Shown: positions 1 to 64,000 of the stretch, piece after piece
How the letters are laid out: each line of letters starts with the position of its first letter
Numbering within the stretch: position 1 is the stretch's first letter
Assembly: GCA_020137815.1 (NCBI GenBank)
Contig: CM035350.1
Coordinates: forward strand, 5,828,001-5,892,000
Length of the DNA stretch: 64,000 nt
Direction: 5' to 3'
Source: Hormiphora californensis
Taxonomy: Eukaryota; Animalia; Ctenophora
The notes under the pieces: generated by a model
The model's database searches: none
Told to the model about the DNA's origin: nothing
What the model saw: the letters and a program-made list of their open reading frames with translations, nothing else
Position numbers and translations under genes: made by a program

Positions 1-113
1 ACCGTATGGGGCGAATACCATCGTTTGAACAGACCAGGAACGACAAATAGGACCGACAAACAGGACCGACAAACATGACCTTTGCTTGCTGTTATTTTGC
101 TCTTGTCGATTAA

Positions 114-1416
114 GGGTACACCTGGCGTTTTTCATCATCGAGTGCCCAACCAAATGACTTCACCAGGGTTTAGGCCATACAAAATGGACCTCAAATATGC
201 AATTTTAGCCCTAAAGTCGAATTCATATTTTTCCTACAGCCTATTTTCAAAGTGGCGTTTTTTCAATTTTTGTTGAAATTTTTAACCTCAGGACCACTTT
301 TTTTGAGATAGAAACATTAAATTCTTGGAATTTGAAGAGAATATAAAGGTGAATAAGCCCAAAGAAGGATTTTTGAAATGGAGCTTATTTCTGGCCATGA
401 GAACGGTTTACTTTTTTGCTTCTTTGACACGCTGGCTGAGAATGTTCCCATGCTTCATTAGAGATGAAAATCTGGAAATAGTTGCTCAAAACGATTATCT
501 ATGTGGCCCAAAAATTTTGGAACTTTCCCGCCAAAGATGTGGTGTACAGAGCTTTTTTTGTGAAACCTGTCTTTTTGAAAAAGAGGGAAATTCCCTGTAT
601 CTCAAAAACGGATGATCGTAGAGACCTGCGACCAAGCTTAATCGATTCAGAAGGTCCGATTTTGGGGGGGTCTTCTGAGAGACATTTTGCTCCTACTCCA
701 ACCGTTTTTGCTGTAATTGCGAAAAAGGTATCAGCAAGTAAGGGGGAAATCAGCCCGAAGCAGGCTACTGGAATAGAGTTGTTTCCCCTTTTCATAGAAT
801 TGGTTTTTTGCATTTACAGCAAAATCGGTTGGAGTAGGAGCAAAATGTCTCTCAGAAGACCCCCCCAAAATCGGACCTTCTGAATCGATTAAGTTTGGTC
901 CCAGGTCTCTACGATCATCCGTTTTTGAGATACAGGGAATTTCCCTCTTTTTCAAAAAGACGGGTTTCACAAAAAAAGCTCTGTACACCACATCTTTGGC
1001 GGGAAAGTTCCAAAATTTTTGGGCCACATAGATAATCGTTTTGAGCAACTATTTCCAGATTTTCATCTCTAATGAAGCATGGGAACATTCTCAGCCAGCG
1101 TGTCAAAGAAGCAAAAAAGTAAACCGTTCTCATGGCCAGAAATAAGCTCCATTTCAAAAATCCTTCTTTGGGCTTATTCACCTTTATATTCTCTTCAAAT
1201 TCCAAGAATTTAATGTTTCTATCTCAAAAAAAGTGGTCCTGAGGTTAAAAATTTCAACAAAAATTGAAAAAACGCCACTTTGAAAATAGGCTGTAGGAAA
1301 AATATGAATTCGACTTTAGGGCTAAAATTGCATATTTGAGGTCCATTTTGTATGGCCTAAACCCTGGTGAAGTCATTTGGTTGGGCACTCGATGATGAAA
1401 AACGCCAGGTGTACCC
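114..1416. mobile_element. Non-autonomous foldback DNA transposon (~610-bp inverted arms, ~75-bp spacer), TTAA target duplication, Kolobok-like termini
   Basis: GGGTACACCTGGCG at 114 mirrors CGCCAGGTGTACCC ending at 1416. TTAA at 110-113 and 1417-1420. Identical mirror ORFs 325..615(+) and 915..1205(-). TTAA TSD with GG..CC ends fits Kolobok; the superfamily is inferred. Confidence 0.88.
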
Positions 1417-1510
1417 TTAAGGCCCTTAATTTAAGGGGTCTTACTCAACATGACTATAAACTTGTAACTCGACAGCAGGGCCGAACTAAAGTGGTGGCAG
1501 CTCTGCTTAC

Positions 1511-4500
1511 CTCAAACTGGTATCTGCAAATGATGGTCCAGATGAGTCCGAGGGTGAGCTTATGGTTGCCCGACAAGATATCCTCATTACTGATATTCAC
1601 CAGCCGAACCTGAAAGGTGGTGCAAGGTGTTAGAAGTGGGCGTGAAACCTAGTGGATGGGTCAGTCAGGTAGAGTGAAAGTTGTTAGAGATAAGGAAAAC
1701 GGTCGGGTGGAATGAAAGTTGTTAAAGATAGAAAAAGGGAGGGAAATGCTTGCAATGGGGGGGGGGGGGGGGGGTGCTGAAACTGGGAAGATTGCACCTA
1801 CATAAATTCTCTGATTCTTGATCCAGGATAATGCGGTAACGAAATGGTCTTTAGTTGTTACAACGCCCGTCGATGTCTCCAATCTTTCGGTAATTTTAAA
1901 TGTTCTCCCTTTCCAAGAGGACCTTTTCAACCCATCATCTCCTGTTGTTGTGAACTCCATGGTAACGCCATGACTCCCAATCCTCCTCCTCTTACACTGA
2001 ACCTCCGGTCGTTCCAAGTAGATCCGTTTACAATTTTCCTCCTCTAACCGCGCCACTTTCTTGTTGTAGTGGATTGACGCGGCACACGGCTCAAACCTCC
2101 TCCGAAACATCCACTCGTACAGGGTGTCCACTGTGTCTGGGTTAGGGGTCTTCTTGTGAGACCCATGATGGACTCGTGTTGGAATATCGTCTATATGGAA
2201 CACGCTAGCCTCCTTTAACTTGTCAGGGGAGTTGAGTTGTTCACGAAGGAGCCGGTAGCAGGTTCTTTTACAGCGCCGAACCAGATCTGATTCAAATCTC
2301 TCCAGTTTACGGTGTAGACAAACCAGTTTGTTGATCAGCAGGGACCGGTCTTGGGGAACTACTGGTGATGGGGTTGTCATAGCAACAGGAAAACCATCTC
2401 CCCTAGCAACATGATCAGTACAAGGAAGGACAGGTGGTGTACGGCTGGTTTGCAAATAACTGGCATCTTGTGGTTTGTTTGTGTTGTACTCCGCAGCACA
2501 TTCGGCGTGTCTGTTATTGGCATCAATTTGATCTGCAGTAACTGTGCTGTTGCAGTCTCTAGAACTTTTAGTAGATGAATTGTGAAGGGATTCCGGGTTA
2601 GCAGTAGAAGGGTGAGCGGTTCTGGTAGTATGACGAAGAGAAGAAGAGGGATGGGTTTGAAGGGAGTCCAGAGTGGAAACTATCTCACTGCAAAGTAGAG
2701 TTATATCCTCTGCAGCTACCAGGTCCGGAGGAGTTGTACTAATGGCCGCTGTATCATTAAAACTGGGAAACACCTCCCCAGCTGGGGAGGGGAGAAAGCC
2801 TCCTGATCCCCGTGCTGCAAGATCATCCCTTATCTCCTCCATTGCCTCGGCCCGACCGAGGAGACCCCGGGTAAGGGCATCCCTGCTACGTCTCCGCTGC
2901 TCCGCTCCCGTATTAACACGCGACATCCAATCAAATAGCCGGGACAACATATTAGGAGGAAGTAGGAGGGTAGTAATACAAAGGGCGAGCGGATATGCGA
3001 TGTGCGTGTGCGTGTTCTCGCACACAAAGCAGCACAGAAAATCAGAGAGGAGAGAGTGCGGTTTCTGTTTTAAGTAAAGCACTCTATATGCTACAATTAT
3101 ATCCGGACAAGTAGACACAGGTCCGTTATTTTAGAACACGCCAACAGCACAGCCATGAGGAGTAAAGTATAGGATTCCGAGATCGAGTAGAAGTGCATCA
3201 TGTGTGTGTGTGTTGTGGGGAATTATAGAGGGAGAATGTTGAAAATGGTACACACACACAAGCACACAAGCACACACAAACACACGTCACTACTACACCC
3301 AGATTCTACACAACCAACTGATGTAGTGGCGTGGGAAGACATCAAGCTATACTACAAACCAAGCTAAAGGTCACCAACCACTATACTAGCTACAACCACT
3401 ATTATACTAGCTACAAACTATAACAGCCAGATTCAATATATTGCAGTGAGCAGCGGCCACTAGGTGTGAGTCGTCTACATGCTTTAGAGTTGAACTCTCT
3501 CTCAAATAGATATATTTGCATGGGGTAGAGAGGTCTTTATCACTTCCGCATTACGAGAGAGCACACACTCAGACAATATATATTGGGTTTGTAGACACAC
3601 AATGGACAGGAACCAGTTCTTTGAGACCCAAAACTGGCACAATTACGGACACTACCATGGGTGTGCAACTATAAACATGAGGAAAGCAACCAGGCACGTA
3701 CAAACAGTTCACACGTGTAATAACGGTAATGGAACTGGAAATAGCTCGATATAGAGCTGATAGATACAATGTGCGATACAGATATAGAGAGAGAGAGAGC
3801 AGGAGATTGCAGACAGTTCAATAGTTACACAGACAGGGAGCTGCGAAGGGAGGAGGAGGGAGAGCAGACAACATCGTTCAGAGAGGAGAATAAGAGTGTT
3901 AGATGTATTAAACACACTAACAGGTGTTACACTTAAGTATTTCTAGTTACAAAGCAGATTTGCACACAGCTGGAGATCATATCTAGCATCCTACGACAGG
4001 GCGTGCTGTAGTAATTGGGCTGGATTGAAAATACATGAGATGATCAATGTGATGCTATTTCTGGCCGCTACAATTCTCTGATCTCTCTCTCCTTTTCAAC
4101 TTTATAACACTTCATAGCTGCACAAATGATGTTATGTATGCAGACAGCTCTCTCTCTGTCTGGCTGTCACTCTCTTTGTTTCTCTCTCTCAGTTTCTCAT
4201 TTTGTTTCTCTCTCTCTTAGTTTCTCTAAGTGTCTCCCTCAAACCAATTGTTTACTATATGCTTCAATTGCTCGCATGGAAATTATACAGTGAAATTACA
4301 AAACAAGCTCTGTTGTAATAATAGCGGATAAAGCATGCTACAACAAACATCAAACTATTAACTCACTCTCTTAATTTCTTTATTTTCGATCTTTTAATTC
4401 TCTCTTTTCGATAACTCGTTCATTATCTCTCCCTCTCCTTCACTATCTCTCTCTATCTCTTTCAGTTCAGATGGTATAGAATAATGAGGGCAAGACTCCA

Positions 4501-5589
4501 GGAAGGAAAGATTAAGCACTGATAATAATCCTCTCTCGCCGATTATTCAAATAACTACTTTTTCAATACAGGATATAGACAACAGAACATGAGTGGTATA
4601 TGGTTCTGCAGTACAGAATAGGGCAAGATCTGAGCGGGACGAAGGCGCTAGACATACAGTACAAGTACACATGTACTAATTTACTGAACCATGTGGGTAG
4701 CTATATATAGTACTGAGTATAGAAGTGGACCCAAGATACAACTATTGTAGTTTACCCAGCTGGTACAACAAGATACAACTACATGTGTTAGTAAGGAGCC
4801 CTACACACACAGGCAGCTCTACAGTTAGAGTGTCAATAAAGATTGTATAGCATCCACCAGGTTTCTTGGCGGTAGTGTTCCAGGGAAATTCAATCACACC
4901 AGACGATGGAAAGGGGAATTGTAATTCGGGAGGGGGATTAGGGGAGTAACGTAGTAGTAGCAGGGTATACTGTATGTCTGTTGAATTATTCACACACAGA
5001 GTAGTGGCCGGTGGCCCTATAGAGATCTGTATCTTACCCCTTCTTTTTCAAGGAACCGCAATGCATATTCCAAATTCTGTAGTCTCTGTATGTTCAGCTT
5101 CACTCGAGTCGTCTTTTTCTAAAATAGGGAAATGTGGAATAGTAATGGAGCCTGAGTGTAGTGGTTTGGGGTAATCAGGACTTTTAAAATCTCATTACAA
5201 ATGTCATATATGTATGACTCAAATGCCATATTTGAGAGATTTCTACCTTGATTCTACACGTGCAATTAGTTAAACTTACAATTGGTTTCTTGGACAGGAA
5301 CTCCAAAAGGGCAATAAGTCGGAGACCATCCTTTAAATCCTCAAACAAATCCTCTATTTTATCAACATCGCCCTGTTGGAGGGAGGGGTATAATTGGTTG
5401 GCAATGGAGTTACAGTCGGACCCCGATTTACCGGGATGCTCGATCGGGGGAAAAGGTTTTGCCCTGTAAATCTGGGTCCGGTAAATCGAGGTCCGACTGT
5501 ATTATCAGGTTCCCACATGGTAGTAGGGCGGGAGGTTTTGTCATTTTTAATGAACCATGGTGGTTATTAATTGAGCTAACTAAATAGAG

Positions 5590-5624
<35 letters not shown>

Positions 5625-6133
5625 CCTCCATCGCTAATACCTGACCCCAGTCCCTGTAGAAATGGGGCTAATCTAATAAATATCCATGCGTGCCATACGC
5701 CAGTAAAATAAACTCAGCAATTTTTGAAAGCTTTTTCTCTCTGTACAATTTCATTCTCCTGTCACTCTCCAGTCTCTGTCCACAATGTATGTCTTTATAA
5801 TTTTCTTTGCACTCTCGGCATGGTGAAATCATTGGTAATACGGGTGAGAAAAGTGGTACTGGAGAGTTTTAAAACTGGGCTGACGAAAATTCAGATTTAC
5901 AGTTTAAAAGAAAACTGAATGCCCCTAACTAAAATGAATCTTTACTTCGACCTAACTATTTTTGACACAACTTAGCAAAGACCACCCCCTAAAACTGCAG
6001 ATTGAAGACATCAAATTGTATATCCTCAAAATTAAAAACCAAACCAATATATCGAGTAATCCAGCACTTACCCCTTTTAGTTGTACGTTGGCCCATCTGG
6101 TAAATGTCCTAGTCTGGATGTTATCTCTCTGCA
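1511..6133 (-). CDS. CH1 (calponin-homology) exons of a dystrophin/spectraplakin/nesprin-type actin-binding protein; the gene continues beyond the left edge
   Basis: GT-AG exons: 6133-6072 ([21 protein letters not shown]), 5372-5280 ([31 protein letters not shown]), 5118-5038 ([27 protein letters not shown]), 1609-1511 ([33 protein letters not shown]). They join in frame. Sizes 62/93/81/99 bp with a phase-1 first acceptor parallel dystrophin exons 2-5 (62/93/78/93). Confidence 0.92.
1802..2950 (-). CDS. Probable alternative large first exon (383 aa) splicing into the last CH1 exon
   Basis: Uninterrupted same-strand ORF inside the 5037-1610 intron, ATG at 2950 (MLSRLFDW...). Ends ...WIKNQRIY|GTAGGT, a phase-0 donor in frame with the phase-0 acceptor at 1609. 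Confidence 0.65.
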
Positions 6134-6773
6134 CTGTAAAACAGGGGAATTGTGTGAGTCACGTGTTGTGCAAAAACACCAGCCAATAAGAGAGCTGCTA
6201 CGAAAATAGACACACTCACAGAGAAACAGTAAATAACTTTGCATCGGAAGGGTGTTGCAAGGCACACATGAGAGTATGTGGGTTGTAAACTGTATGGAAC
6301 GTGCACATTGGACTGATAAATTTAGAATTCGGAACAGCCTTATTTTTGAAAATAACGACAAGTTTTGTGGTCGTACGAAGTTCACGCTAACCTGACATGA
6401 ATACATGTTAGTAATGTTTAGGCGTATACATTACCCAGCATTACTTACAGAAATTCAACCTGGACTTTTACAGAGAGGATAGTGGAGACAAGACTACCCG
6501 ACCGAAAATTGGAAAAAAGTTCCCAACCCCAGATAAACAAATCTATACCTTTATTGTTGTGACAAGATAATTAGTGAGAGGAATGGAAATTAGTTAACAG
6601 TGAAAGTGTTTGGACCTTGGGTTCAGAAGGAAAACCTTGAGGAACGGACAGTAAGCCGAAATTTCACCCCCTAAAATACTCTCACTCTTGGGGAAACCAG
6701 TATCACCTATATAACAACCTCTAGAGCTAGCTACCAGTTGACAGGGGATAACTATAATAACACACCTACATAC

Positions 6774-6831
6774 AAAGAAATCTGCTCCTCAGTCGGATCG
6801 ACCTCCTGCTCATGGGGGTCCTCCGGTGCAT
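6774..6831 (-). CDS. Candidate short alternative first exon (MHRRTPMSRRSIRLRSRFL)
   Basis: ATG-initiated frame ending in phase-1 donor T|GTATGT, compatible with the CH1 acceptor at 6133; could be chance. Confidence 0.3.
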
Positions 6832-7239
6832 GCATCACTTAACTGTCAAACTACGTACAGAAATGTCCCCCCCTGTCATACACCGCTCTACGCTAATTCA
6901 TGATAATTAGTATGTCCAATCCTATAGAGTTGGAGCCCCTACGTACTAAATTAAACTCAAGAACGTATATCATACACAGAGAGAGAATGCCCCTCCTAGC
7001 AAGCTGAAATTAACACACGTGCCCATCTAGTTTACACGTGTCTGACAGCTTTTGAAACAATCTAATTTTGATGTATTATACAGACTTTTGCATTCATTTT
7101 GGGATTTAGATTTTAGACCTGGAGTTACCGTTCCGAAGTTTCTAAATTTTCACACGGGCGCGGAATATGAAAAACGCTGGAGAGACGATGATGAAAATAA
7201 AACTCACGGATAACAAATGATAGTTCTTTTGGTACTCAC

Positions 7240-10003
7240 AGGCCTCCTGTTCGGCAGCGATTTGGAAGCTATTGCTCTGGAACTGTTCGTAGTCAGACTG
7301 GACAAGGGTGACAAGGATCTCTCCATTTGGTCCGTGGACAAAGGTATACTCGATATCATTGAGGGAACCATTGTTCTTCAACTGCTCAAACTGGTCCACC
7401 GACATGGTTAACACGTGGTCGTTATCTGGGGATGGGTGCAGTAGTTAAATAACCATGGAAACAGGAAATGAAACCATGGTAACATGCATACATACTTGAT
7501 GTGATGGTAACTTTGATGTCAGTTACAGATTCCTGGTCGGGTTGCGAGGCATTTGTCTGGAACATCTTGTACTCATCTGGGGAGAGGATCACCTTGTGAT
7601 CCCCATTATCCAGCTCATCAACTTGAAGGTTGAGACCCGCAAATGCGCCTTGGTTTCGCAGCGTCACCCACTGGGGGTTGGTCAGGACGAGGACATACTG
7701 CCCACCTGGAGGAGAGGTTGTGTGGGGGTGTGGTGGACCAAACAACAACTTGTGATAAATGTACTTACGGGCATCTACTTCAATGTTAATGTTGCTTATG
7801 TTTACAACGGTTGCTTTGGGCTTAGTGACTGTGTGTGCTCCGGCTTCGGAGGTGCTTTGGAGGAAGGTTGAGTAGTCTTGTTGGACTAGAATGACGATCA
7901 CAGACCCATCAGCCTGTTTCTGGACTTGCACGTTGGGTCCAGCGAATACCTCTAGCTTGCAGAGGTAGGCCCATTGGGGCGCAGAGAGGGTCAACTGGTA
8001 CCTGCCGGCTAAAAACGCTGCTTAGAACATGTAACTCAATCAAAACATATATAAACGTATAAACACGAAAAGGAATGTGCTGTTGGTGCTGAGATGTGTG
8101 ACTTATATCCCATTGGGGGGGGGGGGGGGTGTCGTACGAGATTTCAGCTGAGGACTTGATAGCATTCCAAGAGACATGCAGGAATCAGTGGGTTAGAAGC
8201 AATGTAATCCCGGGGGCTGATGTCTCTCTCTCTCTTACTTTCTGGGTTGATCTGAATGTTGTACTGACTCTCAATGCTTTCATGTGCAGCCTTGCCCTGG
8301 TTGCCATGTCGGGAGAGGAACACATTGTAGTCGTCCCGGGACATTTTGCAGATGTAACTATTCCCGGAATTGCTAACGTCCAAGGAGCTCAGATCCTTGA
8401 AGGAGCCAAGTCCATCCAGGACTTTATATTGGTCAGCACTCAGGGACAGCACGCACATACCACCTTGTGGAACACGTGTGTTTAGTACATGTTGTACCTA
8501 CTGTACAAATGTCAAGACTGTTTCGAGTAAGAACAACTTGTGCAGTTGTGCACTATTATATCCACCGGACTTACTCGCATCAACAGTCACAGAGAAGACA
8601 TCATCTGTTTTGGCTGGTATTCTTGATCGGTACGCCAGGAATTGCTCGTATTGGTTTTGGTCCAGAGTGACCTTGTACCCGCCGTTGGGCTCCACATCGG
8701 GACTCACATTGGACAGTCCACAGAACTTGCCCCCGTCCAGCATAGAGTCCCATAGCTCCGCAGTTAGGTGAATATTGTATCCACCTCCTTTAAAGGTTTG
8801 GATGTGGGAGTGATTTTAATGCTATATACGTCACAGAGCAACACTTGTTACAAAGAGCTACACAGTATTAGAACGAGCTACACTGTACTAGAACGAGCTA
8901 CACTTTAAGAAAGACTACATTTAATGTGTCACGTAACTCAAACACACAATATGATGTACTTACTGGCAGCAAGGGTGATGTTGTACTGCATGGTGGTCAT
9001 GGGTGGGGCCACGTGTCGATTCTTCAGATAGAGATCATACTGCTCCTGGGTCAACTTGATCACGTAGTTTCCATCTTGCATGAAGTAACTGACATCAATA
9101 CCAGCGAACACATTGTGCTTGTTCAGTTCTTCGAATTGTTCCACAGTTAGGACCAGGGAAAAGCCGGCTGAAATTAGGAACTATATTATAGGCTCATTCA
9201 TCAGTAAACACTGCAAAAAAACGATGAGACTTGACTGAGAGAGAGAGGGAGGAGAAAGATAGAGGAAGAAAGATAGAGAGAGAGATAGAGGGATAGAGAG
9301 AAAGAAAGAGGGGGGGGGGAGAAAGAGAGAGAAGGAAAGGAAGGGAGTGGGGTAGAAAAGAATAGTTAGCCTGTAGTTTATGTTATGCGACGGCTGTCAA
9401 CAAATTTTCCGATGGAAAGGGCGTGTGAGGAAACATAACTATTCAAGTTACTATGCAGGAAACATAACTATTCTGGCTCCCAAGATTAACAAATATGTAC
9501 ATAATTCTAACAAAATTATAGCTAGGATTATCAACAAGAAAACCACCAGCCATCCTAATTAATAATAACTTACCACTGTTCAGTTTGTATTTCTCGTAAT
9601 CTTCATCACTCATCTGGACCACATACGTGTCTCCCTCCATCATGTACTTGATCTTGAGGCCAGCAAACATCCTGTTCGCCTGATGGTCCTTCCATTCTGA
9701 CTCACTCAGTCGTAACACATACCCGGGGTTCTCTGAAGTTAACATGAGTCATGTAAAACAAGATCATTGGCTGTTTGGTTGTTTTAGGAATTAGTGTAAC
9801 TCCACTTCTCTTACCGCAGTTTTTCTTGTATTGTTCATACTGCTCGGCTGTCATATCTATATTGTACTTGTCACCCTCCATGGTGTAGCTTATCTGCATG
9901 TTGGCGAAGGCGCCCATTTGTTGGTTCTCCTTCCATTCCTTTTCGCTGAGCTCCAGAACGAAGGTCTTGGGAGCCGTTTCCATGTCGACATCCACTGCAA
10001 ACC
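7240..10003 (-). CDS. Eight symmetric phase 1-1 exons, each encoding one copy of an unrecognised ~55-aa repeat domain
   Basis: Exons 10003-9815, 9732-9574, 9167-8964, 8787-8575, 8463-8239, 8008-7769, 7705-7496, 7425-7240. All are AG/GT bounded with lengths divisible by 3 (189,159,204,213,225,240,210,186). Shared pattern (F/Y)xLxL(S/T)xx(Q/E)(W/F/Y)..F(A)G(L/I)...G.Y.(I/V).(L/M)(S/T)..(Q/D/E)Y..(F/Y). The last one joins the CH1 exon as EQEA-L-QRDN. Confidence 0.85.
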
Positions 10004-10340
10004 CTGTCAGAGCATATTAGCAATACATTAGCAGGTTAACATTAAGTATTAACTAGGTATAACACACAGCAATAGCACTGAAGTTATATATTAGTTCTAC
10101 ATATATATGTTTTCAATATGAAGTTTCTCTACAATGCGCTAATTGCAATATATAATGAACAAGAGCCTGTGTACAAAACAGAGAGAAGGGGCGGCAGAAC
10201 AACACACAAGACAACACACTAGACAAAAGAGCGGAAGGATACTCCTAAGCACGCTGAATTGCAAACTATAGTGCCCAAGCAACGGAGGGAGAGGTGGAAA
10301 GCCGTATTACACTCAGGATTCTTTGCCTACTACTTGGGTG

Positions 10341-10394
<54 letters not shown>

Positions 10395-11214
10395 GAGAGA
10401 GATAGAGAGAGAGAGTGAGAGAGGGAGAGAGGGAGAGAGGAAGAGAGAAAGGGAGTGATACTCCAAATGCAGCTGTGGGTTGAGGGAATCCTGTCGACAC
10501 CTATCAGAAAGACCTTGCTGTGAGAGAGGGAGAGAAAAGAATGGCACTTGGAGTTGGGTAAAGAAAATTATGCGATAGAAAGAAAAGACTGAGAGAGTCG
10601 AGAAGTCGAACAAATGTTATGAGAGGCAGGCTAAAGGCTAGAATGACTTAGTCAGGAAATGTACAGGGTCGGCTTCAGGCCATGGCCAAGTGCTCCTGAA
10701 TGTCTCTCTTTCTAAATTCACGCTAACAGCTGAACTTTTCTTCTGTATTTCGAGGTTTCAAATCGAATTTGACACATGGTATACAGTGGTGTGGAGGTGT
10801 CAGTAAAAAGTTTACACAACCCTGTCCGCCTCATTGGTCACAGGCATGTTAATATACAGAGGAGAGAAAGCGATAGATGCAGGAGAGAAACTGGTAAAGC
10901 ATAAGATAGAGAGGTGGAAAGCTAGAGGGTTTAATTCAACAAAGCTGTGCTAAACTAAAAGCGCTGCCTCCTAATTTCTACCACCACACAACCATGTTCC
11001 CATGCAGCTCCAAGGTGGTACAATGTGAAACACGTCAAACTGAGAATATATTGGGCCACTCTAATTTTCTATTTATTAAATGTTAGCTGTAAGCTGTAAT
11101 TGCAGCTCTTTTGCACACTTATGAAATGCTCAAGAACTGCTGCCACTTCGTGGGAACTGGCTAGCTAAATCTGGCCCCCTCTTCACGGTTTAATTTTGGG
11201 CTGGTTTTACTTAC

Positions 11215-11832
11215 GTGTTGGCTCGGGTGCAACTGGAGCTGCTGTCTCCTCGGGTTCAGGTTCAGGTTGTGGAGGTGGAGGTACATTGACAGTGGTATGG
11301 AGGGTTGTCGTGACAACGGTTCCATCACCCTCCTCCGTTGTCATGGTAGTACTGGACTCGGAGTGCACCTCACTACCCTCCCTGGACCAACTCTTTAGCT
11401 TGTAATTAGGGTCATTTCTATCAATCTTCTTCTCATTCAACTGAGATTCCCTCAGCTTCTTGTTTTTCCAATCAGGATCCTCCGCAGTCACTGTTCCCTC
11501 CGCAGCCTTGCCCTCCTTCAACTTTTTATCTTTCCAATCTGGGGTCTCCTCCGCGACAGTCCCCCCACTGGTTGTTGCTTTCTTCAGTTTTACCTCAAAT
11601 GGATTTGGGGGAGGTTCTTCTTCACCCCTTCTTCCGCCAGTCTTCTTCAAATTGGCCTTCCATGCGGGAACTTTACTTTCTTCCGTTATATTGGCACCGG
11701 TCGATTTTAGCTGTTTCTTCCATGGCGGATCATTTGTCCCGGTGGCAGAGGTGGATGCAGCCCCTGCCCCTTTTTTCCAGGAGGGCACGTCCCCCGGGGC
11801 CCGGTTCTGTTGCCGGTCCCGCCAAGACATAC
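11215..11832 (-). CDS. 618-bp phase 1-1 exon (or alternative first exon, ATG 11830) with repeated P-x-W-K..L-K motifs
   Basis: ctag|GT ATG TCT TGG acceptor and CCA ACA C|gtaagt donor; open frame MSWRDRQQ...APEPT. Confidence 0.8.
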
Positions 11833-12445
11833 CTAGTAAGAGGGGTGTGTTTGCGTGTTTAACTTTGGATAGGAAGTCAGATAAGAAGTGCAACGGAAAA
11901 CAACTCGGTATAGCAGTTAGAGTAGTGCCGTGCAGCACACACACAATACAGGGGGGAGCTCGAGACAACTGTATTTGCTGGTTTACTGTGCACACTATGT
12001 GTGGCAAGGTAGACCACGTGGTAGCCTTTCACCCCCCACGTGACCAATACCCTACCCAGTTAATGGCCGGTGTTCCCCCGACACACGGTGTTACGACGGG
12101 AGAGAAAGCTTTATTTATCACTAATACACTTATAAGGAAAAGTCCATTACCCGTTGTAGCTTGTGTCTACCTGTACGGCGTGGTAGGTATTGGGCAGTGT
12201 TGACCACGTGTTCACCGACTCGTCCCACTATTGGCTCGTTAGGACAGCAAGCACTGAAAACCTAAAAGTGCCGGAGGTTCACAGCAAGTTTCGGACATGC
12301 AAATCTCCTGCCAGCGGTGAGAGAGAGGCTGACAGGTCGGACAAGTTATATTAGGTACTGCAGGAAACGGGTTTATATATCCGGAGCACAAGTATATTAT
12401 ATCGAGATCAGATATTTCATATTGCTTATCATATCCGGATCAATC

Positions 12446-12647
12446 CACAGTGGGGCAAAATGCTGAACGAGGTGGAATTTTGGGTTGTGCATCTATTCAG
12501 TTGGCCACAGAACCCTCGAATTTCAATATTTTTGATGCGGTTTCAGGTTTGTTGTAACGTTTGATCATATTTAAAATTAAAGGCAAATTTTAAGTGAATT
12601 CTATATTTTTCGAATTTCCTCATCAAACGGCATTTTGCCCCACTGTG
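12446..12647. mobile_element. Transib-type MITE (202 bp)
   Basis: TIR CACAGTGGGGCAAAATGC / GCATTTTGCCCCACTGTG; exact 5-bp TSD CAATC (12441-12445, 12648-12652). Confidence 0.88.
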
Positions 12648-14657
12648 CAATCAGGGAAGGGAATCTGACCAGTCTTTGTATCAAAATACAAACAAAGGGA
12701 ACGGATTTACAAAGAAAAACAGTGTGTGGGAGATAGGGGATGGTAAGGCTGCAGTAAATCGGTGTAAAACACAAATGAGAGTGTTCAGTACAGGATGGTA
12801 GACTTGAATAAACGGCTTGATGACAGGTATCTGTCGAGGTCCGTCTCTCTCTCTCCTTTCAAAAGTAAGTCCACTTGTGTATTACAACAAACATCAGGCA
12901 CACACAAGCAGGCGAAGGGAGAGAGGGAATTATCACCGCCCCAGCCGGGAGTGAGCTTGGAGGGGAGAGGTGTAAATTCGGTGTAGAGAGAGGGGGGATA
13001 GAGAGGGGGATGGCAACGGATAGGCACTTTCAAATAGCGTTGAAAAGTTTTCAGAAAGCCACGCCTCAAAATGACGAAATGAACAGCATATAATAAATGT
13101 TGGAGTTTTATGATCACATTATTTACGTTAGCGTTTGGTTTTTATAGGCGGTATATCCAGGTTAGGTAAGCGGAAACCTGTGTTGACAGGGCGACTGTAC
13201 CATCAAAGTTCCAGTTATTTTGACCAAATTTCAGAGTTTTATATCGGGCCTATCCCATGTGCTGCGCGGGAGGTTAGAAGTGATATGGGACGCGCGCGGG
13301 AATTGCTGAACTGACACTTTCATACTGAGACAACAACTCGCGCGTTACATCAAGCACACACGAACTGTTCTAAACTCTCCAGGGAGAAGGCTGCCCGGAC
13401 TGCCCTTCCGATTTCTCTTCCGGCATTATGGAGGGGCAACCAGCAGTAATAATAATAACAGACAGTCATTATACAACAATATATGAACCTGGAGAGGGGA
13501 AATACCTGGGGTTTACCTTAGCGTGTAAATGCGTGGAGGAGATACGATCAGTAATGGCGTCTAAATTTAAACGCTAAAAGTAATTTCATCTCCAAAAGTT
13601 AAAGTTATGATTATTATTATAGCAAGCCTTACATAAAACATCTAGGTGTAACATAAAGGTGCCGAATCCTAACTTATCCATCTCTCTCTCACTCTCCCAG
13701 AGTAGTGACGCTCTCACCCATCATCCCTCTCTATGTAGCATATTAACACATATTTCACGGGGGGAAGGAGTATAAGAGGGAGAGAGAGGGAGAGAGAGAT
13801 ATGGAACTATTACTAACTGAAGGCCACCACCTTATATTACATTTTTTAGATTATATCACTCCGTCACCATGTCTCCACTTGTCCCTCATCCCTGTCTCTC
13901 TTTACTCTCGTTCTATATCTCGCCCTGGACTGATAGACAATGGCCGAGTGTATCGTGGGTGCCCTTTTGTTCCCTCCGATACAATTGTAACAGCATGGAA
14001 GTAACAGTGAAATGGAATAGAAATGAGAAAGAATGATAAAAAGGGGGAGAGCAGTAGAGATGCAGAGAGAGGGGAGAGAGAAAGGATAGAGTAAACAGGA
14101 AAGATATATTTGTTTGTATGAGGATCTGATGCTAAAAGCATTATGGCGAATAGATTGAGCTTAAGAGTGTGGGGAGTGTGGGACAGAGAATCAATATTAT
14201 AAGGGAGATAGGGGAAGAGCAAGAGAGACCGAGCGAGTGAATGAGAGAGCGAGATAGAAATATTAGTAGTTGGCATAAAGAGATATGATATTAGCATGCA
14301 TGCAAACATATACAGAGGGGGGATATCACATTAGATTAAACCACTGATCGGAACACCTCAAAAGAGCCATTAAGAGAGAGATTGAGAGAGAAAGAGAGAC
14401 AGAGTGAGAGAGAGAGAGACAGAGTGATCGTGACACAGGTGTTTAAGTGTTTTACACAAGACGGGGGGAGTACATTTTCATACACACACACATTCAGGTA
14501 CACCCCCTCCCCCCTCATTACCAACTCAACGTATCATCTCATCATTCTGGGACTTAGTGGCTCTCTCTCTTTCGTATAAATTATCTCTCTACGTCGAACA
14601 CTACTTCATCTTAGTAGCTTAGCTAATTTACTATCTCTCTATCTCTCTATTTCTCTC

Positions 14658-14694
<37 letters not shown>

Positions 14695-16222
14695 TTCCGT
14701 CTAACACTCCTCCCCAACTGGATTACAGTCAGGGTTATTTCCGCTCTCGCGCATCTACTCCACCCACCACTCTTTTTACACACCCACTATAACACTATCT
14801 CTCTTTCTGTCTCCCTTTCTCTCTTTGTCTCCCTTTCTCTATCTCTCCCACCCACATACACTCTTCTACACACCCAGCGGGTGAAATTGGGTGCTATGTT
14901 TGTTCGAGAATTATTTCCGGTCACCCCACACATCTCCCTATAACTCCTCCCTCATTTCTATCTCCCAAATCATCATATATCTGTCTTTTGAGTACAATTA
15001 ATAGTGAATTCTTTCTAGAAATCCAAACCTAGCACAAACCTCTCTTGAAACCGCCGTGTAGCGCTACCCGCCACAAATTACCGCTTTAGCCCCCTCCCCC
15101 GGAAATCACACTCACTGATTCTCTCCCTCATTCTACCTCTCTCATTCTCTCATTCTCTCGCTCATTCTACCTCTCTGATTCTCTCATTCTCTCACTGATT
15201 CTCTCGCTCACTCGCTCCATGATTCTCTCCTAGCCTTTCTCTCTCTCTCTCTCTCTCTCTCTCAACCTACATGTACTGCACTATTCGTCGCACAAACAAA
15301 CATACATGACATCAACAACACGCTTTAGCCTCCACAACATGCATTTGTGCGTGTAAAGTGATATGGGGGGAGCTGCGTCTGCTGTATACATCACTCCTCC
15401 TGGAACAATAGCTTGTTTGAAAAAGAAGGGGGAACTCATTGGAACTATCTAGCACTGATTTGTTATTTCAAGCAATAGGTTGAGTCGCCTCCGACGTACA
15501 TGCTTTTAAAAAGTATGAATACTTCAAGCAATAGGGCCTTTTCTTCCTTTTCATCATTTAATAAGTCTTTCTCTCGCTCCTCTGGAAGACACATTATATA
15601 CTTGCAATTGAATAACAGTATCCCATGATTTTTAATAAGGTAACGGACAGACGCACATTATGCTGTGTGATATTACTAACATAATATGTGTGAGGTGGAG
15701 CAATAATATGCATAACCTGAACCTTTCATGGTACACCTCTCTTCTTAGAACAATCTCCAATAATCCTACTCTTATCTCCCCCCTCTTTCTATCTCTCACA
15801 CTCTATCTCTATATCTCTCCCCCTCTCTCTGTCCCATGACTGTCTCTGTCTCGCGGGCCGATCAAGCGGTCTAGTAGCTTGTGAAAACGCAATCAAGATG
15901 AGAGATCGAGGCCAGAGAGAAAGGGACAGTGAACATAAGATGTAGAACAATAGAACGATACGGAAAGGGACTAGAAAGGGATAAACCCATGGAGACCTTC
16001 CCAATTATTTCAAATTGAATAATGAATATAATATTTTTTTATATAATTTTCATAATACAGCCCACATAACTATGCTGCCTCTTTGTGGCATACTAACTCT
16101 TGCAGCGTTGAATATCTCTTTTTTCCCAATTACAAAAACATTCCATAACGCTAGGACTTTCTGCCTCTCTGATCTCTCACTCTCTTACCTTTTCTCTCTC
16201 TTTCTCTCACACCCTCTATCTA

Positions 16223-16258
<36 letters not shown>

Positions 16259-17461
16259 TCTCTTACTCTCTCACTCTGTCTCTCTCTCTCTCTCACTCTG
16301 TCTCTCTCTCCCTCTCTGTCAGCAAGGCTCGCTTTGTAACATGAGGCTGTACATTTCATGTGGTGCATAAACTCGAGCAAAGGTTTATTTGCGAAATATA
16401 GGACTATGTAGAATTTCGGAGAGAGAGACGAGAGAGAGAAAAAAGAAACGAGAGAAGGGGAGAGAGAGGGGAGAGAGAGAGAGAGGAGAGAAGAAAAGAG
16501 GGGGTTTTGGGGGAAAAAAAAATTTTTTTTGGGGGGGGGGGGAAAAAAAAAAAAAAAACCGGGTTTTGGGGGGGGGGGAAAAAAAAAAAAATTTTTTGGG
16601 GGGGGGGGGCCCCCCCCAATCTTCCTTCTTCTTGCTCCCCCCAAACCCCCCAACCCCCCCCCACAACGCACTGTCAATCAAAGAAGAACCTCTCATGGAG
16701 GGGTCGCCGCTGTGCCCTAGGGTCCTTAGTCCTTCAACATATAATCACTCTAGAGTACTGCAAAATAAGAAAGCGATAGCTAGGAGCAAGTACATGAAAT
16801 ATTGGTGCGATTGTGTGAGGTTTTACAAGAAAAAGCCTACGTAAAGATTCAGGGGGGGCGACACGCTGCAGATATATTCACGTTATAAAACACGACCCAT
16901 CCCGTGTTGCATTCACCCCTCCCTCCTAGAACCCTGGTGGTGTGCCTCCTAGAACTCCCTCCTCCTCTGCCTCCTGCCTGGGGTGTTTAGATTGCATAAA
17001 ATGCTTTGATATGCTGCTCTAGCTACACATGATGAGAGAGTCACAACACAAACTTAATGCTAGCCCAGCAAGGGGGATCCAGACTCCAGAGTTTGTTTGT
17101 ATGTCAAACACCCCGCAGAGGGGGGTCCAGAGTAACGTTGCACGTAACATGATGTGTATAGGATATTCAGTATGGAACTGCTGCATATTATGTGTGTGGA
17201 ACACTACCAGGAACAATTGGGTGCTATAATGACGTCACGAGCTGCTGGTGAAATCACCAACAAGTCGCGACACTAATAAAACACTCAACATATATTGCAG
17301 GGCGGGGTTTTATATCGGCGACTAACTATCATGTGGAACACTATAGAAACCCTGGACTGATGACAGCCCTGGCCAACTCATATATAATTTACAATTAGTA
17401 TCAACTATAAGTAACCTAATTGTACAAAAGTCGTGTAACCTAATTGTATCAAAGAACCTAC

Positions 17462-17516
17462 ATTGGAGGGAGGAGCGTTTTCTATCAATCTCAGAGTCTT
17501 CTTTAACAGTCAACAT
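17462..17516 (-). CDS. Candidate short alternative first exon (MLTVKEDSEIDRKRSSLQ)
   Basis: ATG-initiated frame ending in phase-1 donor T|GTAGGT, with an upstream ttctccag acceptor-like site; could be chance. Confidence 0.3.
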
Positions 17517-17928
17517 GTTGGGTCCAGTAATACAACACACTGGAGAACCCACTGGACACAACGTAGGATAGAATGATTAGGATACAATGGCGAGAGGAAC
17601 TTTCTCTGTCTCCTCCTCTTTGCTCTCTCTCCCCTCTTCTCTCTTCCCCCTTTTTCCTCTTTATTTCCCCCCCAAAGTCTCCTGAGTATTTTTTGGAAGA
17701 ATCCTATTGATCAAGTTGAGTATCTGTGATGCAATGAGGGATTTATCAGTTAACGTATAGAGTAGTCAGCAGTAGTCCAGTTCTAGTCAGTAGCCAGCAG
17801 TATGTTTAACATGATATTATGTGGGATGATCAAATCGGTTTGCGATGTTGTGCGGTTAACTCCACCAGGAACTAGCTGCATGTCTCTCCTTCTTCTCCTA
17901 TTCTCTCTGTCTCTATCTCTCTCTCTCC

Positions 17929-17975
<47 letters not shown>

Positions 17976-17990
17976 TCTCGCTCTCTCTCT

Positions 17991-18040
<50 letters not shown>

Positions 18041-18044
18041 CTCT

Positions 18045-18091
<47 letters not shown>

Positions 18092-19369
18092 CCTCTCTCT
18101 CTCTTTTTTCCCTCTATCTCTCTATCTCTATCTCTCTCTCCAATTCAATTATGTATAAGTGTTTGGTGAATGATATTACTGTGTAAGACCGCCAAAGACA
18201 GTATCAACTTGTGTCTCAACTTGAGTCTCCTCCCCCGCTCAATACCAGATACTACCTAGATAACACGACATGCGCTATAACAACAATGTCTTTGTAACAT
18301 GAATATGTCGTGATTACTATTTGTCACCCTCGGGAATCTACAATTTTGTTATTATTAGACGTCAAGGATGACAGATGAAAGAACGAGGAGAAGAAAATAT
18401 AGGTGGGGGATTTACAGTAGTAGAAGAGTAGAAATAGAAAGAGAGACTGTATAATAAGGGAGGAGTAGAGTACAGAAATAGGCCCCGGGGGAGAGAGAAT
18501 GTAGGACATGCCACCCTTTTTTAAATCAAATCAAGGTACATTCCATCACCATCATGTATGATGTGACTACTAGCTATTTCTAACAAAACAATATTTCGTT
18601 ACGAAATTACCACTGCATTCTTGGTCTTGCACTCTTTCAATCACCCTTTACTTTAACAACTAATTTAATGGAAAGTGCACTTGTTGTGTGTGGAGAGAGA
18701 ATACACACTCAAACCTTTTTAAACACATTTTCATAGACCTCAATTTCCTCCCTGCTCTTGTGGGGCGGCAGACACTGAGTGTGAAAGAAGGAGCTGCTTC
18801 TCTCCACACACGACATGTCAATTAAAGAGTAACACGATACACTGTACCCCCCTGTCACCCCAGTCCACACAAAAGAACATGTCTTCTCCCCTCACTGACT
18901 GAGAGAGAGAGAGGCTCTGTTATCTACACTACATTCTGATCAACCTGTCGCGAAAACTAATTTTTCCTTATCTCTCTCTCACTGAAGTATCACCCTTGTT
19001 CCATGGGCAGAATTCGGCAAAATTTAGGCCGAATTACGCCTTTTAGGCTGAATTCTGAGGCCGAATTACGCCGCAGAATTACGCTTTGTGCATAGGCCGA
19101 ATTACGCCTGAAAGGCGTAATTCGGCCTTTTTGGTAGCCCCTCGGGAGGGTGTTATTCACACATCTAATTGATCAATGAAATATCTCAGTAGATCTATCT
19201 CATAAACCCGATACCGACACACACAGACGTACAAACACACTCGACATGATGAAAATTATTGTCAATAAATTTGATATGAAATTTCATGAACTCTAAAATA
19301 TGAAATTGGGGAGAGAGAAATGAGCACAAGGAAGTCTGCCAGGAATTTTGGGACCTGTATTTGGGGGAA

Positions 19370-19820
19370 TTCTAGGACCTGTATTTGGGGGAATTCTAGG
19401 ACCTGTAATCTGTATTTGGGGGAATTCTAGGACCTGTATTTGGGGGAATTCTTGGACCTGTATTTGGGGAAATTCTAGGACCTGTAATCTGTATTTAGGG
19501 GAATTCTAGGACCTATATTTGGGGGAGTTCTAGAACCTGTATTTGGTGGAATTATAGGACATGTATTTGGGGGAATTATAAGACCTGTATTTGGGGGAAT
19601 TCTAGGACCTGTAATCTGTATTTGGGGGAATTCCAGTACCTATATTTGGGGGAGTTCTAGAACATGTATTTGGGGGAATTCTAGGACATGTATTTGGAGG
19701 AATTCTAGGACCTGTATTTGGGGGAGTTCTAGGACCTGTATTTGGGGGAATTCTAGGACCTGTATTTGGGGGAATTCTAGGACCTGTATTTAGGGGGATT
19801 TCTAGGACCTGTATTTGGGC
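19370..19820. repeat. ~24-bp minisatellite (GGACCTGTATTTGGGGGAATTCTA)n
   Basis: Head-to-tail tandem copies with occasional TAATCTG insertions. Confidence 0.93.
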
Positions 19821-19910
19821 CTGGGGAGATAGAATTTAAAGGAAGCAAATCTACCAGTCTTGCAGTTGGGGGAGAGATATGAACACAAGCTAGTTTGCCA
19901 GGAACTCTAG

Positions 19911-20196
19911 TGATTGGAGTGGGGGCCACTGGGTGACCTCCAAACTGGTCTCGCGTGTGTTAGGGTGGGTTCAGGCATTCAGGAAAACGACGTTCAGGTG
20001 TTCAAATCAAATGCTAATAAAACAAACGTTTCGACACAACGTGTCCTCATCAGTGTTAAGCTAACGTCTGTTAATAGGTTGGACTATTTAACCCACCCTA
20101 ACACACGCGAGACCAGTTTGGAGGTCACCCAGTGGCCCCCACTCCAATCATCATGATGCCGCGGACGGTGAAACCAGCCCCTCAAGGTTGGCACAG
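19911..20196 (-). mobile_element. Probable Penelope-like retroelement remnant with ~60-bp inverted repeats
   Basis: Inverted repeats 19911-~19971 / ~20090-20150; flanking direct repeat CAGGAACTCTAGTG (~19899 and ~20197); internal hammerhead motif. Confidence 0.55.
20021..20057 (-). ncRNA. Minimal type I hammerhead ribozyme motif
   Basis: Minus strand reads AACA CUGAUGA G GACAC GUU GUGUC GAAAC GUU UGUU: conserved core, 5-bp stem II, palindromic AACGUU stem III, AACA/UGUU stem I. Confidence 0.7.
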
Positions 20197-20954
20197 CAGG
20201 AACTCTAGTGTCTAGGTCTTGCAGGGGGATGAAAGCAAGCTAGTTTACCAGGTCTTGTAGTTGGGGGAGGGGATGAACACATGTTAGCCTGACAAGAAAT
20301 TTAGATCTTGCAGTTGGGGAGAGATAAGTTATGTCATTACAGTTATACTGAAGAGAAGCAATCCCTGCTTAGCACTGTAAAACTGGTACAGGAGATTGTC
20401 ACTGGAGAGGACTGGGTTGGAAGAGGGCTTGGTCAATTATACATTTTTGATTTCTAACTCTTTATCTCAGAGTTGGAAAAGGGCTTGGCTGGCATATGGT
20501 TTTCGTACAAGGTATTGTTAGAACAATACCCTTCACTGAGTAGGTGGTCATACAAGATTGCTATCGCCTATCACATACACACAACCTTATCACGCTTAAT
20601 TAGGGCGTGAAAAAACATCTCACACAGACAAACAAATTCGAGAGTTTGTACGTCTGTGTGTCGGTATTTTTCTTCCCGTGGAACCGCGGTGCTCACTTTC
20701 AAAGGGCAAACTCTTTTGCAGAATTCTGCCCATGGAACTAGGGGGTAACGGAAGCTAGGAAAATGTTTTTTGCTGCCTGGTACAATACATGTAGAAACCC
20801 CAACACAGACAATTTGATATCAGTGAATAAAACCAGACATCAATTACAAGTTAAAATGATGTGGCGGGGGATGTGAAAAATACACTGAAAATCGTGCTGG
20901 AACGGGTTATCAAAAGGCTCCCTGGGACACACAAATCATGATGCTGTAACTCAC

Positions 20955-23900
20955 CATCCTCCCCGTGGTCTACAAAGTCCCTCAAATCAACAGCTATCTC
21001 TACCAGCTCCCTCGGTGTTGAGGGTTGATCTTCCTCCGGCAGACAGCTTCCCTCCTCCACCAGGTTGATGCGGAGAGTAGCCGGTACAGGACTCTCCTCA
21101 GATGTCTTTAAGAGGGCGTTATGTTCCCGATGTGGAATGAGCTTATTAGCAAACAGTTGCCTCACCAGATCCTTCTTCACAGACCGGGGTAGATCCAACC
21201 GGACAATACCCTGTCTGATCTTATCAAACAGACTAGGACTCATCACAACAGTATCACGTGTCATCATGGTGTACCCATCATCATCTCCCCTTAGGGGAAC
21301 TGGAGTGACCCTCTTGTCAATATCCCCGATGTTAACACCCGGCATGTCCACCAGTTCAGGGGGAGAGATGGATCCTGCCTCCACCAACTCGTATCCCTCA
21401 TCATCGTCACCCAGTGGCACTGCTTTCACCTGTCTGGTGATGTGCTTGATGTTGATGGTCAGGTCAATGGGTGTCCCATCTGCCTTCTTAGCGGTGATAT
21501 TCAGCTCATCCCCCTCCAGTGTTTCCATCTTGTTGATCTCATCCTCCAGGATCTTCATAGTCTCCTCATCGACATTGCTCTCCCGGAGTGAGTCTATGAT
21601 CTGCTCCTTCATCTCGTCAGTAAGGGGCTCTTCAACCAGTTCGTATCCTTCTTCAGGCTCCATGGGGACGGACACAATGTTCTTGGTTATGTTCTTGATG
21701 TTGATGGTAAGATCTACCGGTGTTCCGTCCTTCTTAGAGGCAGTCAGCTTCACCTGATTCCCATCTACATTCTCGAGCTTGTCCACCTCCTCAAGTAGAA
21801 GTTCTATTGTCTCAGGGTCCAGTTTTGAGTTCTTTAGCGTCATTGTGATCTGGTCCTTCACCACATTCACTGAAGGTGCTTTGGATGTTTGAGGAGCCTG
21901 AGCGGGCTCTACCAGCTCAAACCCATCCTCAATGTCACCCAAGGAAACAGGGTTAATGTTTTTGGTGATATCATGGGTCTCTATATTCAGCTCAATGCTC
22001 TGGGAGGGTTTCTTTACATCAGGGACGGTTAGGAGCCGATCAAGACCCGCTGGAGCAGCTGATGGACTTTTGAGGGGAGATTTGAAGACAGGTGACAGAG
22101 GGATAACTTTAACGGGAGGAACTTCATCAAACACCATTTCGTATCCAGTATCCTCTTCTAACGGGACAGATTTGATATTTTTGGTGATGTTTTTGATGTT
22201 GATGGTCAGATTGATTGGAGTTCCATCCTTCTTCTTGGCATGTAGAGACATGGAATCACCCTGGACCTTGTCCAACTTATCGATCTCATCTTCCAACAAC
22301 GACACTGTCTCCTTGTCCAGGTTGCAACCCTTCAGGGACTCCTTCAGCTGCTCTTTCATCTCCTCAGTCACCGGCTCACACACCAGCTCGTAGCCGGAAT
22401 CTGTTTCCATGGGAACCGGGACAATGTTTTTACCAATCACATCTATTGGTAGGTCGGCAGGTGTTGCTTCAGTGGTCGGCTTCTCAGAAGATTTCAACTC
22501 AGGGACACCTTCATCTGCAGAGGGCTGTACAGGAGCTGATTCTGTAGTTGGCTTTTCGGCAATCTCTAGAACTGGAACCTCAAGATCTTCTGTAGCAACC
22601 GGAATGAGATCAATCGACTCAGGTTTAGGTTGTCCAGGAGTCTTAGTTGTGATTGTTTCTGTAACATTTTTGGTGATGTTTTTGATGTTGATGGTCAGGT
22701 TGATTGGAGTTCCATCCTTCTTCTTGGCATGTAGAGACATGGAATCACCCTGGACCTTGTCCAACTTATCGATCTCATCTTCCAACAACGACACCTGTCT
22801 CTTTGTCCAGGTTGCAACCCTTCAGGGACTCCTTCAGCTGCTCTTTCATCTCCTCAGTCACCGGCTCACACACCAGCTCGTAGCCGGAATCTGCTTCCAT
22901 GGGAACCGGGACAATGGTTTTACCAATCACATCCATTGGTAGGTCGGCAGGTGCTGCTTCAGTGGTCGGCTTCTCAGAAGATTTCAACTCAGGAACGCCT
23001 TCATCTGCAGAGGGTTGTACAGGAGCTGATTCTGTGGTTGGCTTTTCAGCAATCTCTAGAACTGGAACCTCAAGATCTTCTGTAGCAACCGGAATGACAT
23101 CAATCGACTCTGGTTTAGGTTGTCCAGGAGTCTTAGTTGTGATTGTCTCTGCAACATTTTTGGTGATGTTTTTGATGTTGATGGTCAGGTTGATTGGAGT
23201 TCCATCCTTCTTCTTGGCACGTAGAGACATGGAATCACCCTGGACCTTGTCCAACTTATCGATCTCATCTTCCAACAACGACACTGTCTCCTTGTCCAGG
23301 TTGCAACCCTTCAGGGACTCCTTCAGCTGCTCTTTCATCTCCTCAGTCACCGGCTCACACACCAGCTCGTAGCCGGAATCTGTTTCCATGGGAACCGGGA
23401 CAATGTTTTTACCAATCACATCCATTGGTAGGTCGGCAGGTGCTGCTTCAGTGGTCGGCTTCTCAGAAGATTTCAACTCAGGAACGCCTTCATCTGCAGA
23501 GGGCTGTACAGGAGCTGATTCTGTAGTTGGCTTTTCAGCAATCTCTAGAACTGGAACCTCAAGATCTTGCGTAACAACCGGAATGAGATCAATCGACTCT
23601 GGTTTAGGTTGTCCAGGAGTCTTAGTTGTGATTGTTTCTGTAACATTTTTGGTGATGTTTTTGATGTTGATGGTCAGATTGATTGGAGTTCCATCCTTCT
23701 TCTTGGCATGTAGACACATGGAATCACCCTGGACCTTGTCCAACTTATCGATCTCATCTTCCAACAACGACACTGTCTCTTTGTCCAGGTTACAACCCTT
23801 CAGGGACTCCTTCAGCTGCTCTTTCATCTCCTCAGTCACCGGCTCACACACCAGCTCGTAGCCGGAATCTGTTTCCATGGGAACCGGGACAATGTTTTTA

Positions 23901-26900
23901 CCAATCACATCCATTGGCAGGTCGGCAGGTGCTGCTTCAGTGGTCGGCTTCTCAGAAGATTTCAACTCAGGAACGCCTTCATCTGCTGAGGGCTGTACAG
24001 GAGCTGATTCTGTAGTTGGCTTTTCAGCAATCTCTAGAACTGGAACCTCAAGATCTTGCGTAACAACCGGAATGAGATCAATCGACTCTGGTTTAGGTTG
24101 TCCAGGAGTCTTAGTTGTGATTGTTTCTGTAACATTTTTGGTGATGTTTTTGATGTTGATGGTCAGGTTGATTGGAGTTCCATCCTTCTTCTTGGCATGT
24201 AGAGACATGGAATCACCCTGGACCTTGTCTAACTTATCGATCTCATCTTCCAACAACGACACTGCCTCTTTGTCCAGGTTGCAACCCTTCAGGGACTCCT
24301 TCAGCTGCTCTTTCATCTCCTCAGTCACCGGCTCACACACCAGCTCGTAGCCAGAATCTGTTTCCATGGGAACCGGGACAATGTTTTTACCAATCACATC
24401 CATTGGTAGGTCGGCAGGTGCTGCTTCAGTGGTCGGCTTCTCAGAAGATTTCAACTCAGGAACGCCTTCATCTGTAGAGGGATGTACAGGAGCTGATTCT
24501 GTGGTTGGCTTTTCAGCAATCTCTAGAACTGGAACCTCAAGATCTTGCTGTAGCAACCGGAATGAGATCAATAGGAACAGGCTCAGAAGGAGTGGACTGA
24601 AATAATGGATCCTGTGGACCCTCCCGCTGCTCTATATTGACATTCCTCAGAATATTCTGGATGTTTATTGTGAGGTTAACTGGGCTGCCGTCTGGTTTCA
24701 TCGCCGAGAGGGTAAGTTGATCTCCCTCGATACTGTCAACTTTGTCCAACTCCAGCTTCAGTAGATCCCTCGTCTCGTTATCTAGCCCTGAGTTTTCAAG
24801 AGAGTGCAGTATCTTTTCCTTGATGGCAGAAACCGGTGGGGCCGGTCCTGTTGTAGCAGGTGAAGTTGGGGCCAGGAGGACCGCCATATTTCCGACTTCT
24901 TCCACAGGAGAAGATTCCTTCTCTGGATTTTCCTCTTCGTGGGTTTCACGGTGGTAGAAAATGTGCTTGAGGTTGATTGTGAGTTCAATCGGAGTGCCGT
25001 CAGCCTTCTTAGATGTCAGTGTAACATGACCCATCATCAATGTTAGACAGATTGTCTATTTCTTTCGTTAAGAAGAGCTATTGTTTCACTGTCAAGGTCA
25101 CTTCCCTCCAGCGAGTTCAACAGCTGTGATCTGATGTCTTCACTTACTGGAACTGACTTGGGCGGCTCCTTCTCTCCTTCAGGAGTAGATCTGGAAATTC
25201 GAATGTCCTCCAGATGAGCAACAGTTGTAGAAGACTCTTCCTTAGTAACAGGTACATTTTCAGTCACAACAGGGGGCTCTTCCTTAGCAACAGGTGCATC
25301 TTCAGTCACAACAGGGGCCTCTTCCTTAGCAACTGGTGCATCCTCTGTCACAACAGGAGACTCTTCCTTAGCAACAGGTTCATCTTCAGTCACAACAGGA
25401 GGCTCTTCCTTAGCAACAGGTGCATCTTCAGTCACAACAGGAGGCTCTTCCTTAGCAACAGGTGCAACTTCAGTCACAATAGGGGCCTCTTCCTTAGCAA
25501 CAGGTACATCTTCAGTCACAACAGGAGGCTTTTCCTTAGCAACAGGTGCATCTTCAGTCACAACAGGGGCCTCTTCCTTAGCAACAGGTGCATCTTCAGT
25601 CGCAACAGGAGGCTCTTCCTTAGCAACAGGTGCATCTTCAGTCACAACAGGAGGTTCTTCCTTAGCAACAGGTACATCTTCAGTCACAACAGGAGATTCT
25701 TTCTTAGCAACAGGTGCATCTTCAGTCACAACAGGAGGCTCTTCGTTAGCAACAGGTGCATCTTCAGTCACAACAGGGGGCTCTTCCTTAGCAACAGGTA
25801 CATCTTCAGTCACAACAGGAGACTCTTCCTTAGCAACAGGTGCATCTTCAGTCACAACAGGAGACTCTTCCTTAGCAACAGGTGCATCTTCAGTCACAAC
25901 AGGGGGCTCTTCCTTAGCAACAGGTACATCTTCAGTCACAACAGGGGGCTCTTCCTTAGCAACAGGTATATCTTCAGTCACAACAGGAGGCTCTTCCTTA
26001 GCAACAGGTGCATCTTCAGTCACAACAGCAGGCTTTTCCTTAGCAACAGGTACATCTTCAGTCACAACAGGAGACTCTTCCTTAGCAACAGGTGCATCTT
26101 CAGTCACAACAGGAGACTCTTCCTTAGCAACAGGTACATCCTCTGTAACAGCTACCTTTTCAGGTTCTTTAGAAACTGGTTTGGAATCTGGGGCTTTGGC
26201 AGCCTCAGGGGCTTCAGTCGCCTGGAGACAAGGAACTCCTTCTTCAGTCGGTTGATCAAACACAATAGGAATATCTGAAATGAGCTGCTGAGATTTAGGC
26301 TCGGGTTCAGGTTCAGGCTCAGATTTCTTTTCCACATTCACGGTCACGTTTTCAACAATGTTCTCAATGTTGATAGTCAGGTTGACAGGTGACCCGTCTG
26401 ACTTGGTGGCTGACAAAGTGATCTGATTGTCTGTCACAGTTGTCTCCTTCCTCACCTCCTTCATCAGAAGAACCTTGGCTTCCTTGTCCAGAGGTGAGGA
26501 TTTAATGATGGCGATAATTTGCTCCTTCATCTCGGGTGTCAAGGGAACGGGAGAACTCAACGGAGTGGGCTCTGGAGTCTCTTCAGGAGTCTTCGACTCG
26601 GATGTCTTTGTTTTTCTACTCGGCCTCTCCGGTTTCTTTGGAGGTTCTTCAGCGTCCTTGTTTTCTGCTTGAGATTCGGGAGCATTAGTCTTTTTACGAC
26701 TAGGCCTCTCGGGTTTAGGCTCCGATTCAATGAGAGGCTTATCTTTAGGAACCTCGGAATCAATCTTATCAACAGTGGTCGATTCTTTGGTATCCGGTTC
26801 AGATTGTATTTCAGCAGTATCAGGACTCACCAGTTCTTTAGATTCTGGTTTAGTATCTGGGGCTTCAGCGGCCACGGGAGCTTCTGAAGCTTCTAAACAA

Positions 26901-29900
26901 GGAATACCCTCTTCAGTCGGCTGATCCTTTGAAGCAGGAACGTCTTCAGACACAACAAGTTCAGGTTCAGTCTCAGATTTCTTCTCTACATTTACAGTCA
27001 CATTTTCAACAATGTTCTCAATGTTGATAGTCAGGTTGACAGGTGACCCGTCTGACTTGGTGGCTGACAAAGTGATCTGATTGTCTGTCACAGTTGTCTC
27101 CTTCCTCACCTCCTTCATCAGAAGAACCTTGGCTTCCTTGTCCAGATCAGAGGTCTTTAGGATGGCGATAATTTGCTCCTTCATCTCGGGTGTCAAGGGA
27201 ACGGGAGAACTCGACGGAATGGGCTCTGGAGTCTCTTCAGGAGTCTTCGACTCGGATGTCTTGGTTTTTCTACTCGGCCTCTCCGGTTTCTTTGGAGGTT
27301 CAACAGCGTCCTTATCTTCTACTGGAGATTCAGGAGCACCAGCCTTTTTACGACTAGGCCTCTCGGGTTTAGGCTCCGACTCAGTAGGAGGGAAATCTTT
27401 GACTTTTTCCTTGGTATCTGGCTCCTTTGAATCTGGTCCGGAAACTGGAGCATTCGCTGCAGCAGGAGCCTCAGATATATCGATGCTAGGAACGTCTTGT
27501 TCAGTTGGCTTTTCTTTTGGGAGAGACACATCTTTAGCCATTCTTGGTTCAAGTTTGTCAGGAGCCTCGGCCGCCACGGGAGCTTCAGAGGCCTTTATAC
27601 AGGGAACACTTTCTTCTGTTGGTTGCTCTTTAACAGGAGGACTATCCTCTGTCACAACAGGGGGTTCTTCTGTGTTCTCCGCTTTGCAAGGTTTCTTGGA
27701 ATCAGGTTCACTAACTGGCAGTTCCGCCGCCACGGGAGCTTCTGAAGCTTCCAGACAGGGAATACCCTCATCAGTTGGCGTGTTTTTGACGGGAGGAACT
27801 TCTTCAGAAACTACTGGCTGAGATTCTTTTAGTTGAGGTTCTTTATCCACTGGGACCTCTTCAGAAACAGACATGGGCTGATCTTCAGACGGCTCAGGCT
27901 TAGAAACCGGAGCACTTTCTGTGATTTCTTTCGGTGGAGCTTCGACTGCATCAGGTACTTCTAAGGGAACGGGAGAACTCGACGGAGTTGGCTCTGGAGG
28001 CTGCTTCTGGTCCTCAGAAGTTGGAGCTTCTGCAGCAACCGGGGCTTCGCTCGGTAGAACACATGGTACTCCTTCATCAACTGGTTTTGCTTCAGGAGCA
28101 TCTTCGGCAACAGGCTTCTCAGGCTTTGAATCCGGAGTCTTGGCAGCCACGGGAGCATCAGAGGCCTTTAGGGAAGGAAGATCCGCCTCAGTTGGCTGCT
28201 CTGTCACAGGAGGGACATCTTCTGTAACAATCGGCTCAGATTTCGGCTCAGATTTCTTCTCCACTTTCACAGTCACATTTTCAACAATGTTCCCAATGTT
28301 GATAGTCAGGTTGACAGGTGACCCATCTGACTTGGTGGCTGACAAAGTGATCTGATTGTCTGTCACAGTTGTCCCCTTCCTCACCTCCTTCATCAGAAGA
28401 ACCTTGGCTTCCTTGTCCAGATCAGATGTCTTTAGGATGGCGATAATTTGCTCCTTCATCTCGGGTGTCAAGGGAACGGGAGAACTCGACGGAGTGGGTT
28501 CTGGAGTCTGCTTTTTGTCATCGGAAGTTGGAGCTTCTGCAGCAACCGGGGCTTCGCTCGGTAGAACAAAGGGTACTCCTTCATCAACTGGTTTTACTTC
28601 AGGAGCATCTTCGGTAACAGGCTTCTCAGGCTCCTTTGAGTCTGGTTTTTGAAGAGGGAGGGGAGATCCCGGTTTTAAATCCGGCGTCTCAGCCGCCACA
28701 GGAGCATTAGAGGCCTTTAGGGAAGGAAGATCCGCCTCAGTTGGCTGCTCTGTCACAGGAGGGACATCTTCTGTAACAATCGGTTCAGATTTCGGCTCAG
28801 ATTTCTTTTCCACATTCACGGTCACATTTTCAACAATGTTCTCAATGTTGATAGTCAGGTTGACAGGTGACCCATCTGACTTGGTGGCTGACAAAGTGAT
28901 CTGATTGTCTGTCACAGTTGTCGCCTTCCTCACCTCCTTCATCAGAAGAACCTTGGCTTCCTTGTCCAGATCAGATGTCTTTAGGATGGCGATAATTTGC
29001 TCCTTCATCTCAGGTGTCAAGGGAACCGGAGAACTCGACGGAGTAGGCGCTGTAGTCTGCTTCTTGTCATCAGAAGTTGGAGCTTCTGCAGCAACCGGGG
29101 CTTCGCTCGGTAGAACACATGGTACTACTTCATCAGCTGGTTTTACTTCAGGAGCATCTTCGGCAACAGGCTTCTCAGGCTCCTTTGAGTCCGGTGTCTC
29201 AGCCGCCACAGGAGCTCCAGAAGCCTTTAGGGAAGGAAGATCCGCCTCAATTGGCTGCTCTGTCACAGGAGGGACATCTTCTGTAACAATCGGTTCAGAT
29301 TTCGGCTCAGATTTCTTTTCCACATTCACGGTCACATTTTCAACAATGTTCTCAATGTTGATAGTCAGGTTGACAGGTGACCCATCTGACTTGGTGGCTG
29401 ATAAAGTGATCTGATTGTCTGTCACAGTTATCTCCTTCCTCACCTCCTTCATCAGAAGAACCTTGGCTTCCTTGTCCAGATCAGAGGTCTTTAGGATGGC
29501 GATAATTTGCTCCTTCATTTCGGGTGTCAAGGGAACGGGAGAACTCGACGGAGTGGGCTCTGGAGTCTGCTTCTTGTCATCAGAAGGCTTAGCAACATCG
29601 CTGATGGAATCTGGCTTAGCTTCGGGGGCTGAAACAGGCTTCACAGGATCTGCTACAGGCGACTGTTTCCCAGCTTCAATCGGCTTAGTTTTCTCTGGCG
29701 CTTTCTGAGAAGGTGGTGCTTCAGAAGCCTTGACACAGGGGACGCCTTCTTCATTTGGCTGCTCTTTGACAGGAGGAACATCTTCAGTTACGACAGGGGG
29801 TTCTTCTGTGTCGCCAGATTGAGAGGGTTCATCAGATTTCTTAGAATCGGGTTCAATAACTGGCAGTTCCGCCGCCACGGGAGCTTCTGAAGCTTCCAGA

Positions 29901-32900
29901 AGAGGGATATTATCCTCTGTTGGCTGGTCCTTTGTTGGAGGAACGTTCTCAGTCACAATCGGCTGAGGTTTGGATTCCGAATCTTTTTCGCCTGTTACTG
30001 TCACATTCTGAACTAGGTTCTTAACATCAACAGTCAGGTTGACAGGTGACCCATCCGATTTTGTAGCTGACAAAACCACCTGGTAGTCTGAAATTTCTGT
30101 CTCCTTCCTCACCTCCTTCATTAGAAGAACCTTGGCTTCCTTGTCCAGAGGTGAGGTTTTAATGATGGCGATAATTTGCTCCTTCATCTCGGGTGTCAAG
30201 GGAACCGGAGAACTCGACGGAGTGGGCTCTGGCGTCTGCTTCTTGTCATCAGAAGTTGGAGCTTCAGCAGCAACCGGGGCTTCGCTCGGTAGAACGAAGG
30301 GTACTCCTTCATCAACTGGTTTTACTTCAGGAGCGTCTTCGGAAACAGGTTTCTCGGGCTTTGAGTCCGGAGTCTTGGCCGCCACGGGAGCTTCAGAAGC
30401 CTTTAGAGAAGGAAGATCCACCTCAGTTGGCTGCTCTGTCACGGGAGGGACATCTTCTGCAACAATCGGTTCAGATTTCTTTTCCACATTCACGGTCACA
30501 TTTTCAACAATGTTCTCAATGTTGATAGTCAGGTTGACAGGTGACCCATCTGACTTGGTGGCTGACAAAGTGATCTGATTGTCTGTCACAGTTGTCTCCT
30601 TCCTCACCTCCTTCATCAGAAGAACCTTGGCTTCCTTGTCCAGATCAGATGTCTTTAGGATGGCGATAATTTGCTCCTTCATCTCGGGTGTCAAGGGAAC
30701 GGGAGAACTCGACGGAGTGGGCTCTGGAGTCTGCTTCTTGTCATCAGAAGTTGGAGCTTCTGCAGCAACCGGAGCTTCGCTCGGTAGAACGAAGTGTACT
30801 CCTTCATCAACTGGTTTTACTTCAGGAGCATCAACAACAAGAACTGGATTCTTAGGTTTACCAGAAACTGTCCACATCTTGTTCTACCACGGTTTTTGGT
30901 TTCTTCCCCTCCGGTAGACCCACTGAAACCTCAGCAGAAAGCTGTCTTCTTGTCAGAACTATCACAGTTGATGGTTAGGTTTACAGGACTGCCATCCTTC
31001 TTGGTGGTTTCCAAGGTAACAGAGTCCTCAGTCAGGTCAGTTAGAGTACCAATCTGGATAGCGAGAAGGTCCTTGGTTTCCTTGTCCAAGTTATCCATGT
31101 TCTGAACCAGTTCAACCAACCGAATTTTCGTCTCCTCAGTAGCATCTGGTTTTTCAGGCTCTTTTGAGTCTGGTTTGTGAACAGGAATGGAAGATTTCGG
31201 CTTAGAATCTGGCGTCTCAGCCGCCACAGGAGCTTCAGAGGCCTTTAGGGAAGGAAGATCTACCTCTGTTGGCTGCTCTTTCACAGAAGGAACATCTTCG
31301 ATAACAATCGGCTCAGATTTCGGCTCAGATTTTTTCTCCACATTCACGGTCACGTTTTCAACAATGTTCTCAATGTTGATAGTCAGGTTGACAGGTGACC
31401 CATCTGACTTGGTGGCTGACAAAGTGATCTGATTGTCTGTCACAGTTGTCTCCTTCCTCACCTCCTTCATCAGAAGAACCTTGGCTTCCTTGTCCAGAGG
31501 TGAGGTTTTAATGATGGCGATAATTTGATCCTTCATCTCGGGTGTCAAGGGAACGGGAGAACTCGACGGAGTGGGCTCTGGAGTCTGCTTCTTGTCATCA
31601 GAAGTTGGAGCTTCTGCAGCAACCGGGGCTTCGCTCGGTAGAACAAAGGGTACTCCTTCATCAACTGGTTTTACTTCAGGAGCATCAACAACAAGAACTG
31701 GATTCTTAGGTTTACCAGAAACTGTCACATCTTGTTCCACCACGGTTTTTGGTTTCTTCCCCTCCGGTTGACCAACTGAAACCTCAGCAGAAAGCTGTCT
31801 TTTGTCAGAACTATCACAGTTGATGGTTAGGTTTACAGGACTGCCATCCTTCTTGGTGGTTTCCAAGGTAACAGAGTCCTCGGTCAGGTCAGTTAGAGTT
31901 CCAATCTGGATAGCGAGAAGGTCCTTGGTTTCCTTGTCCAAGTTATCCATGTTCTGAACCAGTTCAACCAACCGAATTTTCGTCTCCTCAGTAGGAGGTT
32001 TCTGAGGCTCTTTTGAGTCTGGTATGTGAACAGGATCAGGCTTCTCAGGCTTTGAATCCGGAGTCTCACCCGCCACGGGAGCTTCAGAAGCCTTTAGAGA
32101 AGGAAGATCCACCTCAGTTGGCTGTTCTGTCACGGGAATGACATCTTCTGTAACTGTAAACTGTGGTTGTTTCGGCTCTATTTTCACGGTCACATTTTCA
32201 ACAATGTTCCCAATGTTGATAGTCAAGTTAACAGGTGACCCATCTGACTTGGTGGCCGACAAAGTGATCTGATTGTCTGTCACAGTTGTCTCCTTCCTCA
32301 CCTCCTTCATCAGAAGAACCTTGGCTTCCCTGTCCAGAGGTGAGGTTTTAATGATGGCGATAATTTGCTCCTTCATCTCAGGTGTCAAGGGAACGGGAGA
32401 ACTCGACTGAGTGGGCTCTGGAGTCTGCTTCTTGTCATCAGAAGTTGGAGCTTCTGCAGCAACCGGGGCTTCGCTCGGTAGAACGAAGTGTACTCCTTCA
32501 TCAACTGGTTTTGCTTCAGGAGCATCAACAACAAGAACCGGCTTCTTAGGTTTACCAGAAACTGCCACATCTTGTTCCACCACGGTTTTTGGTTTCTTCC
32601 CCTCCGGTTGACCAACTGAAACCTCAGCAGAAAGCTGTCTTTTGTCAGAACTATCACAGTTGATGGTTAGGTTTACAGGACTGCCATCCTTCTTGGTGGT
32701 TTCCAAGGTAACAGAGTCCTCGGTCAGGTCAGTTAGAGTTCCAATCTGGATAGCGAGAAGGTCCTTGGTTTCCTTGTCCAAGTTATCCATGTTCTGAACC
32801 AGTTCAACCAACCGAATTTTCGTCTCCTCAGTAGGAGGTTTCTGAGGCTCTTTTGAGTCTGGTATGTGAACAGGATCAGGCTTCTCAGGCTTTGAATCCG

Positions 32901-35900
32901 GAGTCTCACCCGCCACGGGAGCTTCAGAAGCCTTTAGAGAAGGAAGATCCACCTCAGTTGGCTGTTCTGTCACGGGAATGACATCTTCTGTAACTGTAAA
33001 CTGTGGTTGTTTCGGCTCTATTTTCACGGTCACATTTTCAACAATGTTCCCAATGTTGATAGTCAAGTTAACAGGTGACCCATCTGACTTGGTGGCCGAC
33101 AAAGTGATCTGATTGTCTGTCACAGTTGTCTCCTTCCTCACCTCCTTCATCAGAAGAACCTTGGCTTCCCTGTCCAGAGGTGAGGTTTTAATGATGGTGA
33201 TAATTTGCTCCTTCATCTCAGGTGTCAAGGGAACGGGAGAACTCGACTGAGTGGGCTCTGGAGTCTGCTTCTTGTCATCAGAAGTTGGAGCTTCTGCAGC
33301 AACCGGGGCTTCGCTCGGTAGAACGAAGTGTACTCCTTCATCAACTGGTTTTGCTTCAGGAGCATCAACAACAAGAACCGGCTTCTTAGGTTTACCAGAA
33401 ACTGCCACATCTTGTTCTACCACGGTTTTTGGTTTCTTCCCCTCCGGTTGACCAACTGAAACCTCAGCAGAAACCTGTCTTTTGTCAGAACTATCACAGT
33501 TGATGGTTAGGTTTACAGGACTACCATCCTTCTTGGTGGTTTCCAAGGTAACAGAGTCCTCGGTCAGGTCAGTTAGAGTACCAATCTGGATAGCGAGAAG
33601 GTCCTTGGTTTCCTTGTCCAAGTTATCCATGTTCTGAACCAGTTCAACCAACCGAATTTTCGTCTCCTCAGTAGCATCTGGTTTCTTCGAACTTGTCTTA
33701 CAATCAGGAGCATCGGCCGCCACAGGAGCCTCAGAGGCTACAACGGAGGGAACTTCTCCTTCAGTCATCTTCACAACCGGGGCAGGGGCTTCAAACACTC
33801 CCAATTTTCTCTCCCTGCGGTTTGGTGCAACATCAACACTTTGATCTACAACCTTCTTTTTCTTAGGCTGATCAGGGTTGACAGAAACATCAGCAGTCAT
33901 CGAGAGCTTCTCTTTACCCGGAACATCCACAGTCACATGGGTATTGAGGAACTGACAATTGATATTCATTTTCACAGGTGTACCATCAGCCTTCTCTGTT
34001 TCCAATGTCACCGTATCTCCGGTCATGTGAGTCAGGGAGGCGATCTGACAAGTTAGGAGATCTTTTGTTTCCTTATCCATCTTATCATTATTGTTGATGA
34101 CACCCACCAGCTGCTCCTTCATCTCTGGGGTGAGGACCCTCTGTTCTCCGTCAACTGACATTTCGGGAGACAGTGCAAGTTCCGGGAAGGGGCTGGCGGT
34201 GCTGCTAAATGAAGACCTACTAAATGAACCTCTACTGCTGCTCCCAGTGAGAGAGCTGTTTGTTATCTCAACCCTGTATTCCCGGGGTCTCTCCCCAACC
34301 GTAAACACGACATCACCATCTTCCATTACGTAGGCTCTGTCCAGTAGAGATTGAATGACCTGAACCTGTTCCATCTTGATAAGTTCAGAGGAAGAGAGAT
34401 TGTTGATCACCTTCACCTTTAACTCATCTTCAGGAATGATTGGAACGCGGGAATCTTCCTTGGGGAGACCGAAAGAGAACTTGATGGGGATGTTCTGGAA
34501 CGAAACTTCAATCTTGACCGAGTCACGCTGTTTAATATAATCGCCCGAATAAAACTTCTCTATCAATAATTTCTTCTTTTCTGCGGTGAATTTGGATTGT
34601 CCAATGGCTTCAGTTCCCACGATCATCACCTTAATTGGCACGAACTTGCTCTTAGCACGACAATCCTTGTAGTTGACCTTCACATCGGTGATTCTGTAAT
34701 CAAGCCCGTACTTGATGTCTAGTACCACGTTGTTTCCCATTACAGTGATGGTATTGTTCTCTAACTTGAAGTTGTTGTCCACCAGCTTGCTAATCAGGGT
34801 TATCTTGGCAGTGTCGTCCAGGGCCAACATGGTGACTACCTTGATAATGGAGTGCTTCAGTCGGAGCATGGAGGGGGTCAGGGGACTTTGATCATACACA
34901 TCCTCTTCGTGGATTGTCATGGCCTCAATGGACGCTTGGAATGCCTTGTCCTGAGGTTTGGACTTGTCATCCAGGATCTTTACATTGAAACTATCCGATG
35001 AGGTGATGGAACCCCTGCTGTCCCTTCGCAGTCCTTCGAGGATAATCTTGCTCCCCTCACGGCGGAACCGGCCGTTCTTGACAGCCCTCACTGCCTGTTT
35101 CCGGTACTCCTGGTTGATGGTTCCCTTCTGGATCTCCGCAATAACGAAATCCTTCACCTGTTCTTCACACATGTCCTCGGGGACGTAGAAGTACGGTGTT
35201 GCAATCTTATCCGATCCAGCAGCATCCAATGCGGATGTATCTACATCGAAATTTAACTCCTCTCTGGTGTCTCCCTCTTTGACAAGGACGGACAGTCGAC
35301 GTCCCTCTAAACGGTAGTTATTGTTGTAGATGGAGGACAGGATAGAGTTTCTTCGGCCGGCGTTCATTTTCTTGTTAGCTGTGAAGCCATCGATCATTTC
35401 GATGAGACTGGCAGTACCAATGTTCGTCTCTCTCTGTATTATTTGTGGGTAAAGTACCCCGGGGAGGTTGAGAGTGATGTTTTGGGTTGTTTTTCCAGAT
35501 TTCATGGTGATGGTGACCTTGTGTAGACCCACATCACAGTTGTCTTCCTGAATAGCCTGGTGAAGACGATCTTTCACGGAGTCAGGGAACTTCAGCCGTC
35601 CTATTGCCTGCTGGATAAACTGTTTCGTGGAGTTGTGGAGCACTTTTGGGTTTTCAGGATCCTTGCCGGGTAGTGTAAACTTCGCCTGGAGATCTGGGCC
35701 AGCATAAATCACCAGGTTGAGGTCTTTACAAGTGAAACTCTCGTGCTCAATTGCCTCGATCAACAAATCTTTCTGAACTTCAGAAATTTTAGTATGACTT
35801 TTCACAAACTCCTTCACACGGTCGATCCTCGCTCGAAGTGAAGCTAAGTCTTTCACAGCACCCTTGAACCCGCTCTTTTTGAGGGCAGCAAACTTGGAAC

Positions 35901-36567
35901 CAGCTCCTAGCTTACCGCCGAATTTCCTATTTTTGGGCGGGCTACTCGGGGGCGTTTTTTGTTTCCCAAACTTCCGTCCTCCAGGAGGACTAGATTTGGG
36001 ACTTTTTCTTACTGGAATACCGGTCGATGATCCACGACCAGATTTCGGTGATCCAGCGGGGGATGTTTTTGGGGAGGGAATCTTCCGGACATGTCCTTTC
36101 GGACTAACAACTTTTGGGACAACAGTGACAGTAGTCCGGGTGGAAGTTCTCACCGTCGCCTCTGCAACAATTGTTTTTGGATATCTTGGTGCTGATCTTC
36201 TCACCTCAATTGGGGAGACTTGTTTCGGTTCGGGCGCTGCTTTTGGAGAAGAAGGAGTTTTCTTTGGGTTGACGGGAGATGGGGTGGATACCGGGCTGAA
36301 CCTATTACTGGTACCGAATGTTGAATGTCCGAATTTAGAGAACCTGTCAGTAGAGGCGGTGCTGCTTGAAGACGGGGAGGATTCGGGAGAGAACTTGTTA
36401 GCGAGAGAGCCGATCCGGGAAGGTTGTTTCTCCCAGGGCTTCCTGACAGGCTTCTCTTCGGTATCTGCTTTTTTCTGCCACGAATCAACTAGCCTATTTT
36501 TGGGGGCACCTACGCTACCCTTGCCTGCAAGCGTAACTCCGCGCCTAGGATTATTATTATCAGACAT
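20955..36567 (-). CDS. Giant (~15.6 kb) intronless exon encoding ~5200 aa of repeat modules and PEVK-like linkers; probable N-terminal extension of the CH-domain gene
   Basis: ORFs 30931..36651, 25043..30877, 24537..25040, 22775..24571 and 20851..22794 continue the same protein repeats. Breaks are 1-bp insertions relative to sister repeat copies. Starts cataaag|ATG TCT GAT (36567) and ends GAG GAT G|gtgagt (20955, phase 1). Confidence 0.85.
22170..24570 (-). repeat. 489-bp coding tandem repeat (~5 near-identical copies, 163 aa)
   Basis: Equivalent positions at 22899, 23388, 23877, 24366 (period 489). Confidence 0.93.
25230..26150 (-). repeat. 42-bp coding minisatellite (~22 x VVTEDAPVAKEEPP), PEVK-like
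   Basis: 14-aa repeat visible in ORF 25043..30877. Confidence 0.95.
31400..33670 (-). repeat. 840-bp coding tandem repeat (~2.7 near-identical copies, 280 aa)
   Basis: Equivalent positions at 31571, 32411, 33251 (period 840). Confidence 0.93.
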
Positions 36568-38325
36568 CTTTATGAAGGAGATACTATCGTTGATACTATC
36601 GTTGTCATGGTAACTATAATGGGGAAATACACGATACAAGGCAAGAAACAATGTTCAACTTGACAACATGTGCACACTAGCACATTACAGTAGTTTCTTG
36701 AGAAGGAAAATGCAGTTAAGGGAGGGTGTGGAAACACCCCAATTGTATAATGCAAGCTGCCAGTAGCTGATAGCTCCTAGTTCCTAGTGTGGTAGCGGCT
36801 ACTGCATGTGTGTGTGACGGATAGTGGTACGTGCAACTATTGTCAGGAGTAGCGTGTTTTCAAGAGGTAGAGGAACACTCTGTCTGCCCTTGTCCGGCTT
36901 CGCCTAGCCAGTAGCCTGGAATATTGTATGCTAATATACCGTCAGACCGGGCCAGTACCATACTGTAATGCATTACTATATAGCGTTTAGCCCCTATAAC
37001 ATTGGAATTTGAACTATCTCTTCTGTACATTTGTCGTTTGGACGTCTGCTGAGTTTTTCACCATTTTTTCTTCCTCTAACTACTCAATTGCTCTTTGTTT
37101 CGTTAAATGTTAATCAGTGGCTGCACTGATGATTAGGCTCGGTACAATCGGAAACACTCTCTTCCCGTCTCTCTGTAAATGCCCATCTTTCATTCTACTC
37201 TCTCTCTCTCTCTCTGTCATCCTTTCTATTTGCACTCTCTTTTTCCATCTCTTCCTCAACTTCTACTCTAAAAATGGCCGGCAGTGGTTTATCGTATGGA
37301 GGTGATCGTATCAGTCTAATTGGATCTGATAGAGCCAAGTGTGTGCAGAGAGGAGGGTGTGTTTCCTGATTTCATCCTGAACATGTCAACTGTGTGTGAG
37401 GACTGTGCGAGATAGAGAATGTAAGGACTGTTGAAATAATATATTCTTAGGTCTTAGGACATGATGAAGTGTGAAGATCATTTAATATCTCTGTGTATAG
37501 TGACGTAGTAGGTGACACGTGATATTAGAGCACGTCAACAATCAAATGGTATTGACAGGATCACAGACGAAAATGGCAGACAACTGCAGTGGCAGACAAC
37601 TGTAGGAGAAGAACCGTGGAAGGCCGTGATCACAGAAAAAAGTAAGGATACACACACACAGCTTATAAAGGTCGAGCTGAGAGCTTTGTCAACGCACACA
37701 CACTCTAACTAGAACACACGGAAAGAGAGTTTTCTAGAGCTCTGTGCTGGTCAGGCTCCTCTTGATGACAGGTAAGCTCACATTCCCAGTACAAGCACGG
37801 CCTGTGATTGGTGCACCTCGGATCACGTGATGGAATCCATGCATTCTCATTGGAGGGGAATTGTAAAACTCCCCCCGGCTGTATAGTTGAAATCATATGT
37901 GATGGGTACGGGAGGAGGGTATCTCTCTCTCTCTCTCTTGGGCAACTCCCACTAGACACGACAAGCACTGAATAATAAATGAGTACTACTACTAACCAGG
38001 CATTTATTAAGAGAGAGAACTTTTTCAAACTGACGTTGCAGTCACTTGCACTAGTATTAGCCACGACCCGCTTTTCTCTTTTGAGAGTTTCTATCTCTCT
38101 TACTATCTATCTCTCACTCTCTAGCTCTAGCTCTCTAGCTTTCTTTCTATCACTCTCTCACCCTCGCATCTCCCTCTTGCTATGAAACAGCGCTGTAAAA
38201 ATATTCACTGTCTGAATTAGACCGACAACTATTCGACCTGTTGTGTTGACCAAAACACACTACTCTAGCTTCATACACTATGTAAGAAATACAACATGAA
38301 TATATTAGGGTACGTCAGAGAAGTG

Positions 38326-38380
<55 letters not shown>

Positions 38381-39756
38381 TTGTTGGTGAAACAAGTTAT
38401 CAGGCGTTACCAGTAACGTATGAAGGTGGTAATGAAGTTAATAATATATATGTCATAATGTAGGGAAAATCAAAAACAATATAGGGATTCTTTAGAACCT
38501 GTGTGTGCGTAACAGAAACTCCTGAACCTACCGTGAACCTGTCCTGAACCTATCTTGAACCTAAACCTTTTACCGAGCCAATAACATCGTTATTAAAGTT
38601 AGGGTTACAGCGAAGCCCGACCCTGGACCTAGATGCTTCCCCCCTTTACCCACACACACACAGGCGGATACGACATCCAATTAAAACCCAGTATATTTAG
38701 GGGACTCCCTCTATATTTAATTGTGTATAAGGGACCGCGGTGTAAAACCAAACACACAAATACGGTGTTGAATAGACAGGGCAGAATTGAAATATTGAGT
38801 ACTTACAACCAAGTTGACGAATTTTGTCATCCCCGGTCTGAGAGGCATCATATCGTTGTTCGTCTACCATTTTAGTGGTGTTAACTGGGCAGCCGTGGTA
38901 TGAGCTGTTATCCCCTCACTTCATTGTGCTTACATTTGTACTAGAGTAGGCAGTCAATTGTTAAAAGGAGGGGGTTGGTGTGGGTGGTTGGGTGGTTAGT
39001 TAAACTGGAGATTGAAAGTGTGGAAACAGGGCTGAATTATTTGGGTTTGAATTAGTCTGTCACGTTATAAAGCCGTGAAAATAACAAAGTCTAGGTAAGA
39101 AGTTAGAGTAAAGAACAAAAATATATATCTGGAAAAAGGAGATGGCGGGGAAACAAAGGTTTAGTTTAAAATAGAGAAATGTGGCCTAGACCAGGAAATT
39201 ATGGTAATGGTTGGCAATTCGAGCCCTACTCTTTACTAGAAACGTACTCCAAACGTCAGTCTCTTCCTGGTTATTTTCTCTTTTTACTTCTCTCTCTTCT
39301 CTTTTTCTCTCCCTCTATCATCTCCTTGTCTTCCTTATTGTTCACTCTACCAACTGTACAACTCTGCATGTGGCAGGAAATTTCCGATGCACAATAAGAC
39401 AATTCAGCATATAATTAAAACAACATGAAAAAAGAATGGAAGATCGAATGGATAAAGCAAATGGTCAGTAATGTAGAGACAATAGAGCTAGTAATAAGGT
39501 TGGAAACACTGCTAATTGCTGCAAAACTGCAGTGAAATAACTAACCGCGAAAAGTTCAATTAATCGTCTTGTGGCCATTCTTGAAAACATGGAAAGAAAA
39601 ACATTTAATAATTTTAGGATTGAGAGGGTAGAAACATCCTTAATAACCTCTCCCTCTGTCAAGTAAACATCCACAGAACTGGACCGTGAGGCCGCTCCTG
39701 TCACCAACTCTACACTGTGAGACTTGGCACTGACTTCTCACACACGCACAAAGCGG

Positions 39757-39965
<209 letters not shown>

Positions 39966-40699
39966 TTAATGTGTGGTGTTCCATACCACCGTACCGCATA
40001 ATCATTCATTATGATTTTAGAAACATGCTGTTTGTCAAACACACCCACAGACGCACAGAGCTTCCTGGATTACATGCCTATTGGCACACTGCACTAATCA
40101 TTGCTCTGCAAATCCATCCGAAGATTTAATCCGCTCTTTCACGAATACAGCTGCTTTACTACAGCACGTAATTAGTTGTACTTAGTCGACCAGTTAACAT
40201 TTCGATGTCTTTAAAGTTCAAATCATTTACATCATTTCATAATGCATTAAGGATGGACTACAAATATATCTACTGACTAAATTAGTCAGACTAATCTGCT
40301 ATTGTTTATCAATTCAATTCAATCATAAGATTTATAGATTGTTGAAGAATATGCCATATTACAATGTAACATGTTATAGTAGTCATAGTAGTCCCTTCTA
40401 CTACCGCACAGCTGCTACTCGATAGCATTGCTCCCGGACGACTCAGCGATCCAAACCAAACCAAACCAAACAATCTAAAGTATATTAACTGGGGCAGAAA
40501 ATTGGTTCACTTTTAGCAAACTTTCGAGCTGCTGATTTGCTCAATGTTATGAATGTTAATGAATGAATCTGACATAGAGGGAAGTAATTTTGATATCTCC
40601 TTCTGGTGATCAACACACACACACGCCCTCTGTACAACAGTTTAATGGGGAATCCCACACATACACGGGCAGAACTCGGTTAAGGAGAGATTAATTAGT

Positions 40700-40900
40700 A
40701 TTCTGAATAATGAGTTCAGAGCAAGAATTAAATAGGGAAGAAAATCGAAAAATACTGGGTTTGACCGGGAATTGAACCAGGGTTTGGTAGCTTAGTGGTT
40801 TATAGCTCCGAGCATGTCCCTGGTTCAATTCCCGGTCAAACCCAGTATTTTTCGATTTTCTTCCCTATTTAATTCTTGCTCTGAACTCATTATTCTGAAT
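40700..40900. mobile_element. Palindromic tRNA-derived (SINE-like) element
   Basis: ~80-bp inverted arms around a 35-bp loop. GGGTTTG..TAGCTTAGTGG (A box)..GGTTCAATTCC (B box)..CAAACCC forms a tRNA-like head lacking an anticodon arm. Confidence 0.7.
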
Positions 40901-43054
40901 CTGACTGAATTAATTTATTATATGTTTTCCATTTAATTTCTGAATCTGACATCATTGATTATTCCTAGACGGAGGCTCAAGCAATTTTTAATTTTAGTTA
41001 TCATAACAGAGTAAATAAAAACGGTTCCAACTAACCAACTAAAGAAACAACTCCGATGCAGCTGGATGGAAATTGGAAGTCTTGCCACAATCCACATTAT
41101 TGGTTGTTTTTCGATCATATAAATTCTCGGATGGCAAACATGCCAGTTTCACGATTGCCATGATCACATGATCCAGATGGAGGAGAAGATGATGAATGAT
41201 CCGTGATCGCGAAGAAGATCAGAACAAGATCGGATCGTGAAGGTTCAGGAATTTTAAATTTTAAAATTTCACGAACTTTTTATTTAGAACGCGCACATTT
41301 TCTCCCAGAGAACTTACTGCGTCGCTTTGTTGAATAGCTTCGCGCGCAACTGCTGTGTTGTCTGTTTTGCTTTGATAAGGAACCATAATAAAGTTCAAGA
41401 GCGCCCCCATCCAAGAGCGTACCATCTCCAAAAGACACCACTCCAAGAGCGCACCATTGGCATACGTTGCAGGCCCCTTATAATATAATATAAGGGGCCT
41501 GGAGGGAATACCGCGCTAGGGGGGAATACATAATCAATCATATCTCCGGTTCCAGATAAGGTACAGAAATCGTTTTGGTAGCGTTGGAAAGAGGAAGATA
41601 ACAGCTTTCAAATGCAACCGGTTTCAAGTCTCTATCTTATCAGGAACAGGAGATATGAACCAAACTCCGCAAAATCGAGTGCGGTAAAATCGAAATTTGA
41701 ATGAAATTTTAAAAATGGTGTCCCTGCAAGAATCTGTGACGTCACTTTTTGAAAACAACCCATCTTTCAACGGCTATTGCTCAGCCTCCTTAAGTCCAAT
41801 TAACTTCTCTCAAAAACAGCAAGGTAGATAATTGTCAGATCTAACAACTGGTGAAAGAATCAAGTCAAACGGACTTCAGGAGCCAAAGTTATAAGCACCG
41901 CCGTTTTTTCGACCGCAAAGTTATCTTCGACCCAGCCGGGATCAGGCCAAACGCGCGCGCGGCATTCCCTCCAGCCCCCTCGTTGCGGGGGTGCGCGCAT
42001 GAGGGGGCTGCAGCGCATTCCAAAGCGCACCACATCAAAGAGAGCTCCCCATCCAGAAGATACCGCGCGCAGGGGACACCACGCGCAGAAGAGACCGCAC
42101 GCGCAAATACAACGCCGCGCTGGTCTCTTCTGCGCGTGGTATTCCCTGCGCGTGGTATCTTCTGGATGGGGAGCTCTCTTTGATGTGGTGCGCTCTTGAA
42201 GTGGTGTCTTCTTGAAAAGCGCTGCCTTATCCCGCGCTGCGCGTGGCGCAGAACAGGGATAAGGAGGGAACACCGCGCATGTACAGGATCCTGTCCCAAG
42301 TCATTTTGACCATGTTCCGGAGGTCCTACAATCACCAAATTTTGGGAATTGGTAGCATTTGACATGAATTTGATGACTCTTTTTTCAATTTTGGAAATCG
42401 ATCACTTTTGCACGCGCAAATGTAGAGCCGCGCTTACTATTTAATATTGCTAACGCGCATGTGTTAAAGTGAGCCGCGCACCAATTTCAAATGATTCTGG
42501 AAAAAATATCATTCGATTTCCACTGGTTCGACCCAAATCCAATATGGCCGACTCTCAGTTAGGGAAAACCCAAAGAAAATTGTTATGAGTTGATTTGAAT
42601 AGAGTACTTAGTACTTACTTCCTTCCATGTTATGTACTTCATGAGGGCAAAGACCTATAAATTGCCTTACCTAATAAGGATATGCTCCAATCCGTTAATA
42701 TTTAGCTTAATCAAGTTCTACGGTGAGTTTTAGGACAGATGCACCAACCGGGAGGTCATGCTACGCCAAGAAAGTGTATCAGAGTTGTCACTGAGTCACT
42801 TTTCCGGCAGTATATTTCGTCTCTTGCGGTGGGACGTCTTTGGAAGATGTCCCCAGAGGTGCAACTGCAAGGGATGTCGTGACGGTTCACGGTACCACTG
42901 CTTATTACTTATACATAAGAATGTCCATCTGATGGATCGAAGTGAATTGGATAGTTACAAGTTAAACCGTTCATTGATTAAGATGACCACTGAGATAGAC
43001 CTCCGGCTATCGCGATGAGTCCAAAGTCTTGTTGTTTTTAAAAACCCCTCTCCC

Positions 43055-44830
43055 CCAGGAATCAGATAGAACGGCTGAAAATGTGACTGTAAATTGATGG
43101 TGTATTCATCAATCTAAATGCAACTCCCGGTGATGCATCATTGATCATGTAGATACTATTACTGATTACTGAAATAAATGAAGAATAAGCCCTGGGAAAT
43201 TCTCGGTGAGGGCTCTCTATCTGAACCATCTCCATTCCGTATCAATCTGCCTCTTTTCGCTAAAGTAAGTGAAATTCCAAAACATCCTCCCCTCTTGCCA
43301 TACAACCTCCCGGCTCCCCACCCTCATAATCTACCCACACAAACAAGAGAAAGAGAGGGACGGTCTTTCCTCCTTCATTATACCCCTCTCTATCCCTACT
43401 CCTCTTCAACCTCCCCTTGATCCTCCCCTTACTATTCCTCTCCTCCATATCTTGTCCGTATCTACTATCCCCATTCATCTTCCTCTCCTTCATCTTCCTC
43501 GGAGTCTAAAGTGCATACTCCCCCGAGTAAAGTGTAGTATCAATTTAGTCTCTCTCATTTGTACTAACCCTTCTTTACCTCTCCCAGGATTCCGATAGAA
43601 CGGCTGAAAATTTGATACTCTGGATTGGTGGTGCATTTATCAATCTAAAAGTAACTTCCAGTGACTCGAATTCATCATGTGGACACTATTACTGATTACT
43701 GATGTGAAGAAAAGCCCTGGGGCACTCTCGGTGAGGGCTGTTTCTCTATCTGAACCATCTCCGCTCCATATCCATCTGCTTCTTTTCGCAGTAAGTCAGC
43801 TTTATTTTAAACAGTTTTCCCCTTCTACCATACAACCCCCACTCCTACACACCCACATAATCTACCCATACTTTATACCCACCCCTCCGTCACATCCTTC
43901 TACATTCATTTCCCCCTTGGCCTTTATTCCTCCCCTCAATCCCCCTCCATCTCCCCCTTTTTCCTTCTCTCCTTTTTCCTCTACTCATTCATTCCCCCTT
44001 CATCTCCCTCTCCTTCCGTTCCTTCATTCCCCCTTTTATCCTACCACTTTACCCCCCCCCTTCGACCTTCGCCCTCCTTCGTCCACGCTTTCTAGATAGT
44101 AGATACCCATTCATTTCCCACTTCATCCCCCATCTCCTCCTTCATTCCCCCTTTATCCTCTCCTCCATTTCCCCTCTCCTCCATATCCCGTCCGTATCCA
44201 CTATAAGATCGAGTAAAGTGTGTATCAATTTAGTCTCTCTCATTTGTTCTAACCCTTCTTTACCTCTCCCAGGATTCCGATAGAACGGCTGAAAATTTGA
44301 TATTCTGGATTGGTGGTGCATTTATCAATCTAAAAGTAACTTCCAGTGACTCGAATTTATCATGTGGACACTATTACTGATTACTGAAGTAAAGAAAAGC
44401 CCTGGGGCACTCTCGGTGAGGGCTGTTTCTCTATCTGAACCATCTCCGCTCCATATCCATCTGCTTCTTTTCGCAGTAAGTCAGCCTCCCTTATTCCAAA
44501 CAGTTTTCCCCTTCTACCATACAACCCCCGCTCCACCACTCCCACATAATCTACCCATACTGTATACCCAGTGGGTATTACCCACCCCTCCGTCACATCC
44601 TTCTACATTCATTTCCCCTTGGCCTGCTATTCCTCCCCTCGAATCCCCTCCATCTCCCCCTTTTTCCTTCTCTCCTTCCTCTACTCATTCATTCCCTCTT
44701 CATATCCCCCTTCCATCCGTTTCTTCATTTCCCCATTTTATCCTACCCCTTGATCCCCCCGTCGACCTTCGCCCTCCTTCGTCCACCCTTTCTAGATGGT
44801 AGATACCCATTCATCCTCCATCTCCTCCTT
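43055..44830. repeat. Three degenerate tandem copies (~530-690 bp) with pyrimidine-rich tails
   Basis: GATAGAACGGCTGAAAAT recurs at ~43064, ~43594, ~44279; paralogous ORFs at 43677 and 44362. Confidence 0.85.
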
Positions 44831-45827
44831 CATTCCCCCTTTATCCTCTCCTCCATTTCCCCCTTCGTTCTCCTCTCCTACTTCCTCTATTCTCATTCCA
44901 CCACTTCATCCTTCCCATCTATCTCCCCATTCATCCATATCTCCTCCTTCACCCCCCCCCCCCTTTATCCTCCCCTGAACTAATCTTTCATTTTCTCCAC
45001 TCTTTCTCTCCCCAGCTCCCCTCCATCAGTCTCCTATTTTTGGTTACGAAGAGCTTTTGCGGAGGGGTTAGGGGTAATTTCATTACCAACTCCGAACCCC
45101 ACCCTGAGATTCTCTCCCGAACCCCACCCAGCACCCTGTCTTATCTCCCAAACCTCGCCCCATATTCTCTGCCGAGTGTTCTGTTTGTCACTGTAATCTG
45201 GATACCACAGTAGCTAGGGTATTTTGTGATCTCATCTCTCTCCACCTCTCAGGTCCCTGGTCCAAGTTTAATGATTGGTTACGATCCGAACCTGGGACAG
45301 ATTGCAGTTAAATGCCGCATTCGTTTCGGTATACATCGGGTTGTCGTCAAATAAATAGATGAACAATAGTGTTGATACTGCTGATATGATAGACTATCTT
45401 TGGTGATATTTGTGATATCCCGGTGATATTTTATAAATCTCTGTGGGCTAAAGAAAGGAGTAGGGGTTGATTATGCCACTTCCCAATTGCTGGCAGTCAG
45501 GATAAAATATTACATATTTACAAATTACATCTCATGTGTTATTTTGTTGCTTTGTTGTATTGACCACTAAAAACAATTTGTATCAATTTATTTCCGGCAT
45601 GGTGGGGGATTCAAACCGCCCCTCGTCTTTGATCAAGGTCAAAGATACAAGGTTTAGGGATCGCTCGCCTAATTATGTAATTGTCACAAAATGGGACTCT
45701 GTCTCAGTTCACGAACATGCTTTGTGTAGCGCGCGGGATAGGTCTAATGGTGAAATGAATCCTGCGCGCGCCGTCAGTAATCGCTCTGGCAAGGGCTTTT
45801 CGGCAAGGGTGCGCGGGATAGACTAAA

Positions 45828-45978
45828 GTCCATTTTTTTTCAACTGTTCACCCAAAAACTGAAATTTGATAAAAATTCGAATTTGGGTGGCGCGCGCTAC
45901 ACGTTAACATGTGATAAACGCGCAAAACAATTCCGCGCACGACTTTGGGGGGTGAACAGTTGAAAAAAAATGGAGTAT
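45828..45978. mobile_element. Small MITE
   Basis: Inverted repeat TCCATTTTTTTT(T)CAACTGTTCACCC. Confidence 0.6.
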
Positions 45979-46020
45979 ACTGGCCCCTATCGGGGGCCAG
46001 CAACGTTTGCCAAGGTGTCT

Positions 46021-46314
46021 AGGGATCCCTAAAAAAGTTCAGTATTTACACAGAGTTTACACAGTCTTTACTCAGTCGTTACACCCAGAGCGGCGCGTGC
46101 TGCGCACAGTGGCTTTTTCCAAGAAAATATTGAATTGTGTGCTGCACAATTGACAAAATTGAGCGCTGCGGCGAAAAAAGTTTCCGAAAACGCTGCAAAT
46201 CGAGTGCGAAAGACGCAGTCGTTACACCCAGAGCGGCGCGGGCGCTCTGGGTGTAACGACTGAGTAAAGACTGTGTAAACTCTGTGTAAATACTGAACTT
46301 TTTTAGGGATCCCT
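46021..46314. mobile_element. MITE with ~70-bp perfect TIRs
   Basis: AGGGATCCCTAAAAAAGTTCAGTATTTACACAGAG... mirrored at the right end; TSD ambiguous (possibly 2 bp). Confidence 0.8.
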
Positions 46315-46324
46315 CTTCTGGAGG

Positions 46325-46572
46325 GGCGCCGTTACGATCTGGGTGTTTGGTGGCCTGTTTACAGGTGCGCGCTGCCAAAAAAGTTGATTCACTAAAATGG
46401 CTCTAACCGCCAAACCGCTCAACCGTTTTGGCTGATTCAAAGTTTATCTGGTAGGGAATGTCAAGGCCTAACCCCAACCCAAACCCCAACCCTAACCCTA
46501 ACCCCACTTTAGCCCTAACCCTAAAAAACCGTTTGTCAGCACTCACGAAACACCCAGATTTTAACGCTGGCC
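46325..46572. mobile_element. MULE-like MITE carrying (TAACCC)n repeats
   Basis: Imperfect TIRs (..GTTA..ATCTGGGTGTTT); 10-bp direct repeat CTTCTGGAGG at 46315-46324 and 46573-46582; telomere-like repeats ~46466-46523. Confidence 0.7.
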
Positions 46573-46909
46573 CTTCTGGAGGTGGTGCGATCTTGGATGT
46601 GGTCTCTTTTGGGTGTGGTACGCTCTCAGGTGTGGTCTCTCTTCGATCGGGTGCGCTCTTGGGTGCTCTTGGAGGCTCTTGAACTTTATTATGGTTCCTT
46701 ATTCGTCACGTCACGCGTCGTAAAAAAACAAAAAACAAAAGCCAAAAAAACCGAAAGCCAAAAACCAAAAGCCTTTTGTTGAGAAGTGTCCCTCTTCAAG
46801 AGCGCAGCCACATCAGATTTCAGAAGACACCATTTACGTTTAGATGATATGATGTCTTCTGCAGCTGTTGCCTGTTGGTGCGGTCTGGAATTTTTTATGG
46901 GACAAATAC

Positions 46910-47420
46910 GGCTCTACTTATAAAAGTACAGCCAGTATAGTGTGGTGCAGTGGAGTGTGTTGGGCTTTACTTATAGAAGTACAGCCAGTATGGTGTAGTG
47001 CAGAGGAGTGTGTTGGGCTTTACTTAAAGAAGTGAAGCCAGTATGGTGTAGTGTAGTGGAGTGTGCTGGGCTCTACTTATAGAAGTACAGCCAGTATGGT
47101 GTAGTGCAGTGGAGTGTGTTGGACTTTACTTATAGAAGTGCAGCCAGTATGGTGTAGTGCAGTGGAGTGTGTTGGGCTTTACTTATAGAAGTGCAGCCAG
47201 TATGGTGTAGTGCAGTGGAGTGTGTTGGGCTCTACTTATAGAAGTACAGCCAGTATAGTGTGGTGCAGTGGAGTGTGTTGGGCTTTACTTATAGAAGTAC
47301 AGCCAGTATGGTGTAGTGCAGAGGAGTGTGTTGGGCTTTACTTATAGAAGTACAGTCGGTATGGCATGGTGTAGTGGAGTGTGTTGGGCTTCACTTATAG
47401 AAGTACAGCCAGTGTGGTGA
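46910..47420. repeat. 53-bp minisatellite (~9.5 copies)
   Basis: Unit GGGCTTTACTTATAGAAGTACAGCCAGTATGGTGTAGTGCAGTGGAGTGTGTT. Confidence 0.95.
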
Positions 47421-48338
47421 GATGCAGGCTACAGCGAGTATGACTTCTCTTCCGCTCCTTGGTTCTCCTACAGGTGAAGTAGTCGGATCCTCAGTCCTCA
47501 CCCAGGTTGTATAAGACAGTATCGATTGTTTAAGGGCTAAAGCCCTGGTGCTAAAGTATTTATTTCTGGATCCCTAGATCCAAGAGCATATTTTATCAAT
47601 CTGCAGTAAGCAGAGACAGTATATTTCATCATCCGATTTAAATGTTGTTTAACTAACAAGACCTACCTTCAGAAAAATACCATCTTGCAATAATAATTGG
47701 AAATCCTTGGTATAGAACTAACCGCTTTTGAAACGAGAGTTAGTGAGACGAAGTCCGCACCAAGTGATGCAAGTAGTCAAGACCTAACAGAACTCGTGTT
47801 GTTCTTTAAAATATGGACAATGAAAAGCGGACAATAAATGTATATTTGTATTTGTATTTGTATTTGTATTTTGGCGTTTTGCGGTTGTCTTGACAGTTGT
47901 CCAGACGCCTCACTCCAGATCTCTTTTAGTGCCGGATCTGGGATACCTCATAGACCATAGTTCATACCCCAAATTCAAAAACGATCCAGGGTCAGGGTAA
48001 TCCTGGTTTACTAATGACTGTTAATGGCGTGAGTTTTGGTGATCAGGTTGGTAAACGACTTGTAACAGCCGTTTTCAACAAAAAATAACCATTCTCTCGT
48101 AACCGGTAACAGCCAATAAACTTCAATTCCTGGCTGAAGTCTGAAGAATTCCAAACTTTGTACAATGTGCGAATGGGAAAAAAGGGTTCTGCCTAATCAA
48201 AAATTAAATGAATCACCTCACACGTTGAGAATTGGTACATTCACTCCGTTTACACCACAAAACCAACAGTCTACTCAAGTCACATGCTGTATGAAACATT
48301 ATCCCATTAGAGATAACACAACTCAAATATTTTGTAGG

Positions 48339-51300
48339 ATGTTGCTGCTTTTGCTGCTCAGTTTGGTTGCGGCATGCCACTCCCTCAACTTCTTTAAGAA
48401 TTATCATGCCACCGGCTTTGTCAGTTTGCCATACGCCGAAATCAAGGAGCCTTTCGAGTGTTGGTACTCTGCCTCTCAGAACAAGAGCAGGATAGGTTAG
48501 TCTTGGGGTAATAATGTAAAGCACACTTTATGTTTTACAAGCCCATTGTGTGTTTTGTTCAAACAAGGCAACCCATTGTGTGCTTTACAACAGTTCCCCC
48601 TTTTCAGATGTTTGGGATGGGGTGAACTCTGATGTTAACGATGCAGCTAACGGGAAATCATTCAAAGTAGTTCCCATGACTACGGAGACTCTCTACAATC
48701 AGAAGACATGCTTCGCCACAGAAGAGGAAACCGGGGGAGTTGTTGAGATACAGGTAATCTCCCAGTAATCTCACACCTGAATTGATTTAACTTGTAAAAA
48801 CATACATGATACCGATGATTATCTAGGTTAAGGTACACATTATCTCCTCAGGGTGTCCTACCAGATCTGACCTTGTTCGAATTATCCGGTACCGAGGTTG
48901 TCAACGGATACACGTGCGACAAATATGTGTACATCTCCACCCCAAATAACACACACCTGACACAAACATACACGTAAGGGCAGTTGAAACTAATACATAA
49001 AGATTATCCTTGCTGCCCATCTAAATCTTCCGAAATTTCTAGAGGTTTGCTTCATGGTTATTTGTTCCCTCCTCACCAGAAATACCCCCAGGTTCTACGT
49101 ATATGGTGAGCAGTTACCGGTTAAGCTAGTGATGATGGGGTTTAACATCATATCAGGATCACATGTAGATGAATATGTGATTGATTACACAACATTTGTC
49201 AACGTAGGTTGTAGTACACACGGCCCTTCTAACACCACCATTCCCAGCCCTCCCTCCACTCACTAACCCCCTCCTAAACAGGGAGACGACATACCGGAAG
49301 TTACATTCAGTGAGCCCTACGATGGACTAAACTGCGGTGACTTTCCGGGTCCGGGCGAGTGTGGTGAGTTTATCAAGGGGGGGGGGTATTTGTATTTCTT
49401 ACCCGCTACTGCAAGCAAGGGTCAAAGTATGGCACAATTTTCTTTTAAAGAACAAGATATACAACGAATCACACCCGCAGTACCAATACCTCCTGTACCA
49501 ATACCTCCAGTACCGAATAGGTACTGGACGTATTGGTACAGAGGGCAGAAAGGAGGGGTCAAATGCCCTGTGTACCAACTCGATATGATTACTGTACTAT
49601 GTTACTGATTACAACTATTCCGTGCAGGTAAGGTGTCTCTGTTTGCTGACCTCCTGGCTGGCACTGTCGATCATGCAGCAGACTTTGTGGAGTTTCAGAG
49701 GACCCACAGCCGAACCTACCCCCACAAAAAGGAGGCATCGGACCGATATGCTGCATTCGTCAACAACAGACGATTCATTGCCTCTAGGAACAGACAGGGT
49801 CTGGGGTACACCCTTGAGGAGAATCACATGACTGACTGGCTTGCAGACGAACACGCCAGGTACTGTACACAAGGGAGACAGTCTGAAAATGTGTTTAGTA
49901 GCAGGGGAATGGGCTACTATAGCAGGTGGAATATCACAGTGTTGCATCCCTGATTATATAATACCCTCTTGTTTGTGAGCTACTCAATGTGTGTTACTCA
50001 ATGAGCTACTCAATGAGCTACTCAATGAGCTACTAATCAATATGTTACAGGTTGAGGGGTAAAGTGTATAGTGGAGAGAGGAACAATGGACTTCCCTTCA
50101 AGCCCACTATGCAAGCAGACGAGATTCCTGACAGTCTAGATCTCAGGATCCAAGGTACAGCTTTCCTTGCTCGGCCCTGTTTCCCCTGTCATTAGTATTA
50201 GTTTTTAAGGCACTATTTGTATATTGTACGTAATAACTATATTTATTTTCCTACCACAGGAGCCATTGGGCCAGTAAAAGATCAGGCTGTATGTGGTTCG
50301 TGCTGGAGTTTCGCTACAACAGGGTCTATTGAGGGGGCCTTCTTTACTAAACACGGCTATAGAGTGTCCCTGTCTGAGCAGAAGTGAGTACTACACAATG
50401 ATTGACACAAATATTGTACAGATAAGACAGACAACGAGACAGACAAAAGACAGACAAAGAAACAGATAAAGAGACAGACAAAGAGACAGACAACGAGACA
50501 GACAAAGAAACAGACAAGAAACAGACAAAGAGAGAGAAAACGAGACAAACAAAGAGACAGCAAGGCAAACACAAACAACAAAATCCCCTCCCTCTCTTTC
50601 CAGTCTAATGGACTGCAGCTGGGGTTACGGTAACAATGGATGTGACGGAGGTGAGGAATGGAGGGCATACGAGTGGATCATGAAACACGGTGGTATCGCT
50701 TATGAGGCTGATTATGGACCTTATCTCATGGCGGTATATCATAGACGCATTTTATTATCTTACTTTATTTCATTTTTGTATCTTTTTCCAGTACATATAG
50801 AACTTCTATATATTGTTCTTTCCTTTTTAGAACTGTCTAATACCCAGATCTCTCTTTTTACCCCGGACACCCTCCCCAGGATGGGTACTGCCACTATAAT
50901 TCTACTAAGAGGAGGGTCGTGATAGATAGCTATGTCAACGTGACGGGGGAGGAAAACCTGAAAATGGCCCTGTTTACAAATGGTGCTACTGCTGTCAATA
51001 TTGATGCATCTCACCGTTCACTTTCCTTCTATCAGTCCGGAGTATACTGGGAGCCTGCCTGCAGTAAGTAGAATGTAGTCAAATGTTTTAATACAATAAT
51101 ACAAAATTTGTAAAACAGAGAGCCCAGCAAGGCAAGTCAATGTGATTTATCTATCAGTTCCAATTCTGTTTACCTCCTCCTCCCCCTCCCTAGAGAGTGG
51201 CCCAGAATCCCTGGACCACGCAGTGTTGGCGGTGGGATGGGGTACCCTGGGTGGCAAAGATTACTGGATCATCAAAAACAGTTGGAGCACCAACTGGGGT

Positions 51301-51381
51301 AATGTTGGGTATGTGCTGATGGACCGGAAAGATAACCATTGTGGTGTCACTACTGATGCCACTTATGTTGTTGTGAAGTAG
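48339..51381 (+). CDS. Papain-family (C1A) cysteine protease of the 26/29-kDa proteinase (CfaD-like) type, 11 coding exons
   Basis: Exons 48339-48495, 48608-48753, 48852-48973, 49092-49203, 49282-49363, 49628-49859, 50051-50154, 50260-50383, 50604-50733, 50880-51063, 51194-51381. Signal peptide [15 protein letters not shown], long N-terminal domain, ERFNIN-like I29 propeptide, [23 protein letters not shown]; AATAAA at ~51425 and ~51434. Confidence 0.95.
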
Positions 51382-51780
51382 CTATGTTGTAGAGAGCGGA
51401 ACTATTATTATATGTGGCCTGAGAAATAAATGCAATAAATTGATTTAGAGTTGGACTAAATTAATTATATACCACCAACTGATTAAATTATTTGTTGAGC
51501 GGGATCTCTAAACATATTTTTGTTAGGAATGTGTGTTGTGGTAGTTTTCTATTCTTTTGTAATGCAACAAAACATGTGTCATAGAGTAAACAGTTACCGC
51601 TGTGAGCTGTTGCATGCTGCATTTTGCATCCTATCCCGCGTCAAGGTGATATGACCTGCGCGCAATCTCCACACGACTCAGAACCAGCCTGCTTCGCGCG
51701 AAATTCCCTAATTTCATAGCGGTGGCTGATAATTTGTAACTTCGATGCCGTTTTAGCCGCGCAAAGCGCGCTTTCGTTTA

Positions 51781-54576
51781 ACACCCCCTGTCCGGAGTAC
51801 TGCTTTTTTTTCTTCTGTGTGTGTGTCGCAACACTGGAATCGTGCGCGTTCAGGGCATGTTTAAAGTTCCACGTGTCATAGCGTATCCCCTAATTAGATT
51901 AACGAATAATTATTCACACTAGGTTCAAGCCCAGACAATTCCTAATACCGTAGATCAAACCCGGACTTGATTGGATAAACACAGGCTAGGCTATGGGCTC
52001 TTTTGTAAAAGTCGTCATGATTCTGTACACCACGTAATCTGTCAACCTAGGCAGCTTCTCCGGCTCACTGAAAGAGTAATATCCCGAAATTCAAAAAAAG
52101 GCGAGATATGCCCTCTAGACAATTGTCTGCTGAAGAAGCTGGTGTAATTTTTTTCAAGATCCGACGTAAGACGTAGCCAGTTAGCTGTAACATTTGAAAT
52201 CATGCTCATAATTCGTGTGGTGCGTCACAGTGCTGACACATTGATGTCTAGAGAGTACTGCTTTTTTCCGGAGTACTGCTTTTTCTCTCTCTGCCAAGAG
52301 GGCGCGTAGGGGGCTTTGTGTGGGGACTGTGAATGTGTTGGAGTGTGGTGTATCAAGGCAGTGTGTATGGTATTCTGATTCCTGTCTCTTACACGACTTA
52401 GTGTACCGGATATTATAAGAGTAGACTGTTATTATACATGACACATAATGCTTCATATTCCCCTCAGCTGTCCCTACCGGCGACCCCACCCCTCATCTGC
52501 TCCATCTCTCAGCTAACCTACCCCTCATCTAATCCAACTACTGCAGGCACTAGCTATCCTACCCCTCATCTCCCTCATCTACTCCATCTCTCAGCTATCA
52601 TACCCCTCATCTACTGCATCTCTCAGATATCCTACCCCTCATCTACTCCATCTCTCAGATATCCTACCCCTCAGCTACCATATCCCTCAGGTACCCCAAT
52701 ACTCCATCCTGCTAGATAACTGTAAGATCTTATTAGATGCTTCAGGTACCCTTACAACCTGGTCTGGCGGGTATCCTGGGGGAAGCATCTAATAAGATCT
52801 TACAGTTATCTAGCAGGATGGAGTATTGGGGTACCTGAGGAATATGGTAGCTGAGGGGTAGGATAGCTGATAGATGGAGTAGATGAGGGGTAGGATATCT
52901 AAGAGATGCAGTAGATGAGGGGTAGGGTATCTGAGAGTTGAAGTAGATGAGGGGTAAGGTAGCTGAGAGATGTAGTAGATGGGGAGGGGAAGGGTAGCTG
53001 AGAGATAGAGTAGATAAGGGATAGGGTAGCTAAGAGATCGAGTAGATGAGCGGTAGGGTATCTGAGAGATGAAGTATAGATGAGGGGTAGGGTAGCTGAG
53101 AGATCGAGTAGATGGGGAGGGGGCAGGGTAGCTGAGAGATAGAGTAAATACGGGATAGGGTAGCTGAGAGAACGAGTAGATGAGGGGCAGGGTAGCTGAG
53201 AGATCGAGTAGATGAGGGGCAGGGTAGCAGAGAGATGGCGTAGATGATGGCTAGGATATCTGAGAGATGAAGTAGATGAGGGGCAGGGTAGCTGAGAGAT
53301 GTAGTATATGAGGAGGGGGAAGGGTAGCTGAGAGATGGCGTAGATGAGGGGTAGGGACTAGGGACTAGGGTATCTGAGAGATGGAGTAGATGAGGGGTAG
53401 GATATCTGAGAGATGCAGTAGATGAGGGGTATGATAGCTGAGAGACCCAGTGGCACAGAAGTCCAAATCTTCCAATCCGGTTTTGACCGGCAGAATTGTA
53501 AAACCGGCAGAGAACCAAATCACTTTTCCCCAAAATTTTTCATTTTAATCATTCCGGATAGCCTCTAACAACTTTATGTAAGCGGCGACACCTTTTAAAT
53601 GGAGTTTTTAGCGCTAAAAACGCGCAATAGAAAACGCGAGCAAAAACCGGCAGAATATCAGGTATATATTGGCAATATTTTCGATTTTCCGGCAGAAACC
53701 GGCAGAAATCGGTCATCGGTTTTTTGACATTTCCGGCAGAATTGAAAGCTTGTGCCACTGGGCTGAGAGATGGAGTAGATGAGGGAGATGAGGGGTAGGA
53801 TAGCTAGTGCCTGCAGTAGTTGGATTAGATGAGGGGTAGGTTAGCTGAGAGATGGAGCAGTTGAGGGGTGGGGTCGCCGGTAGGGACAGCTGAGGGGAAT
53901 ATGAAGCATTATGTGTCATGTATAATAACAGTCTACTCTTATAATATCCGGTACACTAAGTCGTGTAAGAGACAGGAATCAGAATACCATACACACTGCC
54001 TTGATACACCACACTCCAACACATTCACAGTCCCCACACAAAGCCCCCTACGCGCCCTCTTGGCAGAGAGAGAAAAAGCAGTACTCCGGAAAAAAGCAGT
54101 ACTCTCTAGACATCAATGTGTCAGCACTGTGACGCACCACACGAATTATGAGCATGATTTCAAATGTTACAGCTAACTGGCTACGTCTTACGTCGGATCT
54201 TGAAAAAAATTACACCAGCTTCTTCAGCAGACAATTGTCTAGAGGGCATATCTCGCCTTTTTTTGAATTTCGGGATATTACTCTTTCAGTGAGCCGGAGA
54301 AGCTGCCTAGGTTGACAGATTACGTGGTGTACAGAATCATGACGACTTTTATAAAAGAGCCCATAGCCTAGCCTGTGTTTGTCCAATCAAGTCCGGGTTT
54401 GATCTACGGTATTAGGAATTGTCTGGGCTTGAACCTAGTGTGAATAATTATTCGTTAATCTAATTAGGGGATACGCTATGACACGTGGAACTTTAAACAT
54501 GCCCTGAACGCGCACGATTCCAGTGTTGCGACACACACACAGAAGGAAAAAAAGCAGTACTCCGGACAGGGGGTGT
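51781..54576. mobile_element. 2.8-kb foldback element with internal ~31-bp tandem subrepeats
   Basis: Arms are near-identical inverted copies (mirror ORFs 52181..52489 and 53868..54176) meeting at a ~38-bp spacer (~52744-52781). Flanks fit a TTA duplication or imperfect TTAA/TTTA. Confidence 0.88.
53446..53762. mobile_element. 317-bp MITE nested in the right foldback arm, 8-bp TSD
   Basis: TIR CCCAGTGGCACA / TGTGCCACTGGG; CTGAGAGA duplicated; the left arm shows the empty site. Confidence 0.9.
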
Positions 54577-54591
54577 TTAAATACTGATTAA

Positions 54592-54817
54592 AGGTCCCCC
54601 CAAACTACTATGTCCCTTGCTGCGCGCGACCGGATTTTAGACGGCCATAGCTCCACCCCCTGATAAGATAGAGACTTGAAATTTGTTTTGTAGGGAGATC
54701 ATATCGAGTTCTTCGTACAGAACAAATTTCAAGCTTCTATCTCATCAGGGAGTGGAGTTATGACCGTGGGAAATTTCACAAAACCCGAGTGAGGGACATA
54801 GTAGTTTGGGGTGTACT
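54592..54817. mobile_element. MITE
   Basis: Inverted repeat CCCCAAACTACTATGTCCCT plus internal inverted subrepeats. Confidence 0.65.
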
Positions 54818-55429
54818 TAGATCCGAATCATGAACTCAGCTCGCGTGATTTTATCCAAAAAACTCATTTTTCCCCCGCTGTTGAAGAAAATAATAAATAT
54901 TACTGTCTTCACTCTTCATTAGGACTTAGCACTATAGTACACCCTTAAGCCTTGTCCACAGTACAAAGATGCAAAATCTGGGTGACCCCGGTGTTACCCC
55001 TGATGTGGACGAAAAGGAGGATGGTGGCGGGGGGGGGGGGGACCACGGAGTCTGCTGGTGTTGACCGCCACGGGCCACCCCATTATCCGTTTGAGACGGA
55101 GGGGAGAGAAATGGGAACTCCTTGAACCCTATGAAACCAAGTGATCTTTTGGATGAAACCCTAAAAAGAGCCATCGCCGTCATTATAGCGCACCATCTGT
55201 CCCTCCTGATCCTCCCAACGCTATTCCCTATGACGGTAGTGCCCCCATCTCGATCCGGTGTTAACTCAATACAAATACAGCAACTTGGGATCACTACACT
55301 ACAATACCCCGTTGTTCCACAGACCGCCCCATGAGTATTAAAGTGAGTTGATCATATTCGGAGGGGGGGGTCTCTCTCAGGGTAATTGATAAGTATTCAG
55401 TTAGTATGACAGTAGACGGCCATTCTCTA

Positions 55430-58400
55430 TGTGAGCTTCGGGTACTCTGGGGGTACAAGTAAGACAGGGGGTAGCCCTATTAGGAGCTCCGACTGGGGGT
55501 TCGTGGGCTGTGAGTGTTTGGGGTTCTGCTGGACGAGTGGGCTATCTCAGTGCACATGCACGTGAAACAACCGTGGCGAAGGATGACTCGGGGTGGATGA
55601 ATCCTAGTACTCGAACACAATAAAACAACACGGTTCACCAAGGTATGAACGTCAAAGTACGGAAGTTGGGACACAACACTAAATAAGATGGAACTCGGGA
55701 CTGGCACACTTCTCACTCATTTTTCGCTCCTTAACTCGTCTACCAAGCTTGGAACCGTGCTTCACCAGGTCCAAAGTTTACTAGTCTACGGTGCTGACAG
55801 CTACCGGCGACAACAACGCAGACTAGGACAACTCACTTTCTCCTAACTCGGGTCTCTCACTACCAGGGTTCTCTGCGTCTCCTTGACTCAGTAACTCTGG
55901 TTACTGAGTAGTCTAGCCTCAACCGAAACGGCGTACCACTTCGGGGTACGCGGCCAGCACCAAGCAATACTGTTGAGAGGTCTGAAGTACTTGAATGACT
56001 TCTTCACACTTCCAGCAGTATCTTGGGAACCAAATCCGACGCACCAAATAAACTAAACTCTCTGTGCGAACAATTGCATACCCGACATGACCCGATCAGA
56101 CTAAGGTTAGGGATCTCTCACATACCCCACATTCACCCTTCCCTGTAGAGCAGAAAGAGACCCCTTACTCCGGTCGAAAATCATTCGGGTAGCATTTACT
56201 CAGACTTTAATTAAGATAGATAAAATAATTAAGACAAAATATTAATTCTAGGTAAATTATTAAAATATTACTACTACTACATTGGATGTTTGGTGTGTGT
56301 CCCTGCACCGCTTGCGCACACGAATGCAACAAACACACCAACTCATCCAATATAAATCTATTCGAGAAATTAAAGGTAGACCGAATCTAAAGCAATGAAT
56401 CTAAAAGAACTAAGACATAAAATTTAAGGAAAATTAAACGGACAAGGAGACCTTACTAATTAAGACGTAAATTATACCGAAAGTTATGAATTTATAATTT
56501 AAGATTACTAAACATAAATCACACACACACGAACGCAGTGCTAACAGCTTCTAGTAAAATGATTAAAATAATAAACACATGAATATCTAAAATCCATATT
56601 GAAAAGGGGGTGGGACACGGGGATAGGACGTCTCCTAGGGTGGACGTGTCCATAAACTTTTAGACCGCCGGCAAGAATAAATCTACAATAACTTATCACT
56701 GCAAACTCTCAAGCTTTAAAGTAGTTACACCAGACATGCACCAAAGATGCACTAGATTCACACACACTGTGTGACACAGTAGGAGACGCAAAGACCTCTC
56801 TTCTCAACTCTTCTACTCAACTCACCCGAGTCACCAGACTGACGTCTACAGAGGAGAAGCACGGTCCTTAGCACATTCTCAATGCACAATACGTTCACAT
56901 ATCACAGTGGTAAAATTGTTAATTGGTTACATTTAGTTTTCACATATCACAGGTACCTTCACACGCAAGATTTGAGTGTTTACAAGTTACCAACCGTAGT
57001 CACGATGGGTAGAGCTGGGATGGGGATTCTCGGTGCACTGTAGCCAACACTTGCCACTGGGTTCATCTGGGTGTCAGTACAGGAAGGGGCTTCAATCTTC
57101 TCGATAGTAGCACTTATCTGGGAGACGGTTTGCTCAACACGGGTGACTTTCCAGGTTAGCATCCAGTTGTAGGTTCCATTGATAGGTCCCGTCAGATCAA
57201 TAGTCACGTCAATAGACGATTGGATTTGGACTTTCCGAACAGAGTTCATAGAAAAAACCTTCTCAGGAACTGGATCTTCTGCCACAACACATACCGGGAT
57301 TTCCTTTTCCTCATTCAGGGTTTCCAATTTCATCACCAGGGTTTCATCTTTCTCCGAGAAGTTCTCCTTTTCCAAGAGGTGAACATCATGCTCCATCACT
57401 TTCTGGGGTTCCACCACCAAACAAGTCATCACCTGGCTGCTTCCAACAGGCAATTTTTTGGGAACAGCTTTCACACGATCTTGTGATACTCGGGATACCG
57501 CGGTTGTCTCCAGCTTCAAACTCTGGGCTTGATTTCGCATAGTTCGAGCTCCAAAATCTAAGGTGAATTGGTGGTTTTCCAGAAAATCTTGGCCCAGGAT
57601 ACATTCCTCTGCTATGTCAGCCACCAGTAAATCAGTGAGTAGGTTCTTCCCTTGCACCTCTAACGGGAATGCTCTCAACACTCCGAAAGTAGGGAACTTG
57701 TAGCCGGACACTCCTATAATGTCCACCTGTTTATCGACCACAATGTCCATTAGGCCTGCCTTTTCAGCCACTTGACGAGACACTAAGCTAACACAAGAGC
57801 CACAGTCAATTAGAGCTTTGGCCATATGAGAGGAAACACCGACCTGAATGTGCATACACCCTTGACAGGCGTTGACTCCAGTCTTCTCGGGCAAACTGGG
57901 ATCAAAGGTCAACTCACCATCACTGCTCAGCTCCGGCTCGGGTTCTGAGTGCATCGTGGTAACGTGATGAGGAGTAGACTTCAACTCCGTCTGTTGCCGT
58001 ACCTGAGAAAGTTCAGCCCGCACTCTGCTTTTTTCTAATAACTGTTCCTCTTGCCTCCAGTTCTCAATCGGTCCAACCTCATTAATACCTGGAATCTGCT
58101 GGCCACACCACGGGAATATTCCCTGCTTCAAATTATCTCTCTCGTTACATGGTGGATATGGGACTGTTGACGGGAGCGAAATGAATCCTGGATTACTGGA
58201 AATGTTGCTGCTAGCGGTGTTCACATTACACATAAGGGACTCTGGATAGCAATCACCATTGTAGCGAGCATACCCTAACTGCTCTTGAATAAGGCTGTTT
58301 GGCTCCACCTGCATACCGTCTCCGGTGTAGTGCTGGTAATGCTCAGGGTATCCGTTTCTGTTTCTGTACCAATTCTGCCGCTGTTTCGGACGAGGACAAT

Positions 58401-60236
58401 CTCTGGCAAAGTGACCTGGGTCGAGACAGTTGTAACAACCCACTTCCTCATGGCTACGGGCTATCAAATGAGGGCGCTGCATTCCTCGCCATTCTCCTGT
58501 TCTAGGCGAATACCAAGGCATACCTTTAGATGACGGGGGAATCCACTGTTGACCAGGCACAAAAGCTTGATTGTTCCACTGTGGCACTTGGGGGAGGTTT
58601 CCAACGAGGGCAGACCGGTGATGTATTGAGGGGACAGGTTTGAACATAATGGGAGGAATTTTCTGGGCTCTCAGAACACTAAACTCAACAGTTTCTCGCT
58701 TGTCAGGTTCCTGGACACGGTGAGAAACTTCCACTGCATTAGCTTCAGCGACAAGCTCTCGGAAGGGATATTTCTCCTGATTCTGGATCAACCACACTCT
58801 TACCCAGTAGTTCTTAGCACCACTGAGTAGAGCCTGCTTTAGCACTATCTCTCGGAGGGGCAATTCCTCAGCTCGGGACCAACCTTGTTCAGCAATTGTA
58901 GTCAGGGCCTCTGCAAACTCACAAAAGGTCTCACCGGTTTTCTGGACTCGACTTTTCAGAGAAATGCGTGCTGTTAGAGCCTGCTCCCTGTTCAGCGATT
59001 CAATTACCTGCACGATTCGCTCTCGATACTGCGGCCACCTCAAGTTACACTCTTCAGCAAGTTCTGGAGCAGTCTGTAATACCTTCTTCAAAGTGTTGGG
59101 CGACAGGAACGTGAGGAAGGCGGTGATCTTCTCACAATCATCCAGCTGTAGGTTCGTAACGTACCTGCTAAACACTATCAGGAAGTGCTCAATGTCCATT
59201 GTGACATGGTCATACGGGGAGGGTTGCCTGCAGGCTACCGAAAGCAGTCTCCGTTGGGTACTCAGGGTCATGTGAAGATCTCGCCTAGCCAGTTCCTTCT
59301 CCATAGCTATGTGTAGCAGGAGAGCGTCTTTCTCAGCCTGCGTGCACTTGAGGTTCTTGACAAGGTCCACACTGGCTGTAGATGGTTTCTGGGGGTCGGT
59401 TCTCTGTTTGACGGGCGGGTTTTCATAGTCGGAATCGGAAAGCGTCATTATGGGCACGGGGGAAAGACGATGAGTGTCCCTTCGGGGTCGCCAGTTGTGA
59501 GCTTGGGGTACTCTGGGGGTACAACTAAGACAGGGGGTAGCCCTATTAGGAGCTCCGACTGGGGGTTCGTGGGCTGTGAGTGTTTGGAGTTTGGCTGGAC
59601 GAGCGGGCTATCTCAGTGCTCATGCACGTGAAACAACCGTGGCGAAGGATGACTCGGGGTGGATGAATCCTAGTACTCGAACACAATAAAACAACACGGT
59701 TCACCAAGGTATGAACGTCAAAGTACGGAAGTTGGGACACAACACTAAATAAGATGGAACTCGGGACGGTCACACTTCTCACTCATCTTTCGCTTCTTAA
59801 ATACTGTCAGGGTTCATCTTTACAGTACCACGTGACTGTCTAGTCTACCAAGCTTGGAACCGTGCTTCACCAGGTCCAAAGTTTACTAGTCTACGGTGCT
59901 GACAGCTACCGGCGACAACAACGCAGACTAGAACAACTCACTTTCTCCTAACTCGGGTCTCTCACTACCAGGGTTCTCTGCGTCTCCTTGACTCAGTAAC
60001 TCTGGTTACTGAGTAGTCTAGCCTCAACCGAAACGGCGTACCACTTCGGGGTACGCGGCCAGCACCAAGCAATACTGCTGAGAGGTCTGAAGTACTTTAA
60101 CGACTTCTTCACACTTCCAGCAGTATCTTGGGAACCAAATCCGACGTACCAAATAAACTAAACTCTCTGTGCGAACAATTGCATACCCGACATGACCCGA
60201 TCAGACTATGGTTAGGGATCTCTCACATACCCCACA
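55430..60236 (-). mobile_element. Non-autonomous Ty3/gypsy-like LTR retrotransposon (gag-protease only)
   Basis: LTRs 55430-56131 and 59496-60236 (TG..CA, differing by a 39-bp indel and a few substitutions). PBS TGGCGACCCCGAAGGGAC at 59493-59476 (tRNA-Arg-like). PPT AGGGAAGGGTGAA at 56144-56132. No TSD found. Confidence 0.92.
56980..59448 (-). CDS. Gag (CCHC knuckle)-aspartic protease polyprotein, no RT/RNase H
   Basis: CYNCLDPGHFARDC; ALIDCGSCVSLV...ILGQDFL; uninterrupted ORF of ~820 aa. Confidence 0.88.
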   Translation of the reverse strand: MTLSDSDYENPPVKQRTDPQKPSTASVDLVKNLKCTQAEKDALLLHIAMEKELARRDLHMTLSTQRRLLSVACRQPSPYDHVTMDIEHFLIVFSRYVTNLQLDDCEKITAFLTFLSPNTLKKVLQTAPELAEECNLRWPQYRERIVQVIESLNREQALTARISLKSRVQKTGETFCEFAEALTTIAEQGWSRAEELPLREIVLKQALLSGAKNYWVRVWLIQNQEKYPFRELVAEANAVEVSHRVQEPDKRETVEFSVLRAQKIPPIMFKPVPSIHHRSALVGNLPQVPQWNNQAFVPGQQWIPPSSKGMPWYSPRTGEWRGMQRPHLIARSHEEVGCYNCLDPGHFARDCPRPKQRQNWYRNRNGYPEHYQHYTGDGMQVEPNSLIQEQLGYARYNGDCYPESLMCNVNTASSNISSNPGFISLPSTVPYPPCNERDNLKQGIFPWCGQQIPGINEVGPIENWRQEEQLLEKSRVRAELSQVRQQTELKSTPHHVTTMHSEPEPELSSDGELTFDPSLPEKTGVNACQGCMHIQVGVSSHMAKALIDCGSCVSLVSRQVAEKAGLMDIVVDKQVDIIGVSGYKFPTFGVLRAFPLEVQGKNLLTDLLVADIAEECILGQDFLENHQFTLDFGARTMRNQAQSLKLETTAVSRVSQDRVKAVPKKLPVGSSQVMTCLVVEPQKVMEHDVHLLEKENFSEKDETLVMKLETLNEEKEIPVCVVAEDPVPEKVFSMNSVRKVQIQSSIDVTIDLTGPINGTYNWMLTWKVTRVEQTVSQISATIEKIEAPSCTDTQMNPVASVGYSAPRIPIPALPIVTTVGNL

Positions 60237-61487
60237 AATTGAGGCGATATGGTATTGGAGGTCAACTCCTTCAGTGGATCAGTGCGTGGATCCTGGGCAG
60301 GAATCAGTGTGTAATGGTGGATGGAGTGAGGTCACCCTGGGCCGAGGTACTTAGTGGGGTTGCCCAGGGTAGTGTGCTCGGACCACTTCTTTTCCTCATA
60401 TATATTCTTGACCTGGAGTCAGTGCTAGACGGTAGCATGTGTCTAACTTTTGCTGACGATACTAAGTTGGTAAAAGCTATTTCGGATATGACTAGCCAGG
60501 CGTGCCTACAGAACGATCTTTTAAGAGTGGCAGAATGGGCAAAGAAGAACAATATGAAGTTACATGAGGATAAATTTCAGCTCTTGAGCTATAGTCTGAA
60601 TAAGTCTGCTATCCTCAGACAGTTTCCTTTCGCAGCTGAAGTGTTTTCATATACTACAAGCTCAGGTGTGCAGTTGACCCCCGAACCTGATGTTCGTGAT
60701 CTGGGTGTCCAGATGTCTGCAGATGGGTCATGGACGAGGCACATTTCTATCATAGTGCGGAAGGCTTCCCTCTTGAGTGGCTGGATATTCAGCGTTTTTC
60801 GGGACCGTTCTCCGGAGGTTATGGTACAGCTTTTCAAGTCCTTGGTCAGGCCTATTCTTGAGTACTGTTGCCTAGTCTGGAACCCTTCCAAGGCTGGTGA
60901 TATCAAGGCTATTGAGAATGTCCAACGTTGTTTCACCAGACGTCTTGATGGTATGCAGGGTCATGACTATTGGGATAGACTGAAATTGCTCAATCTTATG
61001 TCCCTTCAGCGTCGGAGACAGCGCTACATTCTGATTCATGTGTGGAAGACGATTCATGGTTTTGTACCTAACTCTACCAACCTAGTATTTCAACAGCACG
61101 CTAGACTGGGTATGCGGATAGTCCCACCACCTTACCCCTATAGAGCAGAAACGAAACGAGCTAATCAATTTCACTGCTCATTTGGTCCAAGAGCAGCTCA
61201 TTTATGGAACATTCTACCTGCTGCTGTCAATTCTTGTGTGAGCTTGAATCAGTTCAAATCATCATTGGGCAATTACTTGACAGGATTTCACGATCGTCCT
61301 CCAGTCAGAGGGTACCCGCCACTTCCAAATGACCTTTCGCCTCAATATGCTGTGCTGTGCTGATGAGTGTGAGTGTGAAGGGATAGTTTTTCAACTTGAT
61401 TTTATTTAGGTGGACCCATTCAGGGAAGGCCTGTTTCTTTATAAATAAAACTTTAATTGTAAACTTGTAACTGTAAACTTGTAAACT
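60237..61487 (+). mobile_element. 5'-truncated LINE (CR1/L2-group-like) RT C-terminus with 3' tail
   Basis: QGSVLGPLLF, FADD, DLGV, LVRPILEYC motifs; stop at 61363; (TTGTAAAC)n-like tail ~61457-61487. Confidence 0.9.
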
Positions 61488-61546
61488 AGTTTTTCTCATC
61501 ATCAACAGTCAGCAATATTCACGAAGAGTAAAATCATAATACATAC

Positions 61547-61861
61547 CCTGGTGTAATAGAAACCCAGTCATACCAACAGCAAATCCAATGAGACCCATTG
61601 TTACCCATCTGTCCCACTCAATGCGTGGAGACTGCTTTTTCAACCAGTCCTGTAAATACATGTAGTACAGGTCAATTGCACATTATAATGGTACATTTAT
61701 CAACTGTCCACCCATTACAGTACACGTACCTTGTACACGGTGGAGTGTGGGGTAAAGTAATCCAGACTCTCATACTTGCTAAGAACTTCTTTCTCACTTT
61801 CTTGATACTGATGATTGACAAACCTCGATTCATATTCACGGCCTCGTTCAAAGAATTTCAT
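61547..61861 (-). CDS. First two coding exons of a CLC-family chloride channel/transporter (CLC-6/7-like); remainder not found
   Basis: Exon 61864-61730 MKFFERGREYESRF...KYESLDYFTPHSTVYK|gt; exon 61649-61547 DWLKKQSPRIEWDRWVTMGLIGFAVGMTGFLLHQ G|gtatgt. YESLDY followed by the W..xGLIG..G helix is typical of CLC N-termini. Confidence 0.82.
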
Positions 61862-62322
61862 CGGCTAAACAAAAATAATATTTATGTTTGTATGTAAACT
61901 CTACAAACGGTCGTATACTGCACAGTGTACACAGTACACGCATTCAAATCACAATTACTAATTAGGTTTGTTGGTGATTTGAAATTGCTACAGGCGAGCA
62001 AACTTCTTACTGCAGCGGACAGCAGTGCCAAAAAATCAAGAAAAGTTTTTTTTAAATGTCAACTCTCAGTCTAATTTTTTTTTGCTTGATTGATGATTAC
62101 TGAAAAGCGCAGCGCAGTTTCTAAATATTTCGCGCGTACCATACTTTTCATCGTATGGAATCGTCGTAAGGCGGGCGCCGCGCGGGCGAGTTATCCAAAT
62201 CAAATGTCGCTCGCTCCGCGATTTAAAAAACAACGGTCGATTTTCGAGATTCGCGGTTCTTTGTAAAATTTTGCACTTGTATCCTTCCTCTGGCTTACGC
62301 TGTACTATCCATCTAGATGGTG

Positions 62323-62530
62323 AACCATAATAAAGTTCAAGAGTGTCCAAGAGCGCACCCCATCCAAGAGAGACCAAAATCAAGAGCGCACCACAATCAA
62401 GAGACCAAAATCAAGAGCGCACCACAATCAAGAGAGACCAAATCAAGAGCGCACCACAATCAAGAGAGACCAAATTCAAGAGCGCACCACATCTGGTCTC
62501 TCTTGGATGGGGTGCGCTCTTGGGCGCTCT
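62323..62530. mobile_element. Copy of a dispersed repeat family built on (AAGAGCGCACCAC) subrepeats; related copies at ~41381-41460, ~42020-42200, ~46583-46700
   Basis: Shared AACCATAATAAAGTTCAAGAG boundary and subrepeats in both orientations. Confidence 0.65.
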
Positions 62531-62872
62531 TGACCCCTATCCTGGTCGGCGGTGTGCCTACCTCAGTAGTACTTATTCCTAGCACTGATTCCCTATGATG
62601 AACCCCGCCCTGATCGCCCAACGCTTCGTAAATTTTAGTAGTTTTTTGACATCTCCGACTCGACCCCAAAACTAACTTGTTAATGTGCCGTTCTTGTCTA
62701 GCGATAGTGGTACCAGTAAGATTCTTGTTACAGATGTGACAGTAGACTTCTCTCCTTCTTTCTTGGTGCTCCCCTCCTCACTCCAACTATCAGATGTAGT
62801 GATAGAGGCAGTCTCCCCTGCAGAGAGAACACTCTTTTTTGCTCTCACTAGACACACTCTTCCTTCTCACTA

Positions 62873-63442
62873 TCACTGAGGATCTCCCTTTCTTGTGCCA
62901 CCCTGCTTATCAGCTGTACTGCCACATTCTGTGGACGAATTACGGGGCCTGCCTGTTCGTCTCTTCTTCCCATTTACTGCATCACTCTTCTCTGCTTTTT
63001 TTCCTTTACTTCCATCTTCCTTCTTCTGTCTGCCCCTACTTCTACCCCTCGGTTTATTCTCAGATTCAGCCTCTCCTTCCTCTGGATGTGTACCAGAAGT
63101 TGTTTCCGTAAATTCCCTCATAGAAAGGCAATATCTCCACTCTTTTCTACCATCCTTCAGGGCCAAGTATGAATCCCCTTGCGAGGTGTCCGCTATAACC
63201 ACCAGATTCTTGGACTGACTGGCACTCTTGGACACCATAGAGTTGCGAATCAACAGACTATCATCAGGGGAAGGATCTTTCAACAGACTATCATCAGGAG
63301 AAGGTTCTTTCTGAGGGGTTGGAGGGAGTTTCCTCTTCTTAGAGGATGGCATTCCCCGACATGACTTCTCCAGGACCACAGAGCATCTCCGACTCTTGAT
63401 TATCTGGTTGGGACGGTGTGGGGTGCTGCCACAAGTCATCAT
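62873..63442 (-). CDS. Possible terminal exon of an upstream minus-strand gene (low-complexity, basic, NLS-like KKRK)
   Basis: 189-aa ORF; possible small exons at ~63765-63718 and >63892; no domain recognised. Confidence 0.35.
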   Translation of the reverse strand: MMTCGSTPHRPNQIIKSRRCSVVLEKSCRGMPSSKKRKLPPTPQKEPSPDDSLLKDPSPDDSLLIRNSMVSKSASQSKNLVVIADTSQGDSYLALKDGRKEWRYCLSMREFTETTSGTHPEEGEAESENKPRGRSRGRQKKEDGSKGKKAEKSDAVNGKKRRTGRPRNSSTECGSTADKQGGTRKGDPQ

Positions 63443-64000
63443 CGTCTTCCGAAGAGATGTTAAGAAGCCTGGATCGCTTCATAACCGATATCATGAGGTA
63501 TCCCCCTTATTGATAGCTAAAAGGGGAAGAGAGAAGGTTTATAAGTGGGGCTATGAAGAGAGTAGGGAGAGAAAGGGAGAGAAACATAAAACGATTCTGT
63601 TAATAAATAGAGATCACAAAAATCGGTTAAACTGGTTAAAATATTCCTCCCATGTGTTCCATGTCTATCGCCACGCGAAAATGATTTGTTGTTTGAGAAA
63701 GATCCTCCAGAATTACCACCAAGGAATCCCCTGTTGTTGTTAGTGTTAGACAGATCACCAAAACCTGAAGAGCAGAAAGATATAATTTAGGGAATTAGGG
63801 CACGCCGAAAGTTAGAATTTAAACAAAAACAAAACGATATAATTTCTACGTGTGAAATATCAATTAATATAAAAGTGGTTTCCAAACTGACCTGTAGATC
63901 CACCAGTATTTCCCCGAATATCCACCACCACCTCCAGGACGATCCAAATGTGCCTCCTCCTCCTGCTGCTGTTGAGTCACCCCCAACACACTCCCCCTCC

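Follow-up and report, generated by a model that had tools for sequence, protein, structure and literature searches.

In plectin, dystrophin, nesprin and the spectraplakins, the tandem-CH domain stands at the N-terminus behind short alternative leaders, and giant exons lie in the rod. The alternative first exons of plectin join at the start of CH1, and leader choice governs targeting in both plectin and the spectraplakins. The locus described here lies on the minus strand of a 64,000-nucleotide stretch of the genome of the ctenophore Hormiphora californensis (hereafter the window; contig CM035350.1, positions 5,828,001 to 5,892,000), and its CH1 type is like that of the spectraplakins (Drosophila Shot, MACF1 and dystonin). 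Spectraplakins use several promoters and alternative lead sequences, some of them on a partial actin-binding domain, according to passages of bioRxiv 10.1101/122010 and PMC4914211. As described in part of PMC2173965, the giant repeat exon of shot measures 10,497 nt and its plakin repeats lie with the actin-binding domain on one side and the spectrin repeats on the other, whereas the repeats at our locus precede CH1 and, unlike those of Shot, belong to no convincing Pfam family. Similarly, a passage of PMC4914211 has N-terminal plectin repeats substituting for the actin-binding domain in MACF1-4, whereas here repeats stand before CH1. The alternative N-termini of plectin span 5 to 180 residues in the relevant part of PMC2064082, against a predicted 5,200 to 5,950 here. 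For Nesprin-1/Msp300, passages of PMC8616381 describe giant isoforms, several start exons and tandem CH domains that are N-terminal, whereas our CH1 lies downstream of a predicted long arm. Dystrophin and utrophin are reported to be missing from ctenophores (passages of PMC4582122 and PMC10293626), and our literature searches found no giant leader on either. More generally, the literature searched, mostly open-access main texts, gave us no description of a tandem-CH domain preceded by a giant leader. We consider it fairly probable that the locus is the 5' part of a multi-promoter gene for an actin-binding cytoskeletal linker, in which a giant alternative leader places about 5,950 residues before the actin-binding domain.

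The CH1 exons and the family of the gene

The initial annotation had placed a phase-1 acceptor on the first CH1 exon, and this was borne out at 6133, with the other CH1 exons in frame (Table 1). Exons 2 to 5 of DMD measure 62/93/78/93, which the CH1 exon sizes found here, 62/93/81/99, resemble. Pfam CH matches were obtained on two exons, each under the whole-domain cut-off, and PDB matches were to the actin-binding domains of plectin, MACF1, dystrophin and spectrin, with E about 1e-8 for CH1 exon 4. Summed over three CH1 exons, plectin gave the top bit score (72.3), followed by MACF1 (70.5), dystrophin (68.8), beta-III spectrin (63.7) and filamin B (57.7); taken per exon, the top match was filamin for CH1 exon 2 alone and plastin-3, via two matched stretches, for exon 4. 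No nesprin chain was among the PDB matches listed for the CH1 exons. By its sequence matches, CH1 is a type-1 CH domain of the plectin/MACF1/dystrophin type. The label "dystrophin/spectraplakin-like" proposed earlier is limited to CH1, on the PDB matches, and CH1 does not fix the family of the gene because CH2 and the rod lie outside the window, as would any plakin domain, EF-hands, GAS2, WW-EF-ZZ region or KASH; the remaining 1.5 kb past CH1 exon 4 are mostly an inverted-repeat element.

Table 1. Positions of the exons, repeats and frame breaks in the window
Feature	Position	Strand	Description	Evidence
Giant exon	20955..36613	(-)		ORFs, module composition, coding change points, donor, relative P0095
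Frame break 1	~30873 and ~30949	(-)	two single surplus bases	sister repeat copy
Tandem repeat, 42 bp x 21.6	25235..26140	(-)	PEVK-like segment; 14-aa P/E/V/K/A/D/T unit	
Frame break 2	25035..25065	(-)	net +2 or -1	module A copy split across two ORFs
Frame break 3	24547	(-)	one surplus base	sister 489-bp repeat copy
Tandem repeat, 489 bp x 4.9	22177..24572	(-)	each unit one module A plus linker	
Frame break 4	22795	(-)	one surplus base	sister 489-bp repeat copy
618-nt exon	11215..11832	(-)	206 aa, phase 1-1	AG/GT ends, stop-free
Eight small exons	7240..10003	(-)	542 aa, phase 1-1, one module B each	
Small exon 1	10003-9815	(-)	phase 1-1	AG/GT ends, stop-free
Small exon 2	9732-9574	(-)	phase 1-1	AG/GT ends, stop-free
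Small exon 3	9167-8964	(-)	phase 1-1	AG/GT ends, stop-free
Small exon 4	8787-8575	(-)	phase 1-1	AG/GT ends, stop-free
Small exon 5	8463-8239	(-)	phase 1-1	AG/GT ends, stop-free
Small exon 6	8008-7769	(-)	phase 1-1	AG/GT ends, stop-free
Small exon 7	7705-7496	(-)	phase 1-1	AG/GT ends, stop-free
Small exon 8	7425-7240	(-)	phase 1-1	AG/GT ends, stop-free
Candidate short first exon	6766..6835	(-)	acidic, 23 aa, just 5' of CH1	weak phase-1 donor
CH1 exon 1	6072..6133	(-)	62 nt, phase 1 in	PDB matches
CH1 exon 2	5280..5372	(-)	93 nt	Pfam CH and PDB matches
CH1 exon 3	5038..5118	(-)	81 nt	weak match only
Candidate alternative leader	1802..2950	(-)	383 aa, within the last CH1 intron	codon score intermediate
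CH1 exon 4	1511..1609	(-)	99 nt; gene runs on past the window	Pfam CH and PDB matches

The giant exon, its reading frame and its repeats

The giant exon as assembled measures 15,659 nt and has its first ATG at 36567; it probably starts at the acceptor at 36613, 46 nt 5' of this ATG. The initial annotation had described one continuous frame ending in phase 1 at a donor. The end stood, since the last ORF runs in phase 1 into the donor at 20955, GTGAGT, but the frame did not, since positions 36567 to 20955 hold five ORFs in the assembly (1907, 1946, 172, 618 and 656 codons). The raw length is nevertheless still phase 1 because the summed shift of the breaks is 0 mod 3. The four single-base breaks are most likely assembly errors, judging from the sister copies (Table 1), and if the extra bases are indeed errors, the product would comprise about 5,202 aa. 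Since these four breaks are explained by single-base differences, micro-introns were rejected.

That the breaks are genuine, so that this individual makes no giant isoform and its exon is decaying or yields just a product cut short at about 1,880 aa, appears improbable. Besides the five ORFs, such a reading could draw on break 2, where a near-identical sister copy is absent and the two surplus bases were judged by eye. However, each of the four resolved breaks is a single surplus base within near-identical copies of a repeat, no break falls in the first 2.9 kb or the last 1.2 kb, which are unique, and no in-frame stop derived from a substitution occurs in 15 kb. In addition, pN/pS was 0.30 among ten young module A copies, a ratio at which the repeats are, as far as these copies tell, under purifying selection. 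A relative's protein, P0095, is 70% identical to the giant-exon product across 230 aa, and its frame is open through the repeat unit that carries break 1 here.

The exon, read with the breaks as errors, encodes a basic N-terminal region of about 250 aa, a globular-looking stretch and then 24 copies of an unnamed domain of about 70 aa, module A, with acidic P/E/V/K-rich linkers. P, E, V and K make up 42% of the residues overall and 64% in the richest 250-aa block. The 172-codon ORF, which was outside the Pfam scan, contains module A like the other giant-exon ORFs. No Plectin repeat was matched by Pfam at E<=1 in the four of five ORFs scanned, nor was there a Pfam match to Ig/FN3 repeats; modules A and B (see below) are both predicted to be alpha/beta. 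The Pfam matches RNA_pol_Rpb1_6, SpoVG and Paramyx_P_V_C on the giant ORFs were discarded as weak scores added up over the repeats, even though those to RNA_pol_Rpb1_6 and SpoVG exceed their Pfam cut-offs. Against proteins, the module A profile gave 1 confirmed match out of 7,989, and the 3' end of the giant exon gave 0/7,995. Module A is predicted to form a helix-helix-hairpin; its closest fold, an Hsp70 subdomain (Z 5.9, rmsd 3.0, 65 aligned), falls in the noise range of common arrangements.

From the giant exon to CH1

In the codon scan, the coding signal changed at 36607 and at 20950, the latter 5 nt from the 20955 donor. The next stop, at 20851, lies 35 codons past this donor, where the coding signal has already ended: the 33 codons beyond the donor scored -16.7 bits, under every one of the 69 coding windows held out (lowest, -10.5) and in the usual range of non-coding DNA, where 83 of 369 windows are as low. 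Because the signal stops at the donor and not at the later stop, the giant exon is likely spliced onward. The donor scored 6.8 bits, against 8.0 to 12.2 for 13 training donors, whose scores are inflated by self-training; 64 minus-strand sites match it, and 8 sites within the giant exon exceed it. The first AATAAA/ATTAAA past the giant exon is at 18669.

An unlikely alternative is that the giant ORF belongs to a separate upstream gene or transcript ending at the 20851 stop or in a short terminal exon, the CH gene then starting in the 618-nt exon with an extension of about 750 aa. This would fit the only moderate strength of the donor and the 618-nt exon itself, in which an ATG begins at the third base and the sequence is N-terminus-like; with these features, it may also be an exon from which coding starts. 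The codon scan found no coding-like segment of at least 11 bits from the giant exon to 11832, but it is insensitive to short exons, the CH exons themselves having escaped detection, so that short exons in this 9.1-kb interval could have been missed. Against a separate transcript stand the end of the coding signal at the donor rather than at the stop, the absence of a poly(A) signal within 2.2 kb, and the strong acceptor of the 618-nt exon (13.1 bits, self-trained), whose phase is compatible with the 20955 donor. Upstream of the giant exon, the scan returned transposon-like, low-complexity or short unassigned segments only.

It is still less probable that the assembly abutted two unrelated loci and that the giant exon comes from another gene. 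The assembly carries indel errors, and the intron linking the giant and 618-nt exons contains long microsatellites and a noisy homopolymer patch at 16640-16500, which may be an assembly patch; this could, however, be a local gap fill alone, and the two exons share strand, a compatible phase 1 and W-K motifs in their N-terminal regions. Sequence runs X1 and X2 contained 0.13 and 0.00 of the giant-exon words. At 10700-12800 neither covered the 618-nt exon with a contig: X1 yielded a single 151-nt piece, which falls in the intron upstream, and X2 only a repeat match of 35 nt, so that the runs are uninformative either way.

The phase 1-1 arrangement that the initial annotation had assigned to the 618-nt exon and the eight small exons was confirmed, with AG/GT ends. 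The claimed in-frame chain to CH1 accordingly stands for its 206 + 542 aa, and fails as assembled for the giant part of about 5200 aa, with its five ORFs; splicing of the whole chain into CH1 and a PEVK-rich scaffold are supported indirectly, by the phase-1 exon ends kept in relatives, the 20950 change point and purifying selection on the repeats. The 618-nt exon is of low complexity, with six W-K/R and three LK[KS][TA] motifs. Each small exon carries module B, an unnamed domain of about 50 aa with a predicted strand-helix-strand-strand-helix order, unrelated to module A (hhalign probability, 0.3%). Two points had been overlooked earlier: the frame breaks of the giant exon in this assembly, and the fact that this exon and the small ones encode arrays of folded domains, two in kind. 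The module B profile gave 91 matches, 33 of which fit one small exon at >=50% (50-96% identity), covering all eight; phase-1 donor read-through was seen in 28 of these 33, against a background of 2.7%. On the strength of these alignments, the phase-1 ends of the small exons are conserved in relatives, and matches on contigs of equal length in the assemblies of four relatives suggest that the linkage of the small exons is conserved; contigs of 71-560 kb carry small-exon matches. Module B is also present in P0004 and P0008, proteins whose ends are reached with no CH domain, and protein searches found none in which a CH domain is joined to module B or to the product of the giant or the 618-nt exon. 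The first small exon gave 0/6 confirmed candidates among proteins of 110-2000 aa, and metagenome scans with two small-exon alignments confirmed 0/505 and 0/586 pattern matches. Among the long module B profile matches inspected, P0002 (named a PEGA-domain protein), P0024, P0039, P0060, P0062, P0064 and P0066 were treated as false positives. Foldseek returned nothing for module B at E<=0.001; the closest fold, ACT/ferredoxin-like (Z 5.2, rmsd 3.0, 65 aligned), is again within the noise range of common arrangements. An absent fold match for module A or B does not establish a new fold.

A predicted giant isoform

In the reading we favor, the most upstream coding exon (15.6 kb) would be spliced to the 618-nt exon, the eight small exons and CH1 in one predicted giant isoform, and the frame breaks would be assembly errors. 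The 20955 donor would join 11832, or skip to 10003 or 6133, both phase 1 too, which would leave 5,200-5,750 aa. Shorter isoforms would begin at the 618-nt exon or further downstream; the candidate leader within the last CH1 intron has a weak phase-0 donor (1.0 bit) and would join CH1 exon 4. The actin-binding domain of the giant isoform would lie mid-chain, and further filament anchors would come from the basic head at the N-terminus and from the LKKT-like motifs that the 618-nt exon encodes. The small folded modules and acidic PEVK-like linkers would form an extensible beads-on-a-spring tether, whose length would follow promoter choice. The PEVK springs of titin and Sallimus likewise have long acidic P/E/V/K-rich segments between small folded repeats, and by this analogy the arm would probably be elastic; their modules are Ig/FN3, whereas those here are predicted helix-helix-hairpin modules on the gene of a CH-domain linker.

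We give an even chance to the broader proposal that a marine lineage built a titin-like spring de novo, from a pair of new repeat domains with linkers of PEVK-like type, its roughly 6,000 residues, mostly encoded by a single 15.6-kb first exon, preceding a spectraplakin/dystrophin-type actin-binding domain placed mid-chain, with at least 1 MDa possible once the rod is included. Modules A and B are two small domains amenable to expression, structure solution and pulling. The eight-domain extension from the small exons, conserved in several relatives, would be unusual even with the giant exon separate. If the giant isoform is true, its leader would be 30 times plectin's longest and made from two undescribed domains, and would show a new way in which a giant, elastic protein of the cytoskeleton can arise.

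Exon chain and CH1 domain

The gene is encoded by the minus strand of the window. Exon-by-exon translation bore out the phase 1-1 chain proposed in the initial annotation for the 618-nt exon and the eight small exons, all of which have AG/GT ends and are free of stops. The 618-nt exon carries motifs that we take to be LKKT-like, without Pfam support. The CH1 domain is spelled by four exons whose sizes resemble those of DMD exons 2-5, and the window holds no CH2. The summed scores of three CH1 exons were 72.3 bits for plectin, 70.5 for MACF1, 68.8 for dystrophin, 63.7 for beta-III spectrin and 57.7 for filamin B, the fourth exon being a weak match kept outside the sum. On these scores, plectin, MACF1 and dystrophin are not separated. 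The label "dystrophin/spectraplakin-like" suits CH1 only.

Two candidate leaders, one inside the last CH1 intron and one ahead of CH1, fit a multi-promoter gene. The donor of the 383-aa ORF is in frame with CH1 exon 4 and would join the end of CH1 only, recalling the partial-ABD (actin-binding domain) isoforms of spectraplakins. Past CH1, a MITE/foldback-like inverted repeat fills most of the 1.5 kb left in the window.

Features of the window, in window positions
Feature	Position	Strand	Remarks
Inverted repeat	110-1420		617 nt; 99% complementary; 77-nt spacer
CH1 exon 4	1609-1511	-	
Candidate partial-ABD leader or nested gene	1802-2950	-	383-aa ORF in last CH1 intron; weak phase-0 donor
CH1 exon 3	5118-5038	-	
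CH1 exon 2	5372-5280	-	
CH1 exon 1	6133-6072	-	phase 1 in
Candidate short first exon	6766-6835	-	23-aa acidic ORF before CH1; Met start after acceptor 6842; weak donor
Eight small exons	10003 to 7240	-	1,626 nt, 542 aa; phase 1 both ends
618-nt exon	11832-11215	-	phase 1 both ends
Minisatellite	19342-19819		24-bp
Giant exon	36613-20955	-	15,659 nt as assembled; 5' end probably at acceptor 36613; first ATG 36567
Degenerate telomere-like hexamer run	46467-46524		
Minisatellite	46910-47427		53-bp
Minisatellite	52829-53442		16/32-bp
LTR retrotransposon gag-protease ORF	56980-59607	-	875 codons; zinc knuckle, aspartyl protease
Reverse-transcriptase ORF fragment, LINE-like	60101-61363	+	
K/S/E-rich coding-like segments	62738-63478	-	frame-shifted; gene or transposon

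Giant exon and its repeat array

The giant exon had been described as one 15.6-kb exon ending at a phase-1 donor. The donor stood. As assembled, 36567-20955 comprises five ORFs rather than a single open frame. Alignment to sister repeat copies placed a single extra base at each of about 30949, 30873, 24547 and 22795, and a further break near 25060-25035, which splits a module without a near-identical copy, looks by eye like an insertion of two bases. Together the shifts come to 0 mod 3, leaving the donor phase unchanged. After correction the product would measure about 5,202 aa, and 5,950 aa would precede CH1. We infer that the breaks are assembly errors, since the four resolved ones are lone insertions inside near-identical repeats, the unique ends of the exon are free of breaks, and pN/pS is 0.30 across ten young repeat copies. 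That the frameshifts are real is quite improbable. A relative's protein, P0095, shares 70% identity with the product over 230 aa, linkers included.

The N-terminal 250 or so residues are basic (net +39) and are followed by a globular-looking stretch, which by eye may contain diverged modules (one weak HMM match, E 0.086). Next come 24 copies of the ~70-aa module A, two of them split by breaks (26 of 29 HMM matches at E<0.01), spaced by acidic linkers. P, E, V and K make up 42% of the product overall and 64% of the best 250-aa block. In the AlphaFold prediction, module A folds into two helices plus a hairpin (pLDDT 76).

Probable onward splicing toward CH1

The case for splicing of the giant exon toward CH1 is indirect and rests on codon usage. 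Summed along the sequence, the coding signal reaches its maximum at 20950, within 5 nt of the 20955 donor. The 33 codons past the donor total -16.7 bits; none of the 69 held-out coding windows is that low, and in non-coding DNA the value is unremarkable, with 83 of 369 windows as low. The change point at the 5' end (36607) also lies at an acceptor, the weak one at 36613 (3.9 bits). Acceptors 11832, 10003 and 6133 share phase 1, so the giant exon would read through in frame to CH1 whichever of them it joined. No poly(A) hexamer follows it before 18669, and the codon scan, which short exons escape, found no coding-like segment of at least 11 bits between it and 11832.

Counting against onward splicing, the 20955 donor scores 6.8 bits, a value equaled or bettered by 64 minus-strand sites in the window, and eight sites within the giant exon itself are stronger. 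No junction-spanning transcript was seen. Neither of the two runs examined gave a contig on the 618-nt exon, and no protein in the homologue searches joined the giant exon, 618-nt exon or module B parts with CH1. That the giant exon belongs to a separate transcript is unlikely. Also counting against is a noisy intronic patch at 16640-16500, with long homopolymer runs of all four bases, which looks like low-quality sequence put into the assembly; an assembly misjoin is very improbable.

In both large exons an acceptor shortly precedes the first ATG (36613 by 46 nt, 11832 by 2 nt), a layout that untranslated first exons or spliced-leader trans-splicing, both candidates, would be expected to give. 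The 618-nt exon, with its ATG at the third base, could start a separate isoform.

Module B relatives and the predicted isoform

Each small exon encodes one copy of module B, a ~50-aa domain distinct from module A with a predicted strand-helix-strand-strand-helix fold (pLDDT 83). Comparison revealed no relationship between the two modules, and neither had a convincing Pfam family or fold match (best Z 5.9 for A and 5.2 for B). The module B profile matched 91 proteins among 1.84 billion, 83 of which align to a window exon by BLAST. For 33 of the 91 the BLAST match was at least 50%, with all eight exons represented, and 28 of these 33 end in the read-through that a phase-1 donor would predict, against a background of 2.7%; judged from these alignments, the small exons are conserved. 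Matches to different small exons fell on contigs of equal size (71,250, 4,836, 107,356 and 559,983 nt), which suggests that the array is present in other species too. The first small exon is internal, since residues upstream of its Met are kept in one relative. Module B arrays also occur in the relatives' proteins P0003, P0004, P0006 and P0008, of which P0003, P0004 and P0008 end without a CH domain. The C-terminal ends of P0004 and P0008 carry repeated VGKL motifs, and a further motif there resembles a capping-protein-interaction motif, with no Pfam match. Of the module B relatives whose names were checked, none bore an informative one. Module B appears to be a family of cytoskeletal domains specific to this lineage.

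According to the sources cited here, several promoters give spectraplakins alternative lead sequences (bioRxiv 10.1101/122010), plectin leaders span 5-180 residues (PMC2064082), the 10,497-nt exon of Shot lies past the ABD and ahead of the spectrin repeats (PMC2173965), and MACF1-4 has plectin repeats in place of the ABD (PMC4914211). These sources place the CH domains N-terminally in nesprin (PMC8616381) and generally so in spectraplakins (PMC9145010), and report dystrophin as absent from ctenophores (PMC4582122, PMC10293626). In the part of the literature searched, we found no giant leader before a tandem-CH domain.

We consider it probable that a giant repeat leader is spliced onto the CH1 of a cytoskeletal linker gene, giving a predicted giant isoform. 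Transcription from the most upstream start would place the ABD about 6,000 residues from the N terminus. Extra filament anchors would come from the basic head together with the LKKT-like motifs in the 618-nt exon. Between these anchors, the array of modules and linkers would extend in the manner of a PEVK spring, and downstream starts would yield shorter forms.

Follow-up and report, generated by a model that had tools for sequence, protein, structure and literature searches.

An eight-exon array of small, predicted alpha/beta modules in a ctenophore genome, likely part of an alternative lead sequence before the CH1 domain of a spectraplakin/dystrophin-type protein

Spectraplakins are known to be expressed with alternative lead sequences, which precede either CH1 and CH2 together or CH2 only (PMC3352950, PMC4914211, 10.1101/122010), and the boundaries of their actin-binding domain are common to MACF1 and plectin (PMC4914211). 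In those parts of the three reports that deal with the leads, these appear as short peptides or as carriers of lipid, dimerisation or transmembrane motifs, and a chain of folded repeats is not among the forms described there (PMC3352950, PMC4914211, 10.1101/122010); likewise, no specific function is reported for the lead sequences of Shot in the relevant part of the source (10.1101/122010). The locus discussed here was found in a window (the whole analysed stretch of 64,000 nucleotides) from the ctenophore Hormiphora californensis, contig CM035350.1, positions 5,828,001 to 5,892,000, and it consists of eight copies of a small module. On balance, these modules appear to be spliced as a flexible chain before the CH1 domain of a spectraplakin/dystrophin-type cross-linker, where they would serve as a non-catalytic spacer and docking arm. 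To our knowledge, no such N-terminal array has been described in dystrophin or utrophin.

The array occupies the minus strand from position 10003 to 7240 and comprises eight exons (E1–E8), all flanked by AG and GT, all with a length divisible by three and all in phase 1-1. Joined together, they amount to 1626 nt or 542 codons, with a stop-free coding frame, whereas 31 and 29 stops interrupt the two other frames, and their GC content is 0.50 (GC3 0.63) against 0.40 in the introns. The latter measure 63–406 nt, and retention of an intron causes a frame break or a stop in six of the seven cases, the exception being the 63-nt intron between E6 and E7 (7706..7768, minus strand), which is in frame and stop-free and, if retained, would insert 21 residues within a predicted hairpin turn. 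E1 (9815..10003) encodes module 1 with a leading strand within the exon and lacks a trailing strand, and E2 (9574..9732) holds only the core of module 2, with neither a leading nor a trailing strand, its closest copy being E1. In E3 (8964..9167), E4 (8575..8787), E5 (8239..8463), E6 (7769..8008) and E7 (7496..7705), the module is followed by a linker and a trailing strand; an alternative acceptor of E6, at 8001, is out of frame. E8 (7240..7425) ends module 8 with a short strand-like stretch, and its phase-1 donor is kept in all four relatives tested. The copies share 14–48% pairwise identity (28 pairs), the top value belonging to E1/E2, and DNA likeness between exons is confined to matches of 14–31 nt. 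No ninth copy was found in the six frames of the window (next best E >2). On sequence grounds, E1–E8 are genuine coding exons with predicted splice joins, and the claim of a sequence-only reading that one module sits in each symmetric exon, eight in a row, is borne out. The peptides quoted in that reading are all present, and the strand-like ending that it ascribed to five exons is indeed seen in E3–E7, although E8 also ends in a short one; of the five following exons, for which it described glycine-rich starts, four begin with Gly and E8 does not.

From the point of view of sequence, the module begins with Gly-x-Tyr-x-Leu-x-Leu-Thr and a helix containing Gln/Glu-Trp; Gly-x-Phe-x-Gly and a strand come next, then Asp-Gly-x-Tyr-x-Ile-x-Leu-Ser and finally a helix that closes with Phe-x-x-Asn. 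In a profile-profile comparison, the two halves align with a probability of 97.1 and a score of 29.5, which was reached by none of 100 column shuffles (maximum 12.2). The internal two-fold repeat is real, and the strand-helix motif had correctly been read twice in each exon. At the curated cut-offs, none of the eight exons and none of 90 alignment members matches a Pfam or NCBIfam family among the families shown, in agreement with the earlier statement that this is not a known Pfam domain; below the cut-off, no single family is matched by more than five of the 90 members in Pfam or more than one in NCBIfam. Weak Pfam hints to Lsr2 dimerisation (E 0.04), PEGA (0.003), PC4 (0.002) and MBG (0.011) were discarded, being below the cut-off and inconsistent among members. 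PDB sequences compared with the module profiles gave E-values of 0.11 and 0.18 at best, and a literature search found no description of the module, which counts as weak evidence, since text searches are ill suited to a module that has no name. Judged by its profile, the module, of about 55–65 residues, is an uncatalogued domain family with no match in Pfam, NCBIfam or PDB sequences.

For the profile search that had been proposed, the eight exons were turned into a profile and compared with 1.84 billion representatives at a threshold of E 0.001. This returned 91 matches, 80 of which were kept as relatives, mostly exon-sized open frames; the other 11 (P0002, P0024, P0039, P0054, P0060, P0062, P0064, P0066, P0078, P0084 and P0088) are repeat proteins of other kinds and were set aside: with a deeper profile, nine reached at most 13.5 bits per domain and two had no listed domain. 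By a fixed rule, 34 of the 91 matches could each be assigned to one window exon. A GT donor in phase 1 restricts the residue after the exon end to G, S, R or C, and one of these is present in 36 of 36 counterparts (background 19%), which are not 36 independent tests because the rows are related; this set comprises 32 of the 34 assigned counterparts, P0031 and three cluster members, with P0048 (40%, long branch) omitted. In a tree of 121 modules over 53 columns, in which many forks stay open, seven of the eight window exons have a starred clade of their own with their counterparts, E7 shares a starred clade with E6, and E1 forms a group with E2. Such copy-by-copy counterparts and exon-specific clades indicate that the array predates the split of these organisms and, together with the low identity among the copies, support its earlier description as old and strongly diverged. 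Outside the core, counterparts are 52% identical (414/794, 27 pairs, five close relatives left out), a figure that is no proof of copy-specific selection since similarity itself was used to define the groups and there is no divergence-time baseline to set it against; the window's own copies share 14% (121/850, 28 pairs).

Regarding the growth of the array, the first strand begins at the third whole codon in five of the eight exons, from which E2 and E3 deviate by a single codon in one direction or the other, and this start fits the exon duplication that had been put forward. This was nevertheless not the sole route, as P0001 has four modules in one open frame ending at the E3 donor, so that duplication within an exon also occurred in a relative. 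Three further relatives, P0003, P0004 and P0008, contain three to six modules each, in clades other than those of the window exons, and P0004 and P0008 have a charged tail of low complexity at their end, with neither a CH domain nor a Pfam match. The existence of a CH-less module protein in other clades means that the family is spread over at least two proteins. The tail of the P0003/P0004/P0008 protein shows repeated VGKL-like motifs and an Arg-Gly-Pro-x-Arg-Arg-x-Pro stretch, which we take to recall capping-protein-interaction motifs (Pfam is blank here). Other searches were unproductive: a word-based search with the eight-exon alignment against proteins of 140–2000 residues confirmed none of 7994 scored candidates, two metagenome scans confirmed 0 of 292 and 0 of 593 pattern matches and thus revealed neither genomic DNA of a relative nor synteny of the module with CH1, and the ESM Atlas gave no usable match to residues 180–480 of P0004.

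When P0003 was modelled with AlphaFold from a 90-row alignment, modules 1 and 2 obtained a pLDDT of 92–96 and a strand-strand-helix pattern, with a pTM of 0.34, a combination pointing to confident domains with no fixed mutual packing. The window's own E6-intron-E7 frame reached a pLDDT of 90–96 over the E6 core. The predicted fold of the module, read from secondary structure and match ranges rather than from coordinates, is a hairpin and a helix, twice, giving a four-stranded sheet with two helices on one face (three-stranded in E2 and E3). Structural searches matched ACT regions, the SBDS C-terminal domain, the PrgK/EscJ ring motif, KH and RPB11-like domains and designed ferredoxin folds, with best Z-scores of 5.5 and 5.4. 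None of 48161 chains reached Z ≥8, which proves neither a new fold nor an absence of relatives. With Foldseek, the P0003 model matched nothing at E 1e-3 or better, and the E6–E7 model matched two designed ferredoxin-fold proteins at 6e-4. The module thus probably adopts a common two-layer alpha/beta sandwich of the ferredoxin-like or RPB11-like kind, with no identifiable homologue; the ferredoxin-like sheet is matched at Z 4–5.5 only, and the strand order varies with the construct modelled. The label "unrecognised module" therefore holds for the lack of a Pfam family, but it overstated the case as far as the predicted fold is concerned.

What the sequence-only reading had left unnamed, although it is telling of the kind of protein, is a CH1 actin-binding domain downstream of the array. 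The next phase-1 acceptor with coding sequence after E8 belongs to a 62-nt exon at 6133-6072, 1.1 kb downstream, and a scan for exons between 7200 and 6134 produced only candidates with neither a coding look nor homology. This first CH1 exon (exon a, 6072..6133, phase 1 to 0) is equivalent to dystrophin exon 2, and it is followed on the same minus strand by exons b (5280..5372, 93 nt), c (5038..5118, 81 nt) and d (1511..1609, 99 nt), all in phase 0-0. Exons b and d start at the equivalents of dystrophin residues 32 and 89, and exon c, which taken singly has no Pfam match, was assigned by position and frame. The Pfam CH family is hit by two of the exons at E 8e-4 and 8e-3, as fragments below the curated cut-off. 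Exon d matches the single domains of plectin (6e-9), MACF1 (1e-8) and dystrophin (4e-8) in the PDB, and also beta-spectrin, and exon b scores best against filamin (E 0.002). Altogether, three of the four exons match, in order, the actin-binding domains of plectin, MACF1, spectrin, dystrophin and filamin. By homology, the four exons are the CH1 of an actin-binding domain of the alpha-actinin/spectrin superfamily. Provided that chain numbering equals protein numbering, the starts of exons a, b and d correspond to residues 12, 32 and 89 of dystrophin, which are the first whole codons of DMD exons 2, 3 and 5 according to the exon starts given at c.32, c.94 and c.265 (PMC2808359). All three testable intron positions therefore equal those of human dystrophin. 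As far as we know, plectin and MACF1 share these CH1 intron positions with DMD. The array likely lies in front of the CH1 of a spectraplakin/dystrophin-type cross-linker, a class taken from CH1 alone, since the gene leaves the window after this domain (the window ends 1.5 kb on) and spectraplakin, dystrophin/utrophin, nesprin and spectrin are not separable. In the intron after CH1, an inverted repeat (110-1420) with 617-nt arms that are 99% complementary and 77 nt apart may be a foldback element or an assembly artefact.

The array is not the only upstream element compatible with this domain. A low-complexity exon with a phase-1 donor (11215..11832, minus strand) could be internal in phase 1-1 or start at an ATG at 11830; it has no Pfam match and contains six or seven spaced Pro-x-Trp/Phe-Lys motifs, some then followed by LKKT-like residues, which presumably resemble actin-binding motifs of the WH2 type. 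Further upstream, a giant repeat-rich exon of about 15.6 kb (20955..36567, minus strand) starts at an ATG, has its phase-1 donor at 20954 and is a candidate first exon of the same gene. It is made of homogenised helix-helix-hairpin repeats and runs rich in Pro, Glu, Val and Lys, and its frameshifts near 30900, 25050, 24550 and 22800 may be assembly errors. Homology between its repeat and the module was considered and rejected, as its frames are matched by neither profile, and the earlier view that the two are unrelated is supported. Finally, the last CH1 intron contains a candidate alternative first exon (1802..2950, minus strand; no Pfam match), whose inferred phase-0 donor fits exon d and which might give an isoform lacking most of CH1. 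The array is likely to be part of a long alternative lead sequence, as far as exon phases and order tell. Elsewhere, the window contains exons of a papain-family cathepsin with an I29 propeptide (48138-50919, plus strand), an LTR retroelement frame with Gag-zinc-knuckle-protease (56980-59607, minus strand) and a reverse transcriptase fragment with a LINE look (60101-61363, plus strand).

Where the domain begins is a matter on which the two models disagree. In E3–E7, the last strand probably pairs with the first one of the exon that follows, to form a hairpin across the intron, as had been suggested for the first hairpin of the unit; the P0003 model and the turn motif favour this, but the intron-retained E6–E7 model contradicts it. 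Alternatively, each of E3–E8 would be a self-contained ferredoxin-like domain (strand-helix-strand-strand-helix-strand), so that the exon equals the domain, with gene and role unchanged. This is the usual case in arrays of symmetric exons, and the E6-intron-E7 model pairs the terminal strands with their own exon (DSSP strands 74-78 and 167-169), with match ranges of 1-83 and 102-169; of its 50 matches, 23 extend from residue 1 to 78-89, and no more than two begin at the terminal strand and continue into E7. Moreover, with the exon as domain E3 gains four strands, the short terminal strand of E8 is used and fewer strands in the window array stay unpaired. Against it stands the fact that the turn of this model includes 21 residues encoded by the intron, and these disfavour a hairpin. 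In the P0003 model, a strand before each module is followed by a five-residue turn and then by the module's first strand; its matches cover the leading strand and core of module 5 in 14 of 50 cases and reach the trailing strand of module 2 in none of 16, and although its alignment is deepest on module 2 and that module's own trailing strand, this strand pairs forward. In the continuous tandems (P0003, P0004, P0008 and P0006), the trailing strand precedes the next module at a fixed short distance, whereas the length of the linker in front of that strand ranges from a few residues to over 20. In 20 of 25 modules (four of eight in the window, 16 of 17 in relatives, some of these near-duplicates), the turn contains a Gly that precedes the first strand by two residues, like the internal hairpin, where a Gly occurs in 22 of 25. 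Finally, no trailing strand follows the last module in either P0004 or P0008, and E1 has a leading one. The self-contained exon is, for these reasons, a doubtful reading that still deserves attention, and the hairpin across the intron is the one followed below. The intron-spanning unit and the self-closed exon are in any case circular permutations of one fold.

The remaining alternatives concern the gene and the role rather than the domain border. That the array is a separate gene, or belongs to a transcript ending before CH1, like that of the CH-less P0003/P0004/P0008, is improbable, even if the only long continuous module proteins found are those with no CH domain and a low-complexity tail, and even if profile, word-based and CH1-exon searches found no database protein joining the module to a CH domain (the search with the last CH1 exon confirmed one of 11 candidates). 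The E8 donor conserved in relatives, a CH1 exon at 1.1 kb that needs a phase-1 partner and the lack of convincing exons in between all argue against it, as does the fact that the modules of the CH-less protein fall in other clades. Slightly less probable still is that the modules are ligand or nucleic-acid sensors of the ACT, RRM or KH type regulating the actin-binding domain. In structure, they are neighbours of the ACT regions of aspartokinase (Z 5.1), of CASTOR1 (Z 4.4) and of the KH domain of PCBP2 (Z 4.5-4.6), together with RRMs at a Foldseek E of 3.5e-3, but all Z-scores stay below 5.6, a range that the tool calls a common arrangement, identities are 3-24% and the 90 members have no Pfam match to these families. 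RRMs expose the aromatics of RNP1 and RNP2 on their central strands, whereas the module has aromatics at its outward strand positions (inferred from the alternating pattern) in only 1/70, 2/79, 1/90 and 11/90 rows. The GxxG loop that KH domains carry between two helices occurs in 8/90 members, where GxFxG after a single helix is conserved instead; the Gly typical of ACT domains at the first strand-helix junction occurs in 4/81, this junction being a Thr/Ser helix cap, and the CxxC of HMA domains in 0/90. No catalytic or ligand motif was found in the module alignment. As for chance open frames or decayed pseudo-exons, the probability is close to nil: the junctions of E1–E8 are predicted ones, but a stop-free frame with its codon-position GC pattern, and counterparts of every exon (38-96% identity) with an unchanged donor phase, already contradict this explanation.

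According to the preferred reading of a spliced chain in front of CH1, E1–E8 would form a string of small alpha/beta beads that do not pack against each other in a fixed manner, with the trailing strand of E3–E7 entering a hairpin to which the exon that follows contributes its first strand. The array would be one of several alternative leads, used in an isoform-specific manner, and the chain, itself non-catalytic, would hold the actin-binding head at a distance and offer docking sites, so as to position or target it, a role suggested by the gene context. Each copy may offer a surface of its own, and in-frame skipping, which the phase symmetry allows for any exon, would adjust the length of the chain. 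A bolder and rather unlikely extension holds that a new animal domain family, in which the duplication of a hairpin-helix unit can still be read from the sequence, serves as a bead chain in two or more cytoskeletal proteins and has a hairpin cut by each of its introns. A cassette exon would then either donate its last strand to the module spliced next or fold this strand back on itself, with splicing and force rewiring the composition and stability of the domains in the head region of a giant protein that cross-links actin.

The importance of the array lies in a domain family that is absent from Pfam, NCBIfam and PDB sequences, counts at least 80 related records and apparently sits at the head of a spectraplakin/dystrophin-type protein; the lead sequences of such proteins are poorly understood. 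If the hairpin does span the intron, exon duplication will have ignored domain borders and yet remained foldable, which would provide a simple model for circular permutation or strand swapping in the ferredoxin-like fold. The family is real and uncatalogued, its fold is probably ordinary, and what is unusual is its position on a known kind of cytoskeletal protein.

Compared with spectraplakins and plectin (Shot, MACF1, dystonin), the likeness consists of the superfamily CH1, several phase-compatible upstream exons and a candidate first exon within CH1 that would recall their CH2-only isoforms, and it is drawn from the CH1 region; the difference is that a chain of predicted folded repeat domains would take the place of their leads. 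With dystrophin and utrophin, the locus shares a 62-nt first CH exon in phase 1-0, a 93-nt second one and the three intron positions, whereas its third and fourth exons measure 81 and 99 nt, and DMD exons 3-4 total 171 nt against 174 here. With regard to the fold, the module resembles the ferredoxin-like sandwich (ACT, RRM, SBDS C-terminal, PII-like, acyltransferase subdomain) in that its predicted antiparallel sheet has four strands and carries both helices on the same face (Z 4-5.4), but it has neither sequence homology nor the motifs of those families, it shows a two-fold repeat of its own at the sequence level, and in the spliced model its edge strand comes first, as in a circular permutation. 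RPB11/RpoL-type domains and GUCT have the same order of elements as the intron-spanning unit (Z 3.6-3.9, and 4.6 for GUCT with the E6–E7 model), although these scores are weak, identity is 7-13% and the context is unrelated. The hairpin-helix-twice order of the RPB11/RpoL type is presumably what SCOP labels 'DCoH-like'. Lastly, the locus recalls the Ig/Fn3 chains of titin-like proteins and other arrays of symmetric exons, since in both cases old tandem small domains in phase 1-1 exons belong to a giant cytoskeletal protein and adjoin repeats rich in Pro, Glu, Val and Lys; here, in contrast, the fold is another one and the intron likely lies inside a hairpin turn instead of an inter-domain linker.

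What the first reader, a model, noticed from the sequence alone, without database searches (positions are those of the whole stretch)
20955..35830. Unrecognised ~60-aa helix-helix-strand-strand-strand module repeated ~32 times
Seen: young copies (LTPEMKEQIIAILKTSDLDKEAKVLLMKEVRKETTVTDNQITLSATKSDGSPVNLTINI, and the EETKIRLVEL.. and VTEEMKEQLKESL.. variants) sit centrally. About seven highly diverged copies with the same hydrophobic pattern lie N-terminal (e.g. STKQFIQQAIGRLKFPDSVKDRLHQAIQEDNCDVGLHKVTITMKSGKTTQNITLNL), and one lies at the C-terminal end. It does not resemble Ig, Fn3, spectrin, plectin or ankyrin repeats to my eye. Inference: a beads-on-a-string of small folded domains between disordered linkers.
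Basis: partly seen in the sequence, partly recalled or inferred. Interest (0 to 1): 0.78.

Follow-up and report, generated by a model that had tools for sequence, protein, structure and literature searches.

The report
Giant exon of 32 new domains
A likely single 15.6-kilobase exon encodes 32 copies of a small, predicted-folded protein module that matched no known family in the libraries searched and is conserved in several related organisms; it is likely spliced onto an actin-binding protein, where it would form a stretchy tether up to about a micrometre long.

Summary
On the minus strand, 36567-20955 is one 5,200-codon reading frame, broken by six single-base insertions that are probably sequencing errors. 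It carries 32 copies of a ~65-aa helix-helix-strand-strand-strand module: 24 young, 7 N-terminal and 1 C-terminal diverged. All 8 diverged copies match the other copies above reversed and shuffled controls. AlphaFold gives the same element order for a young copy (pLDDT 80) and for d5-d7 (about 80-90). No credible Pfam, NCBIfam, PDB-sequence or fold match was found; the best is a weak likeness to Hsp70 subdomain IIB (Z 5.5).

There the 'diverged' d1-d2 are the most conserved part (62-75% identity), while central copies expanded separately in each lineage. (2) The exon ends at a phase-1 donor whose trace is conserved, and it can join in frame to a second new repeat and a CH1 actin-binding domain; the gene has two more likely alternative first exons. 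Best reading: the giant N-terminal isoform of a spectrin-superfamily cytolinker, acting as an extensible tether. Splicing, organism (ctenophore suspected) and function were not shown.

The parts
20955..36567 (-). Giant coding exon, ATG to phase-1 donor; 15,613 nt, which is 5,202 codons + 1 nt once six single-base insertions are discounted
   Evidence: unbroken orthologous ORFs of 4,362-6,450 aa
36388..36567 (-). Conserved N-terminal tip (aa 1-60) with a K/R-P-W motif
   Evidence: 35-55% identity to five orthologues; alignment
35863..36387 (-). Basic Ser/Pro/Lys-rich low-complexity segment (net +0.17 per residue, 15 S/T-P sites)
   Evidence: basic in all four orthologues measured (+0.06 to +0.20)
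35662..35856 (-). Old module d1 (66-75% identity across species; strands not resolved in the model)
35455..35646 (-). Old module d2 (62-73%)
35233..35427 (-). Old module d3 (46-65%)
34963..35181 (-). Old module d4 (36-48%; long hairpin loop, partly resolved)
34663..34887 (-). Old module d5 (two helices, four strands, pLDDT 86-90)
34459..34650 (-). Old module d6 (pLDDT 87-90)
34252..34443 (-). Old module d7 (pLDDT 76-88)
21442..34146 (-). Array of 24 young modules (K-x-D-G-[ST]-P turn before the last strand) with acidic Pro/Glu/Val-rich linkers; higher-order units of 840 nt and 489 nt
25235..26140 (-). 42-nt (14-aa) tandem repeat, 21.6 copies, Glu/Pro/Val/Ala-rich linker
22177..24572 (-). 489-nt (163-aa) tandem repeat, 4.9 copies, one module each
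30870..30952 (-). Two single-base insertions relative to the sibling copy
25030..25080 (-). Two frame steps inside one module (inferred from the protein pattern; no close DNA sibling)
24545..24548 (-). Single-base insertion relative to the sibling copy
22794..22797 (-). Single-base insertion relative to the sibling copy, inside a module
21052..21255 (-). C-terminal old module dC
   Evidence: (64-68% profile probability to d2)
20955..21010 (-). Conserved exon-end motif and phase-1 splice donor (G|gtgagt)
11215..11830 (-). Likely alternative first exon B (205 aa, repeated P-x-W-K motifs), phase-1 donor
7240..10003 (-). Eight symmetric phase-1 exons (10003-9815, 9732-9574, 9167-8964, 8787-8575, 8463-8239, 8008-7769, 7705-7496, 7425-7240), each one copy of a second, unrelated ~55-aa repeat
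5038..6133 (-). CH1 exons a-c (6133-6072, 5372-5280, 5118-5038)
1802..2950 (-). Likely alternative first exon C (383 aa), phase-0 donor, joins the last CH1 exon and would give a CH1-truncated isoform
   Evidence: 0 stops
1511..1609 (-). Last CH1 exon; the gene continues beyond the window's left end
   Evidence: plectin E 6e-9, MACF1 1e-8, beta-spectrin 3e-8, dystrophin 4e-8

Best explanation
The 32 modules are predicted small folded domains in a likely single giant first exon that is likely spliced onto a spectrin-superfamily actin-binding protein, and the product would work as an extensible tether or spacer. Shown: the 32 copies, their conservation in other genomes, the acidic low-complexity linkers, the in-frame donor and the downstream CH1 exons. 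Inferred mechanism: the CH1(-CH2) domain holds F-actin at the inner end. The conserved outer head (N-terminal tip, basic Ser/Pro segment, old modules d1-d7 packed with short linkers) docks on a second structure, such as another filament, microtubules or a cortical plaque. Between them, about 2,900 linker residues (contour length about 1.1 micrometres) act as an entropic spring. The 20-33 young modules act as interchangeable beads that stiffen the chain and could unfold as shock absorbers. Tether length is tuned by gain and loss of central units in each lineage. Short isoforms from exons B and C lack the tether.
For: Fold predicted for a young module and for d5-d7. Leave-one-out homology for 8 of 8 old modules. 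Same architecture in orthologues with 20-33 young copies. On the tree, central copies form species-specific clades (window 10 copies at 99, and two sets of 4) while flank copies pair by position across species (quick tree); this fits interchangeable beads whose number matters more than their identity. Modules are more conserved than linkers. Linkers are acidic, 38-53% P/E/V/K. The window and 8 of 8 homologous ORFs that reach the exon-end motif read G/C followed by K/E at the same place, the trace expected of an xGT-RAG phase-1 donor, and similarity stops there. The exon end joins with 0 stops to the eight exons plus CH1, or to CH1 directly. All 12 modelled downstream introns are GT-AG. Alternative lead exons with full or truncated CH1, and a ~3,000-aa single-exon repeat block, are described for spectraplakins (10.1101/122010, passages).
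Against: No transcript evidence was obtained. A phase match has a one-in-three chance, and the next modelled exon is 11 kb away, with three other open phase-1 candidates in between (low-complexity). No spliced full-length protein was found among proteins of 2,399-7,634 aa (5 hits, all exon-only ORFs). The C-terminal part of the gene is outside the window, so the family is unresolved: three exons score plectin, MACF1 or dystrophin at or near the top, one scores filamin first, one matches nothing clear. Elasticity is inferred from composition only; P/E/V/K content is below the ~70% recalled for titin PEVK. AlphaFold left 225 of 544 N-terminal residues under pLDDT 50, from only 6 sequences. No binding partner was identified.
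Confidence: 0.5

Rival explanations
1. Same gene, but the modules are multivalent binding units, as plakin repeats are for intermediate filaments. Each bead binds a filament or partner weakly, and the array bundles or clusters it by avidity; elasticity is secondary.
For: Surface-type polar positions are strongly kept across 72 non-redundant young copies (K in helix 1, D-x-E-T, the K-x-D-G-T-P turn), more than a passive bead needs. d1-d2 keep 62-75% identity. The Shot plakin-repeat region is a precedent for a single-exon array of about 40 binding repeats (10.1101/122010, passages).
Against: High conservation of young copies also follows from recent duplication and homogenisation. Linker lengths vary from about 10 to 500 aa, which does not fit a filament register.
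Confidence: 0.25
2. The giant exon belongs to a separate gene, or ends in its own small terminal exon, and only sits upstream of the CH-domain gene.
For: No RNA data. The gap to the next modelled exon is 11 kb. Exon B has its own ATG. No fused protein was found.
Against: Conserved phase-1 donor trace. The phase matches both downstream acceptors. Exon B ends in the same phase and shares a P-W motif with the giant exon's tip, as alternative lead exons would.
Confidence: 0.15
3. The module is a remote, re-ordered derivative of a known unit, either the plectin repeat (hairpin plus two helices) or Hsp70 subdomain IIB, and so not a new family.
For: Similar ingredients to the plectin repeat. Topological match to Hsp70 IIB: Z 5.5, rmsd 3.0, 60 of 65 residues aligned.
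Against: No plectin-repeat hit in Pfam, even for ORFs with 7-8 young copies where weak scores add up. No plakin among PDB sequence hits at E up to 10. Identity to Hsp70 is 5-15%, and Z under 8 is common by the tool's own calibration.
Confidence: 0.07
4. The frameshifts are real and the exon is a pseudo-exon in this organism.
For: Six breaks in the assembly; reads could not be checked.
Against: All six are +1 insertions, four extend a base run, and four are absent from 95-98% identical sibling copies. The five long pieces (161-1,931 codons) have no stops. Five orthologous ORFs of over 4,300 aa are unbroken.
Confidence: 0.03

Closest known systems
Spectraplakins (Drosophila Shot, MACF1, dystonin) and their plakin-repeat region
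   Same: N-terminal CH1 of the plectin/MACF1/dystrophin type; several alternative lead exons giving full or truncated CH1; a multi-kilobase single exon of 30-40 small alpha/beta repeats (10.1101/122010, passages).
   Different: The repeat exon here lies in front of the actin-binding domain, not between plakin domain and rod. The unit is ~65 aa with helices first, separated by long acidic linkers, not 38 aa in close tandem. No plectin-repeat match. Plakin domain, rod and GAS2 could not be seen.
Titin/connectin-family springs (PEVK plus Ig/Fn3)
   Same: Giant size, small domains alternating with Pro/Glu/Val/Lys-rich linkers, lineage-variable repeat number.
   Different: Modules are alpha/beta, not beta-sandwiches. 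No Ig, Fn3 or kinase match. Linkers are 53% P/E/V/K. The anchor is likely a CH domain. It may work like a titin but is not one.
Giant-exon isoforms of ankyrin and nesprin/MSP300 (recalled, no call)
   Same: One very large exon converts an ordinary cytoskeletal adaptor into a giant, largely disordered isoform.
   Different: Those exons are internal and mostly lack a folded repeat; no sequence relation was found.
Hsp70 nucleotide-binding subdomain IIB
   Same: Two helices followed by a small beta meander; Z 5.0-5.5, rmsd 3.0, 60 aligned.
   Different: 5-15% identity, no ATPase context, score within the range of common arrangements.

Membership tests
Plectin/plakin repeat | ~38-aa unit, beta-hairpin followed by two helices (10.1101/122010) | tested here: not met
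   Unit is ~65 aa, two helices then three strands, bounded by linkers
Plectin/plakin repeat | Match to the Pfam family or to plakin sequences | tested here: not met
   No such hit (Pfam) or 25, 112, 113 (PDB sequences, E up to 10)
Plectin/plakin repeat | Structural superposition on a plakin repeat domain | tested here: inconclusive
   Only the top 50 rows are shown; an unlisted family is not excluded
Titin/connectin family | Ig/Fn3 beta-sandwich repeats | tested here: not met
   Predicted alpha/beta fold; no Ig/Fn3 Pfam hit
Titin/connectin family | PEVK segment of about 70% P/E/V/K (threshold recalled) | tested here: not met
   53% in the window, 38-51% in four orthologues
Titin/connectin family | C-terminal kinase domain | not testable with these tools
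   Gene runs off the window; no genome held
Spectrin repeat / ankyrin repeat | All-helical units (~106 aa bundle; 33 aa helix-turn-helix; sizes recalled) | tested here: not met
   Three strands per 65-aa unit; no Pfam hit
Hsp70 subdomain IIB | Helix-helix-beta meander topology | tested here: inconclusive
   Z 5.0-5.5, rmsd 3.0, 60 aligned; below the level that separates relatives from common arrangements
Hsp70 subdomain IIB | Sequence similarity and place inside an actin-like ATPase domain | tested here: not met
   5-15% identity; no Hsp70 hit
Spectrin-superfamily actin-binding domain (downstream gene) | CH1 domain | tested here: met
   Last exon E 6e-9 to plectin; exon b E 0.002 to filamin; exon a E 0.1 to dystrophin/plectin; four exons join with 0 stops. 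Pfam CH on one exon: 18.1 bits, under the cut-off of 26
Spectrin-superfamily actin-binding domain (downstream gene) | CH2 following CH1 | not testable with these tools
   Beyond the window's left end
Spectraplakin | Alternative N-termini with full and truncated CH1 | tested here: inconclusive
   Three candidate first exons fit by phase; no transcript evidence
Spectraplakin | Plakin domain, spectrin rod, EF hands, GAS2 domain | not testable with these tools
   Outside the window; filamin, dystrophin or beta-spectrin remain possible

The most novel reading that the evidence does not exclude
An early-branching animal lineage, probably comb jellies, which are reported to lack titin-family and key Z-disc genes, built its own titin analogue. 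It placed a 4,400-6,400-residue exon of a new alpha/beta bead domain and acidic springs in front of an actin-binding cytolinker, giving a micrometre-scale elastic filament for its independently evolved muscle.
Probability: 0.25. Interest if true: 0.85.

Novelty: new variant of a known kind. Interest (0 to 1): 0.6.

Why it matters
The module looks like an undescribed, lineage-restricted domain family with over 150 natural copies already in hand. The gene design, a giant repeat exon ahead of a CH actin-binding domain with a second new repeat behind it, is one I found no description of in nine literature searches. If the clade is Ctenophora (suspected, not tested), it gives a concrete candidate for how their muscle gets elasticity and spacing: papers read in passages report no connectitin (PMC12198301) and missing Z-disc genes (PMC5095125) in ctenophores. 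That question becomes testable with antibodies to d1-d2 and to CH1. The array is also a clean case of homogenised centre and conserved edges, and a new small domain for single-molecule mechanics.

Tried and rejected
Family libraries. No family matched more than 1 of 17 single modules in Pfam (best E 0.008) or more than 2 of 17 in NCBIfam (best E 0.004). The d1-d7 region had 0 Pfam hits. Three whole-ORF Pfam scores passed their cut-off: RNA_pol_Rpb1_6 41 bits and SpoVG 33 bits on the 489-nt repeat ORF, and Ntox35 37 and 25 bits on P0003 and P0004. I rejected them as small scores summed over near-identical copies; none recurs on single modules. Paramyx_P_V_C (24.5 bits, under cut-off; Hendra P domain Z 4.2 over 47 residues) and DEK-C (E 0.002, helices only) were rejected as partial amphipathic-helix matches.

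Fold searches. Foldseek found nothing at E up to 0.001 in PDB or BFVD. VIA-align found nothing at Z 8 or more, and no plakin repeat domain was among the listed rows. The 544-aa model tests d6-d7 poorly. ESM Atlas gave no usable hit for two queries. None of this proves a new fold.

Weak sequence hits. 12 of the 18 library hits (P0007-P0018) were dropped: they cover part of the profile, 7 of them were scanned in Pfam and most are bacterial surface-repeat proteins, and 0 of 12 has a stretch of 8 bits against the enlarged profile. Nine prokaryotic or metagenomic loci match only the strands at 7-11 bits and were rejected. Viral contigs gave 0 of 45 and a first metagenome scan 0 of 589.

Other dead ends. 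The second repeat found no homologue among 7,994 candidates of 140-2,000 aa (weak evidence) and is unrelated to the first (probability under 1%). A two-copy complex prediction of the young module returned no verdict. An indel-phase test was too noisy (278 of 572 gaps in multiples of three). Synonymous versus non-synonymous variants among 10 young copies (16 vs 20) were only suggestive. The join used a donor one base off and gave 40 stops; it was corrected. No sequencing-run data and no whole genome were available, so splicing and the insertions stay unverified. Exact look-ups of 10 window ORFs found 0, so no organism label was obtained. Rfam: 0 matches. Earlier scan notes: none by place or sequence.

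Literature. Nine searches listed nothing that describes this protein. Subscription papers and supplementary gene tables were not seen and could name it.
Full report
Setting. The window is eukaryotic: short GT-AG introns, CT/AG microsatellites, 40-50% GC, a spliced cathepsin gene and retroelements. No genome is held. The finding lies on the minus strand in five long open pieces between 36651 and 20851.

The observation. A profile of the window's own copies gave 26 hits, equal to 24 young modules, two of them split by frame breaks. Seven more units lie at 35856-34252 (d1-d7) and one at 21255-21052 (dC), for 32 in all. Young versus diverged alignments compare at 88% probability, E 3e-6 over 54 columns. 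Taken one by one against the young profile, d4-d7 and dC exceed all shuffles, while d1 and d3 do not and d2 is beaten by its reversal. With each old module left out of a mixed profile, 8 of 8 score 20-33, against 8-12 reversed and at most 9-20 shuffled. Boundaries were chosen by eye, so these figures are somewhat favourable.

One exon. Four breaks are single-base insertions against sibling copies. Two more are implied inside the module near 25055. From ATG 36567 to the donor at 20955 is 15,613 nt; less six is 5,202 codons plus one base. The five long pieces have no stops. Higher-order units are 840, 489 and 42 nt, all multiples of three. I read the breaks as long-read errors, but reads could not be examined.

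Fold. AlphaFold on 15 young copies gave two helices and three strands, mean pLDDT 80 (five models 71-80). On the 544-aa old region with five orthologues the mean was 59: d5, d6 and d7 have the same order at about 80-90, d2 and d3 at about 50, and d1 and d4 have both helices but unresolved or partial strands. No library gave a confident match. The best structural likeness is Hsp70 subdomain IIB, Z 5.5, rmsd 3.0, 60 aligned, 15% identity, within the range of common arrangements. A new family is likely; a new fold is not shown.

Relatives. Of 18 hits among 1.84 billion representatives, 6 are true (P0001-P0006, E 7e-18 or better). Searches added P0019-P0023. All are unnamed ENA ORFs. By identity over d1-d7 they fall into five other lineages at 46-86%: P0002; P0019 with P0004 and P0020; P0003 with P0021 and P0022; P0023; P0005, with P0006 probably on the same contig. 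All full-length ones share the plan: conserved tip, basic Ser/Pro segment, d1-d7, a young array and an exon-end motif; dC is present in P0002, P0003, P0019, P0022 and P0006 but was not seen at the end of P0023. Young copies number 33, 22-23, 27 and 20-21. d1 and d2 keep 62-75% identity, the highest in the protein. A quick tree of 131 young modules (65 columns, many forks open; the two split window copies and the redundant proteins left out) shows species-specific central clades and position-specific pairs on the C-terminal flank. Modules are more conserved than neighbouring linkers in three species pairs. No prokaryotic or viral relative survived checking.

What it is joined to. The exon ends G|gtgagt, phase 1. 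In 8 of 8 homologous ORFs that reach the end motif, similarity stops at G or C followed by K, and the window has G then E; this is what an xGT-RAG donor read through would give (inferred, their DNA was not seen). Downstream on the same strand are a likely first exon B (11830-11215, phase 1), eight symmetric phase-1 exons each holding one copy of a second unknown repeat, and four exons of a CH1 domain. The giant exon joins with 0 stops to the eight exons plus CH1 or straight to CH1. A likely first exon C (2950-1802) joins the last CH1 exon in phase 0. The CH1 is of the spectrin-superfamily type: plectin, MACF1, beta-spectrin and dystrophin lead for the last exon, dystrophin and plectin for exon a, filamin for exon b, nothing clear for exon c. 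Alternative leads with full or truncated CH1, and a ~3,000-aa single exon of about 40 plectin repeats, are described for spectraplakins (10.1101/122010; passages seen). The rest of the gene is outside the window.

Mechanism. Shown: anatomy, conservation and phase compatibility. Inferred: CH1(-CH2) anchors on F-actin; the conserved, partly basic head docks on a second structure; about 2,900 acidic low-complexity residues (53% P/E/V/K, net -0.11) give a contour of about 1.1 micrometres at 0.38 nm per residue (constant recalled); and the beads stiffen the chain or unfold under load. Variable copy number with fixed ends suits a spacer whose length is tuned. I put this at 0.5, a multivalent binding scaffold at 0.25, a separate gene at 0.15, a remote known repeat at 0.07 and a dead exon at 0.03.

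Organism. Not established. A small clade with several sequenced but unannotated genomes, this GC content, microsatellites and short introns suggest ctenophores to me (recalled impression, about 65%); no call tested it. If so, it bears on reports that ctenophores lack connectitin (PMC12198301, passages) and key Z-disc genes while having giant smooth and one striated muscle type (PMC5095125, passages).

Literature. Nine searches gave listings only; none describes this protein, and the four motif strings gave 0 papers. Three papers were read in passages; no supplements were read. One earlier scan note (e1-7468976) concerns a different 140-aa beta repeat in an arthropod titin; it is an unchecked analogy only.

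Verdict. Real, conserved, apparently undescribed domain family in a giant lead exon of a likely cytolinker gene. New variant of a known kind; interest 0.6.

Noticed in passing
window 7240-10003 (-): A second unknown ~55-aa repeat (pattern suggests strand-helix-strand-strand-helix), one copy per symmetric phase-1 exon, eight exons, directly before CH1; no Pfam, PDB or homologue hit and unrelated to the first module. Not folded.
   Followed up: partly
window 11215-11830 (-): Likely first exon B with about six P-x-W/F-K motifs, some followed by L-K-K/S-T; a recalled likeness to short actin-binding motifs, with no Pfam support.
   Followed up: partly
window 1802-2950 (-): Likely first exon C (383 aa, no family) inside a CH1 intron; it would give an isoform lacking most of CH1.
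   Followed up: partly
window 21250-24500 (-): Linkers of the C-terminal modules carry a recurring acidic G-Y-E-L/M-V motif after a short hydrophobic strand, also present 2-6 times in orthologues; possible extra hairpin or tyrosine phosphorylation site.
   Followed up: no
window about 48100-51400 (+): Spliced papain-family cathepsin gene (I29 propeptide and C1 peptidase exons).
   Followed up: partly
window 56980-59607 (-) and 60101-61363 (+): Retroelement ORFs: zinc knuckle plus aspartyl protease, and a reverse transcriptase fragment.
   Followed up: no
window 300-1400; 43665-44800; 52181-52492 and 53865-54176: Local duplications, seen as near-identical ORF translations; the last pair is inverted.
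   Followed up: no
window 16370-16780: Homopolymer-rich stretch that looks like low-quality sequence, inside the intron behind the giant exon.
   Followed up: no
P0003, P0021, P0022: Near-identical proteins whose arrays differ (22 vs 23 young copies; one breaks off at 2,825 aa): copy-number variation or assembly collapse within one lineage.
   Followed up: no
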